A stretch of 64,000 nt of DNA, from positions 3,573,704 through 3,637,703 of the forward strand of contig OZ253535.1 in NCBI GenBank assembly GCA_965262465.1. Reading direction: 5' to 3'. How positions within the stretch are numbered: the first letter of the stretch is position 1; each line of letters starts with the position of its first letter. Both the position numbers and the translations under genes were made by a program. Source of the stretch: an uncultured Pseudohongiella sp. (GTDB lineage: Bacteria > Pseudomonadota > Gammaproteobacteria > Pseudomonadales > Pseudohongiellaceae). Shown piece by piece: positions 1 through 64,000 of the stretch. The notes beneath the pieces are model-generated. The model did not search any database. It saw only the letters and a program-made list of their open reading frames with translations, and was not told the origin of the DNA.

Positions 1-29
1 GCGGCGCGATGGGATTATGATGGTCGGCT

Positions 30-386
30 ATGATAGAGCGCCTGCAACGAATTGCTACTATTTTAAGGCCACTTCGGCCCATCTTATTACTGCTAGCAGC
101 AGCTAGTGCTGGCTTGATGGGACTTAGCCTCATTGAAAATCCGTTGATAAGCTCAGACCAGTGGTTGATTCCTGCCATAGCCGCCATGCTGTGGTCGCTC
201 ACTCTGTTTAGCATGAGCTTCTTTTTTCTCGACGTTCCGGTGGTCGATTCTTCCATGGCCTGGCGAGTTCGGTTGTCTCGAAAAATGCGCCGTGCAGCAC
301 TCTGGGTGTTGGGATTGTTGTTTGTAGGGCTTAGCTTCGCGCTACTGTTGTTAACTTACCAACTGCTCAGGGTCTACTTCATGTAG
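30..386 (+). CDS. hypothetical small inner-membrane protein
   Basis: 118-aa ORF with ATG start. Hydrophobic segments ILLLLAAASAGLMGLSLI, LIPAIAAMLWSLTLFSMSFFFL and ALWVLGLLFVGLSFALLLL. No family recognised. Confidence 0.4.
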   Translation: MIERLQRIATILRPLRPILLLLAAASAGLMGLSLIENPLISSDQWLIPAIAAMLWSLTLFSMSFFFLDVPVVDSSMAWRVRLSRKMRRAALWVLGLLFVGLSFALLLLTYQLLRVYFM

Positions 387-484
387 CTTCATGATGCCTG
401 GCGGTGCATCGAGACTAGTGCCAAAGCAGGGCCATTAGGCTCTATTTATGGCATCATAGCGCGGCGTTTTTAGTTCCCGGCCCC

Positions 485-1018
485 ATGCATACCCTCATAA
501 GAATAATAGATTCAATCAATGATCGATTAGGGCGATGGTCATCTTGGCTAGCCTTGGCTATGGTCCTGGTGATGTTCGTCATCGTCGTTCTGCGTTACGC
601 CTTTCAGTTCGGCTCTATCGCCATGCAAGAATCCGTAATGTATTTGAATGCATTGGTTTTCACTCTCGGTGCTGCGTATACGCTTAAAGAACAGGGCCAT
701 GTGCGAGTCGATGTTTTTTACAACCGATTTAGTGAACGAACGCGGCAGCTAGTCGATATTTTTGGAACCTCGCTTTTCTTGTTCGTTACTTGCGGATTTG
801 TTCTGTGGGCGAGCTGGGACTACGTTGCTGTTTCTTGGAGAATCCGCGAAGGATCAGCTGAATCCAGCGGGCTACCCTTTGTCTATCTACTCAAATCTTG
901 CCTGTTGATTCTTCCTTTATTGTTAGGGGCGCAGGGATTGTCTGAGTTATTCCGCAGCATAAAAGTATTGCGCCAAGCTGAAGATCCCCAATCTGATCCT
1001 AACGGACCGCACACTTGA
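485..1018 (+). CDS. TRAP transporter small permease (DctQ-type)
   Basis: 177 aa with 4 hydrophobic segments. Motif LRYAFQFGSIAMQESVMYLNALVFTLGAAYTLKEQGHVRVDVFY is typical of TRAP small subunits. Stop overlaps the start of the large permease gene. Confidence 0.8.
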   Translation: MHTLIRIIDSINDRLGRWSSWLALAMVLVMFVIVVLRYAFQFGSIAMQESVMYLNALVFTLGAAYTLKEQGHVRVDVFYNRFSERTRQLVDIFGTSLFLFVTCGFVLWASWDYVAVSWRIREGSAESSGLPFVYLLKSCLLILPLLLGAQGLSELFRSIKVLRQAEDPQSDPNGPHT

Positions 1019-2394
1019 TCGAATTCTTACCCATTGTCTTGTTCATAGTTGTCTGCTTGTTTCTTATGGCGGGCTATCCTGTAGCACTGACTTTGGCTGG
1101 TGTTTCTTTACTCTTTGCTGGACTGGGCGAGCTCGCTGGCGTATTTGATCCAGCTTTTATTTCACTTATACCGAATCGCATCTATGGCATCTTGGTGAAT
1201 CAAAACCTGTTTGCCGTTCCATTGTTTGTATTTATGGGATCGATGCTGGAAAAATCGCGCATCGCCGAAGACCTGCTAAAAAACATGGAGATTGTTTTTG
1301 CGCGGTTGCCGGGCGGATTGGGCATATCAGTCATCTTGGTAGGTATGCTGCTGGCCGCCAGCACAGGCATCGTAGGCGCAACCGTGGTAACGATGGGAAT
1401 TCTGTCATTGCCATCAATGTTAAACGCAGGCTATAGACCATCACTCGCATGCGGGACTTTATGCGCGACCGGAACCCTGGGCCAAATTATTCCTCCTTCT
1501 ATATGTTTGGTGTTGTTGGGAGAAGTGATCTCCAATGCCTATCAACAGTCTCAACTCAATGCCGGAGTGTTTGCTCCAGACTTTGTTTCCATTGGAGATT
1601 TATTTGCGGGCGCAATTATTCCTGGACTTATTTTAGTTGGCGCTTACGCAGCTTATGTATTGATTGTTGCCATCATGGATCCGGATGCCGCGCCTTCTGC
1701 ACAATCCCATAAGAAAGTCAGTAGCAAAGAATTAGTCGCAGCATTGGCAAAGGGATTGTTTCCGCCAGTATTGCTAATGGTAGCAGTGCTGGGATCTATT
1801 CTAATTGGCGTGGCAACTCCAACTGAAGCCGCTTCCGTTGGTGCTATTGGCGCTATGTTGTTGGCACTAAGCCGTCGTCAATTGAGCCGCGACGTATTAC
1901 ATGAAGTATCCATTGAGACCCTGCGCATCACATCAATGGTGTATCTGATCTTAGTGGGCGCCACCATATTCTCTTCTATCTTTAGAGGGTTCGGCGGTGA
2001 AGAACTAATTGAAAGTTTATTCGGTGGAATGCCTGGAGGTGTTGTCACCGCAACACTGGTTGTAATGCTGGTGATATTTCTGTTGGGCTTCATTCTTGAT
2101 TTTATCGAGATCACTTTTATGGTCGTGCCATTGGTCGGCCCAGTGCTATTGAGTATGGGATTAGATCCCATTTGGCTCGGGGTGATGATAGCAATTAATT
2201 TGCAAACGTCTTTTCTTACGCCCCCCTTTGGATTTTCACTTTTCTATTTGCGCAGCGTTGCTCCGGATTCCGTCGCTACGACTGAAATATATAGAGGCGT
2301 CATTCCGTTCGTCCTGATGCAACTTTTGTTATTGGTACTGTTAGCGTTTCAACCGGGACTTGCAACGTGGTTGCCCCAGTTGCTACAGCAGTAA
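1015..2394 (+). CDS. TRAP transporter large permease (DctM-type)
   Basis: 459 aa polytopic membrane protein with a DctM-like N-terminus (GYPVALTLAGVSLLF) and ...PPFGFSLFYLR... near the C-terminus. TTG start overlaps the dctQ-type stop (TTGA), suggesting translational coupling. Confidence 0.9.
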   Translation: MIEFLPIVLFIVVCLFLMAGYPVALTLAGVSLLFAGLGELAGVFDPAFISLIPNRIYGILVNQNLFAVPLFVFMGSMLEKSRIAEDLLKNMEIVFARLPGGLGISVILVGMLLAASTGIVGATVVTMGILSLPSMLNAGYRPSLACGTLCATGTLGQIIPPSICLVLLGEVISNAYQQSQLNAGVFAPDFVSIGDLFAGAIIPGLILVGAYAAYVLIVAIMDPDAAPSAQSHKKVSSKELVAALAKGLFPPVLLMVAVLGSILIGVATPTEAASVGAIGAMLLALSRRQLSRDVLHEVSIETLRITSMVYLILVGATIFSSIFRGFGGEELIESLFGGMPGGVVTATLVVMLVIFLLGFILDFIEITFMVVPLVGPVLLSMGLDPIWLGVMIAINLQTSFLTPPFGFSLFYLRSVAPDSVATTEIYRGVIPFVLMQLLLLVLLAFQPGLATWLPQLLQQ

Positions 2395-2407
2395 CAAGGA
2401 ATTAGTT

Positions 2408-2803
2408 ATGAGTTCTGACTCACTTCCCAAAGCCTCAATAGAAGGCGAACTGGCTCTGCAAACTTTGGCCATGCCGAAAGACACCAACGCGAATGGTGAT
2501 ATTTTTGGCGGTTGGTTAGTGTCTCAAATGGATTTGGCTGCGGGCATTATTAGCAAACAGGTAACAAAAGGACGCTCAGCAACTGTTGCTATTCAAAACG
2601 TACACTTTTTAAAACCAGTAAGCATGGGATCAACGGTAAGTTGTTACTGTAGAGTAACTAAGACGGGTCGTACTTCGGTGTCGATCGCAGTAGACGTATG
2701 GACCTCACCCCAACTGACTCATGATAACTGGCTAAAAGTTGCAGAAGGCCAGTTTGTATTCGTAGCAATTGATGATGACGGTAGGCCGAGACCGTTGCCT
2801 TAA
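2408..2803 (+). CDS. yciA: acyl-CoA thioesterase, hotdog fold (YciA-like)
   Basis: LALQTLAMPKDTNANGDIFGGWLVSQMDLAAG aligns almost residue for residue with E. coli YciA (LRTLAMPADTNANGDIFGGWLMSQMDIGGA). ATG at 2408 was chosen inside the longer track ORF. Confidence 0.85.
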   Translation: MSSDSLPKASIEGELALQTLAMPKDTNANGDIFGGWLVSQMDLAAGIISKQVTKGRSATVAIQNVHFLKPVSMGSTVSCYCRVTKTGRTSVSIAVDVWTSPQLTHDNWLKVAEGQFVFVAIDDDGRPRPLP

Positions 2804-2830
2804 TGCAAATCCCTCCAAGGGTTACTGGTA

Positions 2831-3415
2831 TTAAGCACTGTTCAATGACCTTACCAACACCTTCGCTGAGTCTATTGAGTCCTGTAAAAATTTAGGACTC
2901 GGGTTGAGCGGAGCAAAGCTAGCAACGCTCAAGTAAAGATTTACCAGCCCAGCAGCAATCACCGAGCAAGACTGTGAAGATGCCTCAGGGCAATTCTTTT
3001 GCAATGCATTGCAAATAATTTTGGATAGATCGTTAGTCCATTCGTGGAGCCTGACCGCTAACTTTGGATTCTCGATCGCCGCAATGTTAAGTGCTTGTGC
3101 AATCACTGCAGCGGTATTGTCTTCGTATTGCATACTGAAAAGCATCTCAACAAGTTGTTCATTGGATTGAAGCGAAACCAATGATTGCTCAATTGCAATG
3201 TTGTCTGTTTTGGATTGTTCAAAGTAGCGCGCGGTAAAGGCTTCGATTATGTCCTCTCGATTTCCAAGGTTGTGGCGAATGAGAGGGCGGGCCAGACCTG
3301 ACTCCTGGGCGATGGCATCAAGAGTCGTACCCGCAACTCCATATCTGGCAACACAGCGAGCGACTGCGTCGAGAATTTCAGACGTACGCTCGAGCTTCTT
3401 ACTGGGTCTGGGCAT
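2831..3415 (-). CDS. TetR/AcrR family transcriptional regulator
   Basis: N-terminal HTH ILDAVARCVARYGVAGTTLDAIAQESGLARPLIRHNLGNREDII is a typical TetR_N. Divergent from the hydroxylase gene. Confidence 0.85.
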   Translation of the reverse strand: MPRPSKKLERTSEILDAVARCVARYGVAGTTLDAIAQESGLARPLIRHNLGNREDIIEAFTARYFEQSKTDNIAIEQSLVSLQSNEQLVEMLFSMQYEDNTAAVIAQALNIAAIENPKLAVRLHEWTNDLSKIICNALQKNCPEASSQSCSVIAAGLVNLYLSVASFAPLNPSPKFLQDSIDSAKVLVRSLNSA

Positions 3416-3427
3416 GGGAAATTCTAT

Positions 3428-3449
3428 AAATTGTCATATTTGACAATTT
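3428..3449. promoter_or_regulatory. candidate TetR operator: perfect 9-bp inverted repeat AAATTGTCA-tatt-TGACAATTT
   Basis: Read directly from the sequence. It lies in the 77-bp divergent intergenic region between the TetR gene (start 3415) and the hydroxylase (start 3493). The chance expectation for 9-bp arms at a fixed spacing is well below 1 per 64 kb. Confidence 0.6.
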
Positions 3450-3492
3450 ACCTAAATCCTAATACAGTGGCAAGCATCAAGCAGGAATAAGG

Positions 3493-4465
3493 GTGGAAAA
3501 AGGCTTGGAAACCACGGATTTAACCGACATTGAGCTTCAGATAACTGCAGCTTATGACGCCTATAGTTATTACTTCTTTCTATTTATTCTACTTATCGCC
3601 GTCTGGGAAATAGGCTCACGCATCAAGTCTAAATCCCTTTCGTGGCGATATGTGATGGATTCCATTTCAAGCGTCGCTACTCTGCCGGCCATAGCTGGGA
3701 TGTCCTACGCCATGACACTAATTGGCGTGGGTTCTGCTTTCTCGCTGGCTTACGTCATTCATGAAAACTACGCTATCTATCAATTGGAAGTGGAGTTGGT
3801 GGACCGCGGCCCTCGTTCTACTTATTGCAGACCTCTGGTACTACTGGGAACACCGGGCGTTTCATCGTATTAATTGTATGTGGGCGACACATACCGTTCA
3901 CCATAGTTCAGACTATATAAACATCCCGATGGCCTATCGATTTGGCCCGCTGGATTCATTTTTTTCTTCCGCCATTCATTTACCGCTCGCCTTGTTCTTT
4001 GAGCCCACCCTATTAGGGATGGCAATTATTGCTGACCAAATCTATCAGGCATGGATACACACAGACCGGATACAAAAAATGCCAAGATGGTTTGAAGCAG
4101 TAATGAACACACCTTCACACCATCGAGTTCATCATGGTCGCAACCCACAATACATAGACAAAAACTATGCAGGCATACTCATTATTTGGGACAAGATGTT
4201 TGGTACGTTCGAGCCGGAGGATGAGCCCGTTCAATATGGTATTACTAAACCGTTAAAGTATCAGGATCCGATCACTGTACTCTTTCATGGTTTCTGGCGC
4301 TTTCTAATCAAGCTAACCACAGCACGCTCTGCCAAAGAACTATTATTCTGTTTCATCATGCCGCCGGGTTGGCAAACCCAGATGGAAATTACAAAGCATG
4401 CAGAATTGGAAGGGCTGCCTTTCGCATCCCAACGAGAATTAGGTCAAGCTACTGAGGTGGTTTAG
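3493..4465 (+). pseudogene. fatty acid hydroxylase / sterol desaturase family protein, interrupted by a +1 frameshift near 3787-3797
   Basis: Frame 1 (GTG 3493) encodes the N-terminal TM part ending ...AYVIHENYAIYQLEV. Frame 2 continues ...SWWTAALVLLIADLWYYWEHRAFHRINCMWATHTVHHSS...HHRVHHG (the three His boxes). Joined, they match the usual full-length architecture. Frame 1 stops at 3873. Confidence 0.6.
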
Positions 4466-5595
4466 TTCGCAGGAAGGTTGCGCGCCTCTATATACGCTTC
4501 TTCTGCAATTCTGTTGTAATCCATGACACCATTCTTAAAGCTACTCCACGAGTCATAGATTCTTTGAGTTTCCGGATCAGTGGCTGCAAGCTCTTGCACT
4601 ACTTCGTCCGATAGACGACGTAATTCGGCTAACACATCATCTGGTAGTCTTCGTAGCTCAACACCATGCTCTTCCACGAGAGATTTAAGCGCTTCATTGT
4701 TCTTCGCCATCAACTCATCAAGCAAAGTTTGATTCATTACTTCAGCGCCGGTGATTAATATCATCTGCAAATCTTCCGGTAGTGCTTCAAAGCGTTCTTT
4801 GTTAAAGATTGTCTCCAGGGTAGAGCCGGGCTCATGCCAACCAGGGTAGTAATAGTAATCAGCGACGGTGTGATATCCCGCAGCCAGATCGTTATATGGA
4901 CTTACAAACTCAGTTGCATCCAATGCACCAGTTTGTAATGCAGTGAACACTTCGCTGACTTGCATAGTTACAGGTACACCGCCTGCTCTTCTGAAAACTT
5001 CGCCGCCTAGACTAGGAATACGCATTTTTAGACCTTGCAAATCTTCCAGCGAGTTTATCTCTTTATTGAACCAGCCGAACATCTGTGTACCCGAGTTACC
5101 GCCACGGACTGGGATTAAATTGAATGGCTCATAAATTTCGCGCCATAACTCATTGCCCCCGCCAAAGCTTAACCAGGCATCTTGCTCATAGCTAGTCATG
5201 CCAAAAGGGATGGATGAGAAGAAAGGGGTGCCAGGTATCTTTCCTTGCCAATAATAGGCACCAGTATGACCAATTTCGGCTACACCTTGCGATACCGCAT
5301 CAAACACTTCGAGACCACCAACCAGCTCGTTGGCACCGTAAACTCGAATTTGCATACGGCCATTGCTCATGGTTTCAACGATTTCGGCGAAGTATTCAGG
5401 TGACGTGCCGAGCGCAGGTAAATTTTTTGGCCATGAAGTGATCATCTTCCACTCGTAGACCTCTTGCTCAACTGCTTGGTTATTGGCTGCAGTTTGATTA
5501 GCTGTTTGTTCGCCCCCGCAAGCCGCTAATAAGGCTGCAGCTCCGACGATAGACAGCATTTTTCCAATTGAGTGAAAGAGTTTCTTTGATCGCAT
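4462..5595 (-). CDS. TRAP transporter substrate-binding protein (DctP family), lipoprotein-type signal
   Basis: 377 aa with signal and lipobox LLAACGG. DctP-like body (...GHTGAYYWQGKIPGTPFFSSIPFGMT...). Its stop overlaps the hydroxylase stop region (convergent). Confidence 0.85.
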   Translation of the reverse strand: MRSKKLFHSIGKMLSIVGAAALLAACGGEQTANQTAANNQAVEQEVYEWKMITSWPKNLPALGTSPEYFAEIVETMSNGRMQIRVYGANELVGGLEVFDAVSQGVAEIGHTGAYYWQGKIPGTPFFSSIPFGMTSYEQDAWLSFGGGNELWREIYEPFNLIPVRGGNSGTQMFGWFNKEINSLEDLQGLKMRIPSLGGEVFRRAGGVPVTMQVSEVFTALQTGALDATEFVSPYNDLAAGYHTVADYYYYPGWHEPGSTLETIFNKERFEALPEDLQMILITGAEVMNQTLLDELMAKNNEALKSLVEEHGVELRRLPDDVLAELRRLSDEVVQELAATDPETQRIYDSWSSFKNGVMDYNRIAEEAYIEARNLPAN

Positions 5596-5623
5596 AGTTT
5601 TGTTCTTCTGTAGTCAATTATGG

Positions 5624-7831
5624 TCAGCTGAGTACTTCAAGCTTGGCATAAGATAATACTAGCCATTTGCTGCCCACGGCATCGAAGTTTACCTGTACCC
5701 GGGCATTATTGCCTTGTCCTTCGTAGTTCAAAACAACACCTTCGCCGAATTTACCGTGGGCCACGCGCTGACCTAGCGAGATCTCAGTTTGTGGTACTTC
5801 GGCATTCTTGGTAAAGGATTTGCCAAAGTTTTTTCCATTCTGCCCCATGGCAGGCATGGTGCGATTTATGGTTGTTTTAAGACGGACTTCTTCAATGAGC
5901 TCTGAAGGAACTTCTTTGATAAAGCGTGACGGACGACAGAGGTTCACATCGCCGTGCATGCGTCTTGATTCAGCATGACTCAAGTAGAGCCTATTCTTCG
6001 CTCGAGTAATCCCAACATAACAAAGCCGGCGTTCTTCCTCGAGCCCCGCCAGGTTGTCCATAGACATCTTGTGTGGAAACAAACCTTCTTCCATGCCTGC
6101 CAGAAATACCAATTGAAACTCTAAGCCCTTGGCCGAGTGCAAAGTCATCAGCTGCACGGCATCTTCAGTTTCGTCGGCTTGAGTATCTCCGGCATCAAGA
6201 GAAGCCTGATCGAGAAACGCTGCGAGCAATGCATTGGACTTAAGATCAATTTCTTCTTCCATGTCGGGATCATCGAAACTGCTGGCAGCACTAATTAGCT
6301 CATCCAGGTTTTCAATTCTTGCACGTGCTTTTTCACCACCTTCTTTCTCGTGATGTGGAATCAATCCAGAGTGCTGGATGATGTGTTCGGCTTTCTCATG
6401 CAACTCAAGATCGCGACAGGCTTTATCAAGACCATCTATTAACTCCAGGAAAGCGAGCACTGCATTCGAAGCACGAGAACTAAGCAAGGTTTGATTGACA
6501 CATTCAACACAGGCTTGCCAGAGGGAGCAATTGTGACCGCGTGCAACTTGTCGAATCGTGTCGATGGTTCGACCACCAATCCCTCTTACCGGCACATTGA
6601 TGATTCTTTCCACTGACGTGTCATCGTGTCGGTTGATCAGTAGGCGCAAATAGGCAAGAGCATTTTTAATTTCAAGTCGCTCGTAGAAACGATGGCCGCC
6701 ATAGATTCGATAAGGCATACCAACACGTAGCAACGCATCTTCCAGTTCACGGGATTGTGCATTGGAGCGGTAGAGAATTGCGGCGTCCGAACGTCGATTT
6801 CCCTGATTACTCCAATCTTGTAATCGATCTACGATAAATCGTGCTTCGTCTTGTTCGTTGAATGCTTCATACAGACTTATAGGCTCACCTTCGCTACCTT
6901 CAGTCCATAAATTCTTTCCTAATCTTCCTTGGTTGTTAGCGATCAGTTTATTTGCCGCGTTCAAGATTGTAGAAGTAGAACGATAGTTTTGTTCCAACCG
7001 AATTATGTCGGTGTCTTCAAAGTCCGTATTGAACGATTGAATGTTTTCAATCTTTGCACCGCGCCAACCATAAATCGATTGGTCATCATCACCGACAACC
7101 ATCAATTGATTGTCACGACCAGCTAGCACACGCAACCAGGCATACTGAATAGTGTTGGTATCCTGAAACTCATCAACCAGGATGTATTGAAATCGTTTTT
7201 GATAGTGTTGCAATACGTGGGGGTTGTTTAACCACAGTTCATGAGCACGTAACAGGATTTCCCCGAAATCAATCATGCCCCCGCGATCACATGCTTCTTC
7301 GTAAGCCTTATACACCTCCAACATTGTTTTGGTGTAGTCATCGTTGAAATGTTCAATATTGCCAGCGCGCAATCCTTCATCTTTTTGCGCATTGATGTAC
7401 CACTGGCACTGCTTAGCCGGCCAACGCTCTTCATCTATGCGTAAGGATTTACATAGTCTCTTGATTAGCCGCAACTGATCGTCGGCATCGAGAATATGAA
7501 AATCCTCTGGCAAGCCTGCTTCCTGCCAGTGACTGCGAAGTAGCCGATGGGCAAGACCGTGAAACGTTCCAACCCACATGCCATTGAAAGATTGGCCTAC
7601 AAGCTGATCGATACGGCCGCGCATTTCTCGCGCGGCTTTATTGGTGAAAGTCACTGCCAAGATGGCAAAGGGAGAGACATTTTCGGCTTCAAGCAACCAG
7701 GCGACTCGATGCACCAAGACACGAGTTTTGCCACTGCCAGCACCTGCCAAGACCAGCAAGTTTTGAGCTGGGCTGGCGACTGCGTTGCGTTGTTGATCGT
7801 TTAGAGAATCGAGTATGTGGGATACATCCAT
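5624..7831 (-). CDS. uvrD: DNA helicase II UvrD
   Basis: Near-colinear with E. coli UvrD from MDVSHILDSLNDQQRNAV...LVLAGAGSGKTRVLVHRVAWL through ...GQRVAHGKFGEGVVLN. Confidence 0.97.
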   Translation of the reverse strand: MDVSHILDSLNDQQRNAVASPAQNLLVLAGAGSGKTRVLVHRVAWLLEAENVSPFAILAVTFTNKAAREMRGRIDQLVGQSFNGMWVGTFHGLAHRLLRSHWQEAGLPEDFHILDADDQLRLIKRLCKSLRIDEERWPAKQCQWYINAQKDEGLRAGNIEHFNDDYTKTMLEVYKAYEEACDRGGMIDFGEILLRAHELWLNNPHVLQHYQKRFQYILVDEFQDTNTIQYAWLRVLAGRDNQLMVVGDDDQSIYGWRGAKIENIQSFNTDFEDTDIIRLEQNYRSTSTILNAANKLIANNQGRLGKNLWTEGSEGEPISLYEAFNEQDEARFIVDRLQDWSNQGNRRSDAAILYRSNAQSRELEDALLRVGMPYRIYGGHRFYERLEIKNALAYLRLLINRHDDTSVERIINVPVRGIGGRTIDTIRQVARGHNCSLWQACVECVNQTLLSSRASNAVLAFLELIDGLDKACRDLELHEKAEHIIQHSGLIPHHEKEGGEKARARIENLDELISAASSFDDPDMEEEIDLKSNALLAAFLDQASLDAGDTQADETEDAVQLMTLHSAKGLEFQLVFLAGMEEGLFPHKMSMDNLAGLEEERRLCYVGITRAKNRLYLSHAESRRMHGDVNLCRPSRFIKEVPSELIEEVRLKTTINRTMPAMGQNGKNFGKSFTKNAEVPQTEISLGQRVAHGKFGEGVVLNYEGQGNNARVQVNFDAVGSKWLVLSYAKLEVLS

Positions 7832-7848
7832 GGGGTGCGTATTTTAGC

Positions 7849-7864
7849 CTGTTTACGATTGCAG
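7849..7864. promoter_or_regulatory. possible LexA (SOS) box CTGTTTACGATTGCAG upstream of uvrD
   Basis: CTG-N10-CAG core 18 nt upstream of the uvrD ATG. The 13th base deviates from the CTGT-N8-ACAG consensus. This core motif is expected by chance about 16 times per strand in 64 kb, so only its position supports the call. Confidence 0.3.
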
Positions 7865-7976
7865 GGTCCTTAGAATTTTCATCGACGATGAGTTTTAGTT
7901 AAGCGCGGGGTATTTTGCTAGAATACGCGCCCCGTGCCTTAACAGGCCAACCTAATCAGCATCCCGGGAGAACGAA

Positions 7977-9167
7977 ATGTCGGTGAGATCAGACGACGTG
8001 GCTTTCAATTGGCAAGACCCCTTCCTGTTGGAAGAGCAACTCAGCGAAGAAGAGCGCATGGTGCGCGATACCGCGAAACAGTATGCGCAAAATAAACTCT
8101 TGCCTCGGGTGCGCGAAGCCTATCGAAATGAAGAAACCGATCCCGCTATCTTTCGTGAGATGGGTGAGCTAGGTCTGCTCGGCCCAATGATCGAGGGCTA
8201 TGACTGTGCCGGCATGAATTATGTTTGTTATGGCTTGATCGCGCGCGAAATCGAAGCCGTTGATTCGGGCTACCGCTCCATGATGTCAGTGCAATCCAGC
8301 CTGGTTATGCACCCTATTAATACCTTCGGAAGCGAAGAGCAGAAACAAAAATACCTGCCTAAGCTGGCCAGTGGTGAATACATTGGATGCTTCGGTCTAA
8401 CTGAGCCAGACCATGGCTCCGACCCTGGATCCATGAATACCCGTGCTAAATCAGTAAGTGGAGGCTACAGCCTTTCCGGGGCAAAAAACTGGATCAGCAA
8501 TTCCCCAATAGCTGATGTGTTCGTTGTTTGGGCTAAAGATGATGATGGCGTCATCAGAGGATTTATCCTGGACAAGGGCATGGAAGGGCTCAGTGCACCA
8601 AAGATTGAAGGCAAGCTGGCATTACGTGCATCCGTCACCGGTGAAATCGTAATGGATGAAGTGTTTGTCCCAGAGGAAAACAAACTTCCAGGTGCAGCTG
8701 GGCTCAATGGACCATTCAGTTGCTTAAACTCGGCCAGACTGGGAATCGCCTGGGGTGCCTTGGGCGCTGCCGAAACTTGTTGGCATGCTGCCTTGCAATA
8801 CACTCTGGATCGTAAGCAATTCAGGAGACCGCTTGCTGCCAATCAAATTATCCAGAAGAAACTTGCGCAGATGCAGACAGACATAGCGATTGGATTGCAG
8901 GGTTGTCTGCAAGGATCTCGTCTGCGGGATCAAGGCAAACTGGCACCACCATTAATCTCATTGTTAAAGCGCAACTCTTGCCTCAAGGCTCTCGATGCAG
9001 CTCGCGAAGCGCGGGATATGTTGGGAGGTAACGGGATTTCTGATGAGTATCCAGTGATGCGTCATGCGCAGAACCTGGAGGTGGTGAATACTTACGAAGG
9101 CACTCAAGACATCCACGCCCTGATATTGGGTAGGGCTCAGACCGGTATCCAAGCTTTTACTGGGTAA
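7977..9167 (+). CDS. gcdH: glutaryl-CoA dehydrogenase (acyl-CoA dehydrogenase family)
   Basis: 396 aa. Motifs [40 protein letters not shown] and [22 protein letters not shown] are typical of GcdH. Confidence 0.9.
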
Positions 9168-9379
9168 CGGTCGTTTCTAGCGGCGCTATCTTTCGTTGGT
9201 TGTACTATCCTAGGTCGTCATTTACTGACGAGTAAACTCCTCCCTTGGATAGAACAACCGCCTCGGCTAGCATCCACTAGATACAACCTCAATATTGGAA
9301 ATTGATTCCAGCTGATTCATCTCAATAGCGAAAGCCCTGCGCCTAGTCCTATTCTCTAAAGATCCAGACAACCGGAAAT

Positions 9380-10315
9380 CTAGAGATAGGAAAGGAAGAC
9401 ACCGAGAAAGATTACTGCGCCTACCCAATTATTGTTAAGAAAAGCTCTGAAGCAAAGTCCAGGCGTGCGGTCTTTGATTAGAAACTGTTGGTATGCGAGT
9501 AATCCGATCGCTGCGACTAAGCTTACATAGTAAACAGTTCCTAATTCGAATCGGTTCCCCGCTAACCACATTGCCACAATAAACATACCTTGCAGTAAAC
9601 CGATCATCAGCTTATCGGCCTCTCCAAACAGTATTGCGGTAGACTTGACCCCTATTTGCTTATCGAACTCTCGATCTACCATGGCATATTGCGTGTCATA
9701 GGCAACAGTCCAAACTGCATTCGCTACGAAAAGTAAGAGCGCCGAGGAAGGGATGGTGTTGGTTTGTGCTGAGAACGCCATCAAGATTCCCCAGGAAAAG
9801 GCAACACCGAGCACCAATTGGGGGAGATTAGTGAATCGCTTCATAAAGGGATAGATCGCGATAACGAGCACGGCGCCAAAAGATAATTGGATGGTTAACA
9901 CGTTGGTTAGTAGGACTAATCCGAATCCCAATACAGACAACACAGCAAAACATGCAAGCGCGTCATTGCGTGTTAAGGCTCCTGTAGCTAACGGTCGTTT
10001 TTCTGTACGACCAACATGCCCATCAATTTTATAATCGGCGAAATCATTCACCGCGCACCCTGCTGCGCGCATGATCGTTGTGCCAAGCACAAAAATTACA
10101 AGCAGATGAAAATCAGGAAATCCTTCTGCCGCAATCCATAAGGCACTAATTGTGGGCCATAACAAAAGGAAGGTCCCGATTGGGCGGTCGAACCGGGTAA
10201 GTTCAATAAACGCAGGAATCTTTGCACTAAATTCCGGGAACCTGGCGCGAAACTTCTTTTGTAAATTAATCCAGAGGGAATCCGGTTTAGGCATACGGTT
10301 GGAACTATAGAACAA
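9380..10315 (-). CDS. ubiA: 4-hydroxybenzoate octaprenyltransferase
   Basis: Colinear with E. coli UbiA (LTRFDRPIGTFLLLWPT, MRAAGCAVNDFADYKIDGHV, AYDTQYAMVDREFDKQIGVKSTAILFG). The start may instead be the second Met at 10294. Confidence 0.9.
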   Translation of the reverse strand: MFYSSNRMPKPDSLWINLQKKFRARFPEFSAKIPAFIELTRFDRPIGTFLLLWPTISALWIAAEGFPDFHLLVIFVLGTTIMRAAGCAVNDFADYKIDGHVGRTEKRPLATGALTRNDALACFAVLSVLGFGLVLLTNVLTIQLSFGAVLVIAIYPFMKRFTNLPQLVLGVAFSWGILMAFSAQTNTIPSSALLLFVANAVWTVAYDTQYAMVDREFDKQIGVKSTAILFGEADKLMIGLLQGMFIVAMWLAGNRFELGTVYYVSLVAAIGLLAYQQFLIKDRTPGLCFRAFLNNNWVGAVIFLGVFLSYL

Positions 10316-10408
10316 CTAAGATACAACGTAGGAGCGCGTAGAATAAAAGGTTTCGACTAAGGTCACAACGCCTGATCTCCCGAGCAAATCCAAAATTTCT
10401 GCAGGGTG

Positions 10409-12496
10409 TTACACGTTTACAAAGTGGATGCGATCCCCAATCCACCGCTCAACCAGTGCATCCACACTATCTGAATGTTGTTCCATGATGATCTCAGATG
10501 CGTGCTTCACATCATCCAACATTGAAGAGTCCCTTCCTATGTCCGCAACTCTAAAAGTCATAAGCCCAGTTTGTTGAGTGCCAAGTACCTGGCCGGGGCC
10601 TCGAAGCTCCAAATCTTTTTCCGCAATGTAAAAGCCATCAGTACTTTCTCTTAATACGGACAACCGTTGCTTTCCGTTATTGGAAAGAGGTGTTTGATAG
10701 AGCAGTATGCAGTGACTTTGAATTGAACCTCGACCAACCCGCCCTCTAAGCTGATGCAGCTGTGCCATGCCCAGTCGTTCAGGATTCTCAATTACCATCA
10801 GACTTGCATTAGGCACATCAACACCGACTTCAATTACTGTGGTGGCAACTAACAACTGCACATCGCCTTGTTTGAATGCGTTCATCACAAGCTGCTTTTG
10901 TTCAGCTTTCAATCGGCCGTGAGCCAGCCCTATTTTTATATCCGGCAATAACTCACTGAGTTGTTGCGCAGTTGCTTCTGCCGCTTGAGCTTGCAAGGAA
11001 TCAGACTCTTCCACCAGGGTGCAAACCCAATATGCTTGATTGCCTTCTTTGCAGGCCTGTTCAATGCGACTAACCACTTCATCGCGACGTTCACTGGAAA
11101 TCAGTGCTGTGTTAACCGGCGTTCTTCCCGGAGGAAGTTCGTTTATCACCGAGCAATCCAAGTCTGCGTAAGCACTCATTGCCAAGGTACGAGGAATGGG
11201 AGTGGCGGTCATTACCAACTGATGAGGGTTTAGCTTTGCAGAACCCCCTTTGTCTCGTAACGCTAAACGCTGATGTACACCAAATCGGTGTTGTTCATCC
11301 ACGATCACTAAGCCGAGTTTGTGAAATTGAACTTCGTCTTGGAACAATGCGTGGGTGCCAATAATCAGTTGAGCCTTTCCATTGGAGATCTGTTGTAGCG
11401 ATTCTCTACGCATAGCTCCTTTTGTTTTGCCGCTCAACCAACCCAATTTGATACCTAGTGGCTCCATCCATTGAGAAAAGTTTAGGAAGTGTTGCTCCGC
11501 TAATATTTCGGTTGGCGCCATGAGGGCAACTTGATAGCCATTGGACACGGCAGCGAGTGCAGCAATGGCAGCCACGACAGTTTTTCCCGAACCAACATCC
11601 CCCTGCAGTAGCCTCAACATCGGACACTGCTTACTCAAATCATGTTCAATCTCACAAATGGCTTGTTGCTGTCCTGAGGTCAGTTGAAATGGCAGTGATG
11701 AAACAAAGGCCTGCTTGCTATCCCCAACAATGGGCAGGGCAGGAGCTTGTTGCTGGTCGTTTAGGCGTTTGAATTGCCGCATGCAGAGTCGATGAGCCAG
11801 TAGCTCTTCGAAGGCTAAGCGTTGCTGACCAGGATTGTGGCCAGCTTCAACCCAGCTCAAAGGCGCATCAATTGGCGGCCGATGAATGAGTCGAATTGAT
11901 TCGGTAAGAGGCTGCAATCCGAAGCGTTCAGTAACAGAAGAGGGTAGAAAGTCTTTCAGGTTTTCTGCCTTATCGAGCAGATCCAATGCCTGATTGATAA
12001 CATTACGTAAACGTCCTTGCTGTAATCCATCGGTAGTTGGATAGATGGCAGTTAACTTGTCAGTAATGGGTTCTTCTTGGCCTTCAGTGAGCACTTTGTA
12101 TTCTGGATGGTAGATTTCCAAACCCGCGCGACCTCTTCTCACTTCGCCGTAACACCGAATGCGAGTGCCCGGTGCAAGAGAATTCTTCTGCGCCGCACTG
12201 AAATGGAAAAAACGCAGACTGATGAGTCCGCTTCCATCAGTGAGTACACAGTGCAGGCTACGGCGGCGGCCAAATTGAATATTGCTGGAGGCAATCTCTC
12301 CTTCGAGCTGTACTGTAGAGCCGATCTTTGCAGATCGAATACTGTGTATCTTAGTTCGGTCTTCGTAACGTAGAGGTAGATGAAAGAGCAAATCTTGCAC
12401 ACAGGTGATTCCAAGCTGTGCGAACTTTTGCTCCAACGCTGGCCCAACACCTTTTAGGGTAGTGAGGGACAAATTCTCTAAGTGCAGACCAGGCAT
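10409..12496 (-). CDS. recG: ATP-dependent DNA helicase RecG
   Basis: 695 aa with a wedge domain, helicase motifs LLQGDVGSGKTVVA, DEQHRFGV and QLRGRVGRG. Confidence 0.95.
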   Translation of the reverse strand: MPGLHLENLSLTTLKGVGPALEQKFAQLGITCVQDLLFHLPLRYEDRTKIHSIRSAKIGSTVQLEGEIASSNIQFGRRRSLHCVLTDGSGLISLRFFHFSAAQKNSLAPGTRIRCYGEVRRGRAGLEIYHPEYKVLTEGQEEPITDKLTAIYPTTDGLQQGRLRNVINQALDLLDKAENLKDFLPSSVTERFGLQPLTESIRLIHRPPIDAPLSWVEAGHNPGQQRLAFEELLAHRLCMRQFKRLNDQQQAPALPIVGDSKQAFVSSLPFQLTSGQQQAICEIEHDLSKQCPMLRLLQGDVGSGKTVVAAIAALAAVSNGYQVALMAPTEILAEQHFLNFSQWMEPLGIKLGWLSGKTKGAMRRESLQQISNGKAQLIIGTHALFQDEVQFHKLGLVIVDEQHRFGVHQRLALRDKGGSAKLNPHQLVMTATPIPRTLAMSAYADLDCSVINELPPGRTPVNTALISSERRDEVVSRIEQACKEGNQAYWVCTLVEESDSLQAQAAEATAQQLSELLPDIKIGLAHGRLKAEQKQLVMNAFKQGDVQLLVATTVIEVGVDVPNASLMVIENPERLGMAQLHQLRGRVGRGSIQSHCILLYQTPLSNNGKQRLSVLRESTDGFYIAEKDLELRGPGQVLGTQQTGLMTFRVADIGRDSSMLDDVKHASEIIMEQHSDSVDALVERWIGDRIHFVNV

Positions 12497-12641
12497 TCGT
12501 TGACTATGGGCCAGAGGATTTCAGAAACAGGATTCTGTTAATGAGATAGTTAAACTCCTTGCAGTATAGGTTCTCTAACTGCAGGGGCCTAGAGAAGGAG
12601 GAAGAAAGTTTGTGGAACTGCAAGCCAACGAGAGAATCGAG

Positions 12642-13025
12642 TTAACCAGCAAGTACTGCTTCTATCTCTACAATTGCGCCCTTGGGTAATGCAGACACTT
12701 CGATTGTTGCTCGTGCTGGATAGGGCTCAGAAAAATTCTGGGCCATGATCTCGTTTACCACAGCAAAGTCACCTAGATCAGTGAGAAATATGGTGAGCTT
12801 GATCGCTCGATCGAGACTTGTGTCAGCTTCTGTAGCTACAGCCTTAAGGTTTTCAAACACCTGCTTAGTCTGTGCTTCAATCCCGCCCTCTACAATCTCC
12901 ATTGATTGAGGATCCAGTGGAATTTGACCTGAGCAAAAAACCACGTCACCAAATCTAACGGCTTGTGAATATGGTCCAATAGCGGCTGGTGCAAGGTCAG
13001 TGTTTATCGGTTTGGGATCACTCAT
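12642..13025 (-). CDS. ridA: RidA/YjgF family reactive intermediate deaminase
   Basis: 127 aa with [12 protein letters not shown]...SGQIPLDP...[21 protein letters not shown]. Start overlaps the spoT stop (ATGA). Confidence 0.9.
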
Positions 13026-15202
13026 GAGTTATGACTACCTAGTGTACGTTTAATAGTTTTGCGCACCGACCGACTCTTCACGCGAGTAACTTTCGATACA
13101 TGCTTAATCAATCGCACTCGCTTCATCACGCGGGCAAGGTGCACACGATTCTTAACATTGATCGAGAGGTTCACGATGCTAAAACGTGCATCTCGTTCAA
13201 CGGTACTGATCTTCTCAATGTTTGCATCAGCACCAGTTATAGTCGTTGCCAATGTAGCGATGATACCCCGTTGATTTTCCAGTTCTACGCGCAGTTCGAC
13301 AGAGAACTCACCCTCAACATCAGGATCCCAACTTACCGACACACATTTCTCGGGATTGTCCCGAATCTCAGCAATATTGTTGCAGTCGTCCGTGTGCACG
13401 ACCATGCCTCTACCGGAGCTGATGTGACCAATGATTGGATCGCCCGGAATTGGGTGACAACACTTCGCATAGTTCATCACCATGCCTTCCGATCCACGAA
13501 TCGCCAGAGTGCCTTGCTCTGATGTATCGCTGGAATCGTCATCTGCCTGCTTGGTATGAGCTGCCAGTCTTTGGGCAATCATATAAGACATGCGATTGCC
13601 GAGGCCGATGTCTTCTAGTAACTGGTCTACTGAATCGAGGTTAGTTTGCGCTAATACTGCATCAATGTTTTCTCTGGGTACTTCATCGAGTTGGCTACTG
13701 AAGCTGGCCAGTGCTTTATTAAGCAGCCGTCGACCAAGGGCTACTGATTCGGAATGTTTCTGGTTTTTCAAATAGTGGCGAATGTTGCTACGTGCTTTAC
13801 CAGTTGAAACGAAACTTAGCCATGCCGGGTTAGGCTGTGTACCCGGCGCCGTGATGACCTCTACGGTTTGGCCACTCTGCAGCGGTTCGGACAATGGCGC
13901 TAAGCGGCGGTTAATACGACAGGCCACACACGAGTTACCAACATCGGTGTGTACCGCATAGGCAAAATCAACTGCAGTTGAGCCGGTTGGTAATTCAAGG
14001 ATTGTGCCTTTAGGCGTAAACACATAAATCTCATCAGGGAAGAGATCGATCTTCACATGCTCGATAAACTCCAGTGAGTTACCCGCATGTTTTTGCATTT
14101 CCAATAAACCGCTTACCCATTCCCTTGCACGCAAGTGAGCATTGGTGGGCAAATCTTCGCTTGATTTATAAAGCCAATGTGCAGCGATACCATTGTTCGC
14201 CATGGCTTCCATTTCTTCTGTGCGAATTTGAATTTCAATCGGTACGCCATGCATTCCAAACAATACGGTGTGCAATGATTGATAGCCATTGGCTTTAGGG
14301 ATGGCGATGTAGTCTTTAAATCGACCTGGCACAGGTTTATACAAATTGTGCACCGCGCCTAACACTCGATAGCAGGTATCTACCGAATCAACGATTATGC
14401 GAAATGCATATACATCCATGATTTCAGAAAAGGAACGACGCTTACTGCGCATCTTTTCGTAGATGCTGTAGAGATGCTTCTCTCTTCCGATAGTGCGGCC
14501 TGGTAAACCTTCGCGCTCGAGGCATGCTTCGAGTGATGTCTGAATTTGCGAAACGATTTCTTTTCGATTGCCGCGGATTCTCTTAACTTCTTCAGAGATT
14601 CGACGTGCCCGCATTGGATAAAGTGCTGCAAAGCCTAGTTCTTCAAACTCGACGCGCACATTGTTCATGCCTAATCTATTGGCAATCGGTGCGTATATAT
14701 CCAAAGTCTCACGAGCGATGCGACGTCGTTTTTCTGGCGCAAGTACTTCCAGTGTTCGCATGTTGTGCAAACGGTCTGCAATTTTTACCAAAATCACCCG
14801 CAGATCTTTAGCCATGGCCATGGCCATCTTCTGAAAGTTCTCTGCCTGTGCTTCGGCACGACTACTAAAAGTAATTTTGTTGAGTTTACTTACACCATCA
14901 ACTAAGTCGGCGACGGTGTTGCCGAACTGCGATTTGATAGCAGTTTTTGTAATGCCAGTATCTTCAATGACGTCGTGCAGCATGGCAGCCATCAGAGACT
15001 GATGGTCCATATGCATTTCGCTCAGGATGCCGGCAACGGCTAGTGGGTGAGAAATGTAAGCTTCGCCGCTACGGCGGAACTGTCCATCATGGGCCTGTTC
15101 CGCGTAGTAGAACGCGCGGCGTACGCTATTAACTTGTTCCTGCTGAAGGTAGCCGGTTAGGTCGGTAGCGAGTGAGTCGATGTTTTCGGTTACGGCTTGC
15201 AT
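13022..15202 (-). CDS. spoT: bifunctional (p)ppGpp synthetase/hydrolase SpoT
   Basis: 726 aa with an HD domain (HPLAVAGIL...LHDVIEDT), a RelA/SpoT synthetase domain (YQSLHT), and TGS and ACT-like C-terminal parts. Confidence 0.95.
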
Positions 15203-15269
15203 AGCTTTGCTCTAGCAGCACCACAATGAGCGTTGAAGGCTTTGATACAACGCTCTGACTCTCGCCGAA

Positions 15270-15557
15270 TTAGATTTCAGTTGTGGGTTGATCGCCTTGT
15301 TGTTCAGCGACAGCTTCCGCCATCTCTTCTTCAACTTCTTCTAGTTCAACGCTTGGCTTTTCAACCAGGATTTCAGCGTCTACTAATCCGTCGGCGATCT
15401 CACGTAGAGCAATAACAGTAGGTTTGTCATTGTCTACAGAAACCATTGGGTCTTTGCCTTCGATTTGCAGCTGGCGCGCGCGCTTGCTGGAAACCATGAC
15501 GAGTTCGAAGCGGTTATCTACCTTGTCCAGGCAGTCTTCTACAGTAATTCGTGCCAT
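15270..15557 (-). CDS. rpoZ: RNA polymerase omega subunit
   Basis: [30 protein letters not shown] is the canonical RpoZ N-terminus. Confidence 0.95.
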
Positions 15558-15608
15558 TCTATTACCTGTACTACTTATCTGAGAACGATTCTGGGGTTTT
15601 CAAGGCCC

Positions 15609-15636
15609 AGAGAACAAAGACCCCGGAGACCGGGGC
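15609..15636 (-). terminator. possible attenuator or terminator hairpin between gmk and rpoZ
   Basis: CCCCGG-aga-CCGGGG stem-loop (15621-15635). On the minus strand it is followed by the T-rich tract tctttgttctc. Confidence 0.35.
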
Positions 15637-15692
15637 TTCAAGGAGCGGGGATTTTACTGAATTTCCCCTGAAAATGCATTTTTTCCCGTGTT

Positions 15693-16310
15693 TTAGCCTC
15701 TGGTCAGGCTACCCAACAGTTGGCTGAGATTCGTCTGCTGGACCACTGTTTTCAGGCCCTCGGAGCGAATAATGGACCGGATATCTTCTAATGCCCGGTC
15801 AAAGTCGTCATTCACCACGACGAAGTCAGCTTCACATACATGCTCGATCACGCTGCGGGCTTCCGCCATGCGGTCGGCAATGGTCGCTTCGTCGTCTTGT
15901 GCTCTATCTTTCAACCGCTTGGTAAGCGTTTCTAGCGATGGCGGCAGGATAAATATGTAGCAGCAATCGGGATAGAGATTTCTGATTTGTGCTGCGCCTT
16001 GCCAATCGATTTCTAAAATGACGTTAATCCCTTCAGCGAGTTTTTCATTCACCCAGTGTTGCGATGTGCCATAACGAGCACCATAAACCTCAGCGCTTTC
16101 CAGGAAGTCGCCGTTCTGTAACATATCAAGAAACGTGGCTTCGTCTACGAAGTGATAGTTAACACCATCCGTTTCGTTGGGTCGCTTGTCACGAGTAGTG
16201 TGAGAAACAGAAACACAAATCTTGTCATCGTTTTCAACAACAGCGCTTACTAGTGTTGTTTTGCCGGCGCCAGATGGCGCTGTCACGATTATGAGTTTTC
16301 CTTGCGACAT
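15693..16310 (-). CDS. gmk: guanylate kinase
   Basis: P-loop APSGAGKTTL plus SVSHTTRDKRPNETDGVNYHF. Confidence 0.95.
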   Translation of the reverse strand: MSQGKLIIVTAPSGAGKTTLVSAVVENDDKICVSVSHTTRDKRPNETDGVNYHFVDEATFLDMLQNGDFLESAEVYGARYGTSQHWVNEKLAEGINVILEIDWQGAAQIRNLYPDCCYIFILPPSLETLTKRLKDRAQDDEATIADRMAEARSVIEHVCEADFVVVNDDFDRALEDIRSIIRSEGLKTVVQQTNLSQLLGSLTRG

Positions 16311-16324
16311 GAGATTAAGACGAC

Positions 16325-17191
16325 CTATTCAACATTTTGTATCTGTTCGCGCATTTGCTCTATTAATACTTTGAGCTCTACTGCACCGCGAGTGGTTTCA
16401 ACTACAATCGATTTTGATGACAGCGTATTCGCTTCACGATTTAGTTCTTGCATAAGAAAATCTAGGCGACGACCTTTTTGTCCACTGGTTTTTAACACCC
16501 GTTCTACTTCATCAAGATGAGAGTTCAGCCGATCCAACTCTTCATCGACATCAGCTTTTTGCGCCAGCAAAGTAATTTCCTGTTCAAGCCGAGTAGGTTC
16601 CAATTCAACTTTTAATTCAGCGAGCTTGTCGGTTAGTGATTGGCGTTGAGCAGCGATGATGCCCGGCATCTTTTCGCGTAGCTCACTCACTATTTCCCGA
16701 ATCGATTGAATGCGTTGATTAAGGAAGCCTTCCAAATCTGCCCCTTCTCGCTGTCGAGTTGCGAGCAAATCATCTAGAGCAGACTGAAACAATTCCAGAG
16801 CGGCAGTTTCCAGTTCATTACTATCAAGCTGTGACTCGGCGATCACTCCAGGCCATCGCAGAATCTCCATAGTGTTTACTGTGACGTTACCGTCCAGCTG
16901 TTTCTGAATTTCACTATTAGCCTTCGCAAGCTGGTCTACCAATTCACTGTTTATGGAAATTTCTCCTGCGCTCGTATCGTTTAACTGAAAACGAAGTTGG
17001 CACTCAACTTTTCCACGATTCAGTTTTTTACGCACTGCTTCTCTGACAGCGTTTTCCAAACCACGGAAAACTTCTGGCAACCGCACGCTGGTTTCCAAAT
17101 AGCGGTGATTAACAGAACGAATTTCCCAAGTAAGGGATCCCCACTGCTGTTCTGATTGCTGCCGAGAAAAGGCAGTCATGCTTGATGTCAT
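16325..17191 (-). CDS. yicC: YicC family stress-induced protein
   Basis: 288 aa. MTAFSR...WEIRSVNHRYLE N-terminus and ...GRRLDFLMQELNREANTLSSKS C-terminal motif are typical of YicC. Confidence 0.85.
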   Translation of the reverse strand: MTSSMTAFSRQQSEQQWGSLTWEIRSVNHRYLETSVRLPEVFRGLENAVREAVRKKLNRGKVECQLRFQLNDTSAGEISINSELVDQLAKANSEIQKQLDGNVTVNTMEILRWPGVIAESQLDSNELETAALELFQSALDDLLATRQREGADLEGFLNQRIQSIREIVSELREKMPGIIAAQRQSLTDKLAELKVELEPTRLEQEITLLAQKADVDEELDRLNSHLDEVERVLKTSGQKGRRLDFLMQELNREANTLSSKSIVVETTRGAVELKVLIEQMREQIQNVE

Positions 17192-17327
17192 AGCGAAAAC
17201 CTTGTGATTACTAAAGTGTATTCTATCGCAATGTGAGTTTTATAGCAGTGAACTCGCACTAAAAGCGTAATTCGAGGATAATTCGCAGTTCTACACCACT
17301 ACCAAAATCCATTTTGAAGCATCAATT

Positions 17328-18050
17328 ATGTCAGCATCCAGGCCAAGCGGGCGCAACCCAGACCAGTTACGAGATATCAACATTACCCGACGTTATACGA
17401 AGCATGCCGAAGGTTCGGTTCTAATCGAATTCGGTGAAACCAAAGTGCTATGCACAGCATCGGTTGAAGAGGGCGTGCCCCGCTTTCTAAAGGGCTCGGG
17501 TCAGGGCTGGGTTACTGCAGAATACGGCATGCTGCCGCGTTCTACCGGGAGCCGCATGGATCGTGAAGCGGCAAGAGGAAAGCAATCTGGCCGCACCCAG
17601 GAAATACAGCGCCTGATCGGCCGCTCACTGAGAGCGGCAGTAGATATGAATCAGCTTGGCGAAAACACAATCAAGATCGATTGTGATGTCATTCAAGCTG
17701 ACGGCGGCACCCGAACGGCTTCCATTACAGGCGGCTGCGTTGCATTAGTTGATGCGTTAACTTATTTGCAAGATAAGAAAATTATTTCGACCAATCCATT
17801 GAAGCAATTGGTTGCTTCTGTATCGGTAGGAGTCTGTGCTGGTCAGCCTGTACTGGACTTAGATTACGCAGAAGACTCTACCGCAGAAACAGACATGAAT
17901 GTTGTTATGACTGAGCGGGGTGGATTTATTGAGATTCAAGGTACTGGCGAGGACGGTGACTTTTCACACGGCCAGTTACTAGAAATGATCGCACTGGCGG
18001 AACATGGAATTAAAGGCTTGCTACAAGCCCAGCGTAACAGCTTAGACTAA
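17328..18050 (+). CDS. rph: ribonuclease PH
   Basis: [42 protein letters not shown]... is the canonical Rph N-terminus. Confidence 0.95.
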
Positions 18051-18079
18051 AGCAACTAACAATATAGAAGTGATAAGAG

Positions 18080-18736
18080 ATGCAAGATTTTCAGAAAGCG
18101 TTTTTAGATTTCGTTGTTGAACATGAAATTTTGAAATTCGGCGAATTCACTTTAAAGTCTGGGCGAGTCAGCCCTTACTTTTTTAATGCCGGGCTTTTCA
18201 ACACAGGAACTAAACTCGCATTTCTTTCTCAATGTTATGCCGCCGCTATTGCTGACTCTGGCGCTGAATACGATGTGTTATTCGGTCCAGCCTATAAAGG
18301 CATTCCACTTGCAGCTGCTACTGCGCTCGCACTCGCCAATCACCACAACATCGATAAGCCATATTGCTTTAATCGCAAAGAAGCAAAAGATCATGGAGAA
18401 GGTGGCTCGATCGTCGGTGCCCAGTTAAGTGGTAACGTATTGGTGGTGGATGATGTGATAACCGCTGGCACTGCTATTCGAGAGGCAGTAGAAATTATTC
18501 AGCAGAATGGCGCTAACCTGGCGTCAATTGCTGTTGCTATGGACCGCCAGGAAAGAGGAACGGGTAGCACATCAGCGATTCAAGAAATCGAACAAACCTA
18601 CCAAATCAAAGTTGTTAGTATCATTACCTTGCAACACATCGTTGACTATTTAGAGCGTGCAAATAACAACGAACTGCAATCTCACTTGTCAGCAGTGCAA
18701 GCTTATCGTTCTGAGTATGGTGTAGAAGCGAGCTAA
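18080..18736 (+). CDS. pyrE: orotate phosphoribosyltransferase
   Basis: [21 protein letters not shown] and the PRPP motif [16 protein letters not shown]. Confidence 0.95.
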
Positions 18737-19356
18737 CCGACGTTAGCTGCAGAAGGTGCGGAGAACGGCTCAAGCAAGTTTCGGCTCAGAAATTCCCACT
18801 GAGTTTCCCAATGTTCCAATGGAGAATCTTTGAATTCACTGCGGACGAATTGAATCAATCGACCTTCGCAACTTGCCAGCAATAAATTGGCCAGTGCTGC
18901 GGCAGACACACTGGGTTTCATGTTTTCTCTAATCTGAGCTTCCCGCAATACCTGTTTAAGTTGCGCTTCTAGACGATCAAAGAACTGCGCGATTCGTTCC
19001 CGCAGTCGCTCAGTTTCACCTGCCAGTGCGTCGCCAGTCATAATTCGAGTCATGCCGGGATTTTTATCAGAGAAAGTGAGAAGCAAGGTCAAGATCTTAT
19101 AGCAACGCTGCTCGGCATTACTTTCTTCTTTTAAGATACGGGAAATACGTTGGAAGAGTGTGTCCTCAATAAATTTTATGAGGCCCTCAAACATGCGCGC
19201 TTTGCTGGGGAAATGGCGATAGAGCGCCGCTTCAGAGACCCCGACTTCCTTCGCCAAGGCCGCCGTCGTGATTCGCTCACCCGGAGCGGTCTCCAGCATT
19301 CGAGCCAAAGCCTGCAATATCTGATCTTTGCGCGACACTTTATTGGAATTGTCCAT
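18733..19356 (-). CDS. slmA: nucleoid occlusion factor SlmA (TetR fold)
   Basis: [43 protein letters not shown] is colinear with E. coli SlmA. It sits at the usual position next to pyrE. Confidence 0.9.
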
Positions 19357-19386
19357 TTAGGTTCCCAGCAACCGTCTGTTCGGCTC

Positions 19387-20304
<918 letters not shown>

Positions 20305-20321
20305 TTAACTAATTCCTTTTA

Positions 20322-21743
20322 CTAAAAATCTAAATCAACGTTGTTATCTGCGGTTTGAATCAGTGCTTTAAATCGTTCAATGATTTCGTCAAGTTGTTGT
20401 GCGCTGCTTGCTTCGAATCTCAACAGGAGTGCCGGGCTTGTATTAGATGCTCTGACTAATCCCCAGCCGTTTTCAAACTCAACTCTTAATCCGTCTAATG
20501 TATTGCAATGTCCGTCGGGAAAATCTGCTAACTGAACAATCTTATTCACTAACTCAAACTTACTTTGTTCGTCGACTGCTATCTTTATTTCTGGCGTACT
20601 GAATGGCACTGCATAGTGAGCAAATTGTTCACTAGTCGATGCATCTTGTTGGCTGAGTATCTCCACAATTCGTGCGGCGGTGTATATCCCATCATCAAAT
20701 CCATACCAACGATCCTTTAGAAACACATGGGCCGCATACTCACCACCGAGCGGCGCATTGGTTTCTTGCATCTTCTGCTTCATAAAGGAATGTCCACTTC
20801 GATGCATTACTGGTTGCATACCAGAATCTCGAATTAGCTCTTCCAGTGATTTACTGCACTTCACATCGAACACGACGGCTTCGCCAGGGTAATGCGGTGC
20901 AATCGCTTGGGTAAGCAACATCAGCATCTTGTCCGCATTGATTTCTTCACCGAGATTGGTAACCAGGCCCAGCCTGTCGCCATCGCCATCGAATGCAATG
21001 CCCAGGTCGGCTTCGTTGTCTTTCACTGCTGCCACCAATGACTGTAGGTTTTTGCTGACAGTCGGATCAGGGTGGTGGTTAGGAAAGCTGCCATCGATAT
21101 CGCCAAACAAGGTGTCAACCTGACATCCCAGCTTGGAAAACAATGTCGGTGCAACATTGGAAGGAACAGCGTTTCCGCAGTCCAACACTACCTTCATGGG
21201 TTTGGCGATATCTATTCGATTGCACACCTCTCCTATATATGAGGTGTTAATGTCTCGCTGAGTTAGATCTCCTTGCCCTGTAGCGAATGCTTTTTCAGCC
21301 ACCCGTTGTCTTATTTTTTGGATCTGATCATCCGCTAAACAAGACTTGTTGAAGACAATTTTCAGTCCGTTGTAGTTTGCCGGATTGTGACTCGCTGTCA
21401 GCATGACGCCGGAATGAATCTCAGTCGTATGAGTTGCAAAATACAACAACGGTGTTGGAATCATTCCCAGCGAAACAACGGAACAGCCTGAGTCTCTTAA
21501 GCCGGCGATTAGCGCTTCCGACAACGTAGGGCTCGATAGTCTGCCATCAAAACCTACATAAAGAGTATCTATGCCTTTCTCTATCGCTTCACTACCGATA
21601 GCCTTACTAATAAGTAGAACAGACTTTTCCGAAAGCTCGGTATCAACAACTCCGCGGATGTCATACGCACGAAAAACAGAAGCCGGGACTTCTATCTCCT
21701 GTTGCTCACTGAAACTTTCTGTTAAGTGAAGCGAATGGTCCAT
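20322..21743 (-). CDS. algC: phosphomannomutase/phosphoglucomutase
   Basis: Colinear with P. aeruginosa AlgC (FRAYDIRGVV, active-site TASHNPANYNGLK, FDGDGDRLG, GEYAAHVF). Confidence 0.9.
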   Translation of the reverse strand: MDHSLHLTESFSEQQEIEVPASVFRAYDIRGVVDTELSEKSVLLISKAIGSEAIEKGIDTLYVGFDGRLSSPTLSEALIAGLRDSGCSVVSLGMIPTPLLYFATHTTEIHSGVMLTASHNPANYNGLKIVFNKSCLADDQIQKIRQRVAEKAFATGQGDLTQRDINTSYIGEVCNRIDIAKPMKVVLDCGNAVPSNVAPTLFSKLGCQVDTLFGDIDGSFPNHHPDPTVSKNLQSLVAAVKDNEADLGIAFDGDGDRLGLVTNLGEEINADKMLMLLTQAIAPHYPGEAVVFDVKCSKSLEELIRDSGMQPVMHRSGHSFMKQKMQETNAPLGGEYAAHVFLKDRWYGFDDGIYTAARIVEILSQQDASTSEQFAHYAVPFSTPEIKIAVDEQSKFELVNKIVQLADFPDGHCNTLDGLRVEFENGWGLVRASNTSPALLLRFEASSAQQLDEIIERFKALIQTADNNVDLDF

Positions 21744-21774
21744 GACAATTCTGAACGTTGCCTTGTTTGAGTTG

Positions 21775-22983
21775 CTATGCAGCGTGCCCTTGCTGCTTGT
21801 CTTTTAGAGAGCTAGCAATTAGTTGCAACATGGTGCGTGCAACCGAGCTCTTGTTACCTTCAGGAATTGATTGTTCTGAACTTGCAGTGATTGCAGTGAC
21901 TGCTATGTTCTCGCTATTAAAAGTACTGGTGGCGTGATTAGCAAAGAGCAGGTCCAAATTTTTCTTCACCAGCTTCTCTTTGCCATTATCAGTTACGTTT
22001 TCAGTTTCCGCGGCGAACCCGACCACCATTGGGCGTGGAGTCGACTTTGACACTTCACTAATAATGTCTGGATTTTTTACGAGCTCAATCTGCATCGAAT
22101 CATCTTTCTTCTTTATCTTCTCTTGAGCTTCATTCTTTGGCCGGTAATCAGCAACAGCAGCTACACCTATAAACACGTCCGCATCAGTGATTTCACCTTT
22201 AACTGCATCGAGCATTTCCAGGGCAGTTACCACATCGATTCGATTGATAGTTTCAGATGCGGTCAATGTCACCGGACCACTTACTAAAGTGACATTCGCC
22301 CCTGCACTGGCCGCTTCCTCGGCGAGAGCGAAAGCCATCTTTCCGGAGCTGTGATTGCTAATAAAACGGACAGGGTCGATAGCTTCTCTTGTAGGCCCGC
22401 CGGTAATTACGATTTTTCGGCCCGCGAGAAATCCCGCTTCAAAAATGCTGGCGCAGTGTTCAGCGATTTCCTCCGGTTGAATCATGCGGCCTGGTCCGAC
22501 ATCGCCGCAGGCTTGTTCGCCGCTGTCAGGCCCCCAAATATAAATCCCTTTTTCACTCAGACTCTTGAGATTTTCCTGGGTGCTGAGATCAGCCCACATT
22601 GCTTGATTCATCGCTGGCGCAATTGCGATTGGAGAATTAGTTGCGAGGATAAGCGTCGATAACAAATCGCTAGCCTGGCCATGTTGCATGCGCGCAATAA
22701 AGTCCGCCGACGCTGGTGCCACCAATATCAAATCTGCCCAGCGGGCTAACTCAATATGACCCATGGCCGCTTCGGCTTCTGTATCCAGTAGGTCCAAATG
22801 CACTCGATTTCCGGAAAGCGCCTGCATCGTTAATGGAGTAATGAATTCCGTTGCAGCTTTCGTCATTGCCACACGGACCTCCGCACCGGCTTTAGTAAGC
22901 AGGCGCGTAAGTTCAGCACATTTATAGGCAGCGATACCGCCTGTGATGCCGAGCAGGATGCGTTTGTTAGTGAGGCTTAACAT
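21775..22983 (-). CDS. coaBC: bifunctional phosphopantothenoylcysteine decarboxylase / synthetase
   Basis: 402 aa with ILLGITGGIAAYK flavoprotein N-domain and ITGGPTREAIDPVRFISNHSSGKMAFALA CoaB domain. Confidence 0.95.
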   Translation of the reverse strand: MLSLTNKRILLGITGGIAAYKCAELTRLLTKAGAEVRVAMTKAATEFITPLTMQALSGNRVHLDLLDTEAEAAMGHIELARWADLILVAPASADFIARMQHGQASDLLSTLILATNSPIAIAPAMNQAMWADLSTQENLKSLSEKGIYIWGPDSGEQACGDVGPGRMIQPEEIAEHCASIFEAGFLAGRKIVITGGPTREAIDPVRFISNHSSGKMAFALAEEAASAGANVTLVSGPVTLTASETINRIDVVTALEMLDAVKGEITDADVFIGVAAVADYRPKNEAQEKIKKKDDSMQIELVKNPDIISEVSKSTPRPMVVGFAAETENVTDNGKEKLVKKNLDLLFANHATSTFNSENIAVTAITASSEQSIPEGNKSSVARTMLQLIASSLKDKQQGHAA

Positions 22984-23136
22984 GGAATCCCCTATAAAAT
23001 GGGCAGGTCAGAGCCTAGGGAGCAAGGAGGGCTAGACTAGCAGGATGCTCAAATGGACGCAATTTGGTGGTTTTTAAGGCCTTTGCAGGATCTGGACTAT
23101 GCTTGAAGTGTTCAATCCCAACGATTCACTTTTGCA

Positions 23137-23811
23137 ATGACGATTATTCAATGGCCTGCCGGAGAGCGGCCAAGAGAGAAATTGTTAAATCATGGTGCCG
23201 CGCGACTCTCGAATGCGGAGTTGCTAGCGATCATTTTGAATACCGGCTGTCGAGGTAAATCCGCCTTGCAGTTGAGCCGGGAGCTTTTAGTGGAATTTGG
23301 CAGCATCGGTGAATTGCTGAGTGCACAGCGAGAAGTACTATGCAGCCGAGTTGGTCTCGGATCAGCCAAGGCCGCGCGTTTACAGGCGGTACACGAACTA
23401 GCCCAACGCCTGGCCCAAGAAGAAATGCAGCTAGGCGAGGTGCTTTCCAGTTCTGCTGCCACCCGCAAATTCCTTTTGCATAAATATAGGCACACCGAGC
23501 ATGAAGTATTCAGTGTGGTGTTTTTGAATAATCAGCATCATATTGTCAAATTTGAAGAAATGTTCCATGGCACCATTGATGGCGCCAGTGTTTATCCGCG
23601 GGAAGTGGTCAAGCGATGTCTGCGTTACAACGCTGCAGCCACCATATTCGCTCATAATCACCCGTCTGGAGTAACGGAGCCCAGTGCCCAGGACATCGCT
23701 ATTACCCAACAATTACAGCGAGCTCTCGAGACGGTTGAAGTGCGGGTTCTCGATCACCTTATTGTTGGCGCGAACGAAGTGATCTCCATGGCTGAGCAGG
23801 GCCTCATATAG
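23137..23811 (+). CDS. radC: RadC family (JAB/MPN domain) protein
   Basis: RPREKLLNHGAARLSNAELLAIIL and the JAMM motif FAHNHPSG. Confidence 0.9.
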   Translation: MTIIQWPAGERPREKLLNHGAARLSNAELLAIILNTGCRGKSALQLSRELLVEFGSIGELLSAQREVLCSRVGLGSAKAARLQAVHELAQRLAQEEMQLGEVLSSSAATRKFLLHKYRHTEHEVFSVVFLNNQHHIVKFEEMFHGTIDGASVYPREVVKRCLRYNAAATIFAHNHPSGVTEPSAQDIAITQQLQRALETVEVRVLDHLIVGANEVISMAEQGLI

Positions 23812-23866
23812 CCCAAAAATAGGGCTTTTGCGGGGATCAGAAAACACTCTTCAAGCAGCTGATTTC

Positions 23867-23895
23867 TTGCTATCCCGAGGACGTTCTGGTATAAA
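23867..23895 (+). promoter_or_regulatory. candidate sigma70 promoter for rpmB-rpmG
   Basis: TTGCTA (23867-23872), 17-nt spacer, TATAAA (23890-23895), about 120 nt upstream of rpmB. Pattern match only. Confidence 0.3.
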
Positions 23896-24013
23896 ACGCA
23901 GCTCTTTTTTGCCGGCCAAAATTCAGTCTGATCGGTACGGCAAATCAAGCAACAGAATTTTGAAAACTGAATGCTACTTTTCAGCTAGTTAAGTAGCTAT
24001 GTGAGGCACTGAC

Positions 24014-24250
24014 ATGTCTAGGGTATGTATGGTTACAGGCAAGAAGCCAGTAACTGGAAATAACGTATCACACGCGCACAACAAGACTCGGCGTCGATTT
24101 TCGCCGAATCTTCACACTCACCGATTTTGGGTCGAGTCCGAAAAGCGCTTTGTGAAACTGCGTGTATCCACTAAAGGAATGCGCATCATCGATAAGCTAG
24201 GAATTGATAGCGTTCTGGCTGATGTTCGTAAGCGAGGTCACCAGGTTTAA
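24014..24250 (+). CDS. rpmB: 50S ribosomal protein L28
   Basis: [33 protein letters not shown]. Confidence 0.97.
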
Positions 24251-24282
24251 CCTGGCGGCATTCCGATAAGAGGGGATTGCAA

Positions 24283-24438
24283 ATGAGAGATAAGATTAAA
24301 TTAGTTTCTAGTGCGAACACTGGACACTACTACACTACAGACAAGAACAAGCGCACAATGCCAGACAAAATGGAGATCAAAAAGTATGATCCTGTTGTGC
24401 GTAAGCATGTGATTTACAAAGAGTCGAAGATTAAGTAA
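24283..24438 (+). CDS. rpmG: 50S ribosomal protein L33
   Basis: Not in the ORF track because it is under 60 aa. My translation is [51 protein letters not shown] (51 aa), which is canonical L33, directly after rpmB. Confidence 0.95.
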
Positions 24439-24460
24439 CTCGTAAATTCACAAGACATAC

Positions 24461-24488
24461 AAAAAAGCCGGCTATAGCCGGCTTTTTT
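24461..24488. terminator. bidirectional rho-independent terminator
   Basis: AAAAAAGCCGGC-tata-GCCGGCTTTTTT is a perfectly symmetric hairpin with an A-tract and a T-tract. It lies between the convergent rpmG and the Y1-transposase-like gene. Confidence 0.8.
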
Positions 24489-24533
24489 ATTTCTATCAAA
24501 TTCCTTGGGAACCAAGGCTAAACTTGTTCGGCG

Positions 24534-25502
24534 CTATTTTCCCTTACTCAAACGCTTAGCTAATCTCTCCACTGTCGCTTGCAACTTCGGATCATCATCA
24601 AACTCCGCCTTGAGTTTACCAACTGTAGTTGAGACTGTGCCGTAGCGCTTCAACTTAAACAGTTTGGCGATCGCCTGTAGTGTCACTGCAGACAACTCCT
24701 GGCAAAGATACATCGCTACCCAACGTGGGACATTTTTCGAACCGGGTCCTCGAGCAGCGTTATAAATACTGGATTCAGTGACTTTAAACTGTTTCGCAAC
24801 CGCAGAAATAATCTGTTTGCAAGATGGTCTCCACTTGGCATTAGCCCCTCGCGACACTCCCCGTGCTGCAGAAGCAGATCGTTTTCGTTGCGCAGCTTTT
24901 TTGAACTTCGCGTCTCCCATAATGGAGGAGAGGTTTTTCTTGCCATAAAAATGTGCAAGCTCGTCATCAACTCCCTCTCCAACATACTTTTTGTAAGCGG
25001 TCGCGCGTTTAGCCGCGGCTACACGCAACTGCCGCAAGCTGTCATCCCGATTAAACCAGGAAGGAGGGGCAGCTTTGCGGGTATAGAGCGGGAAACTACT
25101 ATATTTATAGGTGTTTCTGTCCGCTGCTTTGACCTTGCAATGGATATAACGAGACAGCGGCAGCAAGTAATTTTCAGCCTGGATTAATACAGCTTTATAG
25201 CGACCGCGAAATAGAGAGCCGTCAGACGCCTTCATGCGCTGATAGTTTTGCGTATACAAACCATCAACCTGACGCATAAATCGGCTTAGATTGCCTTCAG
25301 GTGTTTTTACAACCAGATGATACTGGTCTCTCAGTAAACAAAATGCATGAACCTCTACGTTTAACCGTGAACATGTTTCTGCAAGGCCTTCCATAAACGC
25401 ATCAAAGTATTTAGCAGAAGGAAATGCACGTTGGTTATCAAGCGCGTAATTCGAAACATGATAGACGGCATCTGGATATTCAATTCGTAGAGGTCTGGCC
25501 AT
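24534..25502 (-). CDS. IS200/RayT-like Y1 transposase-fold domain fused to a DnaA domain IV-like HTH (probably a domesticated DNA-binding protein)
   Basis: The N-terminus (MARPLRIEYPDAVYHVSN...VEVHAFCLLRDQYHLVVKTPEG...FRGRYKAVLI...LSRYIH) follows the REP-associated tyrosine transposase pattern. The C-terminus (QIISAVAKQFKVTESSIYNAARGPGSKNVPRWVAMYLCQELSAVTLQAIAKLFKLKRYGTVSTTVGKL) follows DnaA domain IV (ARQIAMYL...SLP.IG..FG.RDHTTV). Confidence 0.7.
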   Translation of the reverse strand: MARPLRIEYPDAVYHVSNYALDNQRAFPSAKYFDAFMEGLAETCSRLNVEVHAFCLLRDQYHLVVKTPEGNLSRFMRQVDGLYTQNYQRMKASDGSLFRGRYKAVLIQAENYLLPLSRYIHCKVKAADRNTYKYSSFPLYTRKAAPPSWFNRDDSLRQLRVAAAKRATAYKKYVGEGVDDELAHFYGKKNLSSIMGDAKFKKAAQRKRSASAARGVSRGANAKWRPSCKQIISAVAKQFKVTESSIYNAARGPGSKNVPRWVAMYLCQELSAVTLQAIAKLFKLKRYGTVSTTVGKLKAEFDDDPKLQATVERLAKRLSKGK

Positions 25503-25724
25503 AGCTGTTCTCGCTATTGAAGTCTAATGTAAAAAAGTTAGAGCTGACCCTATATGGATCAGGCGTATAACTATCGTAATTGCCTACACCCGTCAACAGA
25601 ATAGAAAACGAACCGAGTATATGTGAACAAAAAAGGAATGTGTCACTGCAATTGCAATATCAAAATGCGTGTTAAGGGAATGCCAATTAAAGCGACATCA
25701 GACCCCTTTTACGAAATCTGATTT

Positions 25725-26720
25725 TTATTCAGGCTTTTCGCAGATAACGACAACCCGATTTGGAGCGGGGTAACCTTCAATGGTTAAGGAGGGGTCCGAT
25801 TCACTTAGAGCATTTTCCAGGGAATCGAATGGCATCCATTCAGTGCGGCGCTGTTCCGCCAAAGTTGTTGCTGTCTCATCCACTACCCGGACTTCTTGAA
25901 ATCCGCATTTCTCAAGCCAGCTGCAAAGAGTCGGGATGGAGGGGAGAAACCACACGTTGCTCATTCGAGCATAGCGATCATTCGGCACTAAACTGTAACC
26001 CGCTTCCCCATCCACAATAATTGATTCCATTACCAGCTGGCCCCCTGGTTTCAAGCAGGACTTCAGTTGCAGCAAATGGTCCAGTGGCGAGCGGCGATGA
26101 TAGATAACCCCCATCGAAAACACGGTATCGAACTGCGGGAGTGGCAGAGGCATTTTCTCCAGGGTCAGCGGCATCACATAGGCGGATAGGTCTGGCGCGA
26201 AATGCTTAATAGCAGAGAACTGGGCGTAATAAGGGATGTGAGGTTCCAAACCGATTACTAATTCTGCGCCGGCTTCCAGCATCCGGAGACTGTAGTAGCC
26301 ATTGCCGCTTCCCACATCCAATACGACTTTACCTGTCAGTGGAGAAATATGTTCGGCAAGCCGGGACCACTTCAGCTGGGACTGCCATTCCGTGTCTATT
26401 TCTATATCGAACAGTGTGAAAGGTCCTTTGCGCCATGGGATTAACTCTCTCAAGGCTGCTTCGATCACTTTGTGCGTAGCCTGATCACAATCCGATGTCG
26501 CTCCAATTTCTATCGTTTCCCCAAGCTTTACTGATGAGGGCGACACGCTAGGTAGGTTCGCGACTAACTCTTGCCATCTATGGTGATCGCCATAGCGAAT
26601 TGCTTGCAGAAACTCTTGCTGCAGGAAAGGCAGGAGTGCATCCAACGGGGTGTCGGCTATTCGTTGAATGAGGGATTGAAATTGCACTTGGACTCGCTCC
26701 GAAAAACTACTTAATGGCAA
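25725..26720 (-). CDS. cmoB: tRNA U34 carboxymethyltransferase
   Basis: 331 aa with ...LIPWRKGPF...IDTEWQS..KW.R... and the SAM motif VLDVGSGNGYY. Overlaps cmoA by 14 nt. Confidence 0.93.
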   Translation of the reverse strand: MPLSSFSERVQVQFQSLIQRIADTPLDALLPFLQQEFLQAIRYGDHHRWQELVANLPSVSPSSVKLGETIEIGATSDCDQATHKVIEAALRELIPWRKGPFTLFDIEIDTEWQSQLKWSRLAEHISPLTGKVVLDVGSGNGYYSLRMLEAGAELVIGLEPHIPYYAQFSAIKHFAPDLSAYVMPLTLEKMPLPLPQFDTVFSMGVIYHRRSPLDHLLQLKSCLKPGGQLVMESIIVDGEAGYSLVPNDRYARMSNVWFLPSIPTLCSWLEKCGFQEVRVVDETATTLAEQRRTEWMPFDSLENALSESDPSLTIEGYPAPNRVVVICEKPE

Positions 26721-27441
26721 TCATCGAGGCGAAGTTGAAACATTGAAACCACACATCAGAGGTCCTGAACCCACTGGTTGCCAAGCGCTGCCGATGTGCA
26801 TCAAGAGATTCAGGCACCAAGACATTTTCTAATGCTGTACGCTTTTGACTAATTTCCAGCTTGCTGTATCCCATGGATTCTTTGAAATTATGGTAGAGGT
26901 CGATCATCAACTCATTTAGTTCTGCATCAGGCAGAATGATCTTTTCTGAAATTACCAAAATTCCGCCCCGCTTTAGTCCGTTGCATATTTTGTCCATAAG
27001 CTGCTGACGTTGCTCCAGTGCCACAAATTGGAGCGTAAAATTGAGTACAACTACCGACGCATTTTGAATGTCGGACTGCAAAATATCTTCACAGCGACAC
27101 GCTATTTTTAGGTCAGAATCTTCGACCAGGCGTTGCTCGAGCCGCTCGATCATGGCTTCTGAGTTGTCTAGCGCTTGAATTGAATAACTCTTATCGCCTA
27201 ACTGTTTTGCCATGGCGTAACTAGCTCCTCCAAGACTGCAACCCAGATCATATATCTCAGTGCCTTCCTGAAAATAGCGCTCTGCTAGTACCCCTATCAT
27301 GGTAAGGATTGTGCGGTAGCCGGGAATGGAACGATTTACCATGTCGTCGAACACTGCCGCGACCTTATCGTCAAACACAAAGTCGCTCGGGCTCATTTCT
27401 TCGGCAAAAATTTTATCTTTATGTTGGTTGTCTTCTGACAT
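26707..27441 (-). CDS. cmoA: carboxy-S-adenosyl-L-methionine synthase
   Basis: FVFDDKVAAVFDDMVNRSIPGYRTIL...IYDLGCSLGG...LNFTLQFV. Confidence 0.93.
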   Translation of the reverse strand: MSEDNQHKDKIFAEEMSPSDFVFDDKVAAVFDDMVNRSIPGYRTILTMIGVLAERYFQEGTEIYDLGCSLGGASYAMAKQLGDKSYSIQALDNSEAMIERLEQRLVEDSDLKIACRCEDILQSDIQNASVVVLNFTLQFVALEQRQQLMDKICNGLKRGGILVISEKIILPDAELNELMIDLYHNFKESMGYSKLEISQKRTALENVLVPESLDAHRQRLATSGFRTSDVWFQCFNFASMIAIK

Positions 27442-27570
27442 CGTTACGCGTTTTGAGTTGAGGATTAACTAATTTTCAAGTCCCACCAAAATTTATTGTG
27501 TGAAAGCAAAGTTTCACTTATTTTACGCATTGCTCTGAGTGCAACTCGAAAGCGCATTATCCGATTATCC

Positions 27571-28134
27571 ATGTCACATTCAAACGCCAGCGTTGCAACG
27601 CTAGTGGCAGAGAATTTTACGCTACTAAAAGACATGGATATCAGCAATGGTGTACTGGATCTTGCAAGTGGCAATGGCCGAAACGGATTGTTCTTAGTTG
27701 AACATCATATTCCAGTCATATTTGCCGACAATAATGAGGCTGCGCTGGAAGCGGTCAATGTAGCCTTGTCAGAACTCGGCACCCAGGGCGAATTGGGAAC
27801 AACGTGGTTAGTTGATTTGGAGGCGGTTGGTGAACAGCCGCTCGCAAACAAACAGTTTGATGGAATCTTAGTATTCAACTACCTACATAGACCGCTATTT
27901 AGCAGCATTAGAAAAGCCGTAACGCCAGGTGGTCTGGTGTTTTATGAAACTTTTACTGAGGACCAGCGCCAATTTGGGCGACCAACAAATCCTGACTTCT
28001 TGCTGAAGAAACAAGAGTTATATGAAGCATTTCAGGATTGGCAGGTCTTGCACTACTTTGAAGGGGAAGTGACGAACTCCTCAAATTCAACCAAGGCAGT
28101 GGCAAGTCTGATAGCGAGAAAACCGGAAGCATAA
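27571..28134 (+). CDS. class I SAM-dependent methyltransferase (TehB-like)
   Basis: SAM motif I VLDLASGNGRNGLFL and post-I DGILVFNYLHRPLF. ATG at 27571 was preferred over the longer GTG-initiated track ORF. Confidence 0.7.
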   Translation: MSHSNASVATLVAENFTLLKDMDISNGVLDLASGNGRNGLFLVEHHIPVIFADNNEAALEAVNVALSELGTQGELGTTWLVDLEAVGEQPLANKQFDGILVFNYLHRPLFSSIRKAVTPGGLVFYETFTEDQRQFGRPTNPDFLLKKQELYEAFQDWQVLHYFEGEVTNSSNSTKAVASLIARKPEA

Positions 28135-28145
28135 ATTAAAGCAAC

Positions 28146-28877
28146 ATGGCGAAATCGAAAGTATTACCTTTGAATATCGGTGTGATCGGGAAACAACATG
28201 TTCTCCCGTACAGCTGTGATATTCAGCGTACCAAACGCAAAACGTTGGCCCTCTACATCCAGCATCGCAAAGTAATCGTGCGTTGCCCGCTCAGGGCATC
28301 AAAGCGCGAGGTGCATGAGTTTGTAACCAGTAATCGCGAATGGATCGAGGAGCGGTTACTCGAAGAAGCGCAGCGCGAGCGCGAAATGTTGCGAATAGAG
28401 CGCGGCGCGAAAATATTTTATCGTGCTCGAGAGCTCACAATTGTGTTTCGAGAAGGCCGCAAGAAGCGCATTCTAATTAGCGGCGACCAGTTCATCATTC
28501 AGGGCCACAAGCTCAATCCCGCCAAGGCCCGCGAGCAGGTTGAAGACTATCTTATTGATAAGGCCAGCGAGTACATCATTCCTCGTGCAAAAGGCCTGGC
28601 TCGCCATCTAGGGGTTGATCACAAGATAAAAGAAATAAAGCTACGGAAAACCAAATCAAAGTGGGGTCATTGCACGTCACAGGGTGTATTACAGTACAAC
28701 TGGCTGATCATGTTGGCGCCTTACAGCATCATCGACTACATGATCACTCATGAGGTCTGTCACCTGGTGCATATGGATCACTCACGCAGTTTCTGGAATC
28801 TGGTTCATTCCATCTGCCCAAGCTACGAATACTATGTGGATTGGCTAAAGGAACACGAACACCGATTCTGGTTTTAA
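28146..28877 (+). CDS. YgjP-like metal-dependent hydrolase (DUF45 / M48-related)
   Basis: C-terminal zincin motif ITHEVCHLVHMDHSRSFW and WGHCTSQGVLQYNWLIMLAP, typical of the YgjP family. Confidence 0.8.
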   Translation: MAKSKVLPLNIGVIGKQHVLPYSCDIQRTKRKTLALYIQHRKVIVRCPLRASKREVHEFVTSNREWIEERLLEEAQREREMLRIERGAKIFYRARELTIVFREGRKKRILISGDQFIIQGHKLNPAKAREQVEDYLIDKASEYIIPRAKGLARHLGVDHKIKEIKLRKTKSKWGHCTSQGVLQYNWLIMLAPYSIIDYMITHEVCHLVHMDHSRSFWNLVHSICPSYEYYVDWLKEHEHRFWF

Positions 28878-28894
28878 GCGCCGAGATCTGCGAC

Positions 28895-29596
28895 TTAAAC
28901 AATCTTGGTGTAGAGCAAATCCCACACACCATGACCTAATCGTTTACCACGCTGTTCGAACTTGGTGTTTGGGCGTGCTGGATTGTCCCAATAATTGTTT
29001 TTGCCGTTCGCATTTTCCAGCGAATCTTCGTTCTCTAACACTTCAACCATGTGTTCCGCGTAGGGCTGCCAATCGGTAGCGAGATGAATTTGACCGCCTC
29101 GACGTAAGCGACTGGTGAGTAGTGAGACGAAAGGGGGTTGGATAAGACGTCGTTTATTGTGGCGCTTCTTGTGCCAAGGGTCAGGGAAGAACACTAGAAT
29201 GCGATCAATTGATTCTGGCTCAAAACATTGTTGCAGCACCTCAACGGCGTCGTGACACATCAATTTGATGTTCGACAGAGAGTTGCGTTGAATGCCGTTG
29301 ATCAGTTTCCCGACCCCGGCTCGATGCACTTCAATCCCAAGAAAATTGTTTGCTTGTTGCTCGCGTGCCATCTCTAATAACGAATCACCCATGCCAAATC
29401 CTATCTCTACCGTGAGTGGTTGCTCACTGCTGAACACTGTTTGCCAATTTGTGAGAGCCGGCTCAAACGGCAATACATAATCATCCCAATAGGAATCAAT
29501 TGCCTTGCGCTGAGATTCAGTTAGTCGCCCAGAGCGAATAACGAAACTGCGTACCGGTCGTTTGGAATTGCCAGAATCAGGAGAGTTGTCAGACAT
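28895..29596 (-). CDS. trmB: tRNA (guanine46-N7)-methyltransferase
   Basis: RSFVIRSGRLTESQ...LTVEIGFGMGDSL...FFPDPWHKKRHNKRR. Start set at ATG 29596 (MSDNSPD...), since the upstream track extension overlaps ygdD. Confidence 0.9.
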   Translation of the reverse strand: MSDNSPDSGNSKRPVRSFVIRSGRLTESQRKAIDSYWDDYVLPFEPALTNWQTVFSSEQPLTVEIGFGMGDSLLEMAREQQANNFLGIEVHRAGVGKLINGIQRNSLSNIKLMCHDAVEVLQQCFEPESIDRILVFFPDPWHKKRHNKRRLIQPPFVSLLTSRLRRGGQIHLATDWQPYAEHMVEVLENEDSLENANGKNNYWDNPARPNTKFEQRGKRLGHGVWDLLYTKIV

Positions 29597-29598
29597 CG

Positions 29599-29982
29599 TT
29601 ATTGGTCTTGTGTTAAGCCCCAGGCAAACCATGCAATGTTGGCCCATCCAAACAGGAAGGCTAGACCACCGATTGGTGTGATCGCACCGAGCCAAGAAAT
29701 TCCGCTAAGACTCAAGACATATAGACTGCCAGAAAAGACGACGATACCCGCGATGAAACTGTAGCTACTCAATCGCAATGGCTTATTCTGCGGAAACCGC
29801 AGCATGAGAATCCCAACTCCTAATAAGGCCAAGGTATGTATGAAGTGATAATCAACACCAGTTTGAAATGTCGCTAATCGCTCGGGAGTTAAAACTGATT
29901 CCAACCCGTGAGCGCCAAAGGCACCGAGACTCACGGCAAGAAAACCGCTGATAGCAGCAATGACCAATGTAAGTCTTGTCAT
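29599..29982 (-). CDS. ygdD: DUF423 inner-membrane protein
   Basis: IAAISGFLAVSLGAFGAHGL...FSGSLYVLSL...ITPIGGLAFLFGWA is colinear with E. coli YgdD. Confidence 0.85.
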   Translation of the reverse strand: MTRLTLVIAAISGFLAVSLGAFGAHGLESVLTPERLATFQTGVDYHFIHTLALLGVGILMLRFPQNKPLRLSSYSFIAGIVVFSGSLYVLSLSGISWLGAITPIGGLAFLFGWANIAWFAWGLTQDQ

Positions 29983-30053
29983 AGAAGTTATCTGGAATGT
30001 TTACTCAGGCAGCAATAGCAGTTTGTGAATGTTAATTATCATATCGTAGATAC

Positions 30054-30080
30054 AAAAAAGCCGCGGGTTGCGCGGCTTTA
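30054..30080 (-). terminator. rho-independent terminator of rpoH
   Basis: GCCGCG-ggttg-CGCGGC stem extended by A/T pairs. On the minus strand it is followed by TTTTTTG. It lies 46 nt past the rpoH stop. Confidence 0.7.
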
Positions 30081-30125
30081 ATAATCAACATTGAAATGTG
30101 TTACTGGTTTTTGGTCTCAAGAAGA

Positions 30126-30986
30126 TCAGGCAGCCATCCTGGCTTTGATCTTATTCATTGCATTCTTTTCTAGCTGACGAATTCGTTCAGCAGAGACGCC
30201 GTACTTATCGGCTAGTTCATGTAACGTGGCCTTGTTGTCAGTTAACCAACGGCTACGCAAGATATCCTGGCTGCGCTCGTCTAACTCATTGAGTGCACCG
30301 TGCAGGCTGTTGTTTGTAACTTCTTCCCACTCAGCTTCTTCCAGACTTACAGCCACATCGGAGCTTTGGTCTTCGAGATAGTATGCTGGAGCGCGATAGG
30401 CATTCTCGTCATCACTATCTGGCTCTGCATCGAAAGACGTATCGTAGGAACTCATGCGACCTTCCATTTGTCGCACCACCTTCGCATCAACGCCGAGATC
30501 TTGTGCAACAGCTTCAGCTTCTTCGTTGTTCAACCAACCAAGCTTTTTCTTGGAGCTTCGCAGGTTAAAGAACAGTTTGCGCTGCGCCTTAGTCGTCGCA
30601 ATTTTCACAATGCGCCAATTGCGCAAAATGTACTCATGCATTTCTGCTTTGATCCAATGCACCGCAAAGGATACTAGTCGAACACCCACTTCAGGATTGA
30701 AACGCTTAACAGCCTTCATCAACCCGACATTACCTTCTTGGATCAGGTCAGCTTGAGATAGGCCATAACCGGAATAGGTTTTGGCCATGTGCACCACAAA
30801 TCGAAGGTGCGCCATGACCAATTGGCGGGCAGCGTCTACATCATCTTCATAGTAGTACTGCTTCGCCAATTCGAGTTCCTGCTCAGGCGTCAACACAGCA
30901 ATGCTGTTGACCGACGCAATATAAGCAGTCAAATCGCGACCCGGAGTGGTTGGGTCGATAACTTGTAAACTCTTGCCTGTGCTCAT
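30126..30986 (-). CDS. rpoH: RNA polymerase sigma-32 (heat-shock sigma factor)
   Basis: [83 protein letters not shown], including the RpoH box, is nearly identical to E. coli RpoH. Start set at ATG 30986 (MSTGKSL...) by alignment. Confidence 0.95.
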
Positions 30987-31295
30987 TGAGTGTTCCGAAT
31001 TCCTTGGTGATCTTGAATTATTAGATACCATACATAGACCGTATTTTAGCATTTCTCGTTCCCTTGTGCCATCCGAGGTAAGCCGAAGGGCAGCTGCAGC
31101 GCTTGATTTCATTGGGCTACAGGGAATTTGAAGCGGTCTTAATCAGGGTTCTGCTAGTAATACGACAGATTACTTCAAACCGACTACTGTTAGTGGGGCT
31201 CAACCCCAGGGAATTCAAGGTCTGGCAGCAATATTTATTAATGGTGCCTGGGCGAAATTAACTTACCATCGATAAAATTCGCCAAATCGCGGGAA

Positions 31296-32270
31296 CTAAG
31301 GGTTAATTGCAGCGATCTTCCTAAAACTTGCAACAAATGCAGCTAGCCAGCCAATCAGGCCGCCGACTATGGCCAATCCGAGAAACATACCGAATCCTGC
31401 ACCTTCAAGCTGCCAAGTTCCTCCATACAAAGAACTGACCTCTGTAATGGAAGGAGCCAATAATGACGCGATCAGCCACACCAACATGCTCGCAGCGATT
31501 CCGCCTGCAAGCCCCAGAAATAGGCCGGTGTAGAGGAACGGACGGGCAATATAACTGTTATTTCCCCCAACTAATTTGATGACCTGGATTTCTTGACGGC
31601 GATGCTCAATGGCCAGTCGGATAGTGTTTCCGACCACAGCCAGCAGGCCCCCAACGACCAATACTGCAAGCACCTGATTAAACGCGGCGATTAACCCCAA
31701 GAAGGCCTGTAATCGCTCAATCCAAAGTCGGTCAAATTGCAGCAAAGCTACACCGGGCATGGCCTCCAGCTCAGCAGCCTGGGCTTCAATAATGCGCACC
31801 TCTGGGCTTGAAGGACTAATTTCAAATGCCGCGGGTAATGGATTTGAAGGGAGATCGACAAGTAAATCCCCTAGACCCTGGTTGTTGGTAAATGCCCCCA
31901 GAGCTTGTTCTGCTGAAATGAAATCTACACTATCTGGCCCAAAAACCGATAGTAAGTGGTTACTTACATCCTCAATCTGACGATCTGTAGCCGCTGTGTC
32001 CATATAAAGAGTGAGTTTGGCACTGGACTCAATCCCGCCCAATCCCGCTGACATGTTTGCATCGGCCAGCAGCAACAAAGTAGGCAACAGCAGGGCAATA
32101 GCGATTACACCAACCGTCATCAATGTGGAGCCGGGAGTTTTCAACAAGCGCAGTAAGCTTTTTTTGGACACCTGTCGGTGAATTTTGACTCGCTCAGCAA
32201 TTGGATTTTGGGCGCGAGACTCAGGCGAGCTTTTGGATCGATTTCTCGCAGCTTGACGTTTAGCGGTCAT
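31296..32270 (-). CDS. ftsX: cell division ABC transporter permease FtsX
   Basis: 324 aa with 4 TM segments and a large periplasmic loop. Overlaps ftsE by 11 nt, in the canonical ftsYEX order. Confidence 0.9.
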   Translation of the reverse strand: MTAKRQAARNRSKSSPESRAQNPIAERVKIHRQVSKKSLLRLLKTPGSTLMTVGVIAIALLLPTLLLLADANMSAGLGGIESSAKLTLYMDTAATDRQIEDVSNHLLSVFGPDSVDFISAEQALGAFTNNQGLGDLLVDLPSNPLPAAFEISPSSPEVRIIEAQAAELEAMPGVALLQFDRLWIERLQAFLGLIAAFNQVLAVLVVGGLLAVVGNTIRLAIEHRRQEIQVIKLVGGNNSYIARPFLYTGLFLGLAGGIAASMLVWLIASLLAPSITEVSSLYGGTWQLEGAGFGMFLGLAIVGGLIGWLAAFVASFRKIAAINP

Positions 32271-32919
32271 CGATAAGTTTCCCTTGATCTAAAGTCAACG
32301 TACGACAGCCTAGTTTGGAGATTAGGGCCCGATCATGACTTGCCACCAGCAGACTGACACCAACACTTTTGAACTGCTGAAACACATTCATGACTTCTTC
32401 AGACAATTCAGGATCCAAATTACCGGTTGGTTCGTCCGCCAAAATTATTTTTGGTCGATGAACAACAGCGCGTGCAATGCCAACTCGTTGTTGTTCACCT
32501 CCGGAAAGTTTTTCTGGCATCAGATTTTCTTTCTGCAATAGACCCACTTTATCTAACGCTGCTCGCACACGACGTTGCGCATCGTTGGAGTTAAAGCCAG
32601 CTATTTCTAAAGGAAGTGCTACGTTTTCGCCAACCGATCGGTCGAACAACAATTGGTGATCCTGAAACACGGAACCGATTTGCAGTCTATGTTGGGGAAT
32701 ACGACTTACTGACAATCGATTTAAGTTAACACCATCGACAAACACTTGCCCTTTGCTGCAGCGTTCCATTGCCAGTATTAACTTAAGAAGTGTGCTTTTT
32801 CCTGCACCGGAATGGCCAGTAACAAAAACCATCTCGCCTTTTGCAATTTCGAAACTTACATCGGACAGTGCATTATGCCCAGCTTCGTATTGTTTACTGA
32901 CGCTATCAAACTTGATCAT
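32260..32919 (-). CDS. ftsE: cell division ATP-binding protein FtsE
   Basis: Walker A GHSGAGKSTL, signature LSGGEQQRVGIARA, Walker B ILADEPTGNLD. Confidence 0.95.
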   Translation of the reverse strand: MIKFDSVSKQYEAGHNALSDVSFEIAKGEMVFVTGHSGAGKSTLLKLILAMERCSKGQVFVDGVNLNRLSVSRIPQHRLQIGSVFQDHQLLFDRSVGENVALPLEIAGFNSNDAQRRVRAALDKVGLLQKENLMPEKLSGGEQQRVGIARAVVHRPKIILADEPTGNLDPELSEEVMNVFQQFKSVGVSLLVASHDRALISKLGCRTLTLDQGKLIDDR

Positions 32920-32939
32920 GCAGCAGATGCAAAAAGTAG

Positions 32940-33944
32940 TTAACTGGAAAACAGAGCAGTAATGAATTCGTGAGCGTCAAAAGGCCTTAGATCATCAACT
33001 TGTTCACCTACGCCAATGAATCGAATTGGTAATCCAAGTTTCTTGGCGAGTGCAAACACCACACCGCCTTTAGCTGTGCCATCTAGTTTCGTTAAGGTAA
33101 TGCCAGAGAGTTGAGTCGAAGAGTTAAAGCTTTCCGCCTGACTCACTGCATTCTGACCAGTGGTCGCATCGAGCACTAACATGACTTCGTGAGGCAGAGC
33201 CGCATCTTGTTTCCGTAGCACCCGCACAATCTTTTCGAGCTCGTTCATTAGATTGTCTTTGTTGTGCAAGCGGCCAGCGGTATCCGCAATTAACACATCA
33301 ATGTTTTTAGCCTTCGCTGATTGCAGTGCGTCAAAGATCACTGAAGCGGAATCACTACCGGTAGCTTGCGCAACTACCGGAACTTCGTTGCGTTCACCCC
33401 ATACTTGCAACTGTTCAACCGCTGCTGCACGAAATGTGTCTCCTGCAGCTAACATCACAGACTTGCCCTGAGATTGAAATCGCTTAGTGAGTTTACCGAT
33501 GGTGGTAGTTTTGCCAACACCATTCACGCCAACGATCAGGATGACAAAAGGACCTTCATGATCTTTTATTTCGAGTGGCTGTGAACAGTCAGCAAGTATA
33601 GTTTCCAGCTCATTCTTAAGACTGGCCATAAATGCTTCACTATCGGCCAGCTGATTTCTATTCAGCTTGTCTTTGAGATTGCTAATGATTTGGTCAGTAG
33701 CCTCAAGGCCTACATCCGCCGAAAGAAGTTGAGTTTCTATGTCATCCAACAGGCTAGCATCGATAGTCTTCTCGCCCAGAACAATCGTTTGAATACCTTC
33801 ACTAAGCCGACCACGGGTACGGTTGAGCCCATTCTTAAGGCGCGCAAACAGGCCATCGGATGACTGTGCATTTTCTGCCTTGGTTGATCCTGTATCCGTC
33901 GAAGGCTCGGAGCCTTTTTTATCTTTGCCGAAACCAAACATCAC
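32940..33944 (-). CDS. ftsY: signal recognition particle receptor FtsY
   Basis: NG domain motifs GVNGVGKTTTIGKL, DTAGRL and LTKLDGTAKGG. Confidence 0.95.
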   Translation of the reverse strand: MMFGFGKDKKGSEPSTDTGSTKAENAQSSDGLFARLKNGLNRTRGRLSEGIQTIVLGEKTIDASLLDDIETQLLSADVGLEATDQIISNLKDKLNRNQLADSEAFMASLKNELETILADCSQPLEIKDHEGPFVILIVGVNGVGKTTTIGKLTKRFQSQGKSVMLAAGDTFRAAAVEQLQVWGERNEVPVVAQATGSDSASVIFDALQSAKAKNIDVLIADTAGRLHNKDNLMNELEKIVRVLRKQDAALPHEVMLVLDATTGQNAVSQAESFNSSTQLSGITLTKLDGTAKGGVVFALAKKLGLPIRFIGVGEQVDDLRPFDAHEFITALFSS

Positions 33945-34042
33945 TATCTACTAAATATATTGAAGTGCCTCCCGCGAGGCTGGGGTATCCTATCATCCCC
34001 GCGTATTGGGATACATAAGCGGAACAGGCACGAAGCTTAAAT

Positions 34043-34627
34043 ATGAATCGCAAAGCCAACAAACAACTTTTGAATAAGGTACGAATCATTGCCGGTGAAC
34101 ACCGCAGCCGCCAGATTCGATTCCCAGCGATAGAAGGATTGCGCCCAACCAGCGATCGAATACGAGAGACGCTGTTTAATTGGCTGCAATCCGACTTACC
34201 GAAATCAAACTGTTTGGATCTATTTGCTGGAAGTGGCGTGCTCGGTATTGAAGCACTTTCAAGAGGTGCTGAATCTGCTCAATTCGTAGAACTCGATCGA
34301 TCTGCCGTCGACAGTCTTAAGGAAAATCTCGCCGCACTAAGTTATTCTCCAGCGGCAGTCGCTAATTTGAAGGCAGAACAGTGGTTGTCCGCTAATGAAA
34401 ACAAAAACCAGTTTGACATAGTTTTTATCGATCCACCTTACAAACAGCAACTAATAACGAAAATTTGCAATTCACTTATCAAAGGGAATTTCGTCAAACC
34501 GGGAACTAAAGTTTATGTTGAAAATGACCAGGCTATTGCTCAGGAAGAATTTCCAGATAACTTTGAGCAATTGAAACACAAAAAGGCTGGCCAGGTTCAC
34601 TTCTACTTGTTTGAGATTCAGAACTAA
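34043..34627 (+). CDS. rsmD: 16S rRNA (guanine966-N2)-methyltransferase
   Basis: RIIAGEHRSRQIRFP...LRPTSDRIRETLFNWL...DLFAGSGVLGIEALSRGA...DPPY. Confidence 0.9.
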   Translation: MNRKANKQLLNKVRIIAGEHRSRQIRFPAIEGLRPTSDRIRETLFNWLQSDLPKSNCLDLFAGSGVLGIEALSRGAESAQFVELDRSAVDSLKENLAALSYSPAAVANLKAEQWLSANENKNQFDIVFIDPPYKQQLITKICNSLIKGNFVKPGTKVYVENDQAIAQEEFPDNFEQLKHKKAGQVHFYLFEIQN

Positions 34628-34630
34628 AAA

Positions 34631-35680
34631 ATGACACATGGCACTATCAATAATCACTTTAAACCTAGAATTGAGAATACTTTTAGGGGCGCCTTCTGGC
34701 TGCCTAACGGACATAGCCAAACGCTCTGGCGTAAATTCGCTGGAGCAGAGCAGGCGAATCATCGTCGTGAACGACTCGAATTAGCGGACGGGGATTTTAT
34801 TGACCTCGATTGGTCAGAAAATAACAACCAAGCAGCAGGTGAAGGTTTAACCAACGATACCGACGATATGCCAATTGTGTTAATCATTCATGGTCTTTGT
34901 GGTTGTTCGGAATCTTCATATGTTCTCTCTTTGCAAAAGGAACTGCTAGCAAATGGTATTGCAAGTGTTGCGATGAATCTCCGTGGTTGTAGCGGCGAAC
35001 CGAATAGAAAGGCAAAAACCTACCACTCCGGCGTATCTCATGATTTAGCTGAAGTCTTTTCCCATCTGCATTCACGATTCCCCTCGAGGTCATTCGTGGT
35101 CATTGGTTATTCGCTGGGCGGAAACGTTTTACTGAAGTGGTTAGGAGAGGCTGGCGCATCGGGAACTACCGCCGTACCGGCTAAAGCGATTGCGGTATCT
35201 ACGCCATTTACTCTCGCGCTTTGTTCAAGGCAAATGTTGAATGGCTTCTCGCGAGTGTATGGTCGCTACTTTACCAAAAGGCTTATCGCCGCATTAGAAG
35301 AAAAGAAAACGCTGTTTAAAAATTCTGCAAACGAAGAAGAATTGGAAAAACTCTTGTCGCTAGGTGATACCGAATCTGTTCAATCAATATGGGATTTTGA
35401 TGAAAGGATTACGGCGCCGCTCCATGGCTTCGCTAGCGCTGATGATTATTACGAACAGTGCAGCTCAATTCATTTCCTGCAAAACATCTCTGTGCCAACG
35501 CTACTAATTCAAGGTCACAATGACCCAATGATTCCGCCGCCCGCACTGCCAGCAGCAACCCAGTTGTCGAGCCAGGTTGATCTGGAATTGCAGGATCACG
35601 GCGGACATGTAGGCTTTGTCGCTGGTCTAAAGGAAAAATGGCTGGAAAAACGGATCTCGCGCTACATACTGAACCAGTGA
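34631..35680 (+). CDS. alpha/beta-fold hydrolase (YheT-like)
   Basis: LIIHGLCGCSESSY and the nucleophile elbow GYSLGGN match the YheT/ABHD1-3-like layout. Confidence 0.8.
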   Translation: MTHGTINNHFKPRIENTFRGAFWLPNGHSQTLWRKFAGAEQANHRRERLELADGDFIDLDWSENNNQAAGEGLTNDTDDMPIVLIIHGLCGCSESSYVLSLQKELLANGIASVAMNLRGCSGEPNRKAKTYHSGVSHDLAEVFSHLHSRFPSRSFVVIGYSLGGNVLLKWLGEAGASGTTAVPAKAIAVSTPFTLALCSRQMLNGFSRVYGRYFTKRLIAALEEKKTLFKNSANEEELEKLLSLGDTESVQSIWDFDERITAPLHGFASADDYYEQCSSIHFLQNISVPTLLIQGHNDPMIPPPALPAATQLSSQVDLELQDHGGHVGFVAGLKEKWLEKRISRYILNQ

Positions 35681-35774
35681 ACGCCACAAAATACCTGTGG
35701 ATCAGCCGAATTGTGGGTGTTATTTCAATTCGCTAGAATGCGCACAGCGTTAAGACCAATGACTCAGTTGCACT

Positions 35775-36245
35775 ATGAAGATTGCTGTATATCCAGGAAC
35801 TTTTAATCCAATAACCAACGGTCACACCGATTTGGTTGAACGAGCTGCCGGCTTGTTCGACAAAGTCATTGTGGCGGTGGGCACGAACTTGCAAAAGCAC
35901 GGCACTATGCCAGCTGAGATGCGGGTAGATCTCGCGCGCGAAGTGTTGGCACATGTCGAAAACGCAGAAGTGACGTCCTTTGATTCATTGCTGACTGAGT
36001 TTGTTAAATCTTGTGATGCGAACATCATATTGCGCGGACTGCGCACGGTGGCTGACTTCGAATATGAGTTTCAGTTGGTGGGCATGAATCGAGTATTGGA
36101 GCCTGAGATTGAAACGGTCTTCTTGGCACCAGCGGAACACCTCTCCTATATCTCATCCACCCTGGTCAGGGAAATTGCTTCCTATGGTGGCGATATTTCC
36201 AAGTTCGTCCATCCTGCGGTAGCCAAGGCCATCGAACAACTCTGA
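35775..36245 (+). CDS. coaD: phosphopantetheine adenylyltransferase
   Basis: [21 protein letters not shown]...[14 protein letters not shown]...ISSTLVREI. Confidence 0.95.
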
Positions 36246-36246
36246 G

Positions 36247-37062
36247 CTAGCGCTGGCACTTGCCACAATAAACAGTGCTGCGTTGTCCCAGTCTTATTTC
36301 TTTTAGTGGTTGATCACACTGCTTACATGGTTGACCACCTCTGCCATACACAAATAGTGATTGCTTAAAGTAGCCGGGTTCACCGCTACTATTGGTGAAA
36401 TCCCGCAACGTTGTTCCTCCGACCTCAATGGCCTTCCCAAGAACATCTTTGATGCAATCAACTAGCCGACTGTAGCGCTGTTTAGAAATCTTAGTCGCTG
36501 CGCGCTTTGGATGAATGCCGGCGTGAAACAACGCTTCGTTTGCGTAGATATTGCCAACCCCCACTACAATCTTGCTGTCCATGATGAAGCTTTTAACTGG
36601 AGCAGACTTCCCTCTACTTTGCTTAAACAAATAGTCAGCACTAAAAGCATCTGTAAGTGGTTCTGGGCCAAGATTGGCGATTAGTTTGTGGTCATTGATG
36701 TCTCCGCTATGCCACAGCAAACAACCAAAGCGACGCGGGTCGGTGTATCGCAAAATTTTCTTGGACTTAAAAACAAAATCGAAATGATCATGTTTTTGCG
36801 GTGGAGTGTTAGCGTGAACAATTCGCAAGCTTCCCGACATGCCCAGATGAATTAACAAGGTGGCAGACGCGCAGTTCAACAATAGATATTTACCCCGTCG
36901 CTCAACTGATTCAATTTTCTCGCCGGGGATTTGTTGAGAAATTTGAGCAGGAATGGGCCAACGCAGTTTTTTCTGGCGAACTACGATGTCAGAAATTTGC
37001 TGACCAACAATGTGAGGCGAAATTCCTCTTCGGGTAGTTTCTACTTCTGGTAATTCAGGCAA
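36247..37062 (-). CDS. mutM: formamidopyrimidine-DNA glycosylase
   Basis: MPELPEVETTRRGI..., H2TH region and C-terminal zinc finger CKQC...YCGKCQR. Colinear with E. coli Fpg. Confidence 0.95.
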   Translation of the reverse strand: MPELPEVETTRRGISPHIVGQQISDIVVRQKKLRWPIPAQISQQIPGEKIESVERRGKYLLLNCASATLLIHLGMSGSLRIVHANTPPQKHDHFDFVFKSKKILRYTDPRRFGCLLWHSGDINDHKLIANLGPEPLTDAFSADYLFKQSRGKSAPVKSFIMDSKIVVGVGNIYANEALFHAGIHPKRAATKISKQRYSRLVDCIKDVLGKAIEVGGTTLRDFTNSSGEPGYFKQSLFVYGRGGQPCKQCDQPLKEIRLGQRSTVYCGKCQR

Positions 37063-37145
37063 GGGATAAGCTCAGATGTAACGAGTGAGTACTAGCGAGG
37101 CTGCAGTTATAATCGTTTCATCAAGGGAAAGGAAGTCAACGGAAC

Positions 37146-39152
37146 TTGTCCAACGAAAACATATTACTCGGAATAGATGCGGGCGGAACGTTTACCGATT
37201 TCGTTTGCATTCGAATGGGTGAAGCAACATCAATTACGTTGCATAAAACCCTATCCACACCAGCCGCGCCGGAACAGGCTATCTTAAAAGGCATTGCTGA
37301 TTTAGGCCTGAACGATTCGGTTCAGCAAGGTCTGGTCAGCATCGTGCATGGCAGTACCGTCGCGACAAATGCAGCACTGGAAGGCAAGACTGCGCGCACC
37401 GCATTCATAACCAACTTTGGCTTCGGCGATTTGCTGATGTTAGGCCGACAAACCAGACCGAAGCTTTATGCCTTGGAATTCCCTCCAGTCGATCCCCCAG
37501 TGCCACCTGAACTTTGTCTGGAAACCGGCGGAAGACTGTCAGCTAGCGGCGACGTGCTAGAACCATTGAGCGAAGCTGAAATCGAAACTTTGATTGCTCA
37601 ACTGAAGAAACTTGAGCCTGATGCCGTGGCGATAAATTTACTGTTTTCTTTTCTCGATGCGCGGTTTGAAGTTGCAATCGAAGATGCTATTGAAAAAGCC
37701 GGACTCGATTGTGTAGTAAGTCGTTCATCCTCTGTATTACCGGTGTACAAAGAATATGAACGCGGCATTGCTACCTGGCTCAATGCAGCCTTGGGGCCAG
37801 TAGTACACCGTTACATTTCTCAACTCACCGATAAACTATCCAACTGCTCGTTACAGATCATGCAATCTAGTGGCGAAACTGTCGCTGCAGAAAAAGCAGC
37901 AAGCACGGCAGTTAATCTTTTACTGTCAGGGCCAGCAGGTGGTCTAACGGCAATCAAATTCCTTGGCCAGCAGATTGGCGAGTCCAACATCATCAGCTTT
38001 GATATGGGTGGCACGTCTACTGATGTTGCGCTTCTCGAAGGTGACATCGGTATCACTACAGAAGGCCGTATTGGCCGTTTTCCCATGGCTGTTCCGTCAG
38101 TGGATATGCATACCATCGGTGCCGGTGGGGGCAGCATAGCCTTTGTTGATAGCGGTGGAATGCTGCAAGTTGGTCCACGCTCAGCTGGCGCCTCACCCGG
38201 ACCTGCCTGTTATGGATTGGGCGGTGAAGAACCTACTGTGACCGATGCTAATTTGGTGTTGGGCAGATTAGTTGCCGATGTGAATTTGGCTGATGGCCTG
38301 CAACTAAATAGCGAATTAGCGCGGGAAGCTATCAGTCGCTTGGCAGATCAGATCGGACTATCTGTTGAAGAAGCAGCCTTGGGCATTACTCAAATAGCTA
38401 ATGAACACATGGCCAAAGCCATCCGGGAAATCTCGGTAAATCGAGGCCATGATCCAAAAGAGTTTGTACTGGCGAGTTTCGGTGGTGCGGGTGGCCTGCA
38501 TGTTTGTGCATTGGCTGAAGCTATGCAAATGCATCGTGCAATTGTTCCTGCTCGGGGTGGCGTACTCTCAGCCCTCGGTATGTTGGTTGCGGCGCAAGGC
38601 AGGCAATTTACGAAAACCATTGGCGTTAACCTCGAGCATGCGACAGCAGAGCAACTGGAAAATGAATTTCAAGAACTGAGTGAGCACGGTATTGCTGAAT
38701 TGGTTGCAGAAGGCATAGCAGAGTCGCGGTTACAGTCATCTCGCAGCATAGACATGTGTTATGCCGGTCAGTCATACACCTTAAATGTGCCCTGGAATGA
38801 TCTGGTTGCCATGCAAGCGGAATTTAGTACACAGCATGAGAAAAGATATGGCTATGCTCTGGATGCACCAATCGAACTCATTAACTTGTGCGTACATATT
38901 TCAGTGCAACAGCAGGACATTGAGCTTCCAAGTGAGCAAAATGCTGCCGAACCTTGCAATAATCTAAGAGAGACTAAGGTCTATGGTCATGCTGATGCTG
39001 CCAAACTCATTGATCGATCTGAATTGAGTACAGGCGAAAGTGTTGATGGGCCGGCGATAGTCACAGAATTTTCGGCAACGACTTATGTCGCGGAAAATTG
39101 GCAAGTTACTAAGGACAATTGGGGAAACCTGCAGTTAAAACGGTTAGAGTAA
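37146..39152 (+). CDS. hydantoinase/oxoprolinase family protein (A-type subunit only)
   Basis: 668 aa. The N-terminus LLGIDAGGTFTDFV, HGSTVATNA and FDMGGTSTDV are typical of HyuA-type ATPases. TTG start with an AGGAAG RBS. Confidence 0.85.
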   Translation: MSNENILLGIDAGGTFTDFVCIRMGEATSITLHKTLSTPAAPEQAILKGIADLGLNDSVQQGLVSIVHGSTVATNAALEGKTARTAFITNFGFGDLLMLGRQTRPKLYALEFPPVDPPVPPELCLETGGRLSASGDVLEPLSEAEIETLIAQLKKLEPDAVAINLLFSFLDARFEVAIEDAIEKAGLDCVVSRSSSVLPVYKEYERGIATWLNAALGPVVHRYISQLTDKLSNCSLQIMQSSGETVAAEKAASTAVNLLLSGPAGGLTAIKFLGQQIGESNIISFDMGGTSTDVALLEGDIGITTEGRIGRFPMAVPSVDMHTIGAGGGSIAFVDSGGMLQVGPRSAGASPGPACYGLGGEEPTVTDANLVLGRLVADVNLADGLQLNSELAREAISRLADQIGLSVEEAALGITQIANEHMAKAIREISVNRGHDPKEFVLASFGGAGGLHVCALAEAMQMHRAIVPARGGVLSALGMLVAAQGRQFTKTIGVNLEHATAEQLENEFQELSEHGIAELVAEGIAESRLQSSRSIDMCYAGQSYTLNVPWNDLVAMQAEFSTQHEKRYGYALDAPIELINLCVHISVQQQDIELPSEQNAAEPCNNLRETKVYGHADAAKLIDRSELSTGESVDGPAIVTEFSATTYVAENWQVTKDNWGNLQLKRLE

Positions 39153-39295
39153 GACCCAGAAGATCAGCATTGGGCACAGAAGTTGTAAAGGATGCAACTG
39201 ACCCCCTGCAATTGCAGAGTCACAATTCCAACAACTTCATTTTCAAATATTCGGTTTTCGATTCAACCGCAGTAATGAATCATTAGAATTAGAGT

Positions 39296-40690
39296 ATGTC
39301 AGACCACAGCACGAGAAAATTGCTATCGATTCTGCTTCTCCTTACGAGTCAGTTCGTATTCATTGGTGGAAGCGCCGGCCAGGAAGCGGCAGAAGCAGTT
39401 GGCACACCAGAGGCTGAAGGATTAGAAGAAGATCGCACGGCAGTCATGTATGTGGATATACCGTTGGTTTATGAAGCAGGTACAGATCCAGTGCTTCCTC
39501 CCTTCGACTACGGGGAAACCATCAACGGTGAACCAGACGAAGCTGCGCTGCAAACCTTAGCGAACTATGAAAACTCTCTACAAGATATTGAAGCCGCCGG
39601 CGGTGCCTGGGATCCCGCGCTCATAGAACAGCTTTCCGCGCTCGGAAACCTGCAACAACAACTTGGTGATTATGCGGCAGCGGTGGAGACATTCGATCGA
39701 GCCATGCACGTCAATCGCATCAATGGTGGTTTGCACACCACTGACCAAATCCCAATCGTTGAAGAACTCATTGAAAGTTACATGGCGGTGGAAGATTGGG
39801 AGAGTGCTGATCTGTATTACAACTATCTCTTTTTCATTCAAACCAAAGCCTTTGGTCCAGAAGATCCTCGAATGATTCCGGTGTTCGCGCAGCTGGCGGA
39901 ATGGCACATGCAAGCGTTCAGCTTGGGTTATGGCGGTGAAGCGCTGGGACTGCGACTAAGCAATGCGCAAATTCTGTTTGATGTTGCTGCCCGCATGGTG
40001 TTTCTACATTTTGGTAGTAGCGATGAGCGCTTTGTGCCTTATCTGCGCAATATCGCTGACTCTGCATACTTGGTTGCGCAAAACCCGGAGATCATGTCGG
40101 CCATTGATCGGGCTACGTTTCGCAATACTCAAGAGCTACTAGCAGCCAGATTGAATCAACCACAACCAGTCGCGCCCGCTGGATACCGGGTGGGAGAAAG
40201 TGCATTGCAAGAAGTCGTAGCCGCATACGAGCGGGCAGGCGATGATGTTTTTGCCTTGGCAGAAGCCCATGCCAATTTGGGTGATTGGTACATAGTATTT
40301 GAACGTCGACGCATTGCTGATGAGCATTACAAGCAAGCGTGGGACTTGTTAGCCGAGCAGGAAAACGGGGAAGAGCTGCTCAATCGTCTGTTTGGTCAAG
40401 TTACTCCACTCCCTACTTTTGTCACCGAACCTCGCGCCATTCTGCGGCGCGGAACTGAGCTGTTGTCTCCTGCAGATCTGCAGGAAGGCATGGCTGATCT
40501 TAGCTTCACCGTTACACGTAATGGTTCAGTAAGAAATGTTGTATTACTGACAGAAGAGACTCCCGAGAATACCGGTCAAGTAACAAGAGTTGCTCGCGAA
40601 TTACGCCAAAGCCGGTTCCGCCCAATAGTGGTTGATGGCGCGGCGGTCGAGTCCGATGACAACCTCGTTAGAATCCGGTTTTGGTACTAA
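39296..40690 (+). CDS. exported or anchored helical-repeat protein with a TonB-C-like C-terminal domain
   Basis: N-terminal signal or anchor RKLLSILLLLTSQFVFIGGSAG. The central region is helical and TPR-like. The C-terminus GMADLSFTVTRNGSVRNVVLLTEE...VTRVARELRQSRFRPIVVDGAAVESDDNLVRIRFWY follows the TonB_C pattern (G.v.v.f.v...G.v.nv.v......l..aa..a....rf.P....G.pv......v.i.F). Confidence 0.5.
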   Translation: MSDHSTRKLLSILLLLTSQFVFIGGSAGQEAAEAVGTPEAEGLEEDRTAVMYVDIPLVYEAGTDPVLPPFDYGETINGEPDEAALQTLANYENSLQDIEAAGGAWDPALIEQLSALGNLQQQLGDYAAAVETFDRAMHVNRINGGLHTTDQIPIVEELIESYMAVEDWESADLYYNYLFFIQTKAFGPEDPRMIPVFAQLAEWHMQAFSLGYGGEALGLRLSNAQILFDVAARMVFLHFGSSDERFVPYLRNIADSAYLVAQNPEIMSAIDRATFRNTQELLAARLNQPQPVAPAGYRVGESALQEVVAAYERAGDDVFALAEAHANLGDWYIVFERRRIADEHYKQAWDLLAEQENGEELLNRLFGQVTPLPTFVTEPRAILRRGTELLSPADLQEGMADLSFTVTRNGSVRNVVLLTEETPENTGQVTRVARELRQSRFRPIVVDGAAVESDDNLVRIRFWY

Positions 40691-40951
40691 TTTTAACTGG
40701 TTAGAGGTAGCATCGACGGTGTCGGAGCTTCTGTTGTTAAGCAAAGATTAAGGGGTTTTTGTCTACTGTTACGTAGAATATTTTGCAGGTCTGGAATTGA
40801 CTGCGCGGCAGGCTTGAAAAGCCGCGATTGGTCGCTAAAAAGCGCCCAAAAGAGTCGATCTTCGGATTATGTGAAATAAGTAGTTATTTCGTTTAAGCGC
40901 CTTGTTGAGTGGGCTTTTCACTCTGTAGGCCAGGCAGTGAGATTGAAAGCA

Positions 40952-42148
40952 ATGCATCGATTTAAAGTGTTAATAGTGAGCGTATTAGGCTTGGTCCTGG
41001 TGGCATGCCAGTCTAGCCAAAGCAGCACTAGTAGCAGCATGCCGATGCCTCCATCTGCATCTTCCAGCAGCAGTTCCAGCAGTCCAAGTATGCCATCGAG
41101 CAGTAGCTCAAGCAGTTCCAGCCAGAGCAGCTCGCAATCCAGTTCTTCAAGCCAGTCTCAGTCCAGCCAATCCAGCAGTAGCTCGAGCTCCAGCTCGTCT
41201 TCACAAGGCAGCCAGTCGGCAAGTACGGGAGCATCAATTCCCACTGCAAATCTGCCAACTTCCAGCCAACAAGGACAGAGCAGCAGTCAGGCATCAAGCA
41301 GTCAATCGGGCCAGCAGCCCGGCGGACAAGATAGCCGCAGCAGCTCAATTCCTGGAGATCAGCAGCAAGGTGGGGGACAGTCGTCATCCACCACAAGTGG
41401 CCAGGAACCGGGCCAGGCAGCAGGAACCGAGTCTCGATCACCTGGCGAACAGGGAAATGGAGGCCAAAGTGGGAGAGATGGCTCCACTGGAGACCTAAAT
41501 AGTGGTCAAAGTGGGAGTCAGGGCCAATCTGGCGGCGTTTTAGGGCGGCCAAGTGGGAATTACAGCCTGGAAAACTTGCCTGGCGGCAGCCAAAGTGGGA
41601 CAGATAGCCAGCAAACTGCTGGTGGCGGTGGCCAGCAACAGCAGAGTCCAGGAGGATCTGATGGTCGGCAACAAGTCCCTGGTGGGTCAAGTGGTCAATC
41701 CACTGCCAGCACGGGAGGCGCATCAACTGCCGCAGAACGTGCAGCTATTTTGGATGAACGGTTACGCCGCGGATATGAAACATTTGATGGCTTTATATTG
41801 AGTGAACGTGAGCGTGCTCAAAATGAAAGCAATGCCGCGGGCAGTGTTGCCATCGGCGGTGATGCTGGCGGCGGTGGCGGCGGTCAAAACCAACCACAAA
41901 CTATGGAAGAAGCAAGCTCGTCTACTCCGACTTCTGGAGTGGTTGCGGCCACTGCGAATTCAATGCCTTCTTCCAGTCAGGAAGAAGTTGAAACCTTCCC
42001 TCCACCTGATGACATTCCAAGTGGACGGGATGACGATGTAGTTGCGCGGCAGATTCGAGAAGCCGCGATGACAGAACCAGACCCAGAATTGCGCGAAGCA
42101 CTTTGGGAACAATACAGAGTTTACACAGGTATTGGTGACGAACAATGA
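40952..42148 (+). CDS. extremely Ser/Gln/Gly-rich lipoprotein with an ordinary-composition C-terminal domain
   Basis: Signal and lipobox MHRFKVLIVSVLGLVLVAC. About 250 aa are low complexity (poly-Ser, then SGQ/GGQ-rich). The C-terminal part AAERAAILDERLRRGYETFDGFILSERERAQ ... DDVVARQIREAAMTEPDPELREALWEQYRVYTGI has normal composition. ATG 40952 was chosen over the GTG at 40937. Confidence 0.6.
   Translation: MHRFKVLIVSVLGLVLVACQSSQSSTSSSMPMPPSASSSSSSSSPSMPSSSSSSSSSQSSSQSSSSSQSQSSQSSSSSSSSSSSQGSQSASTGASIPTANLPTSSQQGQSSSQASSSQSGQQPGGQDSRSSSIPGDQQQGGGQSSSTTSGQEPGQAAGTESRSPGEQGNGGQSGRDGSTGDLNSGQSGSQGQSGGVLGRPSGNYSLENLPGGSQSGTDSQQTAGGGGQQQQSPGGSDGRQQVPGGSSGQSTASTGGASTAAERAAILDERLRRGYETFDGFILSERERAQNESNAAGSVAIGGDAGGGGGGQNQPQTMEEASSSTPTSGVVAATANSMPSSSQEEVETFPPPDDIPSGRDDDVVARQIREAAMTEPDPELREALWEQYRVYTGIGDEQ
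41015..41215 (+). repeat. low-complexity Ser-codon tract (AGC/AGT/TCN) inside the lipoprotein gene
   Basis: Encodes SSTSSSMPMPPSASSSSSSSSPSMPSSSSSSSSSQSSSQSSSSSQSQSSQSSSSSSSSSSSQGSQS. Lower-grade Q/G/S-rich sequence continues to about 41720. Confidence 0.85.
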
Positions 42149-43329
42149 GAATGCCTTTGAAGCAGTTTTTTGGAATTTTACTGTTGGCGTTGTTTACCAC
42201 GGCATGCGCCACTCACACCGTTAAGACCACTTCGTACACACCCGTTGTGCAAAACAGTCAGGACGTTCCTGAAGATTTGCTTTTAGACGTGGGCGTATCG
42301 ATTTTTGATCCAGGTCTCGATGAGTTGGATGACGATCAAGAAGAAGTGACTAATGGGCAGATCCGAGTAGCGGAAGCACGTTATGCGCCTTATTTGCTGT
42401 CGGAGACTTTGCAGCGTTCTGCCAATTGGGGAATCGTGCGTTTAATGCCGAATGCGAGTAGCCCGATGGATGTGCTCGTTACAGGTACGATCTTAGAGTC
42501 CAATGGCGAATCAATGGCGGTACGAGTCGAAGTGAAAGACTCGAGAGGACAGCTCTGGTTCACCAAGGAATATCAAGAAGTCATTAGCCAGTTTAGCTAC
42601 GACGCACAACAGCGGCAGAAAAGCGATCCGTTCCAAGTAATCTACAACAAGATCGCTAACGATTTGTTGGCGTATCGAGAATCAAATCTCGATAGCCAAG
42701 ACATTCGAGAAATTCGCACCGTATCTGAAATGTTGTTTGCACAACGTTTTTCAGAAGCAGCGTTTTCTGACTATCTGCAAGTTGACCGCGACGGCAACTA
42801 TCAACTGGCCGCACTGCCTGCAGAAAATGATCCTTTATTAAATCGAATTCAAGACATTCGTGAACGTGACTTCATGTTCATCGATACAGTGCAGGATTAC
42901 TACGCAACTTATGTTCGGCAGATGCGTTTGCCTTACGATTCTTGGCGCGAACAGAGTTATCACGAAACCATTACTCTTAGAGAGTTAGAAGCGTCAGCAC
43001 GACGTCGTTTTATCGCCGGTACGGCAGCTGTAATTGGCGGCCTGGCTGCTGCTACACAGGGTGGTACATACGGTGCACAAGCGAGTGGTGCAGTTGGTGT
43101 AGGAGCAGGCGCGTATCTCATCAAGAGTGGATTCGATCGACAAGCAGAAGCGCGAATGCATATGGAGGCTCTGGAAGAGCTTGGCCAATCATTAGAAAAC
43201 GCTGTTGCTCCGCAAGTGATTACTCTCGACGATAGAACAATCACACTGTCTGGTTCAGTTGAAGAACAGTACGACCAGTGGCGTGAAATTCTGGCAGACC
43301 TCTATGCCGAAGAATTAGGTCAGTTGTAA
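42145..43329 (+). CDS. lipoprotein of unknown function with a Gly-zipper hydrophobic segment
   Basis: Lipobox LALFTTAC. ATGA overlap with the upstream stop. Late hydrophobic Gly-rich segment FIAGTAAVIGGLAAATQGGTYGAQASGAVGVGAGAYLI. Confidence 0.6.
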   Translation: MRMPLKQFFGILLLALFTTACATHTVKTTSYTPVVQNSQDVPEDLLLDVGVSIFDPGLDELDDDQEEVTNGQIRVAEARYAPYLLSETLQRSANWGIVRLMPNASSPMDVLVTGTILESNGESMAVRVEVKDSRGQLWFTKEYQEVISQFSYDAQQRQKSDPFQVIYNKIANDLLAYRESNLDSQDIREIRTVSEMLFAQRFSEAAFSDYLQVDRDGNYQLAALPAENDPLLNRIQDIRERDFMFIDTVQDYYATYVRQMRLPYDSWREQSYHETITLRELEASARRRFIAGTAAVIGGLAAATQGGTYGAQASGAVGVGAGAYLIKSGFDRQAEARMHMEALEELGQSLENAVAPQVITLDDRTITLSGSVEEQYDQWREILADLYAEELGQL

Positions 43330-43387
43330 CGATTTAATTAAAGGCTGAGAAATCGGCAAGTGATGGACACAGCCGGTAGACCTGCAC

Positions 43388-44935
43388 ATGTCAGAGAACG
43401 AACTCAACAATACAGATCAATCTGCTCTGGGTAATGCTGACCAATTAAGTGAAGCAGAGCGCATTGCGCAACAAATAGCGCCTCCCAAAAGTCAGAAACC
43501 TTCTCCCATAATGTGGTTAGGCCTCGGCGGTCTGTTGATCGTCGCGTTGCTGGTAATTTTCGTTCTGCCTTCCTTAGTCACCGAGTATGAATTACCGCTT
43601 GAGCGCCGCACGGAAGTTGCTAACACCGTGGTTCCCGCTACAACGGCTGAGCCAGAAGTCACAATATCTCCTTTCGAAGAAGCGCAGCGAGCCCTGCAGC
43701 GCAAAGATGCACAAGATACCTTGGCTGAATTGTTGGACCTGCAGTCAGAACTCGATCTGCTCGAAGTTAGTCAGTGGGGACAAGAAGCGTACGATGCGGC
43801 TTTGCAAGAAGCTTCTATTGGTGATGAGTACTACCGTACCCAAGATTTTCTCTTAGCTACAGAGTCTTATGCGAGAGGCAGAGATGGGCTTACGGAATTA
43901 GTCGAGTCAACGCCCGAAGTACTTGCGAGAATTTTGATTGATGCACAAAACGCCTTGAGTGCCGCTGATTCCGATTTAGCACAAGACCGTTTCTCACTGG
44001 CTCTAGTACTTGACTCAAACAATGAAACTGCACAAATCGGTTTGGAACGAGCCCAAGCGTTGGATGAAGTGACCCGCTTAATGGCAGAGGCGGACGATCT
44101 ATTTGAAGACGGTGAATTGGAAGCTGCGAGAGAGTTGTATGATCAGATTATTCAACTCGACGGCTACAACGAAGCAGCACCAGAAAAGATTGCAGCGGTT
44201 GATGCACAACTTAGAGAAAACGAATTTTCTCGCATCATGTCCGAAGGCTTCGCATTACTTGAAGCAGATGATCCTGAACAAGCTATCGCAACATTTCAAC
44301 GCGCAGCAAATCTGGGAATTAATCAAGACCAGGCACAAGCTGCTATTGTGCAAACCGAAACACAGGTTGCCAATTCACAAATCAATGCACTACGCGCGCA
44401 AATCGATTCTGCTGAAGCAAGTGAAATGTGGGCAGATGCGGTAACCGCCTATGACGGTGTGCTGGCGATTGATCCGAATCTCACGTTTGCATTGGAAGGT
44501 AGAGTCAATGCAAACCAACGCGCCAATTTAGATGCCTTCTTGGTTAACGCCATTACCAACCCAGAGCGGTTCGGAGAAGACGATGTGTTTGAAGAAACGC
44601 GGGGTTACTACTTCGTTGCGCGTGATCTTCCTGACCCAGGTCCTCGATTGGAATCGCAGCTCGATGAGTTAGAACAACTTCTGATTGATTCTCAAATTCC
44701 AATTGAAGTGAGTTTAACTTCAGACAATCTCACTGATGTGACCTTGTTGCGAATAGGAAACATAGGTCCGTTTGAACAGCACACTTTATCTCTCAAGCCC
44801 GGACGCTATGTTGCAGTAGGAAAACGAGCAGGCTTTCGCGATGTAAGAGAAGAGTTTGTAGTGGGGTTTGGACAAACTCCTGATGCAGTAGTTGTTCGAT
44901 GCACTGAGCGCGTGGTCGGCGCAAGCGGACGATAA
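43388..44935 (+). CDS. bitopic membrane protein with a periplasmic TPR-like repeat region
   Basis: One TM segment (IMWLGLGGLLIVALLVIFVLPSLV), then repeated A/L/E/Q-rich helical pairs (e.g. FEDGELEAARELYDQIIQLDGYNEAA, EADDPEQAIATFQRAANLGINQDQA, EMWADAVTAYDGVLAIDPNLTFA). Confidence 0.6.
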   Translation: MSENELNNTDQSALGNADQLSEAERIAQQIAPPKSQKPSPIMWLGLGGLLIVALLVIFVLPSLVTEYELPLERRTEVANTVVPATTAEPEVTISPFEEAQRALQRKDAQDTLAELLDLQSELDLLEVSQWGQEAYDAALQEASIGDEYYRTQDFLLATESYARGRDGLTELVESTPEVLARILIDAQNALSAADSDLAQDRFSLALVLDSNNETAQIGLERAQALDEVTRLMAEADDLFEDGELEAARELYDQIIQLDGYNEAAPEKIAAVDAQLRENEFSRIMSEGFALLEADDPEQAIATFQRAANLGINQDQAQAAIVQTETQVANSQINALRAQIDSAEASEMWADAVTAYDGVLAIDPNLTFALEGRVNANQRANLDAFLVNAITNPERFGEDDVFEETRGYYFVARDLPDPGPRLESQLDELEQLLIDSQIPIEVSLTSDNLTDVTLLRIGNIGPFEQHTLSLKPGRYVAVGKRAGFRDVREEFVVGFGQTPDAVVVRCTERVVGASGR

Positions 44936-47012
44936 AGCTGTGACAAACTCAGATCACAACTCAACAGATAATGGGGCACTTGACCCCATAGTTCCGATTG
45001 ACTTCACGCCACATGAAGTCAAAGCGAAAAAATTCACTTATCAGTTCCATTGGTTTCACGCAGTGGTTGCAGTCTTTGTACTGCTGTCATCTGTGTCGGG
45101 CTGGTTCGTACTGACGGCGAAATCAGTTTTTGTAGAAGTAGATCCAATCACCGCGTCGATAGAAATTGAGGGTGGGCTGAATTTTCGCTTGGGTCAGCGT
45201 TACCTGATACGTGCAGGCTCATACGAGATCACGCTGCGCAACGAGGGCTATCACGACAGCGTCACTAGCCTCATAGTGGGTTCCGATGCTGCGCAGACTC
45301 ATCCGTTTACCATGAGAAAATTGCCTGGATTGGTAAGCATCAACACCATCGCCATGACCGGCGCTCGTGTGCAAATCGATGGCGTGGATATTGGTGAGAC
45401 ACCACTGGTAGATGTGCCAGTCGAACCCGGAGAGCGCCAGCTCACAATCAGTAATGATCGTTATCTGGACTATGGCACCACCATAGAAATAGAAGGTCGT
45501 TCAGTTCCCCAAACTTTCGAAGCAACCTTAGAACCCGCTTGGGCAACCTTGTCGTTTACCACTTCCCCGGCTGGCGCTGACATCATCGTCGACGGTGAGA
45601 CTGTCGGCCAGACTCCGTTTAATGCAGAAATTCTGCAAGGTGAGCGGGATGTCACATTGAAGCTTGCTGGCCATAAAGCATGGCAGGAAGAGTTTGATGT
45701 CATTGCCGGCGAAGATTTTGTGGTTCCCTCAATCAACCTGGAACCGGCCGATGGCTTGGTGTTTATTCAGAGCAATCCTTCAGCTGCCAATGTCACGATA
45801 GGTGGAGAATTTCAGGGCCTAACACCACTTGAAGTAGCGTTAGCTCCGGACCAGAACCATGAACTGACCTTCTTCAAAAACGGCTATGAAATGACTCGCA
45901 GCACAGTGCGGACTGCCCCCAATGAAGAAAAGTCTGTTGTTGTTTCTCTGAGTCCGGTTACTGCCAGTGTGCAGATCGTGAGTGAGCCGGCAGATGCTGA
46001 GCTCTACATAAATGGAGAATTGTTGGGCTTGGCGAATCAGACTGTGGAGTTGATGGCGGTCAGTCAACAAATCGAGATTCGTAAAGAAGGTTACGTCCCT
46101 TATAACACCGAGTTCACATCCCGCCCCGGTTTGGATCAGGTCATACGAGTTACGTTAAAGTCGCTAGAGCAAGCGCGCCTGGAACAGATACAACCGGTGA
46201 TCACTACCGTTGCAGGGCAGTCATTGAAATTGTTCTATCCAGGTGACTTCACCATGGGCGCATCGCGCAGAGAAGCTGGCCGACGTCCGAATGAAGCGCT
46301 ACGAGATATTAAGCTGGAACGACCGTTCTATATTGGTTACCAAGAGGTCACAAACGCACAATATCGATTGTTCGATGGAGAGCATAACTCCGGCACCATA
46401 CAAGGGCTTACTCTTAACAACGAATCACAGCCCGTCGTTCGCGTAACCTGGGATCAGGCTGCTCTGTACTGTAATTGGTTAAGTGAACAGGAAGGGCTAC
46501 CGGTCTTTTATCAAGTCGAAGGCGAGGAAGTAGTTGGTTTTAATCCTGAGTCAACTGGCTATCGCCTACCTACCGAAGCGGAATGGGCTTGGATCGCTCG
46601 AACCGATGGCACTGGCAACACCTTAAAGTACCCTTGGGGTACTCAACTTCCACCACCGGAAAACGCCGGCAATTTTGGTGATGTAACAGCACAAGCCTAT
46701 CTAGGCGAAGTGATGTTTGACTACAACGATGGTTATTTCGCCACTGCACCCGTTGGATCTTTTGCTGCTAACCACTATGACATTTTTGACATGGCAGGTA
46801 ATGCATCAGAGTGGGTACACGACTATTACGGTTCTGCAGGAAGTCTCGGTGTAGAGATAGATCCGTTAGGACCGGAACTTGGACAATTTCATACCATCCG
46901 TGGCTCGAGTTGGGCGCATGGTGCGATAACAGAAATGCGATTGTCATTTCGTGATTTTGGTGTAGAGCCAAGGGATGACGTTGGCTTTCGCGTTGCAAGA
47001 TATCTCGAATAA
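44892..47012 (+). CDS. membrane-anchored protein with 5 PEGA-like repeats and a C-terminal FGE-sulfatase (SUMF1/GldK-like) fold domain
   Basis: TM segment FHAVVAVFVLLSSVSGWFVLTA. Five repeats of the type TLSFTTSPAGADIIVDGETVGQTPF...L..G...V.L...G. C-terminal FTMGASRRE...RPFYIGYQEVTNAQYRLF...RLPTEAEWAW...GNASEWVHD...IRGSSWAH. The start is either TTG 44892 (overlapping upstream) or GTG 44940. Confidence 0.8.
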   Translation: MFDALSAWSAQADDKAVTNSDHNSTDNGALDPIVPIDFTPHEVKAKKFTYQFHWFHAVVAVFVLLSSVSGWFVLTAKSVFVEVDPITASIEIEGGLNFRLGQRYLIRAGSYEITLRNEGYHDSVTSLIVGSDAAQTHPFTMRKLPGLVSINTIAMTGARVQIDGVDIGETPLVDVPVEPGERQLTISNDRYLDYGTTIEIEGRSVPQTFEATLEPAWATLSFTTSPAGADIIVDGETVGQTPFNAEILQGERDVTLKLAGHKAWQEEFDVIAGEDFVVPSINLEPADGLVFIQSNPSAANVTIGGEFQGLTPLEVALAPDQNHELTFFKNGYEMTRSTVRTAPNEEKSVVVSLSPVTASVQIVSEPADAELYINGELLGLANQTVELMAVSQQIEIRKEGYVPYNTEFTSRPGLDQVIRVTLKSLEQARLEQIQPVITTVAGQSLKLFYPGDFTMGASRREAGRRPNEALRDIKLERPFYIGYQEVTNAQYRLFDGEHNSGTIQGLTLNNESQPVVRVTWDQAALYCNWLSEQEGLPVFYQVEGEEVVGFNPESTGYRLPTEAEWAWIARTDGTGNTLKYPWGTQLPPPENAGNFGDVTAQAYLGEVMFDYNDGYFATAPVGSFAANHYDIFDMAGNASEWVHDYYGSAGSLGVEIDPLGPELGQFHTIRGSSWAHGAITEMRLSFRDFGVEPRDDVGFRVARYLE

Positions 47013-47056
47013 CGATCTTGCATTTGAATTGAATACGGACGAATAGGAAATCAGTA

Positions 47057-47881
47057 ATGAAGCAAGGCTCGCTTTACGAAACATTTTTCCAACTAGTAGC
47101 ACTGATCTTTTGTGTGATCATTGTGCATGCAACCTATGTCACCGTGATCCGGCCTAATGCCGATCTCATTCAAGAGCAGCAAACACTTCTGCAGCAGCAA
47201 GATGAAAACTTTGTTCCGGAACGGTCTGTATTCATCATTCTTCGAGATTTCGAACAAGAAACATGCATCATCTTAATGTTCTGGGCTCTGTTCATTATAG
47301 GAATGAAAGCACAGCAAACACTGAAGCAACGTTCTCTATTAGACCGAACACTTATTCAAGTTAATCAGGGCATGAGTATATTGCCCGAAGACGCAAGAAA
47401 TTATGCACGTCCCGTACAAGCACTGCCGGAAAGCGAACAGGATTTCCTGTTAGCCAGGGCGATCACTGCAGGCCTGCATCGCTTTCAAAGTACGCGCAAT
47501 ATTCAGGATGTATCCAACACGGTTAAAGATACATGTGAGACTGAAGCTGACCGAATGGAAACCGAGTTATCGCTGGTGCGATACATCGCTTGGGCCATTC
47601 CTTCTATTGGGTTCTTGGGCACCGTGCGCGGTATCGGTACAGCATTGGGGCAGGCATACCAGGCAGTAAGCGGCGATATCGTGGGGGTGACAGTCAGCCT
47701 GGGCGTGGCATTTAACTCAACATTTGTTGCTCTGGTAGTGAGCATTTTTCTGATGTTCCTGTTGCACCAGCTGCAGCAGTTACAGGATAGATTAGTACTG
47801 GACTGTCAAAACTATTGTGATGAACGGCTTATTCGCCATCTCCAAGTTCCTGATTCGGAATCTGAATTAGCAACCACGTGA
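47057..47881 (+). CDS. MotA/TolQ/ExbB-family proton channel protein
   Basis: 274 aa with two N-terminal TM segments, a cytoplasmic loop, then the family signature YIAWAIPSIGFLGTVRGIGTALGQA and a final TM segment VSLGVAFNSTFVALVVSIFLMFLL. Confidence 0.8.
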   Translation: MKQGSLYETFFQLVALIFCVIIVHATYVTVIRPNADLIQEQQTLLQQQDENFVPERSVFIILRDFEQETCIILMFWALFIIGMKAQQTLKQRSLLDRTLIQVNQGMSILPEDARNYARPVQALPESEQDFLLARAITAGLHRFQSTRNIQDVSNTVKDTCETEADRMETELSLVRYIAWAIPSIGFLGTVRGIGTALGQAYQAVSGDIVGVTVSLGVAFNSTFVALVVSIFLMFLLHQLQQLQDRLVLDCQNYCDERLIRHLQVPDSESELATT

Positions 47882-47905
47882 GACGGCTAAGGCGAGAGAA
47901 ACCGC

Positions 47906-49249
47906 ATGAGCTTTAAAGTCATCGAGCTAAACGACAAAGCCATTAGTGTTGGCGATGAAACGGGAGTGATTATTCGCAGTCCCGGCTTTGCTTTGGCAGA
48001 TGGAAGCGAAGTGCTACTCGGTGAACAAGCGGAAAAACAGGCGCGGTTAAAGCCAACCAATAGTTACAACAAATATTGGCAAGAACTTAATCTCGATCCC
48101 ATCGAGCATGGCAATAACTTTCGCCACCATGCCGATATCGCGTTTGCCCATCTGCAACACCTGGCCGAAGAGGCTGATGTGGGTGCTGATGTAGTAATTG
48201 CAGTACCAGGCAGTTTTTCTCGACAACAACTTTCAATACTTCTCGGACTTTCCCAGCACAGCCCATTCAATATCAGCGGCATTGTCGATTCAGCATTGGC
48301 TGCGGCGCTTGCGTCAGCCAGAACAAGCAATGTTTTGTATGCCGATCTGCAGTTACACCAGGTAGTCATAACGAAACTCACTGCAAAAGAGAATCAACTA
48401 AGTACCAGCACGACAGTGCAGATTCCTGGAGTAGGTAGTCAGAATTTCACTGACCTGGTCATGCAGTTGGCTACGGGTATGTTCATTCAGCAATGTCGCT
48501 TTAATCCGCAACATGACGCTGAATCCGAACAGCAACTTTATAACGAACTTCCGCAGTGGCTTGCGCAAGCGCAACAAGACGGCAATCTAATTCTAGAGTT
48601 AAACGCCGGCGATACGATTCATACGGCAAAAATGCCAATGGATAGTTTGGTAAATAGCCTCAATGGTCATTACAAGACTATCAACAAACAACTTGCTGCG
48701 ATGGCGACAGATCATGATACTCAGTTAGTCGTCAGCAGTTCACTCGCTGAGTTACCTGGTTTTAATGCCAGCCTTCCTGCGTCACTGGACTTGATCATTA
48801 TTGATGACAATGCCGTGAATGAAACTTGTCTTGAGTATCGCGAGTTAATCACTGCGACGGATCAGGGCATAAGTTTGGTAAGTGCATTACCACTTCCAGA
48901 GGGTGGAACTACACCAAACCACAGTGCTGACCAAAAGACTGTAGCGCCTACTCATGTTTTACATGGTAGCCAGGCATTGCCGGTGAACAAGATCAGTATT
49001 GAGAACCACCAAACTATCAACGGCCATAGTGAAGCTGTAAATGTTCTCGCGTTATCGATTGCAGACCTGCCAGAAAATCTTGGCAACATCGCTAAGGAAA
49101 ATGATGGCGTCTATTTTGATAGTGGAGAACTTTCTTATCTACTTAATGGCGTTGCAACAAGCGGTGCGCGCAAGCTCGCCGTAGGCGACCGAATTCAGTT
49201 TAGTGGCAGTAACGATGTGTTGACCTTGATAAGGGTGCGCGATGTCTAG
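47906..49249 (+). CDS. divergent Hsp70/actin-fold protein with degenerate nucleotide-binding motifs
   Basis: VLLGEQAEKQARLKPTNSY, VVIAVPGSFSRQQLSILLGLSQHSPFNISGIVDSALAAALA and GSQNFTDLVMQLATGMFIQQ align with DnaK [61 protein letters not shown] and GGEDFDSRLINYLVEEF. Phosphate-1 (IDLGTTNS becomes IELNDKAIS) and phosphate-2 (DLGGGTFD becomes DLQLHQVV) are not conserved. Confidence 0.6.
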   Translation: MSFKVIELNDKAISVGDETGVIIRSPGFALADGSEVLLGEQAEKQARLKPTNSYNKYWQELNLDPIEHGNNFRHHADIAFAHLQHLAEEADVGADVVIAVPGSFSRQQLSILLGLSQHSPFNISGIVDSALAAALASARTSNVLYADLQLHQVVITKLTAKENQLSTSTTVQIPGVGSQNFTDLVMQLATGMFIQQCRFNPQHDAESEQQLYNELPQWLAQAQQDGNLILELNAGDTIHTAKMPMDSLVNSLNGHYKTINKQLAAMATDHDTQLVVSSSLAELPGFNASLPASLDLIIIDDNAVNETCLEYRELITATDQGISLVSALPLPEGGTTPNHSADQKTVAPTHVLHGSQALPVNKISIENHQTINGHSEAVNVLALSIADLPENLGNIAKENDGVYFDSGELSYLLNGVATSGARKLAVGDRIQFSGSNDVLTLIRVRDV

Positions 49250-50468
49250 CGAACACAGAGCAGCCAGACGTAAATTTAATCCAATAAGCCTGTCTTTTTT
49301 GGACGTTATGTTCTGTGGTTTTGGCGCGGTGATTCTGATTTTCCTTATCCTCGATCACAACAGCACAGTCTCTGATGTGGAATACAACCCGGACTTGCTT
49401 GCTGAGATCAATCTACTGGAAGAGGAAGTGGAGGAAGGGCAACTCGGATTAGTACGTATAAGAAATACCCTATCGGACGTCGACTTCGATGTGGTTGAAG
49501 CGCAAGGCCTGGCACGCCAGATTCAGGAACAGATCGATACTTTTCTGCAGGAGTTGGCGGCGCTCGAAAATTCCAGCGTGGCAACGGTGGAAGATGTGGA
49601 ACAACTGCGAGCAGACGTGCAACAGCTCGAAGAAGAACTGCTTCGCTTGCAGGCCAGTGCTCTGGAACAGGAAGGATCTAGCGTGCGGCAGTTTATTGGG
49701 GATGGCCAGCGACAGTATTTATCCGGGCTCTATCTCGGTGGTCAGCGCATTCTTATCGTAGTGGATGCATCCGCCAGTATGCTGGATGACACCATCGTCA
49801 ACATCATTCGTACCAGCCTCAGGGCTGATGTATATAAGAAAGAAGCGCCAAAATGGCAACGTGTTGTCAAAATTGTCGATTGGATTACCACCCAGCTGCC
49901 TATTATCAGTCGTTATCAGATTTATGCCTTCAATCAAGAGGTGCGGGCCGCCATTCCAGGTACGGAGCAATCTTGGCTAGAAGTAGCGGATCGGGACCAG
50001 CTAAATGAAGCAGTTGAACAGGTGATGGATTTGGCGCCGGAAGGTGGCACGAACTATGAGCGGCTGTTTCGTGAGGTCGCCAACATGTCGCCCCCGCCGG
50101 ACAATATCTTTCTAATTACCGATGGGCTGCCAACGATCGATGATCGCGGGGCCAGGGATCCGCTTATCTCACCAAGAGACAGGTTGGAATTATATGAAGA
50201 CGCAGTCGGGGAGTTATTACAGGGTATTCCGGTCAATATTATATTGATGCCATTGGAAGGTGATCCCAGTGCCGCAGCGGCATTTTGGGAGTTGGCCCAA
50301 TATTCCAGAGGCTCGCTGATTTCCCCGTCCAAAGATTGGCCCGGCGGTGCGTCGGCGGTGGAAGAAGACGAACTGGATGAACCGCGGGATGATAATTCTG
50401 TCGCCCGGGTAGAAAGTACAGAAGAGATTTCGGAAGATTTAGGAGTGTCCTTTCCAACGAATATTTAA
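49242..50468 (+). CDS. bitopic protein: ExbD/TolR-like Asp-containing TM helix, periplasmic coiled coil, vWA domain (paralog 1)
   Basis: N-terminus RAARRKFNPISLSFLDVMFCGFGAVILIFLIL (compare ExbD TPFIDVMLVLLIIF). Heptad-rich residues about 45-145. vWA MIDAS elements VVDASASM, GGTNY, ITDGLP. 8-nt overlap with the upstream gene. Confidence 0.7.
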   Translation: MSSEHRAARRKFNPISLSFLDVMFCGFGAVILIFLILDHNSTVSDVEYNPDLLAEINLLEEEVEEGQLGLVRIRNTLSDVDFDVVEAQGLARQIQEQIDTFLQELAALENSSVATVEDVEQLRADVQQLEEELLRLQASALEQEGSSVRQFIGDGQRQYLSGLYLGGQRILIVVDASASMLDDTIVNIIRTSLRADVYKKEAPKWQRVVKIVDWITTQLPIISRYQIYAFNQEVRAAIPGTEQSWLEVADRDQLNEAVEQVMDLAPEGGTNYERLFREVANMSPPPDNIFLITDGLPTIDDRGARDPLISPRDRLELYEDAVGELLQGIPVNIILMPLEGDPSAAAAFWELAQYSRGSLISPSKDWPGGASAVEEDELDEPRDDNSVARVESTEEISEDLGVSFPTNI

Positions 50469-50484
50469 GTTGGGTAACTAAGAC

Positions 50485-51495
50485 ATGAGCAAGAAAAACC
50501 GCAGAGAAACAGATTCGTTTACCGTGTCTTTCCTGGACGTGGCGTCCTGTGGTTTCGGTGCCATGATCATTCTCTTGATGATCACTAAAAACTCCGACCC
50601 TGTGACCTTGGAGATCTCCGACCTGACCCCAGAGGCCACGGTTACTGAGCTGCAGGAGCAACTATTTGAGATACGTGGTGAAACCACGATTTTGAATCGG
50701 GAACTCAATGCCAAACATGAGCAACTGTCATCCCTGACAGAGCGAATTGCTCGCCTTCGCCGCGATTTGAATGACGTGCAAGGGCGCTTCAATGCCTCGA
50801 ATCAACTCTCAGATGAAATCACTGACGAAGTGGGCCGACTGGCCATCGCACGGCAAACCCTGACGGAGGAAATGCAGCGCTTGTTAGCCAATGTCGCCGC
50901 GCCGGAAGACAACGCCATTGGCGGGGTCCCGGTGGACAGCGAGTACATCATCTTCGTGATTGATACTTCGGGCAGTATGGCCAATACCCCCGGAAACTGG
51001 GACAAAATGCTCGAGGTCATCGACAATACCTTGAACGTCTATCCTGAAGTGAAGGGCATCCAGGTCATGAATGACATGGGTGACTACATGTTTAACACCT
51101 ACCGCAACGAGTGGATTCCGGATACCCCGGGAAGACGTAATCAGATCATTTCCACCTTGCGCTCTTGGCAGCCATACAGTAATAGTAGCCCTGTAGAAGG
51201 TGTGACACGCGCGATTAATACCTTTTATTCCCCGGATAAGAAAATTAGTATCTATGTACTGGGGGATGATTTTCAGCCAGGCGGGTCTATACAGGACGTG
51301 CTAAACACTATTGACCGCATCAATGTGGAAGATGCCAATGGAGACCGCTTGGTTCGCATTCATGGTATCGGATTCCCAACTATATTTATGGGGCCTCCGC
51401 GCTTTCGACAAAGCGCCTATCGCTACACCAATTTAATGCGTGAAATGACGCAACGAAATGGTGGTACATTTGTAGGATTAAACGCGACTCAATGA
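50485..51495 (+). CDS. bitopic protein: ExbD/TolR-like Asp-containing TM helix, periplasmic coiled coil, vWA domain (paralog 2)
   Basis: N-terminus KKNRRETDSFTVSFLDVASCGFGAMIILLMI. Coiled-coil-like residues about 45-135. vWA FVIDTSGSM ... VLGDD. Same architecture as the preceding gene. Confidence 0.7.
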   Translation: MSKKNRRETDSFTVSFLDVASCGFGAMIILLMITKNSDPVTLEISDLTPEATVTELQEQLFEIRGETTILNRELNAKHEQLSSLTERIARLRRDLNDVQGRFNASNQLSDEITDEVGRLAIARQTLTEEMQRLLANVAAPEDNAIGGVPVDSEYIIFVIDTSGSMANTPGNWDKMLEVIDNTLNVYPEVKGIQVMNDMGDYMFNTYRNEWIPDTPGRRNQIISTLRSWQPYSNSSPVEGVTRAINTFYSPDKKISIYVLGDDFQPGGSIQDVLNTIDRINVEDANGDRLVRIHGIGFPTIFMGPPRFRQSAYRYTNLMREMTQRNGGTFVGLNATQ

Positions 51496-51550
51496 GCCAA
51501 GCTGGTGGTCTCAGCGTATAGATGACTGATCAGCCTTGCGAGTGAAGAAC

Positions 51551-52189
51551 ATGAATAGGAATAGACGCAACACAACAATTCAACGAACCCACACTCTGCA
51601 ACATGTGGTTTTGCTCCTGTGTGTTGGATTGCTGGCGAGCTGTGGTGTAAACAATGTCACCATCCAGGGTGAGTTCCCTACGCCTAACATATCCAAGTTG
51701 CCTTTGAGTGTCGCTGTCTACTATGACGACGCCCTGAAAGACTTCACTTACATGGAGTATTCCGAAACAGGCACCGAAGAGTTCAACATTGCGAGTGGTC
51801 AATCTCATGTGCAGTTGTTTAACGCTGTACTGCCTGCCATGTTCAACCAGGTTGTGGAAGTAACTCAGGTTGAAGAAGCTGGCACTCGACAAGTAGATGC
51901 GGTGTTTATGCCGCTGATTGAAGAGTTTCAACTCGCACTGCCAGCAAAAACCAAACTCGATGTGTATGAAGTTTGGATCAAATACAACATGCGCTTGGTA
52001 ACTCCGGAAGGAGATTACATCGCTGATTGGGTGTTAACGTCATACGGCAAAACACCAACTGACACATTTCGTTCTGCTGAAGCAGGTATTAATGAAGCCG
52101 CTGTGGTTGCCTTAAGAGATTTGGCCTCCAGCTTTTCTTTGACCTTTTCACAAGTTCCTGAGGTACGTGACTGGCTTGCGAGTTTGTAG
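51551..52189 (+). CDS. lipoprotein of unknown function
   Basis: Signal and lipobox LLLCVGLLASCG. ATG 51551 was chosen inside the TTG-initiated track ORF. No family recognised. Confidence 0.55.
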   Translation: MNRNRRNTTIQRTHTLQHVVLLLCVGLLASCGVNNVTIQGEFPTPNISKLPLSVAVYYDDALKDFTYMEYSETGTEEFNIASGQSHVQLFNAVLPAMFNQVVEVTQVEEAGTRQVDAVFMPLIEEFQLALPAKTKLDVYEVWIKYNMRLVTPEGDYIADWVLTSYGKTPTDTFRSAEAGINEAAVVALRDLASSFSLTFSQVPEVRDWLASL

Positions 52190-52214
52190 CAAGTTATTCA
52201 GTAGGGGGTTGGTT

Positions 52215-52886
52215 ATGATGAGTGAGCGATACACAACAACTGTTAAGTTATTTTTCGTTCTGGGACTAGGACTTCTAGCCGCTTGTACCAGCACCACTGT
52301 TGATGAATTTAGACAAGGCGAGACTGGCATCGAAAGTGATGAGACAGTGGTGATTCTTGGAAGACGCCAAGCCAGCGACTATGAAACGGATTCAGGCTTT
52401 GTAGAGTGTGTTGGCGATCGCATGGCCCGCGGTGAAAACGCCATCAACATTGTTCCCGAACAAGAATTTATCGATGCTATGTTCCCGTGGTTTGAACCAC
52501 GTACTGCTCCCTTGCGCACGCGCGATCTTGAACAGCTAATGGCTGAAGATGTAGTGGCAAGAAAAATGGGAGAGTTTGGAATTCGTTACATCGTGTGGGT
52601 GGATGGATTTACTGAAACCACTGATCGCCAAGGATCTATTTCTTGCACAATCGGACCAGGTGGCGGCGGATGCTTCGGCTTCGGCACTTGGGAAGATGAT
52701 GCAAATTTTGATGCACGCGTCTGGGACGTCGGGTCTTTAACCAATGTGGGTACAATTAATACCGATGCTTCAGGCCAGTCCTATCTGCCTGCCCTTGTGG
52801 TGCCTATACCACTCATTGCCAGAGTTGAAGCTAATGCCTGTAATCGCTTGGCCGCTCAGCTCAAACAGTTTGTAAACGGTAGTTAA
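52215..52886 (+). CDS. lipoprotein of unknown function
   Basis: MMSERYTTTVKLFFVLGLGLLAACTS has a lipobox. ATG 52215 is preceded by a GGGGG RBS. No family recognised. Confidence 0.55.
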   Translation: MMSERYTTTVKLFFVLGLGLLAACTSTTVDEFRQGETGIESDETVVILGRRQASDYETDSGFVECVGDRMARGENAINIVPEQEFIDAMFPWFEPRTAPLRTRDLEQLMAEDVVARKMGEFGIRYIVWVDGFTETTDRQGSISCTIGPGGGGCFGFGTWEDDANFDARVWDVGSLTNVGTINTDASGQSYLPALVVPIPLIARVEANACNRLAAQLKQFVNGS

Positions 52887-52920
52887 GGAATTAACTACCA
52901 ACCGATCGACAGGTGGCTTT

Positions 52921-54438
52921 ATGCATGTTCTAAGTCTGCGTAACTTGGGCGGTGCAATCATCGCGCAGTTTTCTCTTAAACAACTCTTCTTGATAGTCGT
53001 GGCATTTAGCTCTGCGTCTTTCTTAACGTCCTGTGCAGTTAATCCTGCCACCGGCAGTCCTAACTTGGTGCTAATGGGCGAAAACCGAGAGAAAGAAATC
53101 GGTTTGGAAGAACATGAAAAGGTGCTGGCAAGCCAACCCATTTTGCAAGACGAAGCACTGTTGGAATATGTCACCGAAGTGGGCAACCGAGTCGCTGCCG
53201 CTAGTCACCGTCCAGATTTGGAATACACGTTCACAATCATTGATAGTCCAGCCATCAATGCTATGGCACTACCAGGTGGATACGTGTATGTGAATCGCGG
53301 GCTGCTTACCTTCATGAATACCGAAGCAGAACTTGCTGCGGTAATAGCTCATGAGATTGGCCATATCACTGCACGACACGCTGTACAACAACAGGCCCGA
53401 GGAGCGCTGGCGAATGCTGCTGTTACTGTAGGTGGTTTTGTAACTGCAGTTGCAACAGGCAGTGGTTATGCCGGATCGCAAATAAGTCAGGTTGCTTCAA
53501 TTTGGGCACAAACCGGTTTGAGTGGTTTTGGCCGTGAAATGGAACTGGAGGCTGATAGTCTTGGTGCAGAGTATCTTCTCAAAGCGGGCTACGATCCTTC
53601 GGCGATGATTGAAGTGGTTACTGTGTTAAAGAACCAGGAAGACTTTAATCGCCTGACCACTGGTAGCGGTGGTGGTTACCATGGTTTGTTTGCAACTCAC
53701 CCTCGCAGTGATACCCGTCTGCAACAAGCCATCGCATCAGTAGGTAGTCTGGAAGAATCAGAAGCAACACTAACCGACGACAGTAAGTTCCGCGAACACA
53801 TAAATGGATTAGTGGTTGGTGAGAGTGCGGCCGCTCAACAACAGGATGAACGTAATCGTTACTACGAAACCACCCTCGGATACACCATGGTGTTTCCAGA
53901 TGAATGGAATGTTGAAAATTCCTTTACCACCGTAACTGGTGAAGAAGAAGGCATTGGCAGCTTACAAGTAGAAGCGAGACGACTGCGCGACAATATCGAG
54001 CCTCGGGTTTTTATTCGAGATAACCTCGGCATTACCAATCTGCAAAAATCAGAAGCACTATCCCAATTCCGATTACTTGGTCACACCGGAACCCATGTTT
54101 CACCGGAGACGGGAAACACCGAAAGAGTTGCAGTGATCTACCTGGGCCCGCGTGCATTTATATTCCGCGGAGATATTGCTGATGCCAGCGCTGTTGATGA
54201 AATCGATGAAGTGATGCTGGATTCCATTCGTAGTTTCCGCGCAATTCAACGGGGAGAAACCCTACTGGGTAGCGAATTGAAGCTGCGTTATGTGCAAGCC
54301 TCGGAATTCTTTGATTTCGCTGTGGTGGCTCAATCCAGCAAGATTGCCAATTATCCCGAGGAGACCTTGCGTTTGCTGAATGGATATTACCCCTCCGGCA
54401 ACCCGGAAGCGGGTGACTGGGTGAAGCTGGTCGAATAG
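52921..54438 (+). CDS. M48 family zinc metalloprotease, lipoprotein
   Basis: Lipobox FLTSCA. NAMALPGGYVYVNRGLL...ELAAVIAHEIGHITARH (HExxH) plus downstream ELEADSLG are typical of M48 (YcaL/LoiP/BepA type). It also carries a roughly 230-aa C-terminal extension of unknown type. Confidence 0.85.
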   Translation: MHVLSLRNLGGAIIAQFSLKQLFLIVVAFSSASFLTSCAVNPATGSPNLVLMGENREKEIGLEEHEKVLASQPILQDEALLEYVTEVGNRVAAASHRPDLEYTFTIIDSPAINAMALPGGYVYVNRGLLTFMNTEAELAAVIAHEIGHITARHAVQQQARGALANAAVTVGGFVTAVATGSGYAGSQISQVASIWAQTGLSGFGREMELEADSLGAEYLLKAGYDPSAMIEVVTVLKNQEDFNRLTTGSGGGYHGLFATHPRSDTRLQQAIASVGSLEESEATLTDDSKFREHINGLVVGESAAAQQQDERNRYYETTLGYTMVFPDEWNVENSFTTVTGEEEGIGSLQVEARRLRDNIEPRVFIRDNLGITNLQKSEALSQFRLLGHTGTHVSPETGNTERVAVIYLGPRAFIFRGDIADASAVDEIDEVMLDSIRSFRAIQRGETLLGSELKLRYVQASEFFDFAVVAQSSKIANYPEETLRLLNGYYPSGNPEAGDWVKLVE

Positions 54439-54443
54439 CCCCA

Positions 54444-54462
54444 GGGCGCCCACCAAGCGCCC
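54444..54462 (+). terminator. GC-rich hairpin after the M48 gene (weak terminator candidate)
   Basis: GGGCGC-ccaccaa-GCGCCC starts 6 nt after the stop. There is no clear U-tract (the following sequence is aattcctc). Confidence 0.3.
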
Positions 54463-54632
54463 AATTCCTCACTAAACCACTGATTTATAAAGCGAACTGC
54501 GCCTCATCTGGGGTGCAGGATGGTTTGTTTTTGCTCGGCACGAGGTTAAACTTGGGCAGTTCCGAGAATCTGTGACCCTAAAAGGGCTGCAACAGAGGAG
54601 CGAATCCACTTGGCCACCTCCAGGATCTAGTC

Positions 54633-56438
54633 ATGGCTGCTGTTGAAGAGCAAAACAAGTCAGGGAATAAGACGATGCCGCGCCCCAATGCGCCATTGGA
54701 TCTCAATGATTTTCTCGATGGATTACTTGAAGAAGGCCGGATCAAACAATCGGATATTGATCTCGCACTCAAGAGCCGTCATGCACCAGAACATCGCGGC
54801 AAGCATCCGGTGCATTTTGTGTCTGACCTTAATTTGGAAGATCAACTAAACGCCGGTCGCAATCTCGATATCGAAACCCTGACTCAATCTTTAAGTAAGC
54901 AATGTGGTCAGGACTACTACCGCATTGATCCATTAAAGATCGATGTGGCACAAGTCACCAAAGTCATGGACTACAAGTTTTCGCAGCGGCATCAGATTCT
55001 TGCCGTTGAAGATCGAGCGAACGAAGTAGTTATCGCCAGCGCAGAACCTTTTCTCGATTCCTGGGAATCGGTGCTTGAACATACCTCCGGCAAAAAAATT
55101 ACTCGCGTTGTTTCTAATCCGCTAGATATAAAACGCCTCGCCTCAGAATTTTATAGTGTTTCGCGTTCAATCCAGGGTGCGACACAAGGTCAAACTCAAC
55201 TCAAAGGCATTGGCAACCTTGAGCAAATGCTTGAGTTGGGAAAACTCAAAGACCCAGAAGCTAATGACCAGCACATCGTAAATGTCGTTGATTGGTTGTT
55301 GCAGTATGCATTCGAACAACGTGCCAGTGATATTCACATTGAACCGCGAAGAGAACAGGGCAACATTCGTTTTCGAATCGACGGTGTGCTTTACACAGTG
55401 TACTCATTACCCATGCAGGCACTCAGTGCGGTAACGAGTCGACTAAAAATTCTTGGCCGCATGAATGTGGCTGAAAAACGTAAACCTCAAGATGGTCGCA
55501 TAAAGACCAAGAGTCCAAATGGCAATGAAGTAGAACTTCGCTTATCAACCTTGCCCACTGCATTCGGTGAAAAGTTGGTTATGCGTATCTTCGATCCAGA
55601 AGTTCTGCTTAAACCGTTCGAAGAGTTAGGACTGATCAACGATGATCTGCAGCGCTGGAACAATATCACCGCAAACAATCACGGCATTGTCATCATTACT
55701 GGACCGACAGGTAGTGGTAAAACAACTACTCTTTACTCCACCTTAAAAACTCTTGCTACTGAAGAAGTAAATGTTTGCACCATTGAAGATCCGATCGAGA
55801 TGGTGGAAGACAGCTTTAATCAGATGCAAGTGCAAGAAAACATCGACCTAGGATTTGCGGATGGTGTGAAAGCCTTGTTACGACAAGACCCAGACATCAT
55901 CATGATTGGTGAGGTTAGAGACTTGCCTACGGCTGAAATGGCGATTCAGGCAGCTCTAACCGGCCACCTTGTTTTCACTACTTTACATACCAATGACGCA
56001 CCCTCAGCCATCACTCGTATGCTTGAGTTAGGTGTGCCACCTTACCTCTTAAAAGCTACTGTTATAGGCATAATGGCCCAGCGCTTGGTTCGAGTTCTTT
56101 GCCCGCATTGCAAACAACCAACAGAAGTCGAGAAAGATGCCTGGGAAACTTTAACGTCGCCGTGGAAAGTTAAGTTGCCGAAAAAAGCAGCCAAGGCTGA
56201 TGGATGTTTGGAGTGTCGTGAAACAGGTTTCCTCGGTCGAGAAGGCATATACGAAGTAATGCCGTTTACCGAATCATTATTCCGCTATGCCGATGACAAA
56301 TCGGATCTACCGGAATTACGTAAACAAGCTTATAAAGAAGGCATGTTAAGCCTACGTTTGAGCGGTGCTCAAAAAGTGGCGGCAGGACTCACGACTGTTA
56401 ACGAAGTTCTGCGGGTCACACCCGATATGCAGAATTAA
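54633..56438 (+). CDS. GspE/PilB-family secretion ATPase (T2SS/T4P assembly ATPase type)
   Basis: 601 aa with a T2SSE_N-like N-domain, Walker A GPTGSGKTTT, Asp and His boxes (IMIGEVRD, GHLVFTTLHTNDA) and a tetracysteine motif CPHC...CLEC. Confidence 0.9.
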   Translation: MAAVEEQNKSGNKTMPRPNAPLDLNDFLDGLLEEGRIKQSDIDLALKSRHAPEHRGKHPVHFVSDLNLEDQLNAGRNLDIETLTQSLSKQCGQDYYRIDPLKIDVAQVTKVMDYKFSQRHQILAVEDRANEVVIASAEPFLDSWESVLEHTSGKKITRVVSNPLDIKRLASEFYSVSRSIQGATQGQTQLKGIGNLEQMLELGKLKDPEANDQHIVNVVDWLLQYAFEQRASDIHIEPRREQGNIRFRIDGVLYTVYSLPMQALSAVTSRLKILGRMNVAEKRKPQDGRIKTKSPNGNEVELRLSTLPTAFGEKLVMRIFDPEVLLKPFEELGLINDDLQRWNNITANNHGIVIITGPTGSGKTTTLYSTLKTLATEEVNVCTIEDPIEMVEDSFNQMQVQENIDLGFADGVKALLRQDPDIIMIGEVRDLPTAEMAIQAALTGHLVFTTLHTNDAPSAITRMLELGVPPYLLKATVIGIMAQRLVRVLCPHCKQPTEVEKDAWETLTSPWKVKLPKKAAKADGCLECRETGFLGREGIYEVMPFTESLFRYADDKSDLPELRKQAYKEGMLSLRLSGAQKVAAGLTTVNEVLRVTPDMQN

Positions 56439-56486
56439 TTCGCTTAGCAATAAGCGATTGGCATTTCACCTTTCTATCTGTAAACC

Positions 56487-57527
56487 GTGCCGCATTCAGA
56501 AGAAAAAATCTTGATCATAGGACCGGCCTGGGTCGGCGATATGGTCATGGCACAGTCACTTTTTATTTCGCTAAAACAACAAAACCCACTTGCCAGAATT
56601 TCGGTAATGGCCCCCGATTGGACTCGGCCATTACTGGATCGCATGCCAGAGGTTGAGGAAAGCATTGGATCTGAACTTGATCATGGTGAATTGAAACTGA
56701 GTGTTAGACGCAAGATTGGCAAATCCCTTCGACAGGAAAAGTTCGACCGGGCCATCGTATTACCTAACTCGTTTAAGTCGGCGCTAATTCCATTTCACGC
56801 AGGTATTCCCAACAGAACTGGATGGAAAGGTGAGTGGCGACGCCCTTTATTGAATGATTGTCGCAGGCTCAATAAAGATAATTTCCCTCGTATGGTTGAT
56901 CGCTTTGCTGCTCTTGCTTATCCAGCTGCTGATCGACCACCAGCAGACACGCCGAATCCCAACTTGCGAGTTAATAGCGATCAAGTTAACGCGACAGTTA
57001 ATGAATTCAAATTAGACCGATCGAAAAAGATTGCCGCAATTTGCGCTGGGGCAGAATTCGGTGAGTCCAAGCAGTGGCCAGCAAGACACTATGCTTCTAT
57101 GGTCAATGCTTTAATTGAAGATGGTTGGGAGGCTTGGTTCTTTGGGTCGGCTAACGATCAAATAATCAGCGAATCGATTATGGCTGATATCGAGCCAAGC
57201 CATCTCGCGGCCTGCAAAAACCTGACGGGCAGTACCTCATTGGCCCAGGCTATCGACCTTATGTCATGCGTTGATGCCGTTGTATCCAACGATTCTGGCT
57301 TAATGCATGTGGGTGCTGCGCTTGGCAAACCAGTCATTGGCATATATGGCTCGACCTCACCTGACTTTACACCGCCCTTAGCCGAAAGGGTAAAATTACT
57401 AGCGACAGATATAGAGTGCCGACCTTGCTTCAAACGTCAATGTCCCTATGGACATTTGCGCTGTTTAACTGAGTTAAATCCAGAGCTGGCCATTGCTGCA
57501 GTTAAGCAACTCGTCCCTACAAGCTAG
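56487..57527 (+). CDS. waaF: ADP-heptose:LPS heptosyltransferase II
   Basis: KILIIGPAWVGDMVMAQSLF...VLPNSFKSALIPFHAGIPNRTGWKGE...SNDSGLMHVGAALGKPVIGIYGSTSPDFTPPL is colinear with E. coli WaaF. GTG start. Confidence 0.92.
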   Translation: MPHSEEKILIIGPAWVGDMVMAQSLFISLKQQNPLARISVMAPDWTRPLLDRMPEVEESIGSELDHGELKLSVRRKIGKSLRQEKFDRAIVLPNSFKSALIPFHAGIPNRTGWKGEWRRPLLNDCRRLNKDNFPRMVDRFAALAYPAADRPPADTPNPNLRVNSDQVNATVNEFKLDRSKKIAAICAGAEFGESKQWPARHYASMVNALIEDGWEAWFFGSANDQIISESIMADIEPSHLAACKNLTGSTSLAQAIDLMSCVDAVVSNDSGLMHVGAALGKPVIGIYGSTSPDFTPPLAERVKLLATDIECRPCFKRQCPYGHLRCLTELNPELAIAAVKQLVPTS

Positions 57528-57571
57528 TAAATAACTATCTGAACAACTAAAAGAACAAGGAATTTTCTCAG

Positions 57572-58642
57572 TTGCGCGTCCTAATCGTTAAAGTCTCTTC
57601 TCTCGGTGACATCATTCACACCTTACCGGCCGTCACCGATGCGCATCGTGCTCACCCGGATTTGGTTTTCGACTGGGTGGTCGAAGAAAATTTCGTCGAA
57701 GTGCCTGCCTGGCACCCCGCAGTTGATAAGGTCATCCCGGTTGCTATTCGGCGCTGGCGCAGAAACCTGGTTAAGACCTATATGCGAAAAGAGTTTCGCA
57801 GTTTTAAACATGCCTTGCAGGGCGAGCACTACGATTTTGTAATTGATGCTCAAGGACTAATTAAGAGTGGCCTAATAAGTCGTCTTTCAAGAGGACTTAC
57901 CATCGGATTGAGCAACCGGACTATTCGTGAACCTCTGGCCACATTGTTTTACAACAAGGTGTATTCAGTTCCCTGGACCGAGCATGCAGTAGATCGGGTG
58001 AGAGAATTGTTCTCCCGTGCGCTTAAACATCGATACGATAAAGAGCACATTGACTATGGTCTCGATGTTTCGCGATTTTCTGAGGAGTCAAAAGAGTCGT
58101 CCGATTCTCGCGATCAAAAAACTGTAGTGTTTTTACACGGCACCACCTGGGCTACTAAACACTGGCCCGAACACTATTGGAAACATCTGGCTCATATTGC
58201 GAATGAGTCTGGATATCATGTGATATTGCCTTGGGGCGATGACAGCGAGCGCCAGCGTGCAGAGTTTATTGCGCGCGATAATTCAGGGGCAGAAGTATTA
58301 GACAAACAATCATTGTCGGGCATCGCCAGTGAAATTAATCGCTCAGACGGCGTAATCGCAGTCGACACTGGATTAGGGCACCTCGCAGCGGCATTGGCCA
58401 AACCTACGGTTTCCCTTTATGGCCCAACAGACCCTGGATTATCAGGCACGTTTGGAGAGAACCAACTGCATTTAAATTCCAACTTTAATTGCGCGCCTTG
58501 CATGAAACGCAGTTGTGGCTACACCGGACCAGGTATTACTGATGAATTTGGCGATCAGCCGTTTGCGGTAACGCCCCCTTGTTTCTCTGCCCATAAACCT
58601 GAAAACGTTTGGCAGCAATTCGAAAAACTTGTATCGAGTTAG
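57572..58642 (+). CDS. waaC: ADP-heptose:LPS heptosyltransferase I
   Basis: (M)RVLIVKVSSLGDIIHTLPAVTDA...FDWVVEENF...VIPVAIRRWR...DTGLGHLAAAL..VSLYGPTDPGL is colinear with E. coli WaaC. TTG start. Confidence 0.92.
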   Translation: MRVLIVKVSSLGDIIHTLPAVTDAHRAHPDLVFDWVVEENFVEVPAWHPAVDKVIPVAIRRWRRNLVKTYMRKEFRSFKHALQGEHYDFVIDAQGLIKSGLISRLSRGLTIGLSNRTIREPLATLFYNKVYSVPWTEHAVDRVRELFSRALKHRYDKEHIDYGLDVSRFSEESKESSDSRDQKTVVFLHGTTWATKHWPEHYWKHLAHIANESGYHVILPWGDDSERQRAEFIARDNSGAEVLDKQSLSGIASEINRSDGVIAVDTGLGHLAAALAKPTVSLYGPTDPGLSGTFGENQLHLNSNFNCAPCMKRSCGYTGPGITDEFGDQPFAVTPPCFSAHKPENVWQQFEKLVSS

Positions 58643-58650
58643 ATCGAGTC

Positions 58651-59775
58651 ATGCGCCTTTGCTTACTCATCTACAATTACTTTCCCTACGGTGGTCAGCA
58701 GCGAGATTTCTTGCGAATCGCGAATACTTGTCTTGCCCGTGGGCATGAAGTCAAAGTTTTCACTTTGCGCTGGCAAGGAGACATTCCCGAAGGGCTGGAT
58801 GTCACACTGGTGCCAGTAAAATCCTCGAGTAGGCTGAAGCTGTATCAACGTTTTAATGAGTGGGTGTTGTCTGCTTTAGAAGAAGAGTCGTTCGATGCAG
58901 TAATTGGTTTCAACAAAATGCCTGGACTGGATGTCTACTTCGCCGCTGACTCCTGCTTTATCGAAAAGGCTGATACGCAACGGGGCGCCTATTACAAGTT
59001 CACTCCCCGTTACAAACATTTCCTTGCTCATGAACGCGCTGTATTTGGAGACACCTGCACGACTCACTCACTAGTGCTTTCACCGCTGCAACGGGATGCT
59101 TACCTAAAATACTATCCGCAATGTGAAGACCGTCTTCATCTATTACCAGCAGGGATGGCCGAAGACAGAAAGGTTGAACGTCGAGATGAAGAGGCGAGAG
59201 CTTCATTAAGGGCGGAATTTGGTGTTTCTGATAATGAGCTTTTAATTCTGCAGGTTGGTTCAGGCTTCAAAATAAAAGGTGTCGATCGAGCGTTGAAGTC
59301 GATTGCTTCCCTGCCGCAAGAATGGCAGCAGCGAGTACGCTATATATTGGTGGGCCAGGGCAAACCAAACCGGTTTTTGCGCTTGGCCAAGAAACTAGGC
59401 CTGGAAAATCGAGTGTCTGTTCTACCAGGCAGAGACGATATACCCCGTTTCTTCGCAGGTGCTGATCTCTTGTTGCATCCTGCTTACCAAGAGAGTGCAG
59501 GTTACGTGCTGTTAGAAGCTGCAATTGCAGGCCTACCAGTCTTAACTACCGCTAGCTGTGGCTATGCGTTTCACATTGAGCAAGCCAAAGTGGGTGAAGT
59601 GTGCTCCGAACCATTCCAGCAACGGGAACTGGATGAACGTTTGCTCTCGATGTTGCGAGAATTGCCTACGGCATCGTGGTCTAATAATGGTATCGCTTAT
59701 GGTGCAAATCCGGATTTGTATCGCATGAGCGATCATGCCACCGATTTGATAGAGCAGTTGGTGCAAGCGAGATAA
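58651..59775 (+). CDS. waaG: LPS core alpha-1,3-glucosyltransferase-type GT4 enzyme
   Basis: MRLCLLIYNYFPYGGQQRDFLRIA...GFNKMPGLDVYFAADSCF...LLLHPAYQESAGYVLLEAAIAGLPVLTTASCGYA is colinear with E. coli WaaG. Start set at ATG 58651. Confidence 0.9.
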   Translation: MRLCLLIYNYFPYGGQQRDFLRIANTCLARGHEVKVFTLRWQGDIPEGLDVTLVPVKSSSRLKLYQRFNEWVLSALEEESFDAVIGFNKMPGLDVYFAADSCFIEKADTQRGAYYKFTPRYKHFLAHERAVFGDTCTTHSLVLSPLQRDAYLKYYPQCEDRLHLLPAGMAEDRKVERRDEEARASLRAEFGVSDNELLILQVGSGFKIKGVDRALKSIASLPQEWQQRVRYILVGQGKPNRFLRLAKKLGLENRVSVLPGRDDIPRFFAGADLLLHPAYQESAGYVLLEAAIAGLPVLTTASCGYAFHIEQAKVGEVCSEPFQQRELDERLLSMLRELPTASWSNNGIAYGANPDLYRMSDHATDLIEQLVQAR

Positions 59776-59777
59776 CC

Positions 59778-61526
59778 ATGACAAATGTCACACTCGGATT
59801 AGCAGGCGCAATCGGCCATGACCCGGCCGCAGCTCTGATTGTCGACGGCAAACTCGTGGCGGCGGTAGAAGAAGAGCGCCTTATCCGTCGTAAGCACGCG
59901 AAAAATGAAATGCCCTATTTGTCAGCCCGCCAGTGTTTGCAAATTGCGGGACTGCGCGCCGACGATGTTACCCACGTTGCTATTCCCTATGCACCGGTCT
60001 CACTGTTTAGCCGTGCGCGCTGGCATTATGCCTATCGTCACTGGTATGCCCCTGATCGCAGCATCGATAGTTTGTTCAATGGCAATCGACGATACCGGCG
60101 GTATGTTCGTGAATTGCGCGGACTGTTAGAGAAGCTGCATATTTCTCCAAACAAAATTCAACTGGTGCCTGTTGAACATCAGCTGGCCCACGCAAGCAGT
60201 GCCTATCATTTAGCAGAAACCGATGAACGCACAGCCATTTTCTGCAATGACTCAAAAGGTGAATACGCTGCAATTTTTCTTGGTAGTGGTCATAAGGGGA
60301 AAATAAAAAAGATTAAGCGCTTCTACAGCCCTGACTCATTGTGCGGCATGTATGCAGCGCTGACTGACTATCTCGGCTTTGAAATCTTGGATGGTGAGTA
60401 CAAAGTGATGGGTATCGCCGCATATGGAGATCCCGACAAGTACGACCTGTCGTATCTGGCCCGTTTTGACGGAAAGCAATTTAAAGTCGATACACGCCTT
60501 ATCACGACTATCGGATTGCGTCGCTACAAAGCGAAATCCAAAGGTCATTATTTCAGTGGAAAGTTAGTGGAGAAGCTCGGCCCTCGTCGTGCAGGAAATC
60601 TCTTGGAAGATCCCTACGTGCACTATGCTGCTTCGATTCAAAAGTTATACGAAGACATCGCAATTGGCTTAATCGAAAACTATCTTGGAGACATTCTTAA
60701 AGAGACGGGGCGACTTGCAGTAGCAGGAACAGGGTCGATGAATATCCGACTTAACCAGCGCATTAAATCCCATCCCCTGGTGAACGAAATAATCGTACAT
60801 CCAGCTTGTGGTGATCCTGGTACCGCCATTGGTGCGGCGGCTTATGCCGTGCGCCAACAGGGCATAAAGATTGAACCGGTGAATGCCATGAATTTGGGGC
60901 CGTCATTCACCACTGATCAATGCATCAATGCCTGCATGATGCATCGCGAGAAACCTCAATGGGAGATCATTCCCGATCCCCATGAAACCGCAGCAGAACT
61001 CTTGAGCAATGGACAACTGGTTGCGTGGTTTCGGGGCGCAATGGAGTTCGGGCCTCGCGCATTAGGTAATCGCAGCATCCTCGCCAATCCAAACCAGATG
61101 GGAATCATTGATGCGATTAATCATCAGGTGAAGTTTCGTGAACATTGGCGTCCATTTTCCCCAAGCATTCTCGACACGGTCGCGGAAGAAATGTTGCCAG
61201 GCCAGAGTCATGACGAATACATGCTGTTCAATACCCCTGTGAGTCGCAAGTGGCAGGAAAAGTATCCAGTTATTGTGTATCGTGATGGCAGCAGTCGCGC
61301 GCAAGTCGTACGGGAATCTTCCAATCCAGATTTCTATGCATTGTTAAAACGCTTTCAAGATAAAACGGGACATGGATTGTTGATCAACGCTACCTTAAGT
61401 CGTCCGGGTGAAGCACTGGTGTGCACCCCTGAAGATGCGGTCAACATGTTTATGGGAACCGATCTAAACTACATGATTCTGGAAGATGTGTTAGTGACTA
61501 AGCGCGAAGTGAGCGAAGACTGGTAG
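59778..61526 (+). CDS. carbamoyltransferase (NodU/CmcH family)
   Basis: 582 aa. LGLAGAIGHDPAAALIVDGKLVAAVEEERLIRRKHA N-terminus and ...FGPRALGNRSILANP... are typical of the family. It occupies the same position as the carbamoyltransferase in the Pseudomonas aeruginosa core-OS cluster (from memory). Confidence 0.88.
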   Translation: MTNVTLGLAGAIGHDPAAALIVDGKLVAAVEEERLIRRKHAKNEMPYLSARQCLQIAGLRADDVTHVAIPYAPVSLFSRARWHYAYRHWYAPDRSIDSLFNGNRRYRRYVRELRGLLEKLHISPNKIQLVPVEHQLAHASSAYHLAETDERTAIFCNDSKGEYAAIFLGSGHKGKIKKIKRFYSPDSLCGMYAALTDYLGFEILDGEYKVMGIAAYGDPDKYDLSYLARFDGKQFKVDTRLITTIGLRRYKAKSKGHYFSGKLVEKLGPRRAGNLLEDPYVHYAASIQKLYEDIAIGLIENYLGDILKETGRLAVAGTGSMNIRLNQRIKSHPLVNEIIVHPACGDPGTAIGAAAYAVRQQGIKIEPVNAMNLGPSFTTDQCINACMMHREKPQWEIIPDPHETAAELLSNGQLVAWFRGAMEFGPRALGNRSILANPNQMGIIDAINHQVKFREHWRPFSPSILDTVAEEMLPGQSHDEYMLFNTPVSRKWQEKYPVIVYRDGSSRAQVVRESSNPDFYALLKRFQDKTGHGLLINATLSRPGEALVCTPEDAVNMFMGTDLNYMILEDVLVTKREVSEDW

Positions 61527-61532
61527 GGATTG

Positions 61533-63041
61533 CTAATAGTTAGAACGCCGGTAGATGCCGACTCGTGGCTCACCTTCTGCTGGAAACACTGCAAGTTGCT
61601 GCAAGTAAGGTGCAACCTCTGGATTCTCTACCAGGACAGTCATCTCATAAATCAACTCAATGGCAATGATGTCCCCAGGATTTGTCCGCGCCACTTCTTC
61701 CACTGTGAGTATACGCAGCACTTCATCGTAGTTTTCGACTTCACCAGAGAAGTAAGCAATTGTGTGGTTGTTTGTTAGCACGCTATTTGTCGATTGCACC
61801 GACTCGCTGACGTAACTAGCTGAATCCAGCAACCAGTCTTTGGGTTTGCCAAAACTTACATAGGAATCAATTGCACAGTAGACAAAAAATAGCACCAGGA
61901 ATTGGGTGCCAAATCGCTCCCATTTCGTATCTCTCTTTGCCTCGACAATTCTCTGAATAACAAATGGAACCTGAACTGCAACCATGAGTGCCAGCAATAC
62001 AGCGTAGCGGCTAGTGAGATAACGGGTGATATAGAGAAACACAAATAGAATGACCGCATTGATCAAGAGATAAACCAATACAGGCTTCAACTGCTGGGAA
62101 TCGAATGCCATGCGTTTACGCAACCAGGCAAACACGAGTAGCCAAAAGTAAGGCCCACTGATGGCATAGAACACAGTCATAAACAGAACAACGAGCAACC
62201 CAACAGCAATCACAGCTGTTACGTATTGGCGCGAGAATGTCGAAGCATATTCGCCGAATATGGCGTTGCCCATGGCAGCCACATCAGCTTCACTTGGATT
62301 TAACGCGTTTGCTAAAAATGGTTGGTAAACCGAAATGAACTCTACGAGCAGCCCAAACAGGTTGATACCTGCGATCAGCATCGCAACGAATCCGACTACA
62401 CCCAACGCTGCAATCACGGAATATAACCGCAGCAAGCCTGCTTGGTTAGTTGAGCTCCCTTGTCGCTTATCCAGTAGCAACGACAATGGGGTAAACGCCA
62501 GATAGAGAATTGCCTCTACTCTAAACAGCGTGGCAAAGCCCAATGCAAAGCAGAATAAGACACCTTGCTTCAGCTCACGATCTCGGTAGAACAGCATAAA
62601 CTGCCACAGACCTAACAGGGAAAATGCCCAGAAGCCGATGTCACGAATCACCATTTCGCGGTATTCGTTTAACTCTGGGAACACAAGAACTGTAAGTGCG
62701 CTTAACCAAGCAATTGGATTAGAGTCATCTATTGTTTGGACAATGCTAATAAAAGAAAAAACGATCAATGCAAACAGCAAAGCATTAATAAGATGTGCGG
62801 CGGCAAAAAGAGGAATCCCTATCGAGCTTAAGAGCCCAATTAATATTGGGTAACCAGCCCATGTATAGTGGCTGATTGCAGCACCAACACCTTGTTCACG
62901 AAATATGTCAGCTGCACGTATGTAGGTATAAGCGTCGTCGTTAGGTATATCAGCGAGCAGAAATGTGTAGAGTGAAAGCAATAAACTGGCAGCGACTGCA
63001 CACAGTCGCACATCGAGATTTTGCCAGTAAGTTTTATCCAT
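61533..63041 (-). CDS. polytopic membrane protein, probable GT-C fold glycosyltransferase (ArnT/PMT_2-like)
   Basis: 502 aa with about 11-12 TM segments, an acidic first-loop motif IPNDDAYTYIRAADIF and a soluble C-terminal domain. It lies 15 nt downstream of lpxL on the same strand. Confidence 0.5.
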   Translation of the reverse strand: MDKTYWQNLDVRLCAVAASLLLSLYTFLLADIPNDDAYTYIRAADIFREQGVGAAISHYTWAGYPILIGLLSSIGIPLFAAAHLINALLFALIVFSFISIVQTIDDSNPIAWLSALTVLVFPELNEYREMVIRDIGFWAFSLLGLWQFMLFYRDRELKQGVLFCFALGFATLFRVEAILYLAFTPLSLLLDKRQGSSTNQAGLLRLYSVIAALGVVGFVAMLIAGINLFGLLVEFISVYQPFLANALNPSEADVAAMGNAIFGEYASTFSRQYVTAVIAVGLLVVLFMTVFYAISGPYFWLLVFAWLRKRMAFDSQQLKPVLVYLLINAVILFVFLYITRYLTSRYAVLLALMVAVQVPFVIQRIVEAKRDTKWERFGTQFLVLFFVYCAIDSYVSFGKPKDWLLDSASYVSESVQSTNSVLTNNHTIAYFSGEVENYDEVLRILTVEEVARTNPGDIIAIELIYEMTVLVENPEVAPYLQQLAVFPAEGEPRVGIYRRSNY

Positions 63042-63056
63042 TGCTTTTTCGATAGT

Positions 63057-64000
63057 TCAGTATGGGTTTTCTGTTTTTCCAGGCGGTGGCGTTTTAAATC
63101 GTTTGTGCAGCCAGAGATATTGATCAGGCTGTTTTCTAATCGCTTCTTCCACCCATCTGTTAATTATTTTTCCATCAGTCTCATCGTCCCCACTGGGATA
63201 ATCATCCCACTCAGGACTGAAATGGATTTCGTATGCAGTGTTTTCTTGGTTTCTATAATGGCTGAAAAAGAGAACCGGTGAATCGTTAAATTTGGCAAAG
63301 CGACTGCCTGCAGTAATCGTAGCAGCGAGGTTACCAAAGAAGGGCACGAAAACCGAGTGCTGCGCCCCGTAGTCCTGATCGGGCGCATACCACAACATTC
63401 TTCCTTCCTTTAAACATCGCATGGCGCCTCGAATGTCTTTGCGTTCGTAAACACCTTTGTAGTGTTGGCGTCTACCATTAAACATAAAGGCATCAAATAG
63501 GGGATTCTTATCATTACGTCGATAAGTAGCATTGATGTCACCAACCAGGCTGAAGAGAAAACCTGCTATTTCAAAGGTAGTGAGATGTGAACCGACAAGA
63601 AACACACCACGCCCTTTTGCCAGAGCGGCTTCAAGATTTTCCAAGCCATGAAAGCTGACCCGATCACGATAGCGTTCTTTATTGCCACACCAGGCAATAC
63701 AAATTTCTATGAAGCCAATGCCGTTTGACAAAAACGTCTGCCTAACAAGACGCTTTCTTTCTTGATCATTTAGTTCCGGAAAACAAAGTTTGATATTCGT
63801 TTCGCACACATGCCGCCGGCCACGTGCCAAGAAATAGGACAACCAACCGAGCAGTTGGCCTAGTTTAATCTGCACATAAAAAGGTAGATGTGCCACCAGC
63901 CGCATGCAAAAAATGCCAATCCAGGTTGGCCAATAGCGTGGTGATTTGAATTGACCAAGTGGAATCAGATGGTCGTCATTTTGAGATGCAGGGTTGGTCA
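63057..64000 (-). CDS. lpxL: lipid A biosynthesis lauroyl/secondary acyltransferase (LpxL/HtrB family), 5' end at or beyond the window edge
   Basis: ...SPRYWPTWIGIFCMRLVAHLPF...NIKLCFPE...HLTTFEI...WYAPDQDYG... follows E. coli LpxL. The frame stays open upstream of Met 63905 to position 64000 without an in-frame ATG, so the true start is upstream or non-ATG. Confidence 0.85.
   Translation of the reverse strand, partial: TNPASQNDDHLIPLGQFKSPRYWPTWIGIFCMRLVAHLPFYVQIKLGQLLGWLSYFLARGRRHVCETNIKLCFPELNDQERKRLVRQTFLSNGIGFIEICIAWCGNKERYRDRVSFHGLENLEAALAKGRGVFLVGSHLTTFEIAGFLFSLVGDINATYRRNDKNPLFDAFMFNGRRQHYKGVYERKDIRGAMRCLKEGRMLWYAPDQDYGAQHSVFVPFFGNLAATITAGSRFAKFNDSPVLFFSHYRNQENTAYEIHFSPEWDDYPSGDDETDGKIINRWVEEAIRKQPDQYLWLHKRFKTPPPGKTENPY

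Follow-up and report, generated by a model that had tools for sequence, protein, structure and literature searches.

A conserved twelve-gene cluster of Pseudohongiella that appears to encode a cell-envelope machine with a proton-powered motor

Introduction

What is encoded by a long run of co-directional genes for exported and membrane-anchored proteins, and do these genes form one system? The question is raised by positions 39296–54438 of a 64,000-nucleotide stretch of DNA from an uncultured Pseudohongiella sp. (contig OZ253535.1; the whole analysed stretch is called the window). An initial annotation described the run as thirteen genes of a resident envelope system, with the domain vocabulary of Ton, Tol and Agl but without a characterized counterpart that could be named.

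Gene organization

The cluster contains 12 plus-strand open reading frames of at least 150 amino acids (O1 to O12), not the 13 first counted. No credible additional candidate was found in its sole long gap (40691–40951, 261 nt, between O1 and O2), and an Rfam search of this gap gave 0 matches. The junctions are as first described. O2 and O3 overlap by 4 nt in an ATGA (42145/42148), and O7 and O8 overlap by 8 nt (49242/49249). The O4/O5 junction depends on the start chosen: a TTG at 44892 gives a 44-nt overlap (44892/44935), and the public gene calls list O5 at 690 amino acids. The remaining intergenic gaps are 16–58 nt long.

By sequence inspection, the transcription unit ends at two plus-strand hairpins within 54444–54518. 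The GC hairpin at 54444–54462 (GGGCGC-CCACCAA-GCGCCC), at which the cluster had been said to end, exists but lacks a T-run. The terminator-like hairpin at 54497–54518 has a T-rich tail and is the better terminator candidate. On the right flank, waaF had been placed next to the cluster; a T2SSE/MshEN ATPase gene (54633–56438) intervenes, and two GT9 genes do follow it. The composition of the window shows no break at the cluster, in agreement with the initial annotation.

Five products have lipoboxes, namely O2 (LVAC), O3 (TTAC), O10 (LASC), O11 (LAAC), and O12 (LTSC), and Asp at position +2 is absent from all five. O4, O5, O8, and O9 each have a single N-terminal transmembrane (TM) helix, while O1 starts with a signal peptide or signal anchor. 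These signals had been recognized at the outset, and every domain call (TPR, TonB_C-like, PEGA-FGE, MotA/ExbB, vWA, M48, and Hsp70 fold) has held. None of the 12 genes encodes an outer-membrane beta-barrel or a secretion pore.

Conservation of the cluster

Seven genes, O2-O3-O4-O5-O6-O8-O9 (core X1 to X7), keep a constant order between unrelated flanks in Alpha- and Gammaproteobacteria. This order has been found in Sneathiella (Alphaproteobacteria), Thalassomonas, Methylophaga, and further contigs, and also in dozens of metagenome loci with a GC content of 36–68%. O7 joins the core in many relatives, and a subset of relatives adds O10, O11, O12, and O1, as in the window. The initial annotation, which had proposed a gene-neighborhood comparison, missed this modular build.

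In the Pseudohongiellaceae, the cluster lies at one syntenic chromosomal site, flanked by hydantoinase and GT9 genes, in all 79 genomes scanned. O10–O12 and O1 also occur in loci without these flanks. The divergence is broadly graded over all genes of the cluster, suggesting vertical inheritance, and O9 has no match in plasmid and phage collections. The single site and the absence of O9 from these collections bear out the earlier view of a resident system and not an island. Judged by gene order in distant genomes, the cluster is a nested conserved system rather than a chance neighborhood.

The motor genes

O6 (47057–47881, core X5) is a MotA/TolQ/ExbB-family ion-channel subunit (MotA_ExbB, 7.5e-16), presumed to form a pentameric stator. 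Its best structural sequence match is TolQ, and alignment with E. coli TolQ shows that both pore threonines are retained (LGTV, NST). The NCBIfam scores of O6 are far under the TolQ and ExbB equivalog cut-offs (TolQ, 32 bits against a cut-off of 221), and a possible fourth hydrophobic segment makes its topology either TolQ-like or MotA-like. O6 adjoins the vWA pair in every locus examined, and a tolR/exbD/motB-like gene is absent from every locus compared.

O8 (49242–50468, core X6, vWA-A) is matched by VWA_2 (6.8e-7) and coiled-coil-type profiles. It is predicted to consist of an ExbD/TolR-like trans-pore helix (TM at 19–37, with the helix Asp within SFLDV), a ~130-aa coiled coil, a periplasmic vWA domain with the MIDAS residues DASAS..GGT..TDG, and an acidic tail. 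O8 orthologues are present in all loci with 27–50% identity. O9 (50485–51495, core X7, vWA-B; vWA profile match) is an O8 paralogue of the same architecture, with FLDV in its TM helix at 16–34. Neither the helix Asp nor the MIDAS (DxSGSM..S.SxP..GD(D/E)) varies among 30 distant representatives of the O9 family, which has 1171 clusters (50% identity, E<=1e-3).

A bioinformatic study, [quoted passage not shown] (PMC12204202; Mol Biol Evol 2025, Fig. 4c-d), has predicted motors of this type. In its AF3-based prediction, a TolQ-like pentamer is combined with two heterologous vWA proteins that each have a trans-pore helix. O6, O8, and O9 show every feature stated there: a tolQ-like gene is present and tolR/exbD is missing, the two vWA genes are heterologous and each encode an N-terminal TolR/ExbD-like helix with a proton-binding Asp, the TolQ-like pore threonines are conserved, and the hosts are Proteobacteria. 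The assignment of O6/O8/O9 as a motor is supported by this agreement, in which the genes are equated with the Idiomarina seed by architecture alone. That study is confined to the three motor genes, gives no function or phenotype, and is silent on core genes O2–O5, the Hsp70-fold/FHA protein, the kinase fusion, and the O1/O10–O12 module. For the O6/O8/O9 module, the earlier statement that no characterized counterpart could be named has to be qualified accordingly.

Scaffold proteins and the kinase/FHA layer

O5 (44892–47012, core X4) has a TM anchor, four to five PEGA domains (2e-48), and a non-catalytic FGE-sulfatase domain (8e-39) of the C-type-lectin-like, PorK/GldK-like type. Its top NCBIfam match is GldK/PorK, with 102 bits where the cut-off is 350, and its top PDB matches are PorK/GldK (3e-14) and, about equally, FGE (1e-13). 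In 31 of 31 members of the O5 family, there is no Cys at the positions of the FGE catalytic pair.

O4 (43388–44935, core X3) is a predicted bitopic, N-in protein with a TM helix at 46–64, periplasmic TPR-like repeats (TPR_2 match), and a PEGA/CarboxypepD_reg-like C-terminal domain; the C-terminus of one orthologue (L081) gives weak PEGA/CarboxypepD_reg matches. Orthologues share 21–37% identity. In many relatives, this protein carries a Ser/Thr kinase at its N-terminus (Pkinase, 8e-22 and 2e-35 in the orthologues of L120 and L153), and the O4 of the window is its kinase-less form.

O7 (47906–49249), an optional module between O6 and O8, is a cytoplasmic protein with an Hsp70-NBD fold, predicted by AF2 and Foldseek, and a degenerate FHA-like C-terminal beta domain. 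The AF2 model has a pLDDT of 87 and matches Hsp70 NBDs with E ~1e-17 and TM 0.67; O7 has no hydrophobic segment. Distant orthologues (21–32% identity) occupy the same slot in ~45 loci, and one (L162) is matched by Pfam FHA (8e-10). In alignments, the O7 family of the window lacks the phosphothreonine-binding motifs SRxH and SxxGT as well as the Gly-rich phosphate loops of Hsp70. The canonical FHA motif is present in O7 of 9 of 11 kinase-bearing loci, whereas among kinase-less loci with a full-length O4 it is found only as two partial exceptions (L090 and L138). On these alignments, the O4 kinase and the canonical O7 FHA co-vary among relatives, and the window version has lost both. This signaling layer of the relatives was missed by the initial annotation.

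Lipoproteins and accessory genes

O2 (40952–42148, core X1) is a lipoprotein with ~330 aa of Ser/Gly/Gln low complexity, including a mucin-like poly-Ser region, and a conserved acidic C-terminal motif, PxDIPxxxDDxxxAxQIRxAA..E.DP....LWxEYRxYxG. Its last 45 aa are 48–52% identical to the first core gene in Sneathiella and Methylophaga. The motif is present in the first gene of ~35 loci, and in one of the loci (L083) it occurs as a fusion with a trypsin-like protease. O3 (42145–43329, core X2) is a ~400-aa lipoprotein with a Gly/Ala-rich hydrophobic segment at aa ~289–330. It has full-length orthologues in all core loci (29–37% identity) and no relative in Pfam, NCBIfam, or PDB.

The accessory module includes O1 (39296–40690), a secreted or anchored TPR protein (TPR_12, 3.5e-7) with a TonB_C-like C-terminus. 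Positions 394–460 of its family profile match TonB C-terminal domain structures at ~1e-5, and 5 of 17 family members are matched by Pfam TonB_C (best 2.8e-8). O1 also accompanies the cluster outside the Pseudohongiellaceae, lying upstream of it or behind O10 on the minus strand; it is often paired with O10. O10 (51551–52189) is a ~210-aa lipoprotein without a relative in Pfam or PDB, and its orthologues in loci without the Pseudohongiellaceae flanks are 24–45% identical. O11 (52215–52886), a ~220-aa lipoprotein without a Pfam match, has orthologues of 34–51% identity outside the Pseudohongiellaceae, each of them located after O10. No recognizable fold has been found for O3, O10, or O11. O12 (52921–54438) is a lipoprotein M48 zinc metallopeptidase (HEIGH; Peptidase_M48, 1.5e-38) with an uncharacterized C-terminal half of ~230 aa. 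Where the Pseudohongiellaceae flanks are missing, its orthologues (30–53% identity) still come after O11. In five loci, an OmpA-family peptidoglycan-binding gene lies immediately 3' of vWA-B.

Relation to known systems

Identity with Ton, Tol, the Agl-Glt core, T9SS, and Zorya was considered, and the cluster failed each membership test. The distinction from Ton, Tol, T9SS, and Zorya drawn in the initial annotation is thus upheld, and gene-for-gene orthology to the Agl-Glt core was not found. The cluster resembles Tol-Pal (TolQRA-TolB-Pal-CpoB) in its TolQ-family inner-membrane motor, long periplasmic helical element, outer-membrane lipoproteins, TPR protein, and, in some relatives, OmpA-type peptidoglycan-binding protein. 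On the other hand, it lacks TolR, TolA, TolB, and Pal, and its axle itself bears the output domain (vWA), whereas Tol uses the side-bound TolA.

As in T9SS PorK/L/M/N (GldK/L/M/N), the gene for a non-catalytic FGE-fold protein stands beside a 5:2-type motor whose bitopic partner is a periplasm-spanning shaft. However, the motor of the cluster is of the MotA/TolQ family and not GldL, its shaft ends in vWA and not in the Ig-like domains of PorM, and O5 is TM-anchored with PEGA spacers and is no lipoprotein. PorN, the translocon, and T9SS cargo are absent from the cluster.

In the Pseudomonas H1-T6SS, threonine phosphorylation (PpkA-Fha1-PppA, TagQRST) involves a bitopic Ser/Thr kinase whose sensing domain is periplasmic. 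An FHA protein reads the phosphothreonine and gates the envelope machine, outer-membrane lipoproteins provide inputs, and a vWA domain lies in the periplasm. The analogy extends only to the kinase/FHA layer of the relatives, since the window copy has no kinase; T6SS genes are absent from the cluster and no phosphatase has been found.

The Agl-Glt core complex (gltD, E, G, C and aglR, Q, S) has been found in Gammaproteobacteria, likewise with unknown function outside Myxococcales, and also has a TolQ-like motor near TPR proteins, TonB_C, and FHA (PMC3169522). Unlike the cluster, in which FHA is on O7 and TonB_C on O1, GltG combines both on one bitopic protein. Agl has the ordinary TolR-like AglQ/S, and a vWA pair, a PEGA-FGE protein, and M48 are missing from Glt.

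Alternative explanations

Several other functions could be proposed for these genes. A periplasmic quality-control or extraction device, in which the motor pulls MIDAS-bound misassembled lipoproteins or outer-membrane proteins towards proteases, is unlikely. The periplasm has no ATP, so the motor would supply the mechanical work. The M48 lipoprotein O12 is kept in the 11–12-gene sub-type with differing flanks, L083 has a Trypsin_2 gene after the vWA pair in addition to the fusion of protease and O2 docking motif, and vWA domains are peptide-binding co-chaperones of MoxR ATPases (PMC7159879). However, no substrate can be identified, and proteases are missing from most 7- and 8-gene versions, which excludes proteolysis as the core function. 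Slightly less probable still is an Agl-Glt-like machine for gliding or surface adhesion, moving adhesin-like vWA heads or outer-membrane lipoproteins along the envelope for traction or the positioning of surface polymers. It would account for the domain vocabulary common to the Agl-Glt core (PMC3169522) and for the mucin-like region of O2; the Glt adhesin CglB is a vWA lipoprotein (PMC9946355), and gliding has been speculated for vWA transducers by the authors of PMC12204202. Yet AglQ/S-type TolR, GltG (FHA-TM-TonB_C), a large GltD-like TPR protein, and the GltA/B/H barrels are all lacking, so that each gene differs in architecture, the predicted inner-membrane tether keeps the vWA domains away from the cell surface, and the hosts are planktonic oligotrophs (OM182 clade) with a flagellated close relative, LSUCC0112 (PMC6606908).

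The nearness of the O5 FGE domain to PorK/GldK in NCBIfam and PDB could also indicate a T9SS-analogous transport or secretion apparatus, in which an inner-membrane motor drives a shaft that energizes an outer-membrane-associated FGE-fold ring. The gene order is FGE protein, motor, bitopic shaft proteins, as in gldK-L-M-N. This is very unlikely, as the GldK score lies well below its cut-off, true FGE enzymes are nearly equally similar to O5, O5 is anchored in the inner membrane, GldL/M/N, SprA/Sov, and PorV homologues are lacking, and a translocon gene is absent from all loci compared. We give marginally less credence to a Zorya-type role in envelope surveillance or anti-phage defence, with a 5:2 motor that senses envelope perturbation and signals through kinase/FHA. 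Kinase, FHA, vWA, FGS, PEGA, and Hsp70 domains do recur in prokaryotic conflict systems (PMC7159879) and O6 has a weak ZorA match (E = 0.0025), but no cluster protein has a significant PADLOC match, a nuclease or other effector is absent, and the single site between housekeeping genes, the graded divergence, the normal composition, and the absence of O9 from plasmid and phage collections all speak against it. Finally, a three-gene motor amid unrelated envelope genes might be read from the possible separate promoter in the O1–O2 gap and from the hydantoinase and GT9 flanks, which are equally syntenic within the Pseudohongiellaceae. As distant taxa change these flanks wholly while O2–O9 stay together in order, and O10–O12 and O1 recur with the core (O1 even on the opposite strand beside O10), this reading is largely refuted and has scarcely any likelihood left.

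Proposed machine

We consider it fairly probable that the cluster encodes a PMF-driven trans-envelope force transducer that acts on outer-membrane lipoproteins, its presumed target, to a likewise presumed end. This proposal draws on the order-conserved core with changing flanks and 79-genome synteny, the invariant Asp and MIDAS of O9 and its absence from plasmids and phages, the O6 pore threonines, the missing tolR/exbD/motB, the published prediction (PMC12204202), and the PorK/GldK likeness of O5 without catalytic Cys. The kinase/FHA co-variation, the O7 slot, the O10–O12/O1 recurrence, the OmpA-family gene, and the lipoproteins without +2 Asp are also taken into account. The protease link, which is confined to one sub-type (M48) and one locus (trypsin), the lack of an encoded beta-barrel or secretion pore, the two possible topologies of O6, and the absence of a recognizable fold in O3, O10, and O11, which blurs the outer-membrane end, count against it.

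In the proposed machine, O6 would build the inner-membrane ring through which ions pass. The N-terminal helices of an O8/O9 heterodimer, each with its conserved Asp, would enter this ring, giving a putative 5:2-type motor that dispenses with a separate TolR/ExbD/MotB. Ion flow may cause the dimer to rotate or stroke, and the coiled coil of ~100–130 residues would transmit this movement over the periplasm to the two vWA heads. With their MIDAS sites intact, the heads could bind an acidic ligand, for which the C-terminal motif of O2 and the lectin-fold domain of O5 are candidates. O5 and O4, through their TM anchors and PEGA, TPR, and FGE domains, may build a periplasmic and peptidoglycan-associated frame, with O2 and O3 as the likely outer-membrane end.

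Regulation by a kinase and FHA in the ancestral machine is supported by the co-variation in relatives. O4 would have combined a cytoplasmic Ser/Thr kinase with periplasmic TPR, and O7 would have served as a clutch or brake by reading phosphothreonine on the cytoplasmic side of the motor. In the window, the kinase is missing and O7 has degenerate FHA and nucleotide loops, which probably leaves O7 as a constitutive scaffold. O1, O10, O11, and O12, a module enlarged in this lineage, suggest that the machine here serves to remodel or turn over proteins of the outer membrane or periplasm, a logic that would be nearer to Tol-Pal or PorLM-PorKN than to nutrient uptake or flagellar rotation.

The initial observation is thus partly confirmed and its interpretation partly supported; that of one resident chromosomal envelope system, with Ton/Tol/Agl-type vocabulary in different architectures, is supported by the comparative evidence. 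No description of the genes beyond O6, O8, and O9 was found in the literature. Three motor genes are all that has been in print so far of what appears to be a cell-envelope machine with a proton-powered motor and a central shaft ending in two adhesive vWA heads.

Gene organization and domain content

The envelope cluster of the Pseudohongiella window comprises 12 plus-strand open reading frames of at least 150 amino acids (O1 to O12; 39296–54438), one fewer than the 13 genes counted in the initial annotation. No plausible candidate for an extra gene is found in the sole long intergenic gap (40691–40951, 261 nt, upstream of O2), and the remaining gaps measure 16–58 nt. The described junctions have all been recovered, namely an overlap of ATGA type at 42145, one of 8 nt at 49242/49249, and an O4/O5 junction that depends on the start codon chosen. 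In public gene calls, O5 has 690 residues. The GC hairpin thought to end the cluster (54444–54462) is present but has no T-run, and a more terminator-like site is located downstream at 54497–54518. As the initial annotation had it, there is no compositional shift, and an island signature is absent from the cluster composition. An Rfam search of the cluster region gave no match.

An orphan gene encoding a T2SSE-family ATPase with an MshEN-type N-domain (54633–56438, plus strand), which had gone unmentioned, is located between the cluster and a pair of GT9 heptosyltransferase genes, and its surroundings contain no partners for secretion or pilus assembly. Most Pseudohongiellaceae have this gene. 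It has been rejected as a thirteenth component because it is missing from ~15 loci that retain both GT9 genes and is unlinked to the cluster elsewhere.

Simple sequence inspection agrees with the export signals claimed earlier. Lipoboxes are found in O2, O3, O10, O11, and O12 (none of the five with Asp at +2), single N-terminal TM helices in O4, O5, O8, and O9, and a signal peptide or anchor at the O1 N-terminus, while no hydrophobic segment is seen in O7. Every domain named from sequence alone has been found using Pfam, NCBIfam, AF2/Foldseek, and family profiles. Pfam and NCBIfam identify TPRs in O1 and O4, four PEGA stretches and an FGE-sulfatase domain in O5 (best NCBIfam match GldK/PorK, 102 bits against a 350-bit cut-off), MotA_ExbB in O6 (7.5e-16; TolQ at 32 bits against a cut-off of 221), vWA domains with coiled-coil-type matches in O8 and O9, and Peptidase_M48 in O12, but no family in O2, O3, O7, O10, or O11. 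The TonB-C-like call for O1 is supported at the family level, where Pfam TonB_C matches 5 of the 17 orthologues (2.8e-8 at best) and the family profile matches solved TonB C-terminal domains at ~1e-5.

No recognizable fold has been found for O3, O10, and O11 in domain searches, and the O3 and O10 family profiles found nothing credible among PDB sequences. One apparent O3 match aligned a Gly/Ala-rich stretch with viral fusion peptides and was discarded, as was a single-sequence AF2 model of O3 (pLDDT 37). A PADLOC scan of the cluster proteins made no defence-system assignment.

The predicted motor trio

In an alignment of the channel protein O6 with E. coli TolQ, both pore threonines are kept, within GTV and (N/A)(S)T; we take these positions to be TolQ T145 and T178. 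O6 (47057–47881) also contains a fourth hydrophobic stretch, CIILMFWALFIIGM, at residues ~57–86, preceded by a conserved D[FWY]EQE. With this stretch, O6 may have the 4-TM topology of MotA and not the 3-TM one of TolQ/ExbB.

The vWA proteins O8 and O9 are paralogues that share a layout of a short basic cytoplasmic tail, an ExbD/TolR-like Asp helix, a coiled-coil stretch, and a vWA domain with a complete MIDAS. The Asp-bearing trans-pore helix is SFLDVMFCGFGAV in O8 and SFLDVASCGFGAM in O9, and the central ~115–130 residues match coiled-coil families only. O8 (49242–50468) ends in a strongly acidic tail, EEDELDEPRDD...EEISED (residues 370–408), which O9 does not have; this tail might act as a ligand for a MIDAS or in auto-inhibition. 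O6 adjoins O8/O9, with O7 between them in the sub-type of the window. The adjacency of a tolQ/motA gene to vWA genes is seen in all loci, and the vWA pair in every complete locus. ExbD, TolR, and MotB are unmatched among the 12 proteins in Pfam and NCBIfam and absent from six remote loci as annotated in public gene calls. No other locus has a TolR, ExbD, or MotB gene either. These features clearly predict a TolQ-family channel with pore threonines and two Asp-helix partners bearing periplasmic MIDAS vWA heads.

A 2025 paper in Mol Biol Evol has described a “second family” of TolQ-like genes tightly linked to heterologous vWA-protein pairs, without a stated function or phenotype; AF3 places the conserved-Asp trans-pore helices of its own seed inside the pentamer, ringed by threonines (PMC12204202). 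Judged by features (tolQ–vWA adjacency, no tolR, exbD, or motB, an Asp-helix vWA pair, and Thr ring residues), O6, O8, and O9 belong to this family, whose seed in that paper is from Idiomarina. PEGA, FGE, Hsp70, and lipoproteins are not mentioned in its text and supplements.

Periplasmic and outer-membrane components

Against solved structures, the FGE domain of O5 matches PorK/GldK (3e-14) and true FGEs (1e-13) almost equally. The O5 family consensus is RGSSWxHGxxTExRxSFRD, and none of 31 members has Cys where FGEs carry their catalytic pair, presumably C336/C341 of human FGE in the motif RGGS..C....C. Lacking this pair, the O5 domain is taken to serve for binding and not for catalysis, like that of PorK. 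The literature treats PEGA domains as peptidoglycan-associating and FGE/FGS as a C-type-lectin fold (PMC7159879). A weak PEGA/CarboxypepD_reg-like domain is found at the C-terminal end of the O4 orthologues.

The lipoprotein O2 is mostly of low complexity and carries an acidic C-terminal motif, P[ED]DIPxxxxDDxxxAxQIRxAA..E.DP....LWxEYRxYxG, which is present in the first gene of ~35 loci. In L083, the locus of a high-GC relative, this motif forms a fusion with a trypsin-like protease of 668 aa (1088–3094), which suggests that it is a docking motif. In addition, a DUF350 gene and a second gene of trypsin type, Trypsin_2, come after vWA-B in L083 (reported at 11585–12460). The proteases of L083 constitute a second protease link of the system, independent of the M48 gene. 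The O2 of the window (40952–42148) contains ~330 aa of Ser/Gly/Gln low complexity inserted relative to its orthologues of ~190–250 aa outside Pseudohongiellaceae, and its length varies between genomes. A minus-strand ORF antisense to O2 (41028–41726, 232 aa) is an artefact of the repeat.

In five loci of one sub-clade (L104, L109, L119, L151, and L160), a gene for an OmpA-family peptidoglycan-binding protein directly follows vWA-B. The L104 protein (11118–11828) has 236 residues and a Gly-zipper-like hydrophobic N-terminus.

O7 and the kinase/FHA layer

A single-sequence PDB search with O7 gave no match, and its homologues are all hypothetical proteins of marine Gammaproteobacteria. An AF2 model built from a 42-sequence alignment (pLDDT 87) matches Hsp70 nucleotide-binding domains (Foldseek E ~1e-17; TM ~0.67 on the target) and has an additional C-terminal beta domain, which is FHA-like and not an Hsp70 substrate-binding domain. 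Pfam HSP70 does not match O7. At the positions of the Gly-rich phosphate loops, where Hsp70 has DLGTT and DLGGGT, the window O7 has ELND and DLQLHQ; canonical nucleotide binding has probably been lost in this protein.

In 12 metagenome loci, the orthologue of the bitopic TPR protein O4 carries an N-terminal Ser/Thr kinase, as in L120 (1557–3896; Pkinase 8e-22) and L153 (1415–4615; 2e-35). The canonical FHA motifs SRxH(C) and SxxGT(F/W)..NG appear in many aligned O7 orthologues, and the O7 of L162 matches Pfam FHA at 8e-10. Canonical motifs are present in O7 of 9 of the 11 kinase-bearing loci that have this gene. Neither motif is found in 16 kinase-less loci with full-length O4, including those of the window's family; two further kinase-less loci, L090 and L138, are partial exceptions. 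Across these alignments, the O4 kinase and the canonical FHA motifs of O7 co-vary, and the preferred view of the window O7 is a scaffold no longer able to read phosphothreonine. No PP2C-type phosphatase has been seen among the conserved neighbours of kinase-bearing loci.

Conservation and modular structure

Scanning one genome per GTDB species yielded 79 loci. Most of them bear the label Pseudohongiella, Pseudohongiellaceae, or OM182, and the others have generic labels or other names only. All 12 genes are syntenic within this set, but the flanking hydantoinase and two GT9 genes are equally so, and within-family synteny alone is therefore uninformative about functional linkage. An exhaustive HMMER search with O9 gives a family of 1171 clusters at 50% identity, 299 of them at E ≤ 1e-30. 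The Asp of the N-terminal helix (“SFLDxxxCGFGA”) and the MIDAS motif DxSGSM...S.SxP...GD(D/E) are invariant in 30 distant representatives. Among 72,556 plasmids and 50,697 phage records, none matches O9.

The genomic context has been inspected in the alphaproteobacterium Sneathiella marina, in Thalassomonas viridans, in Methylophaga sp., and in two further contigs. The same seven genes occur there in the same order with wholly different flanks, encoding a small secreted protein, a lipoprotein of ~415 aa, a bitopic protein of ~484 aa, PEGA-FGE, MotA_ExbB, vWA-A, and vWA-B. The core genes stay together across remote genomes, in answer to the proposed check on co-occurrence and order. Judged by BLASTP identity, the seven are orthologues of the window genes: ~50% for O2 (C-terminal 45 aa only), 29–35% for O3, 21–24% for O4, 29–31% for O5, 36–42% for O6, 28–30% for O8, and 32–36% for O9.

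Starting from the most remote representatives, a scan of metagenomes added 80 loci with a GC content of 36 to 68%. Purpose-built family HMMs and identities sort the loci into four types. Type A is the 7-gene core, and type B adds an O7 orthologue (21–32% identical), always between O6 and O8. Type C extends type B by O10-O11-O12 and has O1 upstream, and its loci are without the hydantoinase and GT9 flanks. Type D extends type B by an O10-like gene and then, on the other strand, an O1-like gene. The nesting of these types within changing flanks indicates that all 12 window genes form one system with a nested modular history.

Genes for pterin dehydratase, PALP, and ParA downstream in one sub-clade have been judged ordinary neighbours. 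A small ORF of 50–105 aa lies between the PEGA-FGE and MotA genes in L080 (8015–8167), L083 (7932–8093), L085 (6297–6593), and L120 (6372–6689). It is unmatched in Pfam and lacks an equivalent in the window, whose PEGA-FGE and MotA genes are 44 nt apart.

Comparison with known systems

The initial annotation held the architectures to be unlike those of Ton, Tol, Zorya, and T9SS, and profile membership tests for all four are negative. O6 scores 32.3 bits on tolQ (TIGR02796; cut-off 221), with TolR, TolA, TolB, and Pal unmatched, and 23.5 bits on exbB2 (cut-off 135), with ExbD absent. The only TonB_C-like domain is on O1, a TPR protein that is not SHLS-TM/Pro-rich like TonB. O5 reaches 101.8 bits on GldK (TIGR03525; cut-off 350) through its FGE domain only, and GldL, GldM, and GldN are unmatched; moreover, O5 is TM-anchored without a lipobox, whereas GldK/PorK is a lipoprotein. 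By these profile tests, the cluster falls outside Tol-Pal, Ton, T9SS, and Zorya.

That the cluster might be a defence system or a secretion apparatus is disfavoured. The sole PADLOC match is ZorA on O6 (E = 0.0025, 14.9 bits), confined to the MotA_ExbB core, with ZorB, ZorC, ZorD, and ZorE unmatched. Inheritance appears to be vertical and is syntenic among housekeeping genes, and neither an effector nor a translocon is present. The Agl-Glt core complex, reported in Gammaproteobacteria, consists of gltD/E/G/C and aglR/Q/S, with GltG being an FHA-TM-TonB_C protein (PMC3169522). Compared by published description, the vocabulary overlaps but the architecture differs gene by gene. Here, FHA is on O7 and TonB_C on O1, and the O6 partners are vWA proteins of 336 and 408 aa, with no short TolR-like ORF akin to aglQ/aglS. 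The kinase/FHA/vWA/lipoprotein logic of the relatives resembles the T6SS threonine-phosphorylation pathway by analogy only.

Proposed mechanism

The cluster probably encodes an envelope machine driven by a 5:2 motor, and in its overall logic it would be closest to Tol-Pal and PorLM-PorKN. By gene content, the predicted motor is conserved together with a pair of lipoproteins and two bitopic scaffold proteins of the periplasm. O6 and O8/O9 would assemble with a stoichiometry of 5:2, and ion flow would drive a rotation or stroke of the O8/O9 dimer. The coiled coil may transmit this movement; its ~100 residues would span ~15 nm, on par with 4–5 PEGA domains. The vWA heads could then capture an acidic ligand in a metal-dependent manner, either the O2 motif or the lectin-fold domain of O5, with the output at the outer-membrane or peptidoglycan layer. 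O7 may serve as a clutch on the cytoplasmic side. In the lineage of the window, the accessory genes for an M48 protease and a TonB_C/TPR protein suggest that envelope proteins are remodelled.

A more far-reaching and tentative possibility, to which we give the smaller share of belief, is an undescribed class of ion-driven trans-envelope machine with an output unlike that of Ton, Tol, Mot, Agl-Glt, T9SS, or Zorya. Its heterodimeric coiled-coil axle with two integrin-like MIDAS heads would pull mechanically on lipoproteins of the outer membrane or hand them over to proteases in the periplasm. In the ancestral form, a periplasm-sensing Ser/Thr kinase would have switched it from outside the cell via the FHA/Hsp70-fold clutch on the cytoplasmic face.

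Significance

The cluster is a real, conserved, and experimentally uncharacterized envelope system. The claim that it has no characterized counterpart needs narrowing for the motor trio, whose family was predicted in 2025 (PMC12204202), and stands for the remaining nine genes, which have no description in the searchable literature. As far as that literature goes, neither the nine non-motor genes nor the modular structure nor the kinase/FHA layer has been described. No other description of the PEGA/FGE/MotA/vWA combination has been found, and an eLife 2020 paper on conflict systems (PMC7159879) does not describe the system.

What was a 3-gene bioinformatic curiosity becomes a parts list of a 7-gene core, two optional modules, and a predicted kinase/FHA switch. 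The list adds predicted non-catalytic lectin-fold and MIDAS binding modules, with clear residues for mutation. Sneathiella marina and Thalassomonas viridans (named genome records) are culturable hosts for genetics, as is Methylophaga sp. 41_12_T18 if its record derives from an isolate.

Pseudohongiellaceae/OM182 are common marine bacterioplankton. The cluster is present in every scanned genome of this group and also across other Alpha- and Gammaproteobacteria, and the system is abundant, with more than 1100 O9 clusters at 50% identity. Ion-driven 5:2 motors power flagella, TonB uptake, Tol-Pal envelope integrity, gliding, type 9 secretion, and Zorya defence, and every new output so far has revealed further envelope biology. 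Should the vWA heads on the rotor indeed transmit force, this would be the first stator-type motor with an effector domain directly on its inner dimer.

Follow-up and report, generated by a model that had tools for sequence, protein, structure and literature searches.

A twelve-gene envelope operon that is conserved in marine bacteria was found in the window, meaning the whole 64-kb stretch of DNA that was analysed. All three ORFs that the first-pass annotation had assigned to an ion-driven motor were present, at 47057-47881, 49242-50468 and 50485-51495. They code for a MotA/ExbB-type channel protein (candidate A subunit) and for two membrane-tethered vWA proteins, called vWA1 and vWA2 here (candidate B and B' subunits). 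The genes of the block, and a hairpin past the last of them, are listed below.

39296..40690, + strand: secreted TPR protein, 464 aa, opening the conserved block (Pfam TPR_12, 30.8 bits; N-terminal hydrophobic signal-like segment)
40937..42148, + strand: lipoprotein carrying an extended Ser/Gln/Gly-rich low-complexity region and an acidic C-terminal domain (lipobox-like LVAC)
42145..43329, + strand: lipoprotein, 394 aa, with a C-terminal glycine-zipper segment (lipobox-like TTAC)
43388..44935, + strand: inner-membrane-anchored TPR protein, 515 aa (a single TM segment, aa 46-64; TPR_2 under the Pfam cut-off)
44892..47012, + strand: membrane-anchored protein combining four PEGA domains with a PorK/GldK-like, non-catalytic FGE-sulfatase domain (Pfam)
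47057..47881, + strand: candidate A subunit, MotA/ExbB/TolQ-family channel, 274 aa, four hydrophobic segments (PF01618 match)
47906..49249, + strand: cytoplasmic protein, 447 aa, with an Hsp70/actin-fold NBD-like part and a beta-rich C-terminal domain (AF2, Foldseek)
49242..50468, + strand: vWA1, candidate B subunit, 408 aa (Pfam VWA_2, AF2 model, TM prediction)
50485..51495, + strand: vWA2, candidate B' subunit, 336 aa, with a vWA1-like plan and a divergent vWA domain (paralogy to vWA1)
51536..52189, + strand: lipoprotein, 217 aa (lipobox-like LASC)
52167..52886, + strand: Cys-rich lipoprotein, 239 aa (lipobox-like LAAC)
52921..54438, + strand: M48 metalloprotease lipoprotein, 505 aa, with a BepA-like catalytic domain (Pfam Peptidase_M48, 132.9 bits)
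54497..54518, + strand: terminator-like hairpin past the last gene (9-bp stem with 6 G-C pairs, then a T-rich tail; a consensus match only)

Genes accompanying the channel and vWA genes

Of 80 related loci, 53 had the gene for the 464-aa TPR protein at the equivalent place upstream, and its absences were mostly at contig ends. The lipoprotein at 40937..42148 had no Pfam or NCBIfam match, and its C-terminal part was conserved in 43 loci and in the distant locus L087. Weak matches to C19orf12-like glycine zippers were obtained for 6 of 23 orthologues of the lipoprotein at 42145..43329, whose gene was syntenic in 62 loci and L087. The 515-aa TPR gene was syntenic in 67 loci and was also found in the Verrucomicrobia locus L085.

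The PEGA/FGE-fold gene, the start of which was placed at 44940 by gene callers, was syntenic in 70 loci, L085 and L087. Its product matched Pfam PEGA in four stretches (162.6 bits) and FGE-sulfatase (134.2 bits). The top NCBIfam match was GldK/PorK with 101.8 bits, under the cut-off of 350, and among PDB sequences PorK/GldK scored best (3e-14) against 1e-13 for true FGEs. In its C-terminal RGSSWAHGAITEMRLSF, Cys is absent from the position of the FGE catalytic pair, by comparison with the human FGE motif.

Downstream of vWA2, the 217-aa lipoprotein had no family match in Pfam or NCBIfam, and its gene was syntenic in 77 loci. The 239-aa lipoprotein had no PDB or Pfam match; five Cys residues, including the lipobox Cys40, were invariant in 23 orthologues, and the gene was syntenic in 72 loci. 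The M48 protease matched BepA in PDB (2e-21) with an intact HEIGH motif at aa 144, and its gene was syntenic in 66 loci.

Between the channel gene and the vWA genes lies the gene for the 447-aa protein, which had neither a TM segment nor a match in Pfam or NCBIfam. Its AF2 model (pLDDT 85.9) consisted of an NBD-like domain, from aa 1 to ~326, and a beta-rich domain at aa ~345-447. When the model was searched against PDB with Foldseek, the best 50 matches were all Hsp70 NBDs, from E=3e-16 and with TM(target) of 0.65-0.69. With the profile of the C-terminal domain, FHA domains ranked first, weakly (KIF13B 3fm8, E=0.065), and this domain is possibly FHA-like. The Hsp70-fold gene was syntenic in 77 of 80 loci, and was also matched by HMM in the Opitutae locus L086 (4e-25) and in another distant locus, L084 (9e-32).

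Channel protein and the two vWA proteins

The residues on which the analysis of the three proteins turned are the following.

47621..47623, + strand: Thr189 codon of the channel protein, in a GFLGT motif, equivalent of TolQ T145 (HMMER alignment to TolQ GLFGTVWGI)
47714..47722, + strand: Asn220-Ser221-Thr222 of the channel protein, in the last TM helix; Thr222 is the equivalent of TolQ T178 (aligned to TolQ ALIATAIGL)
49302..49304, + strand: Asp21 codon (GAC) in the TM helix of vWA1 (sequence reading)
49764..49778, + strand: MIDAS motif D-A-S-A-S of vWA1 (sequence reading)
50536..50538, + strand: Asp18 codon (GAC) in the TM helix of vWA2 (sequence reading)
50962..50976, + strand: MIDAS motif D-T-S-G-S of vWA2 (sequence reading)

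The channel protein matched Pfam PF01618 (MotA_ExbB) with 58.5 bits over residues 131-250, well above the cut-off of 22.9 bits, which bore out its earlier assignment as MotA/TolQ/ExbB-like. The sequence IPSIGFLGTVRGIG occupies residues 181-194 (bases 47597-47638), and hydropathy maxima were located at ~15-31, 69-85, 171-197 and 223-239. TolQ was both the top NCBIfam match (8e-8) and the top PDB sequence (8odt, E=1e-3). Thr189, Asn220, Ser221 and Thr222 were each invariant in all 79 orthologues. The Glu of ExbB (Glu176) and TolQ (Glu173) was not kept, and a Val aligns at this position.

Both vWA proteins start with a basic tail and one hydrophobic helix, SFLDVxxCGFGA, and the two Asp codons were confirmed where the first-pass annotation had put them. 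The Asp was conserved among orthologs, in 84/84 vWA1 and 83/84 vWA2, and in 118 of 120 family representatives (full-length, one per 50%-identity cluster), for which the helix consensus was SFLDxMxCGFGA without His; this conservation goes beyond chance. The Asp lies 4 residues into the helix, and the preceding tail averages 3.4 Lys/Arg against 0.6 Asp/Glu, which puts the N-terminus inside and makes the vWA domain periplasmic.

The statement that this helix closely copies those of ExbD and TolR was, however, too strong, because the only coincidence is D-V-M plus the preceding hydrophobic pair. ExbD, TolR and MotB were not found when HMMER profiles of the helix were searched against PDB and Pfam. 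With hhalign, the helix was aligned to the TolR/ExbD profile Asp on Asp (P=0.0027, probability 11%). The score of 19.4 beat every one of 7 control TM anchors and 60 column shuffles as well as the reversed sequences, though by a slight margin (best shuffle 17.7). Homology of the helix to ExbD/TolR is not demonstrable. Known B subunits have nothing that corresponds to the invariant C-G-F-G-A after the Asp, so that the helix could serve a different role.

Behind the helix, a heptad-rich stretch of ~100 aa followed by a vWA domain had been described, and the AF2 model of vWA1 agreed with this. vWA1 consists of the basic tail, the Asp-bearing TM helix (within a helix at aa 15-46, 49284-49379), a 94-residue helix (aa 50-143, 49389-49670), a linker, a vWA domain with complete MIDAS (aa 169-367, 49746-50342; pLDDT ~97) and an acidic disordered tail (aa 368-408). 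It matched Pfam VWA_2 with 30.3 bits (cut-off 27). Among 72 family members, S177 and D294 were invariant, and D175 and S179 were kept in at least 90%. The vWA domain of vWA1 was matched in structure by BatB at rank 3 (3ibs) and, at rank 5, by a Bacteroides aerotolerance membrane protein (4jdu). vWA2 is a distant paralogue (BLASTP E=3e-10, 22% identity), and matched Pfam vWA with 20.2 bits, under the cut-off, its VWA_2 and VWA matches being weak. Its family profile matched integrin I-domains (E ~0.06), and DTSGS was present in 83 of 84 orthologues and invariant in alignment A6.

The stalks are conserved in length. The spacing from Asp to MIDAS was 154 residues in 63/81 vWA1 and 142 residues in 60/81 vWA2, and both spacings shifted jointly in three distant loci, which fits a paired stalk.

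The two vWA genes were adjacent in all 84 loci. The channel gene was found in 77 of 80 loci, with the three absences at contig ends. From Gammaproteobacteria to Verrucomicrobia, it adjoined the vWA pair wherever upstream sequence sufficed, except in L084, where both vWA genes and the Hsp70-fold gene were present and no MotA-like gene lay within 10 kb. L087 kept the motor genes and was missing the Hsp70-fold gene. By search with E. coli queries and a 76-sequence HMM, no ExbD/TolR homologue was found in the window or in 83 further loci, except one located ~8 kb outside the cluster in L070. The vWA genes were the only adjacent B-subunit candidates beside the A-subunit gene. In PMC12204202, a locus of this motor family without syntenic tolR/exbD is described as highly atypical.

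The predicted motor among known ion-driven systems

The architecture of a MotA/ExbB-type pentamer, in which two TM/coiled-coil/vWA proteins would fill the role of ExbD/TolR/MotB, is well supported because the residues are conserved, the genes strictly co-occur and the cluster contains no ExbD/TolR gene. For the same reasons, the data are best read as a 5:2-type motor whose heterodimeric axle is tipped with vWA domains, and this reading is probably right.

The product of 47057-47881 would form the pentameric, ion-conducting outer ring, and the N-terminal helices of vWA1 and vWA2, one copy each (5:1:1), would stand side by side in the pore as a dimeric axle. Asp21 and Asp18 would face the Thr189/Thr222 ring together with Asn220/Ser221, and may alternately bind and release H+ or Na+, which would rotate ring and axle against each other as in MotAB, ExbBD and TolQR. 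On the periplasmic side, the ~100-residue helices of both proteins are predicted to pair into a heterodimeric stalk of ~14 nm and to hold up the two MIDAS-bearing vWA heads, which would grip a partner, probably an envelope protein from the same operon, such as the PEGA/PorK-like FGE-fold protein, a TPR protein, a lipoprotein or the BepA-like protease. On the other side, the ~90-residue cytoplasmic loop and the tail of the ring would meet the Hsp70-fold protein.

With ExbBD/TolQR, the locus shares an A subunit of the same Pfam family, closest to TolQ and with both pore Thr kept, and B-type proteins in which a single TM helix comes after a basic tail and carries Asp near its cytoplasmic end. The B candidates, however, have neither the ExbD/TolR periplasmic domain nor a Pfam ExbD match, and would pair as a heterodimer, with vWA heads on a long helical stalk. 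The A subunit also has four hydrophobic segments instead of three and is devoid of the TM3 Glu, and no TonB- or TolA-like third component was found here. The four-segment topology and the position of the Asp are shared with MotAB/PomAB stators, which differ in having an OmpA-like peptidoglycan-binding domain and a plug helix; the NCBIfam MotA match was E=0.04, and there were no flagellar genes near the locus.

The gene order, in which an FGE-sulfatase-fold protein precedes a motor A subunit and then a B subunit extending far into the periplasm from one TM helix, resembles that of GldKLMN/PorKLMN, and the FGE-fold domain scored highest against PorK/GldK, barely above true FGEs. Unlike here, GldL does not belong to PF01618 and GldM has no vWA domain. 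The FGE-fold protein is TM-anchored and carries PEGA domains instead of being a lipoprotein, and GldN is missing.

In Agl-Glt gliding of Myxococcus, AglR-AglQ-AglS resembles this locus in that two different B-type subunits accompany a TolQ-like A subunit. Agl-Glt works with TPR proteins, lipoproteins and the vWA protein CglB, and is linked to the cytoplasmic actin-fold protein MreB. AglQ and AglS are homologous to TolR, and vWA occurs there in a separate lipoprotein of the outer membrane, whereas it is fused to the B-type helix here. No Glt homologues were found at the locus by Pfam or NCBIfam.

Alternative roles and the wider setting

The same complex might be a gated signalling device, as proposed for Zorya, instead of a force generator, with the operon as an envelope sensor. 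Capture of a ligand by the periplasmic vWA domains would switch on ion flow or rotation, and the rotating ring would inform the cytoplasmic Hsp70-fold/FHA-like protein. vWA/MIDAS domains are ligand-capture modules, the gene for the cytoplasmic partner separates the A gene from the B genes in 77/80 loci, as it does in Verrucomicrobia, and the C-terminal domain of its product weakly resembles FHA protein-interaction modules. This gene is nevertheless missing from L087 with the motor genes kept, and the operon codes for many envelope proteins and no effector, kinase or transcription factor recognisable by Pfam or NCBIfam.

ZorAB of the Zorya anti-phage system is itself a member of the 5:2 motor family used outside motility and transport. 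PADLOC defence models gave only weak matches, ZorA (E=0.0025) on the channel segment and an SMC-like coiled-coil on the vWA stalks, and no member of the family described here was found among 72,556 plasmids or 50,697 phage records, indicating that the locus has no defence-island signature. It is a chromosomal, vertically inherited, core-genome locus, syntenic across families. Its A protein of 274 aa has no long ZorA cytoplasmic tail, and the ZorB peptidoglycan-binding domain and ZorC/D/E are lacking. We consider the signalling role unlikely relative to a force-generating motor.

Less likely still, the vWA proteins could be periplasmic adaptors of the BatA/BatB kind that stay outside the channel, which would use an ExbD/TolR encoded elsewhere, the TM Asp being kept for oligomerisation, for example. 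The BatA/BatB proteins of the Bacteroides aerotolerance MoxR-vWA operon are TM-anchored vWA proteins and close structural matches (3ibs and 4jdu are among the best), and TPR proteins occur in that operon as well. The missing HMM link of the helix to ExbD/TolR is also consistent with such adaptors, as is L084, where the vWA pair has no channel gene nearby. However, no MoxR AAA+ or DUF58 partner gene was found by Pfam, with a channel protein in place of the ATPase, and the Asp-bearing helix and long stalk are not Bat features. An invariant charge in a single-pass helix across relatives of 30% identity, matched by an invariant Thr/Asn/Ser ring in the adjoining channel protein, is hard to explain except by a motor. 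MotA/ExbB-family genes normally adjoin their own B gene, for which the vWA genes are the only candidates here.

It is highly improbable that the vWA proteins are TolA/TonB-like force transducers on the outside of a complete A5B2 motor: the first vWA family of PMC12204202 also has a TM/linker/vWA plan and lies beside tolQ-like genes and a TPR gene, but is defined by an SHLS-type helix with conserved His and adjacent tolR-like genes, while the helix here is SFLDxMxCGFGA without His, the cluster has no tolR-like gene, and the linker is a long helix instead of a proline-rich or disordered one.

A motor with a vWA axle is not a new idea. The claim that B subunits of the known families never end in vWA has been outdated since June 2025, when a computational study without experiments predicted exactly such a family, including an AlphaFold 3 model (PMC12204202, 2025, MBE). 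The Asp-helix vWA family in that study has a tolQ-like gene tightly linked to TM-tethered vWA genes with no tolR/exbD in the cluster, a conserved helix Asp without the SHLS motif, heterologous vWA pairs and a conserved Thr ring in the A subunit, and ranges over Proteobacteria and Verrucomicrobia. The core shows no difference from ours; the link rests on the match of every stated feature of that family, the seed of which is from Idiomarina loihiensis. Its AlphaFold 3 models put the two Asp within the Thr ring, and give independent support to the motor reading.

The first-pass interpretation was therefore partly supported. An A5B2-type architecture with two vWA B subunits stood on conservation and co-occurrence; novelty, the helix homology and the restriction to a three-gene unit, which skipped the Hsp70-fold gene and the 12-gene operon, did not. 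Neither the main text of PMC12204202 nor its figure legends or supplementary text mention the Hsp70-fold gene, the PEGA/FGE-fold gene, the lipoproteins, the M48 protease or the 12-gene synteny. What is added here is this wider setting, in which the predicted motor would belong to a syntenic 12-gene envelope operon.

A twelve-gene operon around the MotA-like and vWA genes

The MotA-like gene and the two vWA genes of the window belong to a set of 12 genes, which kept one order and one strand across 80 loci, the top-ranking of at least 594 genome matches, in named genomes and MAGs. Most absences were contig ends. The organisms included Pseudohongiella, Halieaceae, Cellvibrionaceae, Microbulbifer, Congregibacter, Pseudoalteromonas denitrificans and Colwellia. 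Cultivated carriers include Congregibacter variabilis IMCC43200, Microbulbifer agarilyticus and P. denitrificans. Intergenic distances in the window range from -44 to +58 bases except for a 246-base gap after gene 1, and a terminator-like hairpin lies 3' of the last gene. The first-pass annotation had placed three of the ORFs (genes 6, 8 and 9) and two Asp codons exactly, as our analysis confirmed, and had skipped gene 7, which encodes a protein of Hsp70/actin fold.

Genes of the operon (window coordinates, + strand) and Asp codons of the transmembrane (TM) helices
Gene 1, + strand: secreted TPR protein
Gene 2, + strand: Ser-rich lipoprotein
Gene 3, + strand: 394-aa lipoprotein
Gene 4, + strand: TM-anchored TPR protein
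Gene 5, + strand: TM-anchored protein with four PEGA domains and an FGE-sulfatase fold
Gene 6, 47057-47881, + strand: MotA-like protein (candidate A subunit)
Gene 7, 47906-49249, + strand: 447-aa protein
Gene 8, 49242-50468, + strand: vWA1 (candidate B subunit)
Gene 9, 50485-51495, + strand: vWA2 (candidate B' subunit)
Gene 10, + strand: 217-aa lipoprotein
Gene 11, + strand: Cys-rich 239-aa lipoprotein
Gene 12, + strand: M48 protease lipoprotein
49302-49304, + strand: GAC, Asp codon of the vWA1 TM helix
50536-50538, + strand: GAC, Asp codon of the vWA2 TM helix

The pairing of channel and vWA genes recurred beyond the window. The MotA-like gene adjoined the vWA genes in 77 of the 80 loci, with the three absences at contig ends, and also in three further loci (L085, L086 and L087), but L084, which carries a homologue of the 447-aa gene and both vWA genes, had no MotA-like gene within 10 kb. 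The vWA1 and vWA2 genes were neighbours in 84/84 loci. Among the distant loci (30-35% identity), L086 from Opitutae and L085 from Puniceicoccaceae K14 contained genes for the MotA-like protein, a protein of about 499 aa, vWA1 and vWA2. L087 contained lipoprotein, TPR, PEGA/FGE, MotA-like, vWA1 and vWA2 genes without the 447-aa gene. In L084, the Hsp70-fold gene and the two vWA genes (8482-12080) adjoin an opposite-strand gene (12167-21068) whose giant product has 14,937 aa. In the two loci from Verrucomicrobia, L085 (12252-12941) and L086 (4506-5393), the gene after vWA2 encodes a TM protein in place of the gammaproteobacterial lipoproteins, and its C-terminal part looked thioredoxin/TlpA-like when the sequence was read by eye.

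The family is large: at 50% identity, it fell into 1,248 clusters with E<=1e-3, of which 282 reached E<=1e-30, and it was matched in at least 594 of 185,579 species-level genomes, mostly of marine heterotrophs. Members named in cluster look-ups came from Halioglobus, Pseudomonadales, Betaproteobacteria, Opitutae and Puniceicoccaceae. No family match was found in 72,556 plasmids and 50,697 phage records. Four MAGs labelled 'Enterobacteriaceae' or 'Klebsiella pneumoniae' (L030, L034, L062 and L082) carry the marine-type operon at 48-57% identity; these taxonomic labels are probably wrong.

The operon lies among housekeeping genes (ftsYEX, rsmD, coaD, mutM and LPS core transferases), in sequence of even G+C content. 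A lone gene at 54633-56438, situated between the operon and the genes for LPS-core glycosyltransferases, encodes an MshE-type T2SS/T4P ATPase that contains an MshEN domain; no pilus or secretion genes were seen beside it. This gene was syntenic only in the closest relatives (15/80 loci), but the Puniceicoccaceae locus L085 likewise has an MshEN/T2SSE gene close to the cluster.

Channel protein and candidate vWA subunits

The 274-aa product of 47057-47881 matched Pfam PF01618 (MotA_ExbB) with 58.5 bits against a curated cut-off of 22.9 bits, over residues 131-250 containing the last two TM helices, which bears out its first assignment to MotA/TolQ/ExbB. TolQ was its top NCBIfam match and also its top relative among solved structures. 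Hydropathy indicated four hydrophobic segments, a cytoplasmic loop of about 90 residues at aa 85-174 and a tail of 37 residues. The segment IPSIGFLGTVRGIG spans residues 181-194. T189 and T222 align with T145 and T178 of E. coli TolQ, and Thr189, Thr222, Asn220 and Ser221 were unchanged in 79/79 orthologues.

Both vWA proteins begin with a basic tail, followed by a single hydrophobic helix, SFLDVxxCGFGA. In the family representatives, the tail before the helix averaged 3.4 Lys/Arg versus 0.6 Asp/Glu, which by the positive-inside rule would make the N-terminus cytoplasmic and the vWA domain periplasmic. Conservation of the Asp in the TM helix, on which the first-pass annotation had built its proposal, was clear: it occupied the same helix position in 118/120 full-length family representatives, and was kept in 84/84 vWA1 and 83/84 vWA2 orthologues from 84 loci. 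The residues after it (Cys, Gly, Phe/Leu, Gly, Ala) were nearly as constant among the 120 representatives. The helix consensus, SFLDxMxCGFGA, contains no His.

The AF2 model of vWA1 (pLDDT 82.5) consists of a helix at aa 15-46, an unbroken helix at aa 50-143, an ill-defined linker, a vWA domain with a pLDDT of about 97, and an acidic disordered tail; the periplasmic part is a helix and a vWA domain, not an ExbD domain. Foldseek matched the vWA domain to ITIH1, BatB, CLCA1 and integrin I domains. We defined a MIDAS by the vWA fold together with the metal-site residues DxSxS...T...D. The motifs DASAS, GGT and TDG are present and conserved in vWA1, and DTSGS and GD are invariant in vWA2. vWA1 exceeds the Pfam VWA_2 threshold (30.3 bits, cut-off 27). 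vWA2 falls below the Pfam vWA cut-off and its matches to integrin I domains are weak; it is a paralogue of vWA1 (E=3e-10, 22% identity, strongest across the helix).

The distance from the Asp to the MIDAS was 154 residues in 63/81 vWA1 and 142 residues in 60/81 vWA2 sequences, and the two stalk lengths changed together in three distant loci. This conserved and co-varying spacing fits a paired coiled coil of about 14 nm with two periplasmic MIDAS heads.

In the window and its closest relatives, vWA1 carries an additional strongly acidic, disordered C-terminal tail of 41 residues (50343-50465), which is absent from most family members (about 360-367 aa). Some members of the vWA1 family are publicly annotated as 'polyhydroxyalkanoate synthesis regulator phasin' or 'cell division protein FtsB', evidently spurious names that arose from the coiled-coil segment.

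Relation to ExbD/TolR, MotB and other known systems

The helix had been described as closely ExbD/TolR-like. Profile searches did not bear this out. PF02472 gave no match for full-length vWA1 and vWA2 at E<=0.1 or for 58 N-termini at E<=10, and a profile of the 58 N-terminal sequences matched none of the ExbD, TolR or MotB chains in the PDB at E<=10. An HMM of 76 TolR/ExbD sequences, run with --max against the operon proteins, gave no TM match. An hhalign comparison of the Asp-bearing helix with the 76-sequence profile placed Asp on Asp, but weakly (score 19.4, P=0.0027, probability 11%), narrowly above the controls (8.3-16.1 for seven other TM anchors, 12.8 for reversed sequences, maximum 17.7 for 60 column shuffles). 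We do not count this signal as proof of ExbD/TolR homology. The vWA proteins had no Pfam or NCBIfam match to the OmpA-like peptidoglycan-binding domain of MotB/PomB; their C-terminal domain is vWA. Membership of the candidate B subunits in the ExbD/TolR or MotB families was thus not supported by these comparisons, and the Asp-bearing helix is predicted to work like that of ExbD/TolR.

The central proposal had been published before. An in-silico study of 2025 using AlphaFold 3 (PMC12204202), with Idiomarina loihiensis as the seed locus, predicted a family of TM/vWA proteins in Proteobacteria and Verrucomicrobia, which co-occur tightly with tolQ homologues, lack tolR/exbD neighbours and the SHLS motif, and mostly form heterologous vWA pairs. 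AlphaFold 3 puts the helices of this family inside a Thr-lined pentamer. The novelty claimed in the first-pass annotation is superseded by this prediction. All features of the family except the AlphaFold 3 complex were checked at our locus, and all were present: a linked tolQ-like gene, no tolR, exbD or motB in the cluster, an Asp helix without SHLS/His, a heterologous vWA pair and, by sequence alignment with TolQ, the conserved Thr ring. Judged by these features, the locus is a member of the predicted family, and so of a kind known only from that in-silico prediction. The text, legends and available supplements of PMC12204202 make no mention of the Hsp70-fold, PEGA/FGE-fold, lipoprotein and protease genes, and this combination of genes did not come up in any other paper in our literature searches. 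Our analysis adds to the prediction the conserved setting of 12 genes, among them one for a putative cytoplasmic partner of Hsp70 fold.

Several known systems were rejected. For Zorya, there was only a weak ZorA match (E=0.0025) on the channel segment, and no other Zor model matched. ZorA has a long cytoplasmic tail, whereas the A subunit here is 274 aa in length, and neither the peptidoglycan-binding domain of ZorB nor linked ZorC/D or ZorE was found. A defence system in general was rejected, as PADLOC returned the weak ZorA match and coiled-coil noise, plasmid and phage matches were nil, and the flanks and G+C content are as described. For the T9SS (GldKLMN/PorKLMN), the GldK model reached 101.8 of the 350 bits required, with no GldL, GldM or GldN match. 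Aravind-type ternary conflict systems were rejected because the locus contains no MoxR, DUF58 or GTPase. MotA and ExbB go unmentioned in PMC7159879.

Proposed motor and the surrounding envelope proteins

The conserved Asp and Thr residues, the adjacent genes and the lack of ExbD/TolR in the cluster argue that the architecture first proposed from the sequence, a 5:2-type motor, is probably right. In such a motor, five channel subunits would close around a single helix from each of vWA1 and vWA2, and the two Asp, turned towards the Thr/Asn/Ser ring, would carry the coupling ion. The paired coiled coil would hold the two MIDAS heads in the periplasm, where they may engage envelope proteins of the same operon, with its lipoproteins and the PEGA/FGE-fold protein as the leading candidates, and the cytoplasmic face of the ring may meet the Hsp70-fold protein.

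The same complex could instead act as a sensor, which we consider unlikely. Somewhat less likely still, the vWA proteins could be Bat-like anchors, with the ExbD partner of the channel encoded at an unlinked site. BatB is among the fold matches of vWA1. A MoxR-vWA (Bat) operon was rejected, as a MoxR AAA+ ATPase and a DUF58 gene were absent from Pfam and NCBIfam scans of 20 proteins from 31296 to 56438. All ORFs of at least 60 aa were searched with the 76-sequence TolR/ExbD HMM and with E. coli ExbD and TolR as phmmer queries. No ExbD/TolR homologue was found in the window, and the sole match across 83 loci lay in L070, some 8 kb away from the cluster. That the vWA proteins bind the side of the channel like TolA/TonB is highly improbable, as the SHLS/His motif and tolR genes are both missing here.

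The 447-aa protein is conserved from Gammaproteobacteria to Opitutae. By sequence, it had no relative of known function in Pfam (including HSP70), NCBIfam or the PDB, and hhalign against the nucleotide-binding domain of E. coli DnaK was not significant (E=0.33). Its model (pLDDT 85.9) was matched by Foldseek to Hsp70 nucleotide-binding domains in all of the top 50 PDB matches (best E=3e-16, TM-scores 0.65-0.69). Because only the fold and not the sequence matches Hsp70, we place the modelled protein outside the Hsp70 family, as an Hsp70/actin-fold protein in appearance or function. In an alignment read by eye, the Gly-rich phosphate loop of Hsp70 was not among the family-invariant residues, which makes ATPase activity doubtful; close to where DLGGGT would be expected, the one invariant motif led by an Asp is D147-L-Q-L-H-Q, as located by reading and not by structure-based alignment. 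A profile of the C-terminal domain had FHA domains as top matches at weak E-values (0.065-0.6), so this domain is possibly FHA-like.

The FGE-fold domain of the PEGA protein scored highest with PorK/GldK, by a narrow margin. It has no Cys at what we take to be the positions of the FGE catalytic pair, and is therefore probably a binding module. The catalytic domain of the M48 protein is BepA-like and contains HEIGH. The operon lipoproteins had no match in Pfam or NCBIfam; nothing usable came from searching the PDB with a profile of the 239-aa family or from scanning 23 proteins of the 394-aa family against Pfam. The 239-aa family (52167-52886) has five invariant Cys, including the lipobox Cys40, and a motif GPGGxGCFGFGTW, with no Pfam or PDB relative. 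In the lipoprotein of 40937-42148, the first 250 or so mature residues are nearly all Ser, Gln and Gly, a mucin-like low complexity, and are followed by a conserved acidic C-terminal domain which, speculatively, might be a MIDAS ligand.

More tentatively than for the motor itself, we suggest that the motor might form just the centre of a trans-envelope machine, so far undescribed and inherited vertically, that the 12 genes (39296-54438) encode. In this machine, the A5:B:B' unit would be coupled inwards to the degenerate Hsp70/actin-fold and FHA-like protein, and, through its vWA heads, outwards to a PEGA/PorK-like FGE-fold scaffold anchored in the membrane, to two TPR proteins, to four novel lipoproteins and to the BepA-like protease.

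The window adds a parts list around the motor, namely the cytoplasmic Hsp70-fold partner, the PorK-like scaffold and the BepA-like protease, and the defined operon with its defined point-mutant targets is a starting point for genetics and structural work. If the motor is real, the axle of a 5:2 ion motor need not be related to ExbD, TolR or MotB beyond its first 25 residues, and such a motor could directly drive a metal-dependent adhesion-type domain. If the 12-gene machine is also real, it would represent a novel type of PMF-powered apparatus in the envelope that differs from Ton, Tol-Pal, T9SS, Agl-Glt and Zorya and may serve, for example, in the handling of outer-membrane proteins or surface polymers.

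Follow-up and report, generated by a model that had tools for sequence, protein, structure and literature searches.

A tandem pair of membrane-tethered vWA proteins as putative non-identical axle subunits of a TolQ-like motor in an uncultured Pseudohongiella

The closest described systems are the 'TPH-vWA' proteins (Mol Biol Evol 2025, PMC12204202), a family with seed sequences from Idiomarina loihiensis which, according to the main text of that paper, occurs in Proteobacteria and Verrucomicrobia 'predominantly in heterologous pairs'; such 'heterologous pairs' are predicted beside tolQ-like genes, and AlphaFold3 predicts that the proteins insert into TolQ-like pentamers. The locus described here, in a 64-kb window (the whole stretch of DNA analysed, within which all coordinates are given; genes of the cluster are labelled A–L), contains two adjacent genes, H and I, whose products fit every feature stated there, a likeness by description: both are TM-tethered vWA proteins in which a conserved Asp lies in a TolR/ExbD-like helix, and both are encoded next to a tolQ-like gene where tolR/exbD is absent. 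The main text of PMC12204202 makes no mention of MIDAS, of an Hsp70-like/FHA gene or of a PEGA/FGE partner; at least in its passages on TPH-vWA proteins, no coiled-coil stalk is described and no function reported, and a co-occurring TPR gene is mentioned for the other vWA family only.

Among known motors, TolQ–TolR and ExbB–ExbD have an A subunit homologous to F (MotA_ExbB family, with both pore Thr residues kept relative to PDB 8ODT), and TolR and ExbD, like H and I, cross the membrane with one N-in TM helix whose Asp lies in a Phi-Phi-D-V context. Their periplasmic domain is, however, absent from H and I, where a long heptad stalk and a vWA head replace it, and they have one B gene where the H/I cluster has two different ones; a separate transducer of the TolA/TonB type, with its SHLS helix, is also missing from the cluster, although a TonB_C-like domain is present in protein A. 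In Myxococcus, AglR is a single TolQ-like A subunit that works with two different B-type subunits, AglQ and AglS. This resembles F with H and I in combining one A with two B types, and the AglR machinery also includes a vWA protein, CglB, but AglQ and AglS are short, TolR-like and lack both stalk and vWA head, CglB is an outer-membrane lipoprotein in its own right, and no Glt homologs were identified in the H/I cluster. GldL–GldM and PorL–PorM are 5:2 motors in which the B subunit spans the membrane once and reaches an outer-membrane-proximal complex by a long periplasmic extension, and the FGE-sulfatase domain of protein E has GldK/PorK as its best NCBIfam match (E=5e-29), far below the family cut-off. 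Unlike H and I, GldM consists of Ig-like domains, as a homodimer, and not of coiled coil plus vWA; GldL, unlike F, lies outside the Pfam MotA_ExbB family, and protein E, in contrast to GldK/PorK, is no lipoprotein but has PEGA domains and an inner-membrane anchor.

H and I (Table 1) are separated by a spacer of 16 nt, and the stop of G overlaps the H start codon by 8 nt. The two proteins are 22% identical over 251 columns in a pairwise BLASTP alignment, and because E=3e-10 their paralogy is beyond chance; they have a common layout of basic N-tail, one TM helix (residues 19–37 in H, 16–34 in I), heptad-repeat stalk of ~90–100 residues and vWA head, which bears out the sequence-only reading of these ORFs as tandem, diverged paralogs of one design. 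Orthologs of H fall into 282 50%-identity clusters at E<=1e-30. One distant homolog comes from a Puniceicoccaceae (Verrucomicrobiota) genome.

Table 1. Features of the H/I cluster, as nucleotide positions within the 64-kb window
Feature	Position	Strand	Description
Upstream module A–E	39296..47012	+	ORFs; Pfam and NCBIfam matches; conserved order
F	47057..47881	+	MotA/ExbB/TolQ-family membrane protein, 274 aa, presumed pentameric A subunit
G	47906..49249	+	cytoplasmic Hsp70-NBD-like protein with C-terminal FHA-like domain, 447 aa
H	49242..50468	+	ORF, 408 aa: N-in TM helix, stalk, vWA head, acidic tail
H TM motif	49293..49334	+	S18-FLDVMFCGFGAV-I31; putative proton-binding D21 (49302-49304), C25 (49314-49316)
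H stalk	49377..49682	+	~aa 46-147; heptad-repeat helices
H vWA head	49734..50342	+	aa 165-367; D175 (49764-49766), S177, S179 (49776-49778), T270 (50049-50051), D294 (50121-50123)
H acidic C-terminal tail	50343..50465	+	aa 368-408; 41 aa, 13 D/E, 2 K/R
I	50485..51495	+	ORF, 336 aa: N-in TM helix, stalk, vWA head
I TM motif	50527..50568	+	S15-FLDVASCGFGAM-I28; D18 (50536-50538), C22 (50548-50550)
I stalk	50620..50889	+	~aa 46-135; heptad-repeat helix
I vWA head	50932..51492	+	aa 150-336; D160 (50962-50964), S162, S164 (50974-50976), S234 (51184-51186), D261 (51265-51267)
Downstream module J, K, L	51536..54438	+	lipoproteins J and K, family unknown; L, a lipoprotein of the M48 metallopeptidase type

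The TM openings, SLSFLDVMFCGFGAVILIF in H and TVSFLDVASCGFGAMIILL in I, have the motif FLDxxxCGFGA in common, and their near-identity, already remarked upon from the letters of this one locus, extends to both families: the eight residues F, L, D, C, G, F, G and A are invariant in the joint alignment. Taken separately, D21, C25, G26 and G28 of H are present in 81/81 diverse orthologs, and F16, L17, D18, F24 and G25 of I in 65/65 diverse sequences (C22 in 64/65), so that the Asp, in an F-L-D-V context in both proteins, is invariant in all 146 sequences examined. Using hhalign, SFLDVM of H falls on PFIDVM of E. coli ExbD (D25) and PLLDVL of E. coli TolR (D23), in alignments that are not significant (E=0.26 and 0.18, respectively); D25 and D23 are the proton-binding Asp of ExbD and TolR. 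No Pfam match to ExbD, TolR or MotB was obtained for the TM regions of H and I, and a profile search of the PDB with them gave no match.

The presumed A subunit is more readily recognised, with F matching Pfam MotA_ExbB (PF01618, E=7.5e-16; score 58.5 bits, cut-off 22.9) and NCBIfam TolQ; its residues 127–263 align to 80–220 of E. coli TolQ (PDB 8ODT), and the pore-lining Thr positions T189 (GTV) and T222 (NST) are invariant in 50 diverse orthologs. Pfam and NCBIfam scans found no ExbD, TolR, MotB or OmpA-like gene in the cluster. The lack of a significant sequence link from H and I to ExbD, TolR or MotB would fit passive anchors, that is, BatA/BatB-like membrane vWA proteins scaffolding a periplasmic TPR/lipoprotein complex, with F having another B partner or none. 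BatA and BatB, too, are vWA paralogs anchored in the membrane, encoded side by side and partnered by TPR proteins, the cluster has TPR proteins as Bat operons do, and the structural matches of the heads include the BatA/BatB-type vWA structures 4jdu and 3ibs. We nevertheless regard passive anchoring as improbable: an invariant TM Asp together with C-G-x-G-A is hard to explain in such a protein, BatA and BatB have neither the Asp motif nor a heptad stalk, and F keeps both pore Thr with no other partner in any locus. Bat operons, moreover, contain MoxR and DUF58 genes but lack a MotA/TolQ gene, and neither MoxR nor DUF58 was found among the cluster ORFs; AF3 models published in PMC12204202 also put such helices in the pore. 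We lean, with modest confidence, towards a proton-driven motor of the 5:2 type in which F is the A-type subunit and H and I are two different B-type subunits.

F-G-H-I forms an invariant core in Pseudohongiellaceae, Microbulbifer, Parahaliea and a distant clade, with G lying between F and H in most loci. G has no TM segment and, as a single sequence, no Pfam match, while its family profile matches, in the PDB, the SSB1/DnaK/Hsp70 nucleotide-binding domain (E=1e-9) and the FHA domains of Ki-67 and EmbR; 10/31 family members match Pfam FHA (best E=1.6e-13). A protein with an FHA domain, translationally coupled to H and belonging to the core even in the distant clade, would suit a trans-envelope sensor, in which ligand binding at the MIDAS is passed through the stalk and F to G and into phospho-Thr signalling, with no force generation. 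Given that the conserved proton-path residues (the TM Asp and two Thr rings) argue for ion flux and work, and that no kinase or phosphatase occurs among the cluster genes scanned, we consider a pure sensor the least probable of the alternatives, although sensing is compatible with the motor model and not exclusive of it.

H is followed by I in 69/69 diverse metagenomic loci with enough sequence, in all 80 Pseudohongiellaceae loci but one, which is cut by a contig end, and also in Microbulbifer and Parahaliea. No locus with room had only the H type or only the I type, and clusters with a single such gene were what the sequence-only reading had named as counting against a pair. The surrounding modules are also kept. 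Upstream, A is a secreted TPR protein whose C-terminus is TonB_C-like, B a Ser-rich lipoprotein, C a lipoprotein, D an inner-membrane-anchored TPR protein and E an inner-membrane-anchored protein with four PEGA domains and the FGE-sulfatase (GldK-like) domain; this order holds in the 80 Pseudohongiellaceae loci, Microbulbifer, Parahaliea and many metagenomic loci. Downstream, synteny of J-K-L is kept across related loci; the three have lipobox-like signal sequences (LLASC, LLAAC and LTSC, respectively), and L matches Pfam Peptidase_M48 (E=1.5e-38). In the most distant clade neither J nor K was detected, which weakens them as candidates for a universal ligand.

Both heads have vWA folds in AF2 models compared using Foldseek (E=7e-7 for I), the top PDB matches being integrin I domains, ITIH1, CLCA1 and BatA/B, with E-values down to 5e-7. 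The AF2 vWA core of H has a pLDDT of ~90, and its Pfam VWA_2 score of 30.3 bits is over the cut-off of 27; I scores 20.2 and 18.7 bits for VWA_2 and VWA, both under their cut-offs. The DxSxS start already noted in both paralogs is located at D175-A-S177-A-S179 in H and D160-T-S162-G-S164 in I, and aligns to DGSGS of integrin alpha-M, the I profile placing 'iifviDtsGsm' on 'IVFLIDGSGSI'. With G269-T270 and T293-D294-G295, the GGT and TDG elements also noted in it earlier, H holds the full D-S-S-T-D MIDAS set, as in integrin alpha-I domains. The distal elements, which had been thought missing in I, have counterparts there in the invariant D261 ('LGDD') and in S234 ('SNSSP'), an invariant Ser where Thr is usual in a MIDAS. 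In the AF2 models S234 lies two residues before helix 236–247 and T270 likewise before helix 272–280, and from this topology S234 would be the equivalent of the MIDAS Thr in a predicted metal site.

Conservation of these residues, proposed earlier as a test, is full in I and found for the most part in H. D160, S162, S164 and D261 of I occur in 65/65 sequences, and S234 shows at least 97% column identity in that alignment and is invariant in a 13-sequence head alignment. Among 81 diverse H sequences, D175 is D in 66, R in eight and E in seven, S177 is kept in 81/81, S179 in 74/81 and D294 in 81/81, and T270 is T in 57, S in nine and A in 15, a per-position conservation of 81–100% in H against 100% in I; the picture for H is similar among 115 representatives. 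As the H site is degenerate in some clades (E-A-S-G-G, Thr to Ala), the idea that both heads bind ligand cannot hold family-wide. The acidic tail of H, put earlier at roughly 50 residues, is present but measures 41, and is terminated by a conserved non-acidic motif, DLGVSFPTNI. It occurs in 9/157 sequences, those of the window and loci L001–L008 only, and full-length distant H orthologs, among the matches listed, all end at query residue 367 or 368; judged by these alignments, the tail is a lineage-specific add-on of the closest relatives.

In single-chain AF2 models, whose confidence is low over the TM segment and stalk of both proteins, the H stalk forms helices at 50–77, 82–110 and 116–147 and the I stalk one helix at 52–135. 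Heptad position a falls at D21+28+7n in H, in continuous phase from D+28 to ~D+119, and at D18+28+7n in I, continuous to ~D+93, so that, counted from the TM Asp, both stalks have one and the same phase. Over 54 non-redundant loci, net favourable g-e' charge pairs number -1.19 for H·H, +0.26 for I·I and +1.85 for H·I, a crude count that amounts to ~2 net pairs over 10 heptads with the register assumed; for H·I, a shift of 0 scores highest of 11 shifts (the runner-up, at +7, gives +0.83), and cognate partners score 1.85 versus 0.85±0.24 for shuffled ones. Stalk lengths are tightly bounded and co-vary between H and I (r=0.86, a correlation confounded by phylogeny), with that of H 3–16 residues longer, and the distal stalk is therefore not a simple continuous in-register coiled coil.

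To our knowledge, the B subunits of all solved 5:2 motors (MotAB, ExbBD, TolQR, GldLM) are homodimeric, and this precedent favours two homodimeric axles, with the F pentamer taking either H2 or I2 to give two motor species, acting in parallel or on different partners. The common TM motif would let either fit the same pore, and I·I pairing is roughly neutral, but H·H is net unfavourable and H·I the best combination, and the strict 1:1 tandem, with neither type alone at any locus, also argues against separate axles. A natural signal-peptide/I-head/H-head fusion (P0339) is found on five contigs, one of 5.8 Mb, and MIDAS residues are lost in some H clades and never in I, which fits two roles in one complex; we hold two homodimers to be unlikely, if the most serious alternative. 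Pairing of H with I as a dimeric axle is plausible, and the 1:1 tandem, common heptad phase, g-e' pairs and head fusion suggest a heterodimer over two homodimers. The sequence-only reading is thus upheld in part, as to paralogs, MIDAS and 1:1 tandem, its heterodimer being suggested only.

Domain architecture, conservation, synteny and the vWA folds are shown by these analyses; heterodimer formation, insertion into F, 5:2 stoichiometry, metal and ligand binding and force transduction are what we infer, and they could operate as follows. From a short basic cytoplasmic tail on each B subunit, each TM helix, with D21 or D18 followed by the small-residue motif C-G-F-G-A, would enter the F pentamer and act there as the trans-pore helix does in TolR/ExbD/MotB. 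On the periplasmic side, H and I would most likely form a parallel, in-register heterodimeric coiled-coil stalk of ~12–15 nm, holding two non-equivalent vWA heads in the periplasm, whose MIDAS sites, always intact in I and dispensable in H in some clades, may grip, by way of a divalent cation, a partner from the envelope module. This partner could be one of the TPR proteins (A or D), the PEGA/FGE protein E, one of the lipoproteins C, J and K, or the M48 lipoprotein L. The H·I axle would be turned or pulled by protons flowing through F and so exert force on the partner, and G, which is translationally coupled to H, is probably a cytoplasmic regulator or scaffold of the motor. The core idea of paired vWA axle subunits has already been published as a computational prediction (PMC12204202), and the H/I locus therefore belongs to an already known, so far only predicted, kind.

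The tandem von Willebrand factor A (vWA) paralogs H and I described in the sequence-only reading are confirmed here with small corrections. Both proteins have a basic N-terminal tail, a single hydrophobic segment (residues 19–37 in H and 16–34 in I) and a long helical region followed by a C-terminal domain, and they share 22% identity in a pairwise comparison (BLASTP, E=3e-10). The near-identical transmembrane (TM) opening that had been noticed in both is exact (H, PISLSFLDVMFCGFGAVILIF; I, SFTVSFLDVASCGFGAMIILL), and eight of its residues, F, L, D, C, G, F, G and A, do not vary in the joint alignments of the two families. The intramembrane aspartate is present in every diverse ortholog aligned (H D21, 81/81; I D18, 65/65), and inspection of the TM helices of H and I revealed neither a histidine nor the SHLS motif of TonB/TolA. 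The head of H is recognised by Pfam VWA_2 (30.3 bits against a cut-off of 27), and that of I gives VWA matches below threshold only. AlphaFold2 models, each built from a 50-sequence alignment, predict the vWA core confidently (pLDDT about 90 for H, about 80 for I), and model the TM segment and stalk of both proteins as helices at low confidence. Foldseek searches of the PDB returned for both proteins the vWA domains of integrins (I domains), ITIH1, CLCA1, BatA/BatB and anthrax receptors, with best E-values of 4.6e-7 (H) and 7e-7 (I). The cysteine four residues after the TM aspartate (C25 in 81/81 H orthologs, C22 in 64/65 I orthologs) belongs to a small-residue motif, C–G–F–G–A, which is missing from the E. 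coli ExbD and TolR sequences; this cysteine could mark a dimer interface or an ion path.

Features of the H/I locus and its neighbours, with residue conservation in diverse metagenomic orthologs (81 for H, 65 for I)
Feature	Position	Strand	Description
A	39296-40690	+	Secreted TPR protein, TonB_C-like C-terminus
B	40937-42148	+	Lipoprotein, Ser-rich
C			Lipoprotein
D			TPR protein, inner-membrane-anchored
E	44892-47012	+	Single-pass, inner-membrane-anchored; four PEGA domains and an FGE-sulfatase domain
F	47057-47881	+	MotA/ExbB/TolQ family, presumed A subunit
G	47906-49249	+	Between F and H; degenerate Hsp70-NBD-like (ASKHA) region and C-terminal FHA-like domain
H	49242-50468	+	Paralog 1, 408 aa
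H C25	49314-49316	+	TM Asp +4
H MIDAS			D175-x-S177-x-S179, T270 (in GGT), D294 (in TDG)
H D175			66 D, 8 R, 7 E
H S177			81/81
H S179			74/81
H T270			57 T, 9 S, 15 A
H D294			81/81
H acidic C-terminal tail	50343-50465	+	Residues 368-408, 41 aa, 13 D/E
I	50485-51495	+	Paralog 2, 336 aa; adjoins H
I C22	50548-50550	+	TM Asp +4
I MIDAS			D160-x-S162-x-S164, S234 (putative Thr position), D261 (in LGDD)
I D160, S162, S164, D261			Each 65/65
I S234			Invariant
J, K			Lipoproteins
L			M48 peptidase lipoprotein
Secretion ATPase	54633-56438	+	GspE/PilB type with MshEN

The pairing of H with I is a constant feature of these loci. Genome contigs searched with a single protein gave Pseudohongiellaceae alone, and the wider context comes from two contig look-ups and from a scan of metagenome contigs with a divergent alignment, in which ORFs were classed by family HMMs. 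Each of the 80 genome loci from Pseudohongiellaceae keeps the order from A to L and, unless cut short by the contig, has H as well as I, and the same module is found in Microbulbifer guangxiensis and Parahaliea mediterranea. The alternative that a single such gene is the norm in orthologous clusters, which would have counted against a heterodimer, fails because the pair is present in these complete loci and because an I-type gene directly follows the H-type gene in 69/69 metagenomic loci with at least 600 nt downstream. Where there was room upstream of H, F was found in 44 of 46 metagenomic loci and F together with G, the Hsp70-like/FHA protein, in 37 of 46, a shortfall that is probably due to HMM sensitivity. 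The duplication that gave H and I is ancient and fixed. At 50% identity (E≤1e-30) the orthologs form 282 clusters in marine Gammaproteobacteria and Verrucomicrobiota. One distant H-type protein comes from a Puniceicoccaceae genome (Verrucomicrobiota), and no plasmid homologs of I were found by tblastn against PLSDB. In one further protein, P0387, the N-terminus is a membrane domain of the BlaR1-type M56 peptidase/sensor kind (Pfam Peptidase_M56, E=2.9e-17) to which an H-type head is fused, so that this head is a module that moves between proteins and also serves other membrane sensors.

The most distant clade retains together only F, G (with its FHA domain), H and I, with a TPR protein close by. 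Neither of the lipoproteins J and K was detected there, which weakens the earlier proposal that the heads may have a co-encoded lipoprotein as ligand. In this clade (L083–L097) Gly-zipper and DUF4136 lipoproteins and a TPR protein encoded in divergent orientation replace A–E and J–K, and the MIDAS (the divalent-cation ligand site of vWA domains) is degenerate in H (E–A–S–G–G, with Thr replaced by Ala), with all its residues retained in I.

The D–x–S–x–S…T…D set that defines MIDAS-type vWA domains is present in H, and also in I if S234 is taken as the equivalent of the threonine. A head-only profile of I against the PDB aligned ‘iifviDtsGsm’ with ‘IVFLIDGSGSI’ of integrin alpha-M, placing DxSxS on DGSGS, and the DxSxS region alone was aligned; with the full-length profile, coiled-coil matches drown the alignment of the MIDAS threonine. 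Since the profiles did not align the region beyond DxSxS, the equivalence of S234 is inferred from model topology, in which S234 sits two residues ahead of a helix (236–247) in I, as T270 likewise lies ahead of helix 272–280 in H. T241 was also considered for this position and was ruled out, as its column is not conserved. The sequence-only reading had implied that I lacks the distal MIDAS elements, and this is contradicted by D261 and S234, both of which are unvarying. It is rather in H that the site decays: in one coherent subclade H carries E–A–S–G–G and G–G–A and its head is no longer recognised by Pfam as vWA, while I still scores, so the head of I is the constant one. Judged from these alignments, the MIDAS site appears to be always intact in I and dispensable in H.

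Ion-driven motors of the 5:2 type (Mot, Ton, Tol, Agl, Gld/Por and Zor) power very different envelope processes and differ from one another in the periplasmic portion of their B subunits. A B-subunit role for H and I is suggested by the neighbouring TolQ-like gene F, which has intact proton-path residues and no other partner, by the single N-in TM helix, by its invariant intramembrane aspartate and, weakly, by a local match of SFLDVM. F itself scores 58.5 bits against Pfam MotA_ExbB (cut-off 22.9), and its T189 and T222, which are unvarying in 50 diverse orthologs, align to the pore threonines of GTV and IAT in E. coli TolQ (8ODT). With hhalign, SFLDVM falls on PFIDVM of ExbD (22–27, with D25; E=0.26) and on PLLDVL of TolR (with D23; E=0.18), short segments whose scores are not significant. 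Pfam returned no match to ExbD (PF02472) or MotB_plug (PF13677) with either the N-terminal 60 residues at E≤10 or full-length H and I, the TM profile found no ExbD, TolR or MotB in the PDB, and no ExbD, MotB or OmpA was detected among the cluster ORFs by Pfam/NCBIfam. In the models and in Foldseek searches the periplasmic part of both proteins consists of helices and a vWA domain, with no TolR/ExbD fold or OmpA-like peptidoglycan-binding domain. By sequence, H and I fall outside the ExbD, TolR and MotB families, to which they would be linked by analogous function or by very remote descent. A Zorya-like anti-phage defence system was also considered and rejected, as PADLOC found no more than a marginal match of F to ZorA (E=0.0025), its matches to H and I being noise from coiled coils.

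If H and I form the axle of such a motor, they could do so as two kinds of homodimer or as an H·I heterodimer. In family hydrophobicity profiles the heptad pattern is continuous in both stalks, with position a at TM Asp +28+7n, and extends as far as about D+119 (H) or D+93 (I); as the heptad phase relative to the TM aspartate is the same, the two stalks can pair in register, starting at the membrane. Charge pairs between g and e′ positions were counted in 54 non-redundant loci, assuming parallel in-register dimers, and the net score was -1.19 for H·H, +0.26 for I·I and +1.85 for H·I. Among 11 register shifts of H·I the unshifted register scored highest, the others ranging from -1.13 to +0.83; pairs of non-interface positions scored -1.0 to +0.4, and cognate partners scored 1.85 against 0.85±0.24 for shuffled ones. 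The distance from the TM aspartate to the MIDAS serine is 144–159 residues in H and 138–149 in I, and stalk lengths co-vary between the two (r=0.86, a value inflated by shared phylogeny). A natural fusion of both heads also exists in P0339, a 473-residue protein with a signal peptide, an I-type head (HMM 139–334) and then an H-type head (HMM 131–366), lacking TM segment and stalk; it was found on five contigs, one of 5.8 Mb, and is not a read-through, since the order of its heads is opposite to that of the genes. Heptad phase, charge pairing, stalk length and the P0339 fusion, none of them decisive, favour H·I over the homodimers. The earlier interpretation of the paralogs as a heterodimeric B-subunit pair is supported in part: the paired B-subunit role is plausible and has been predicted independently, and the heterodimer is the favoured candidate arrangement.

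The C-terminal tail of H is acidic, as had been claimed, and is shorter than the roughly 50 residues first given. It is confined to the window and its eight closest relatives (9/157 sequences), and among the matches listed from a search of 1.84 billion representative proteins all distant full-length orthologs stop at query residue 367 or 368. The tail is a lineage-specific addition, and its confinement to the closest relatives rules it out as a core functional element. Its terminus is a conserved hydrophobic motif, DLGVSFPTNI, and the end of the tail may be a docking peptide rather than an acidic spacer.

Around this pair lies a larger module. The G sequence on its own has no Pfam match, and its family profile matches both Hsp70 nucleotide-binding domains (SSB1 at 1e-9, DnaK) and FHA domains, the latter recognised by Pfam in 10 of 31 family members; G lacks a TM segment, and the end of its gene overlaps the start of H by 8 nt. 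In NCBIfam, E comes closest to GldK/PorK, a ring lipoprotein of the T9SS, with a score well under the cut-off of that family (E=5e-29); this hints at a ring or scaffold role for E near the motor. The TonB_C similarity of A stays below threshold for the protein encoded here (E=0.2) and is detected in four of eight members, the best at E=1.8e-4; several metagenomic loci have the A gene downstream of J and on the other strand. B is mostly Ser/Gln/Gly low-complexity sequence with long poly-Ser tracts, its position being conserved and its sequence poorly so. In most Pseudohongiellaceae loci the secretion ATPase gene lies just downstream of the module, and in Parahaliea a related gene has the reverse orientation. 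The ATPase probably adjoins the module without being part of it.

Among known vWA pairs, those of the BatA/BatB aerotolerance type differ in that their operons also encode a MoxR AAA+ ATPase and a protein of the DUF58 family, neither of which has a Pfam match in ORFs A–M of the window. The closest counterpart is the TPH-vWA class described, from Idiomarina loihiensis seed proteins, in the main text of PMC12204202 (Mol Biol Evol 2025), the proteins of which occur in Proteobacteria and Verrucomicrobia, tightly co-occur with tolQ homologs without tolR/exbD, have a TolR/ExbD-like trans-pore helix with a conserved aspartate and are ‘predominantly found in heterologous pairs’; AF3 models there put the aspartate pair within the threonine ring. 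H and I match every feature of that description: a C-terminal vWA domain, one N-terminal TM segment with an aspartate and no SHLS, a tolQ-like neighbour and a heterologous pair. The window locus therefore belongs to a kind already known, solely as a computational prediction. That main text gives no function for TPH-vWA proteins, and in a term search of it MIDAS, Hsp70, FHA, PEGA and sulfatase were absent; literature searches on an Hsp70/FHA/MotA/vWA system, on PEGA/FGE/TolQ and on Pseudohongiella vWA proteins gave nothing relevant beyond this paper. To the published prediction the present analysis adds the invariant F–G–H–I core including the Hsp70-like/FHA protein, the MIDAS asymmetry between I and H, the heterospecific H·I charge pattern, the natural fusion of both heads, and Microbulbifer and Parahaliea as cultured hosts of the whole module.

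Taken as a whole, and with a confidence that stops some way short of even, the locus may encode a trans-envelope machine that is powered by protons, has not been characterised before and differs from Ton, Tol-Pal, Agl-Glt and T9SS. Its motor, F5·(H·I), would turn an obligate heterodimer axle with asymmetric heads, I as the constant MIDAS ‘hand’ and H as a variable accessory, under a cytoplasmic Hsp70-like/FHA regulator and within a module of about 12 genes (TonB_C-like, TPR, PEGA/FGE, lipoprotein and M48 protease). The predicted B subunit of this family exists in two conserved versions that are not identical, each with its own integrin-like MIDAS head and long stalk. If the reading holds, it would provide the first example of an obligate heterodimeric axle, along with a motor coupled directly to an adhesin without an adaptor of the TonB/TolA type.
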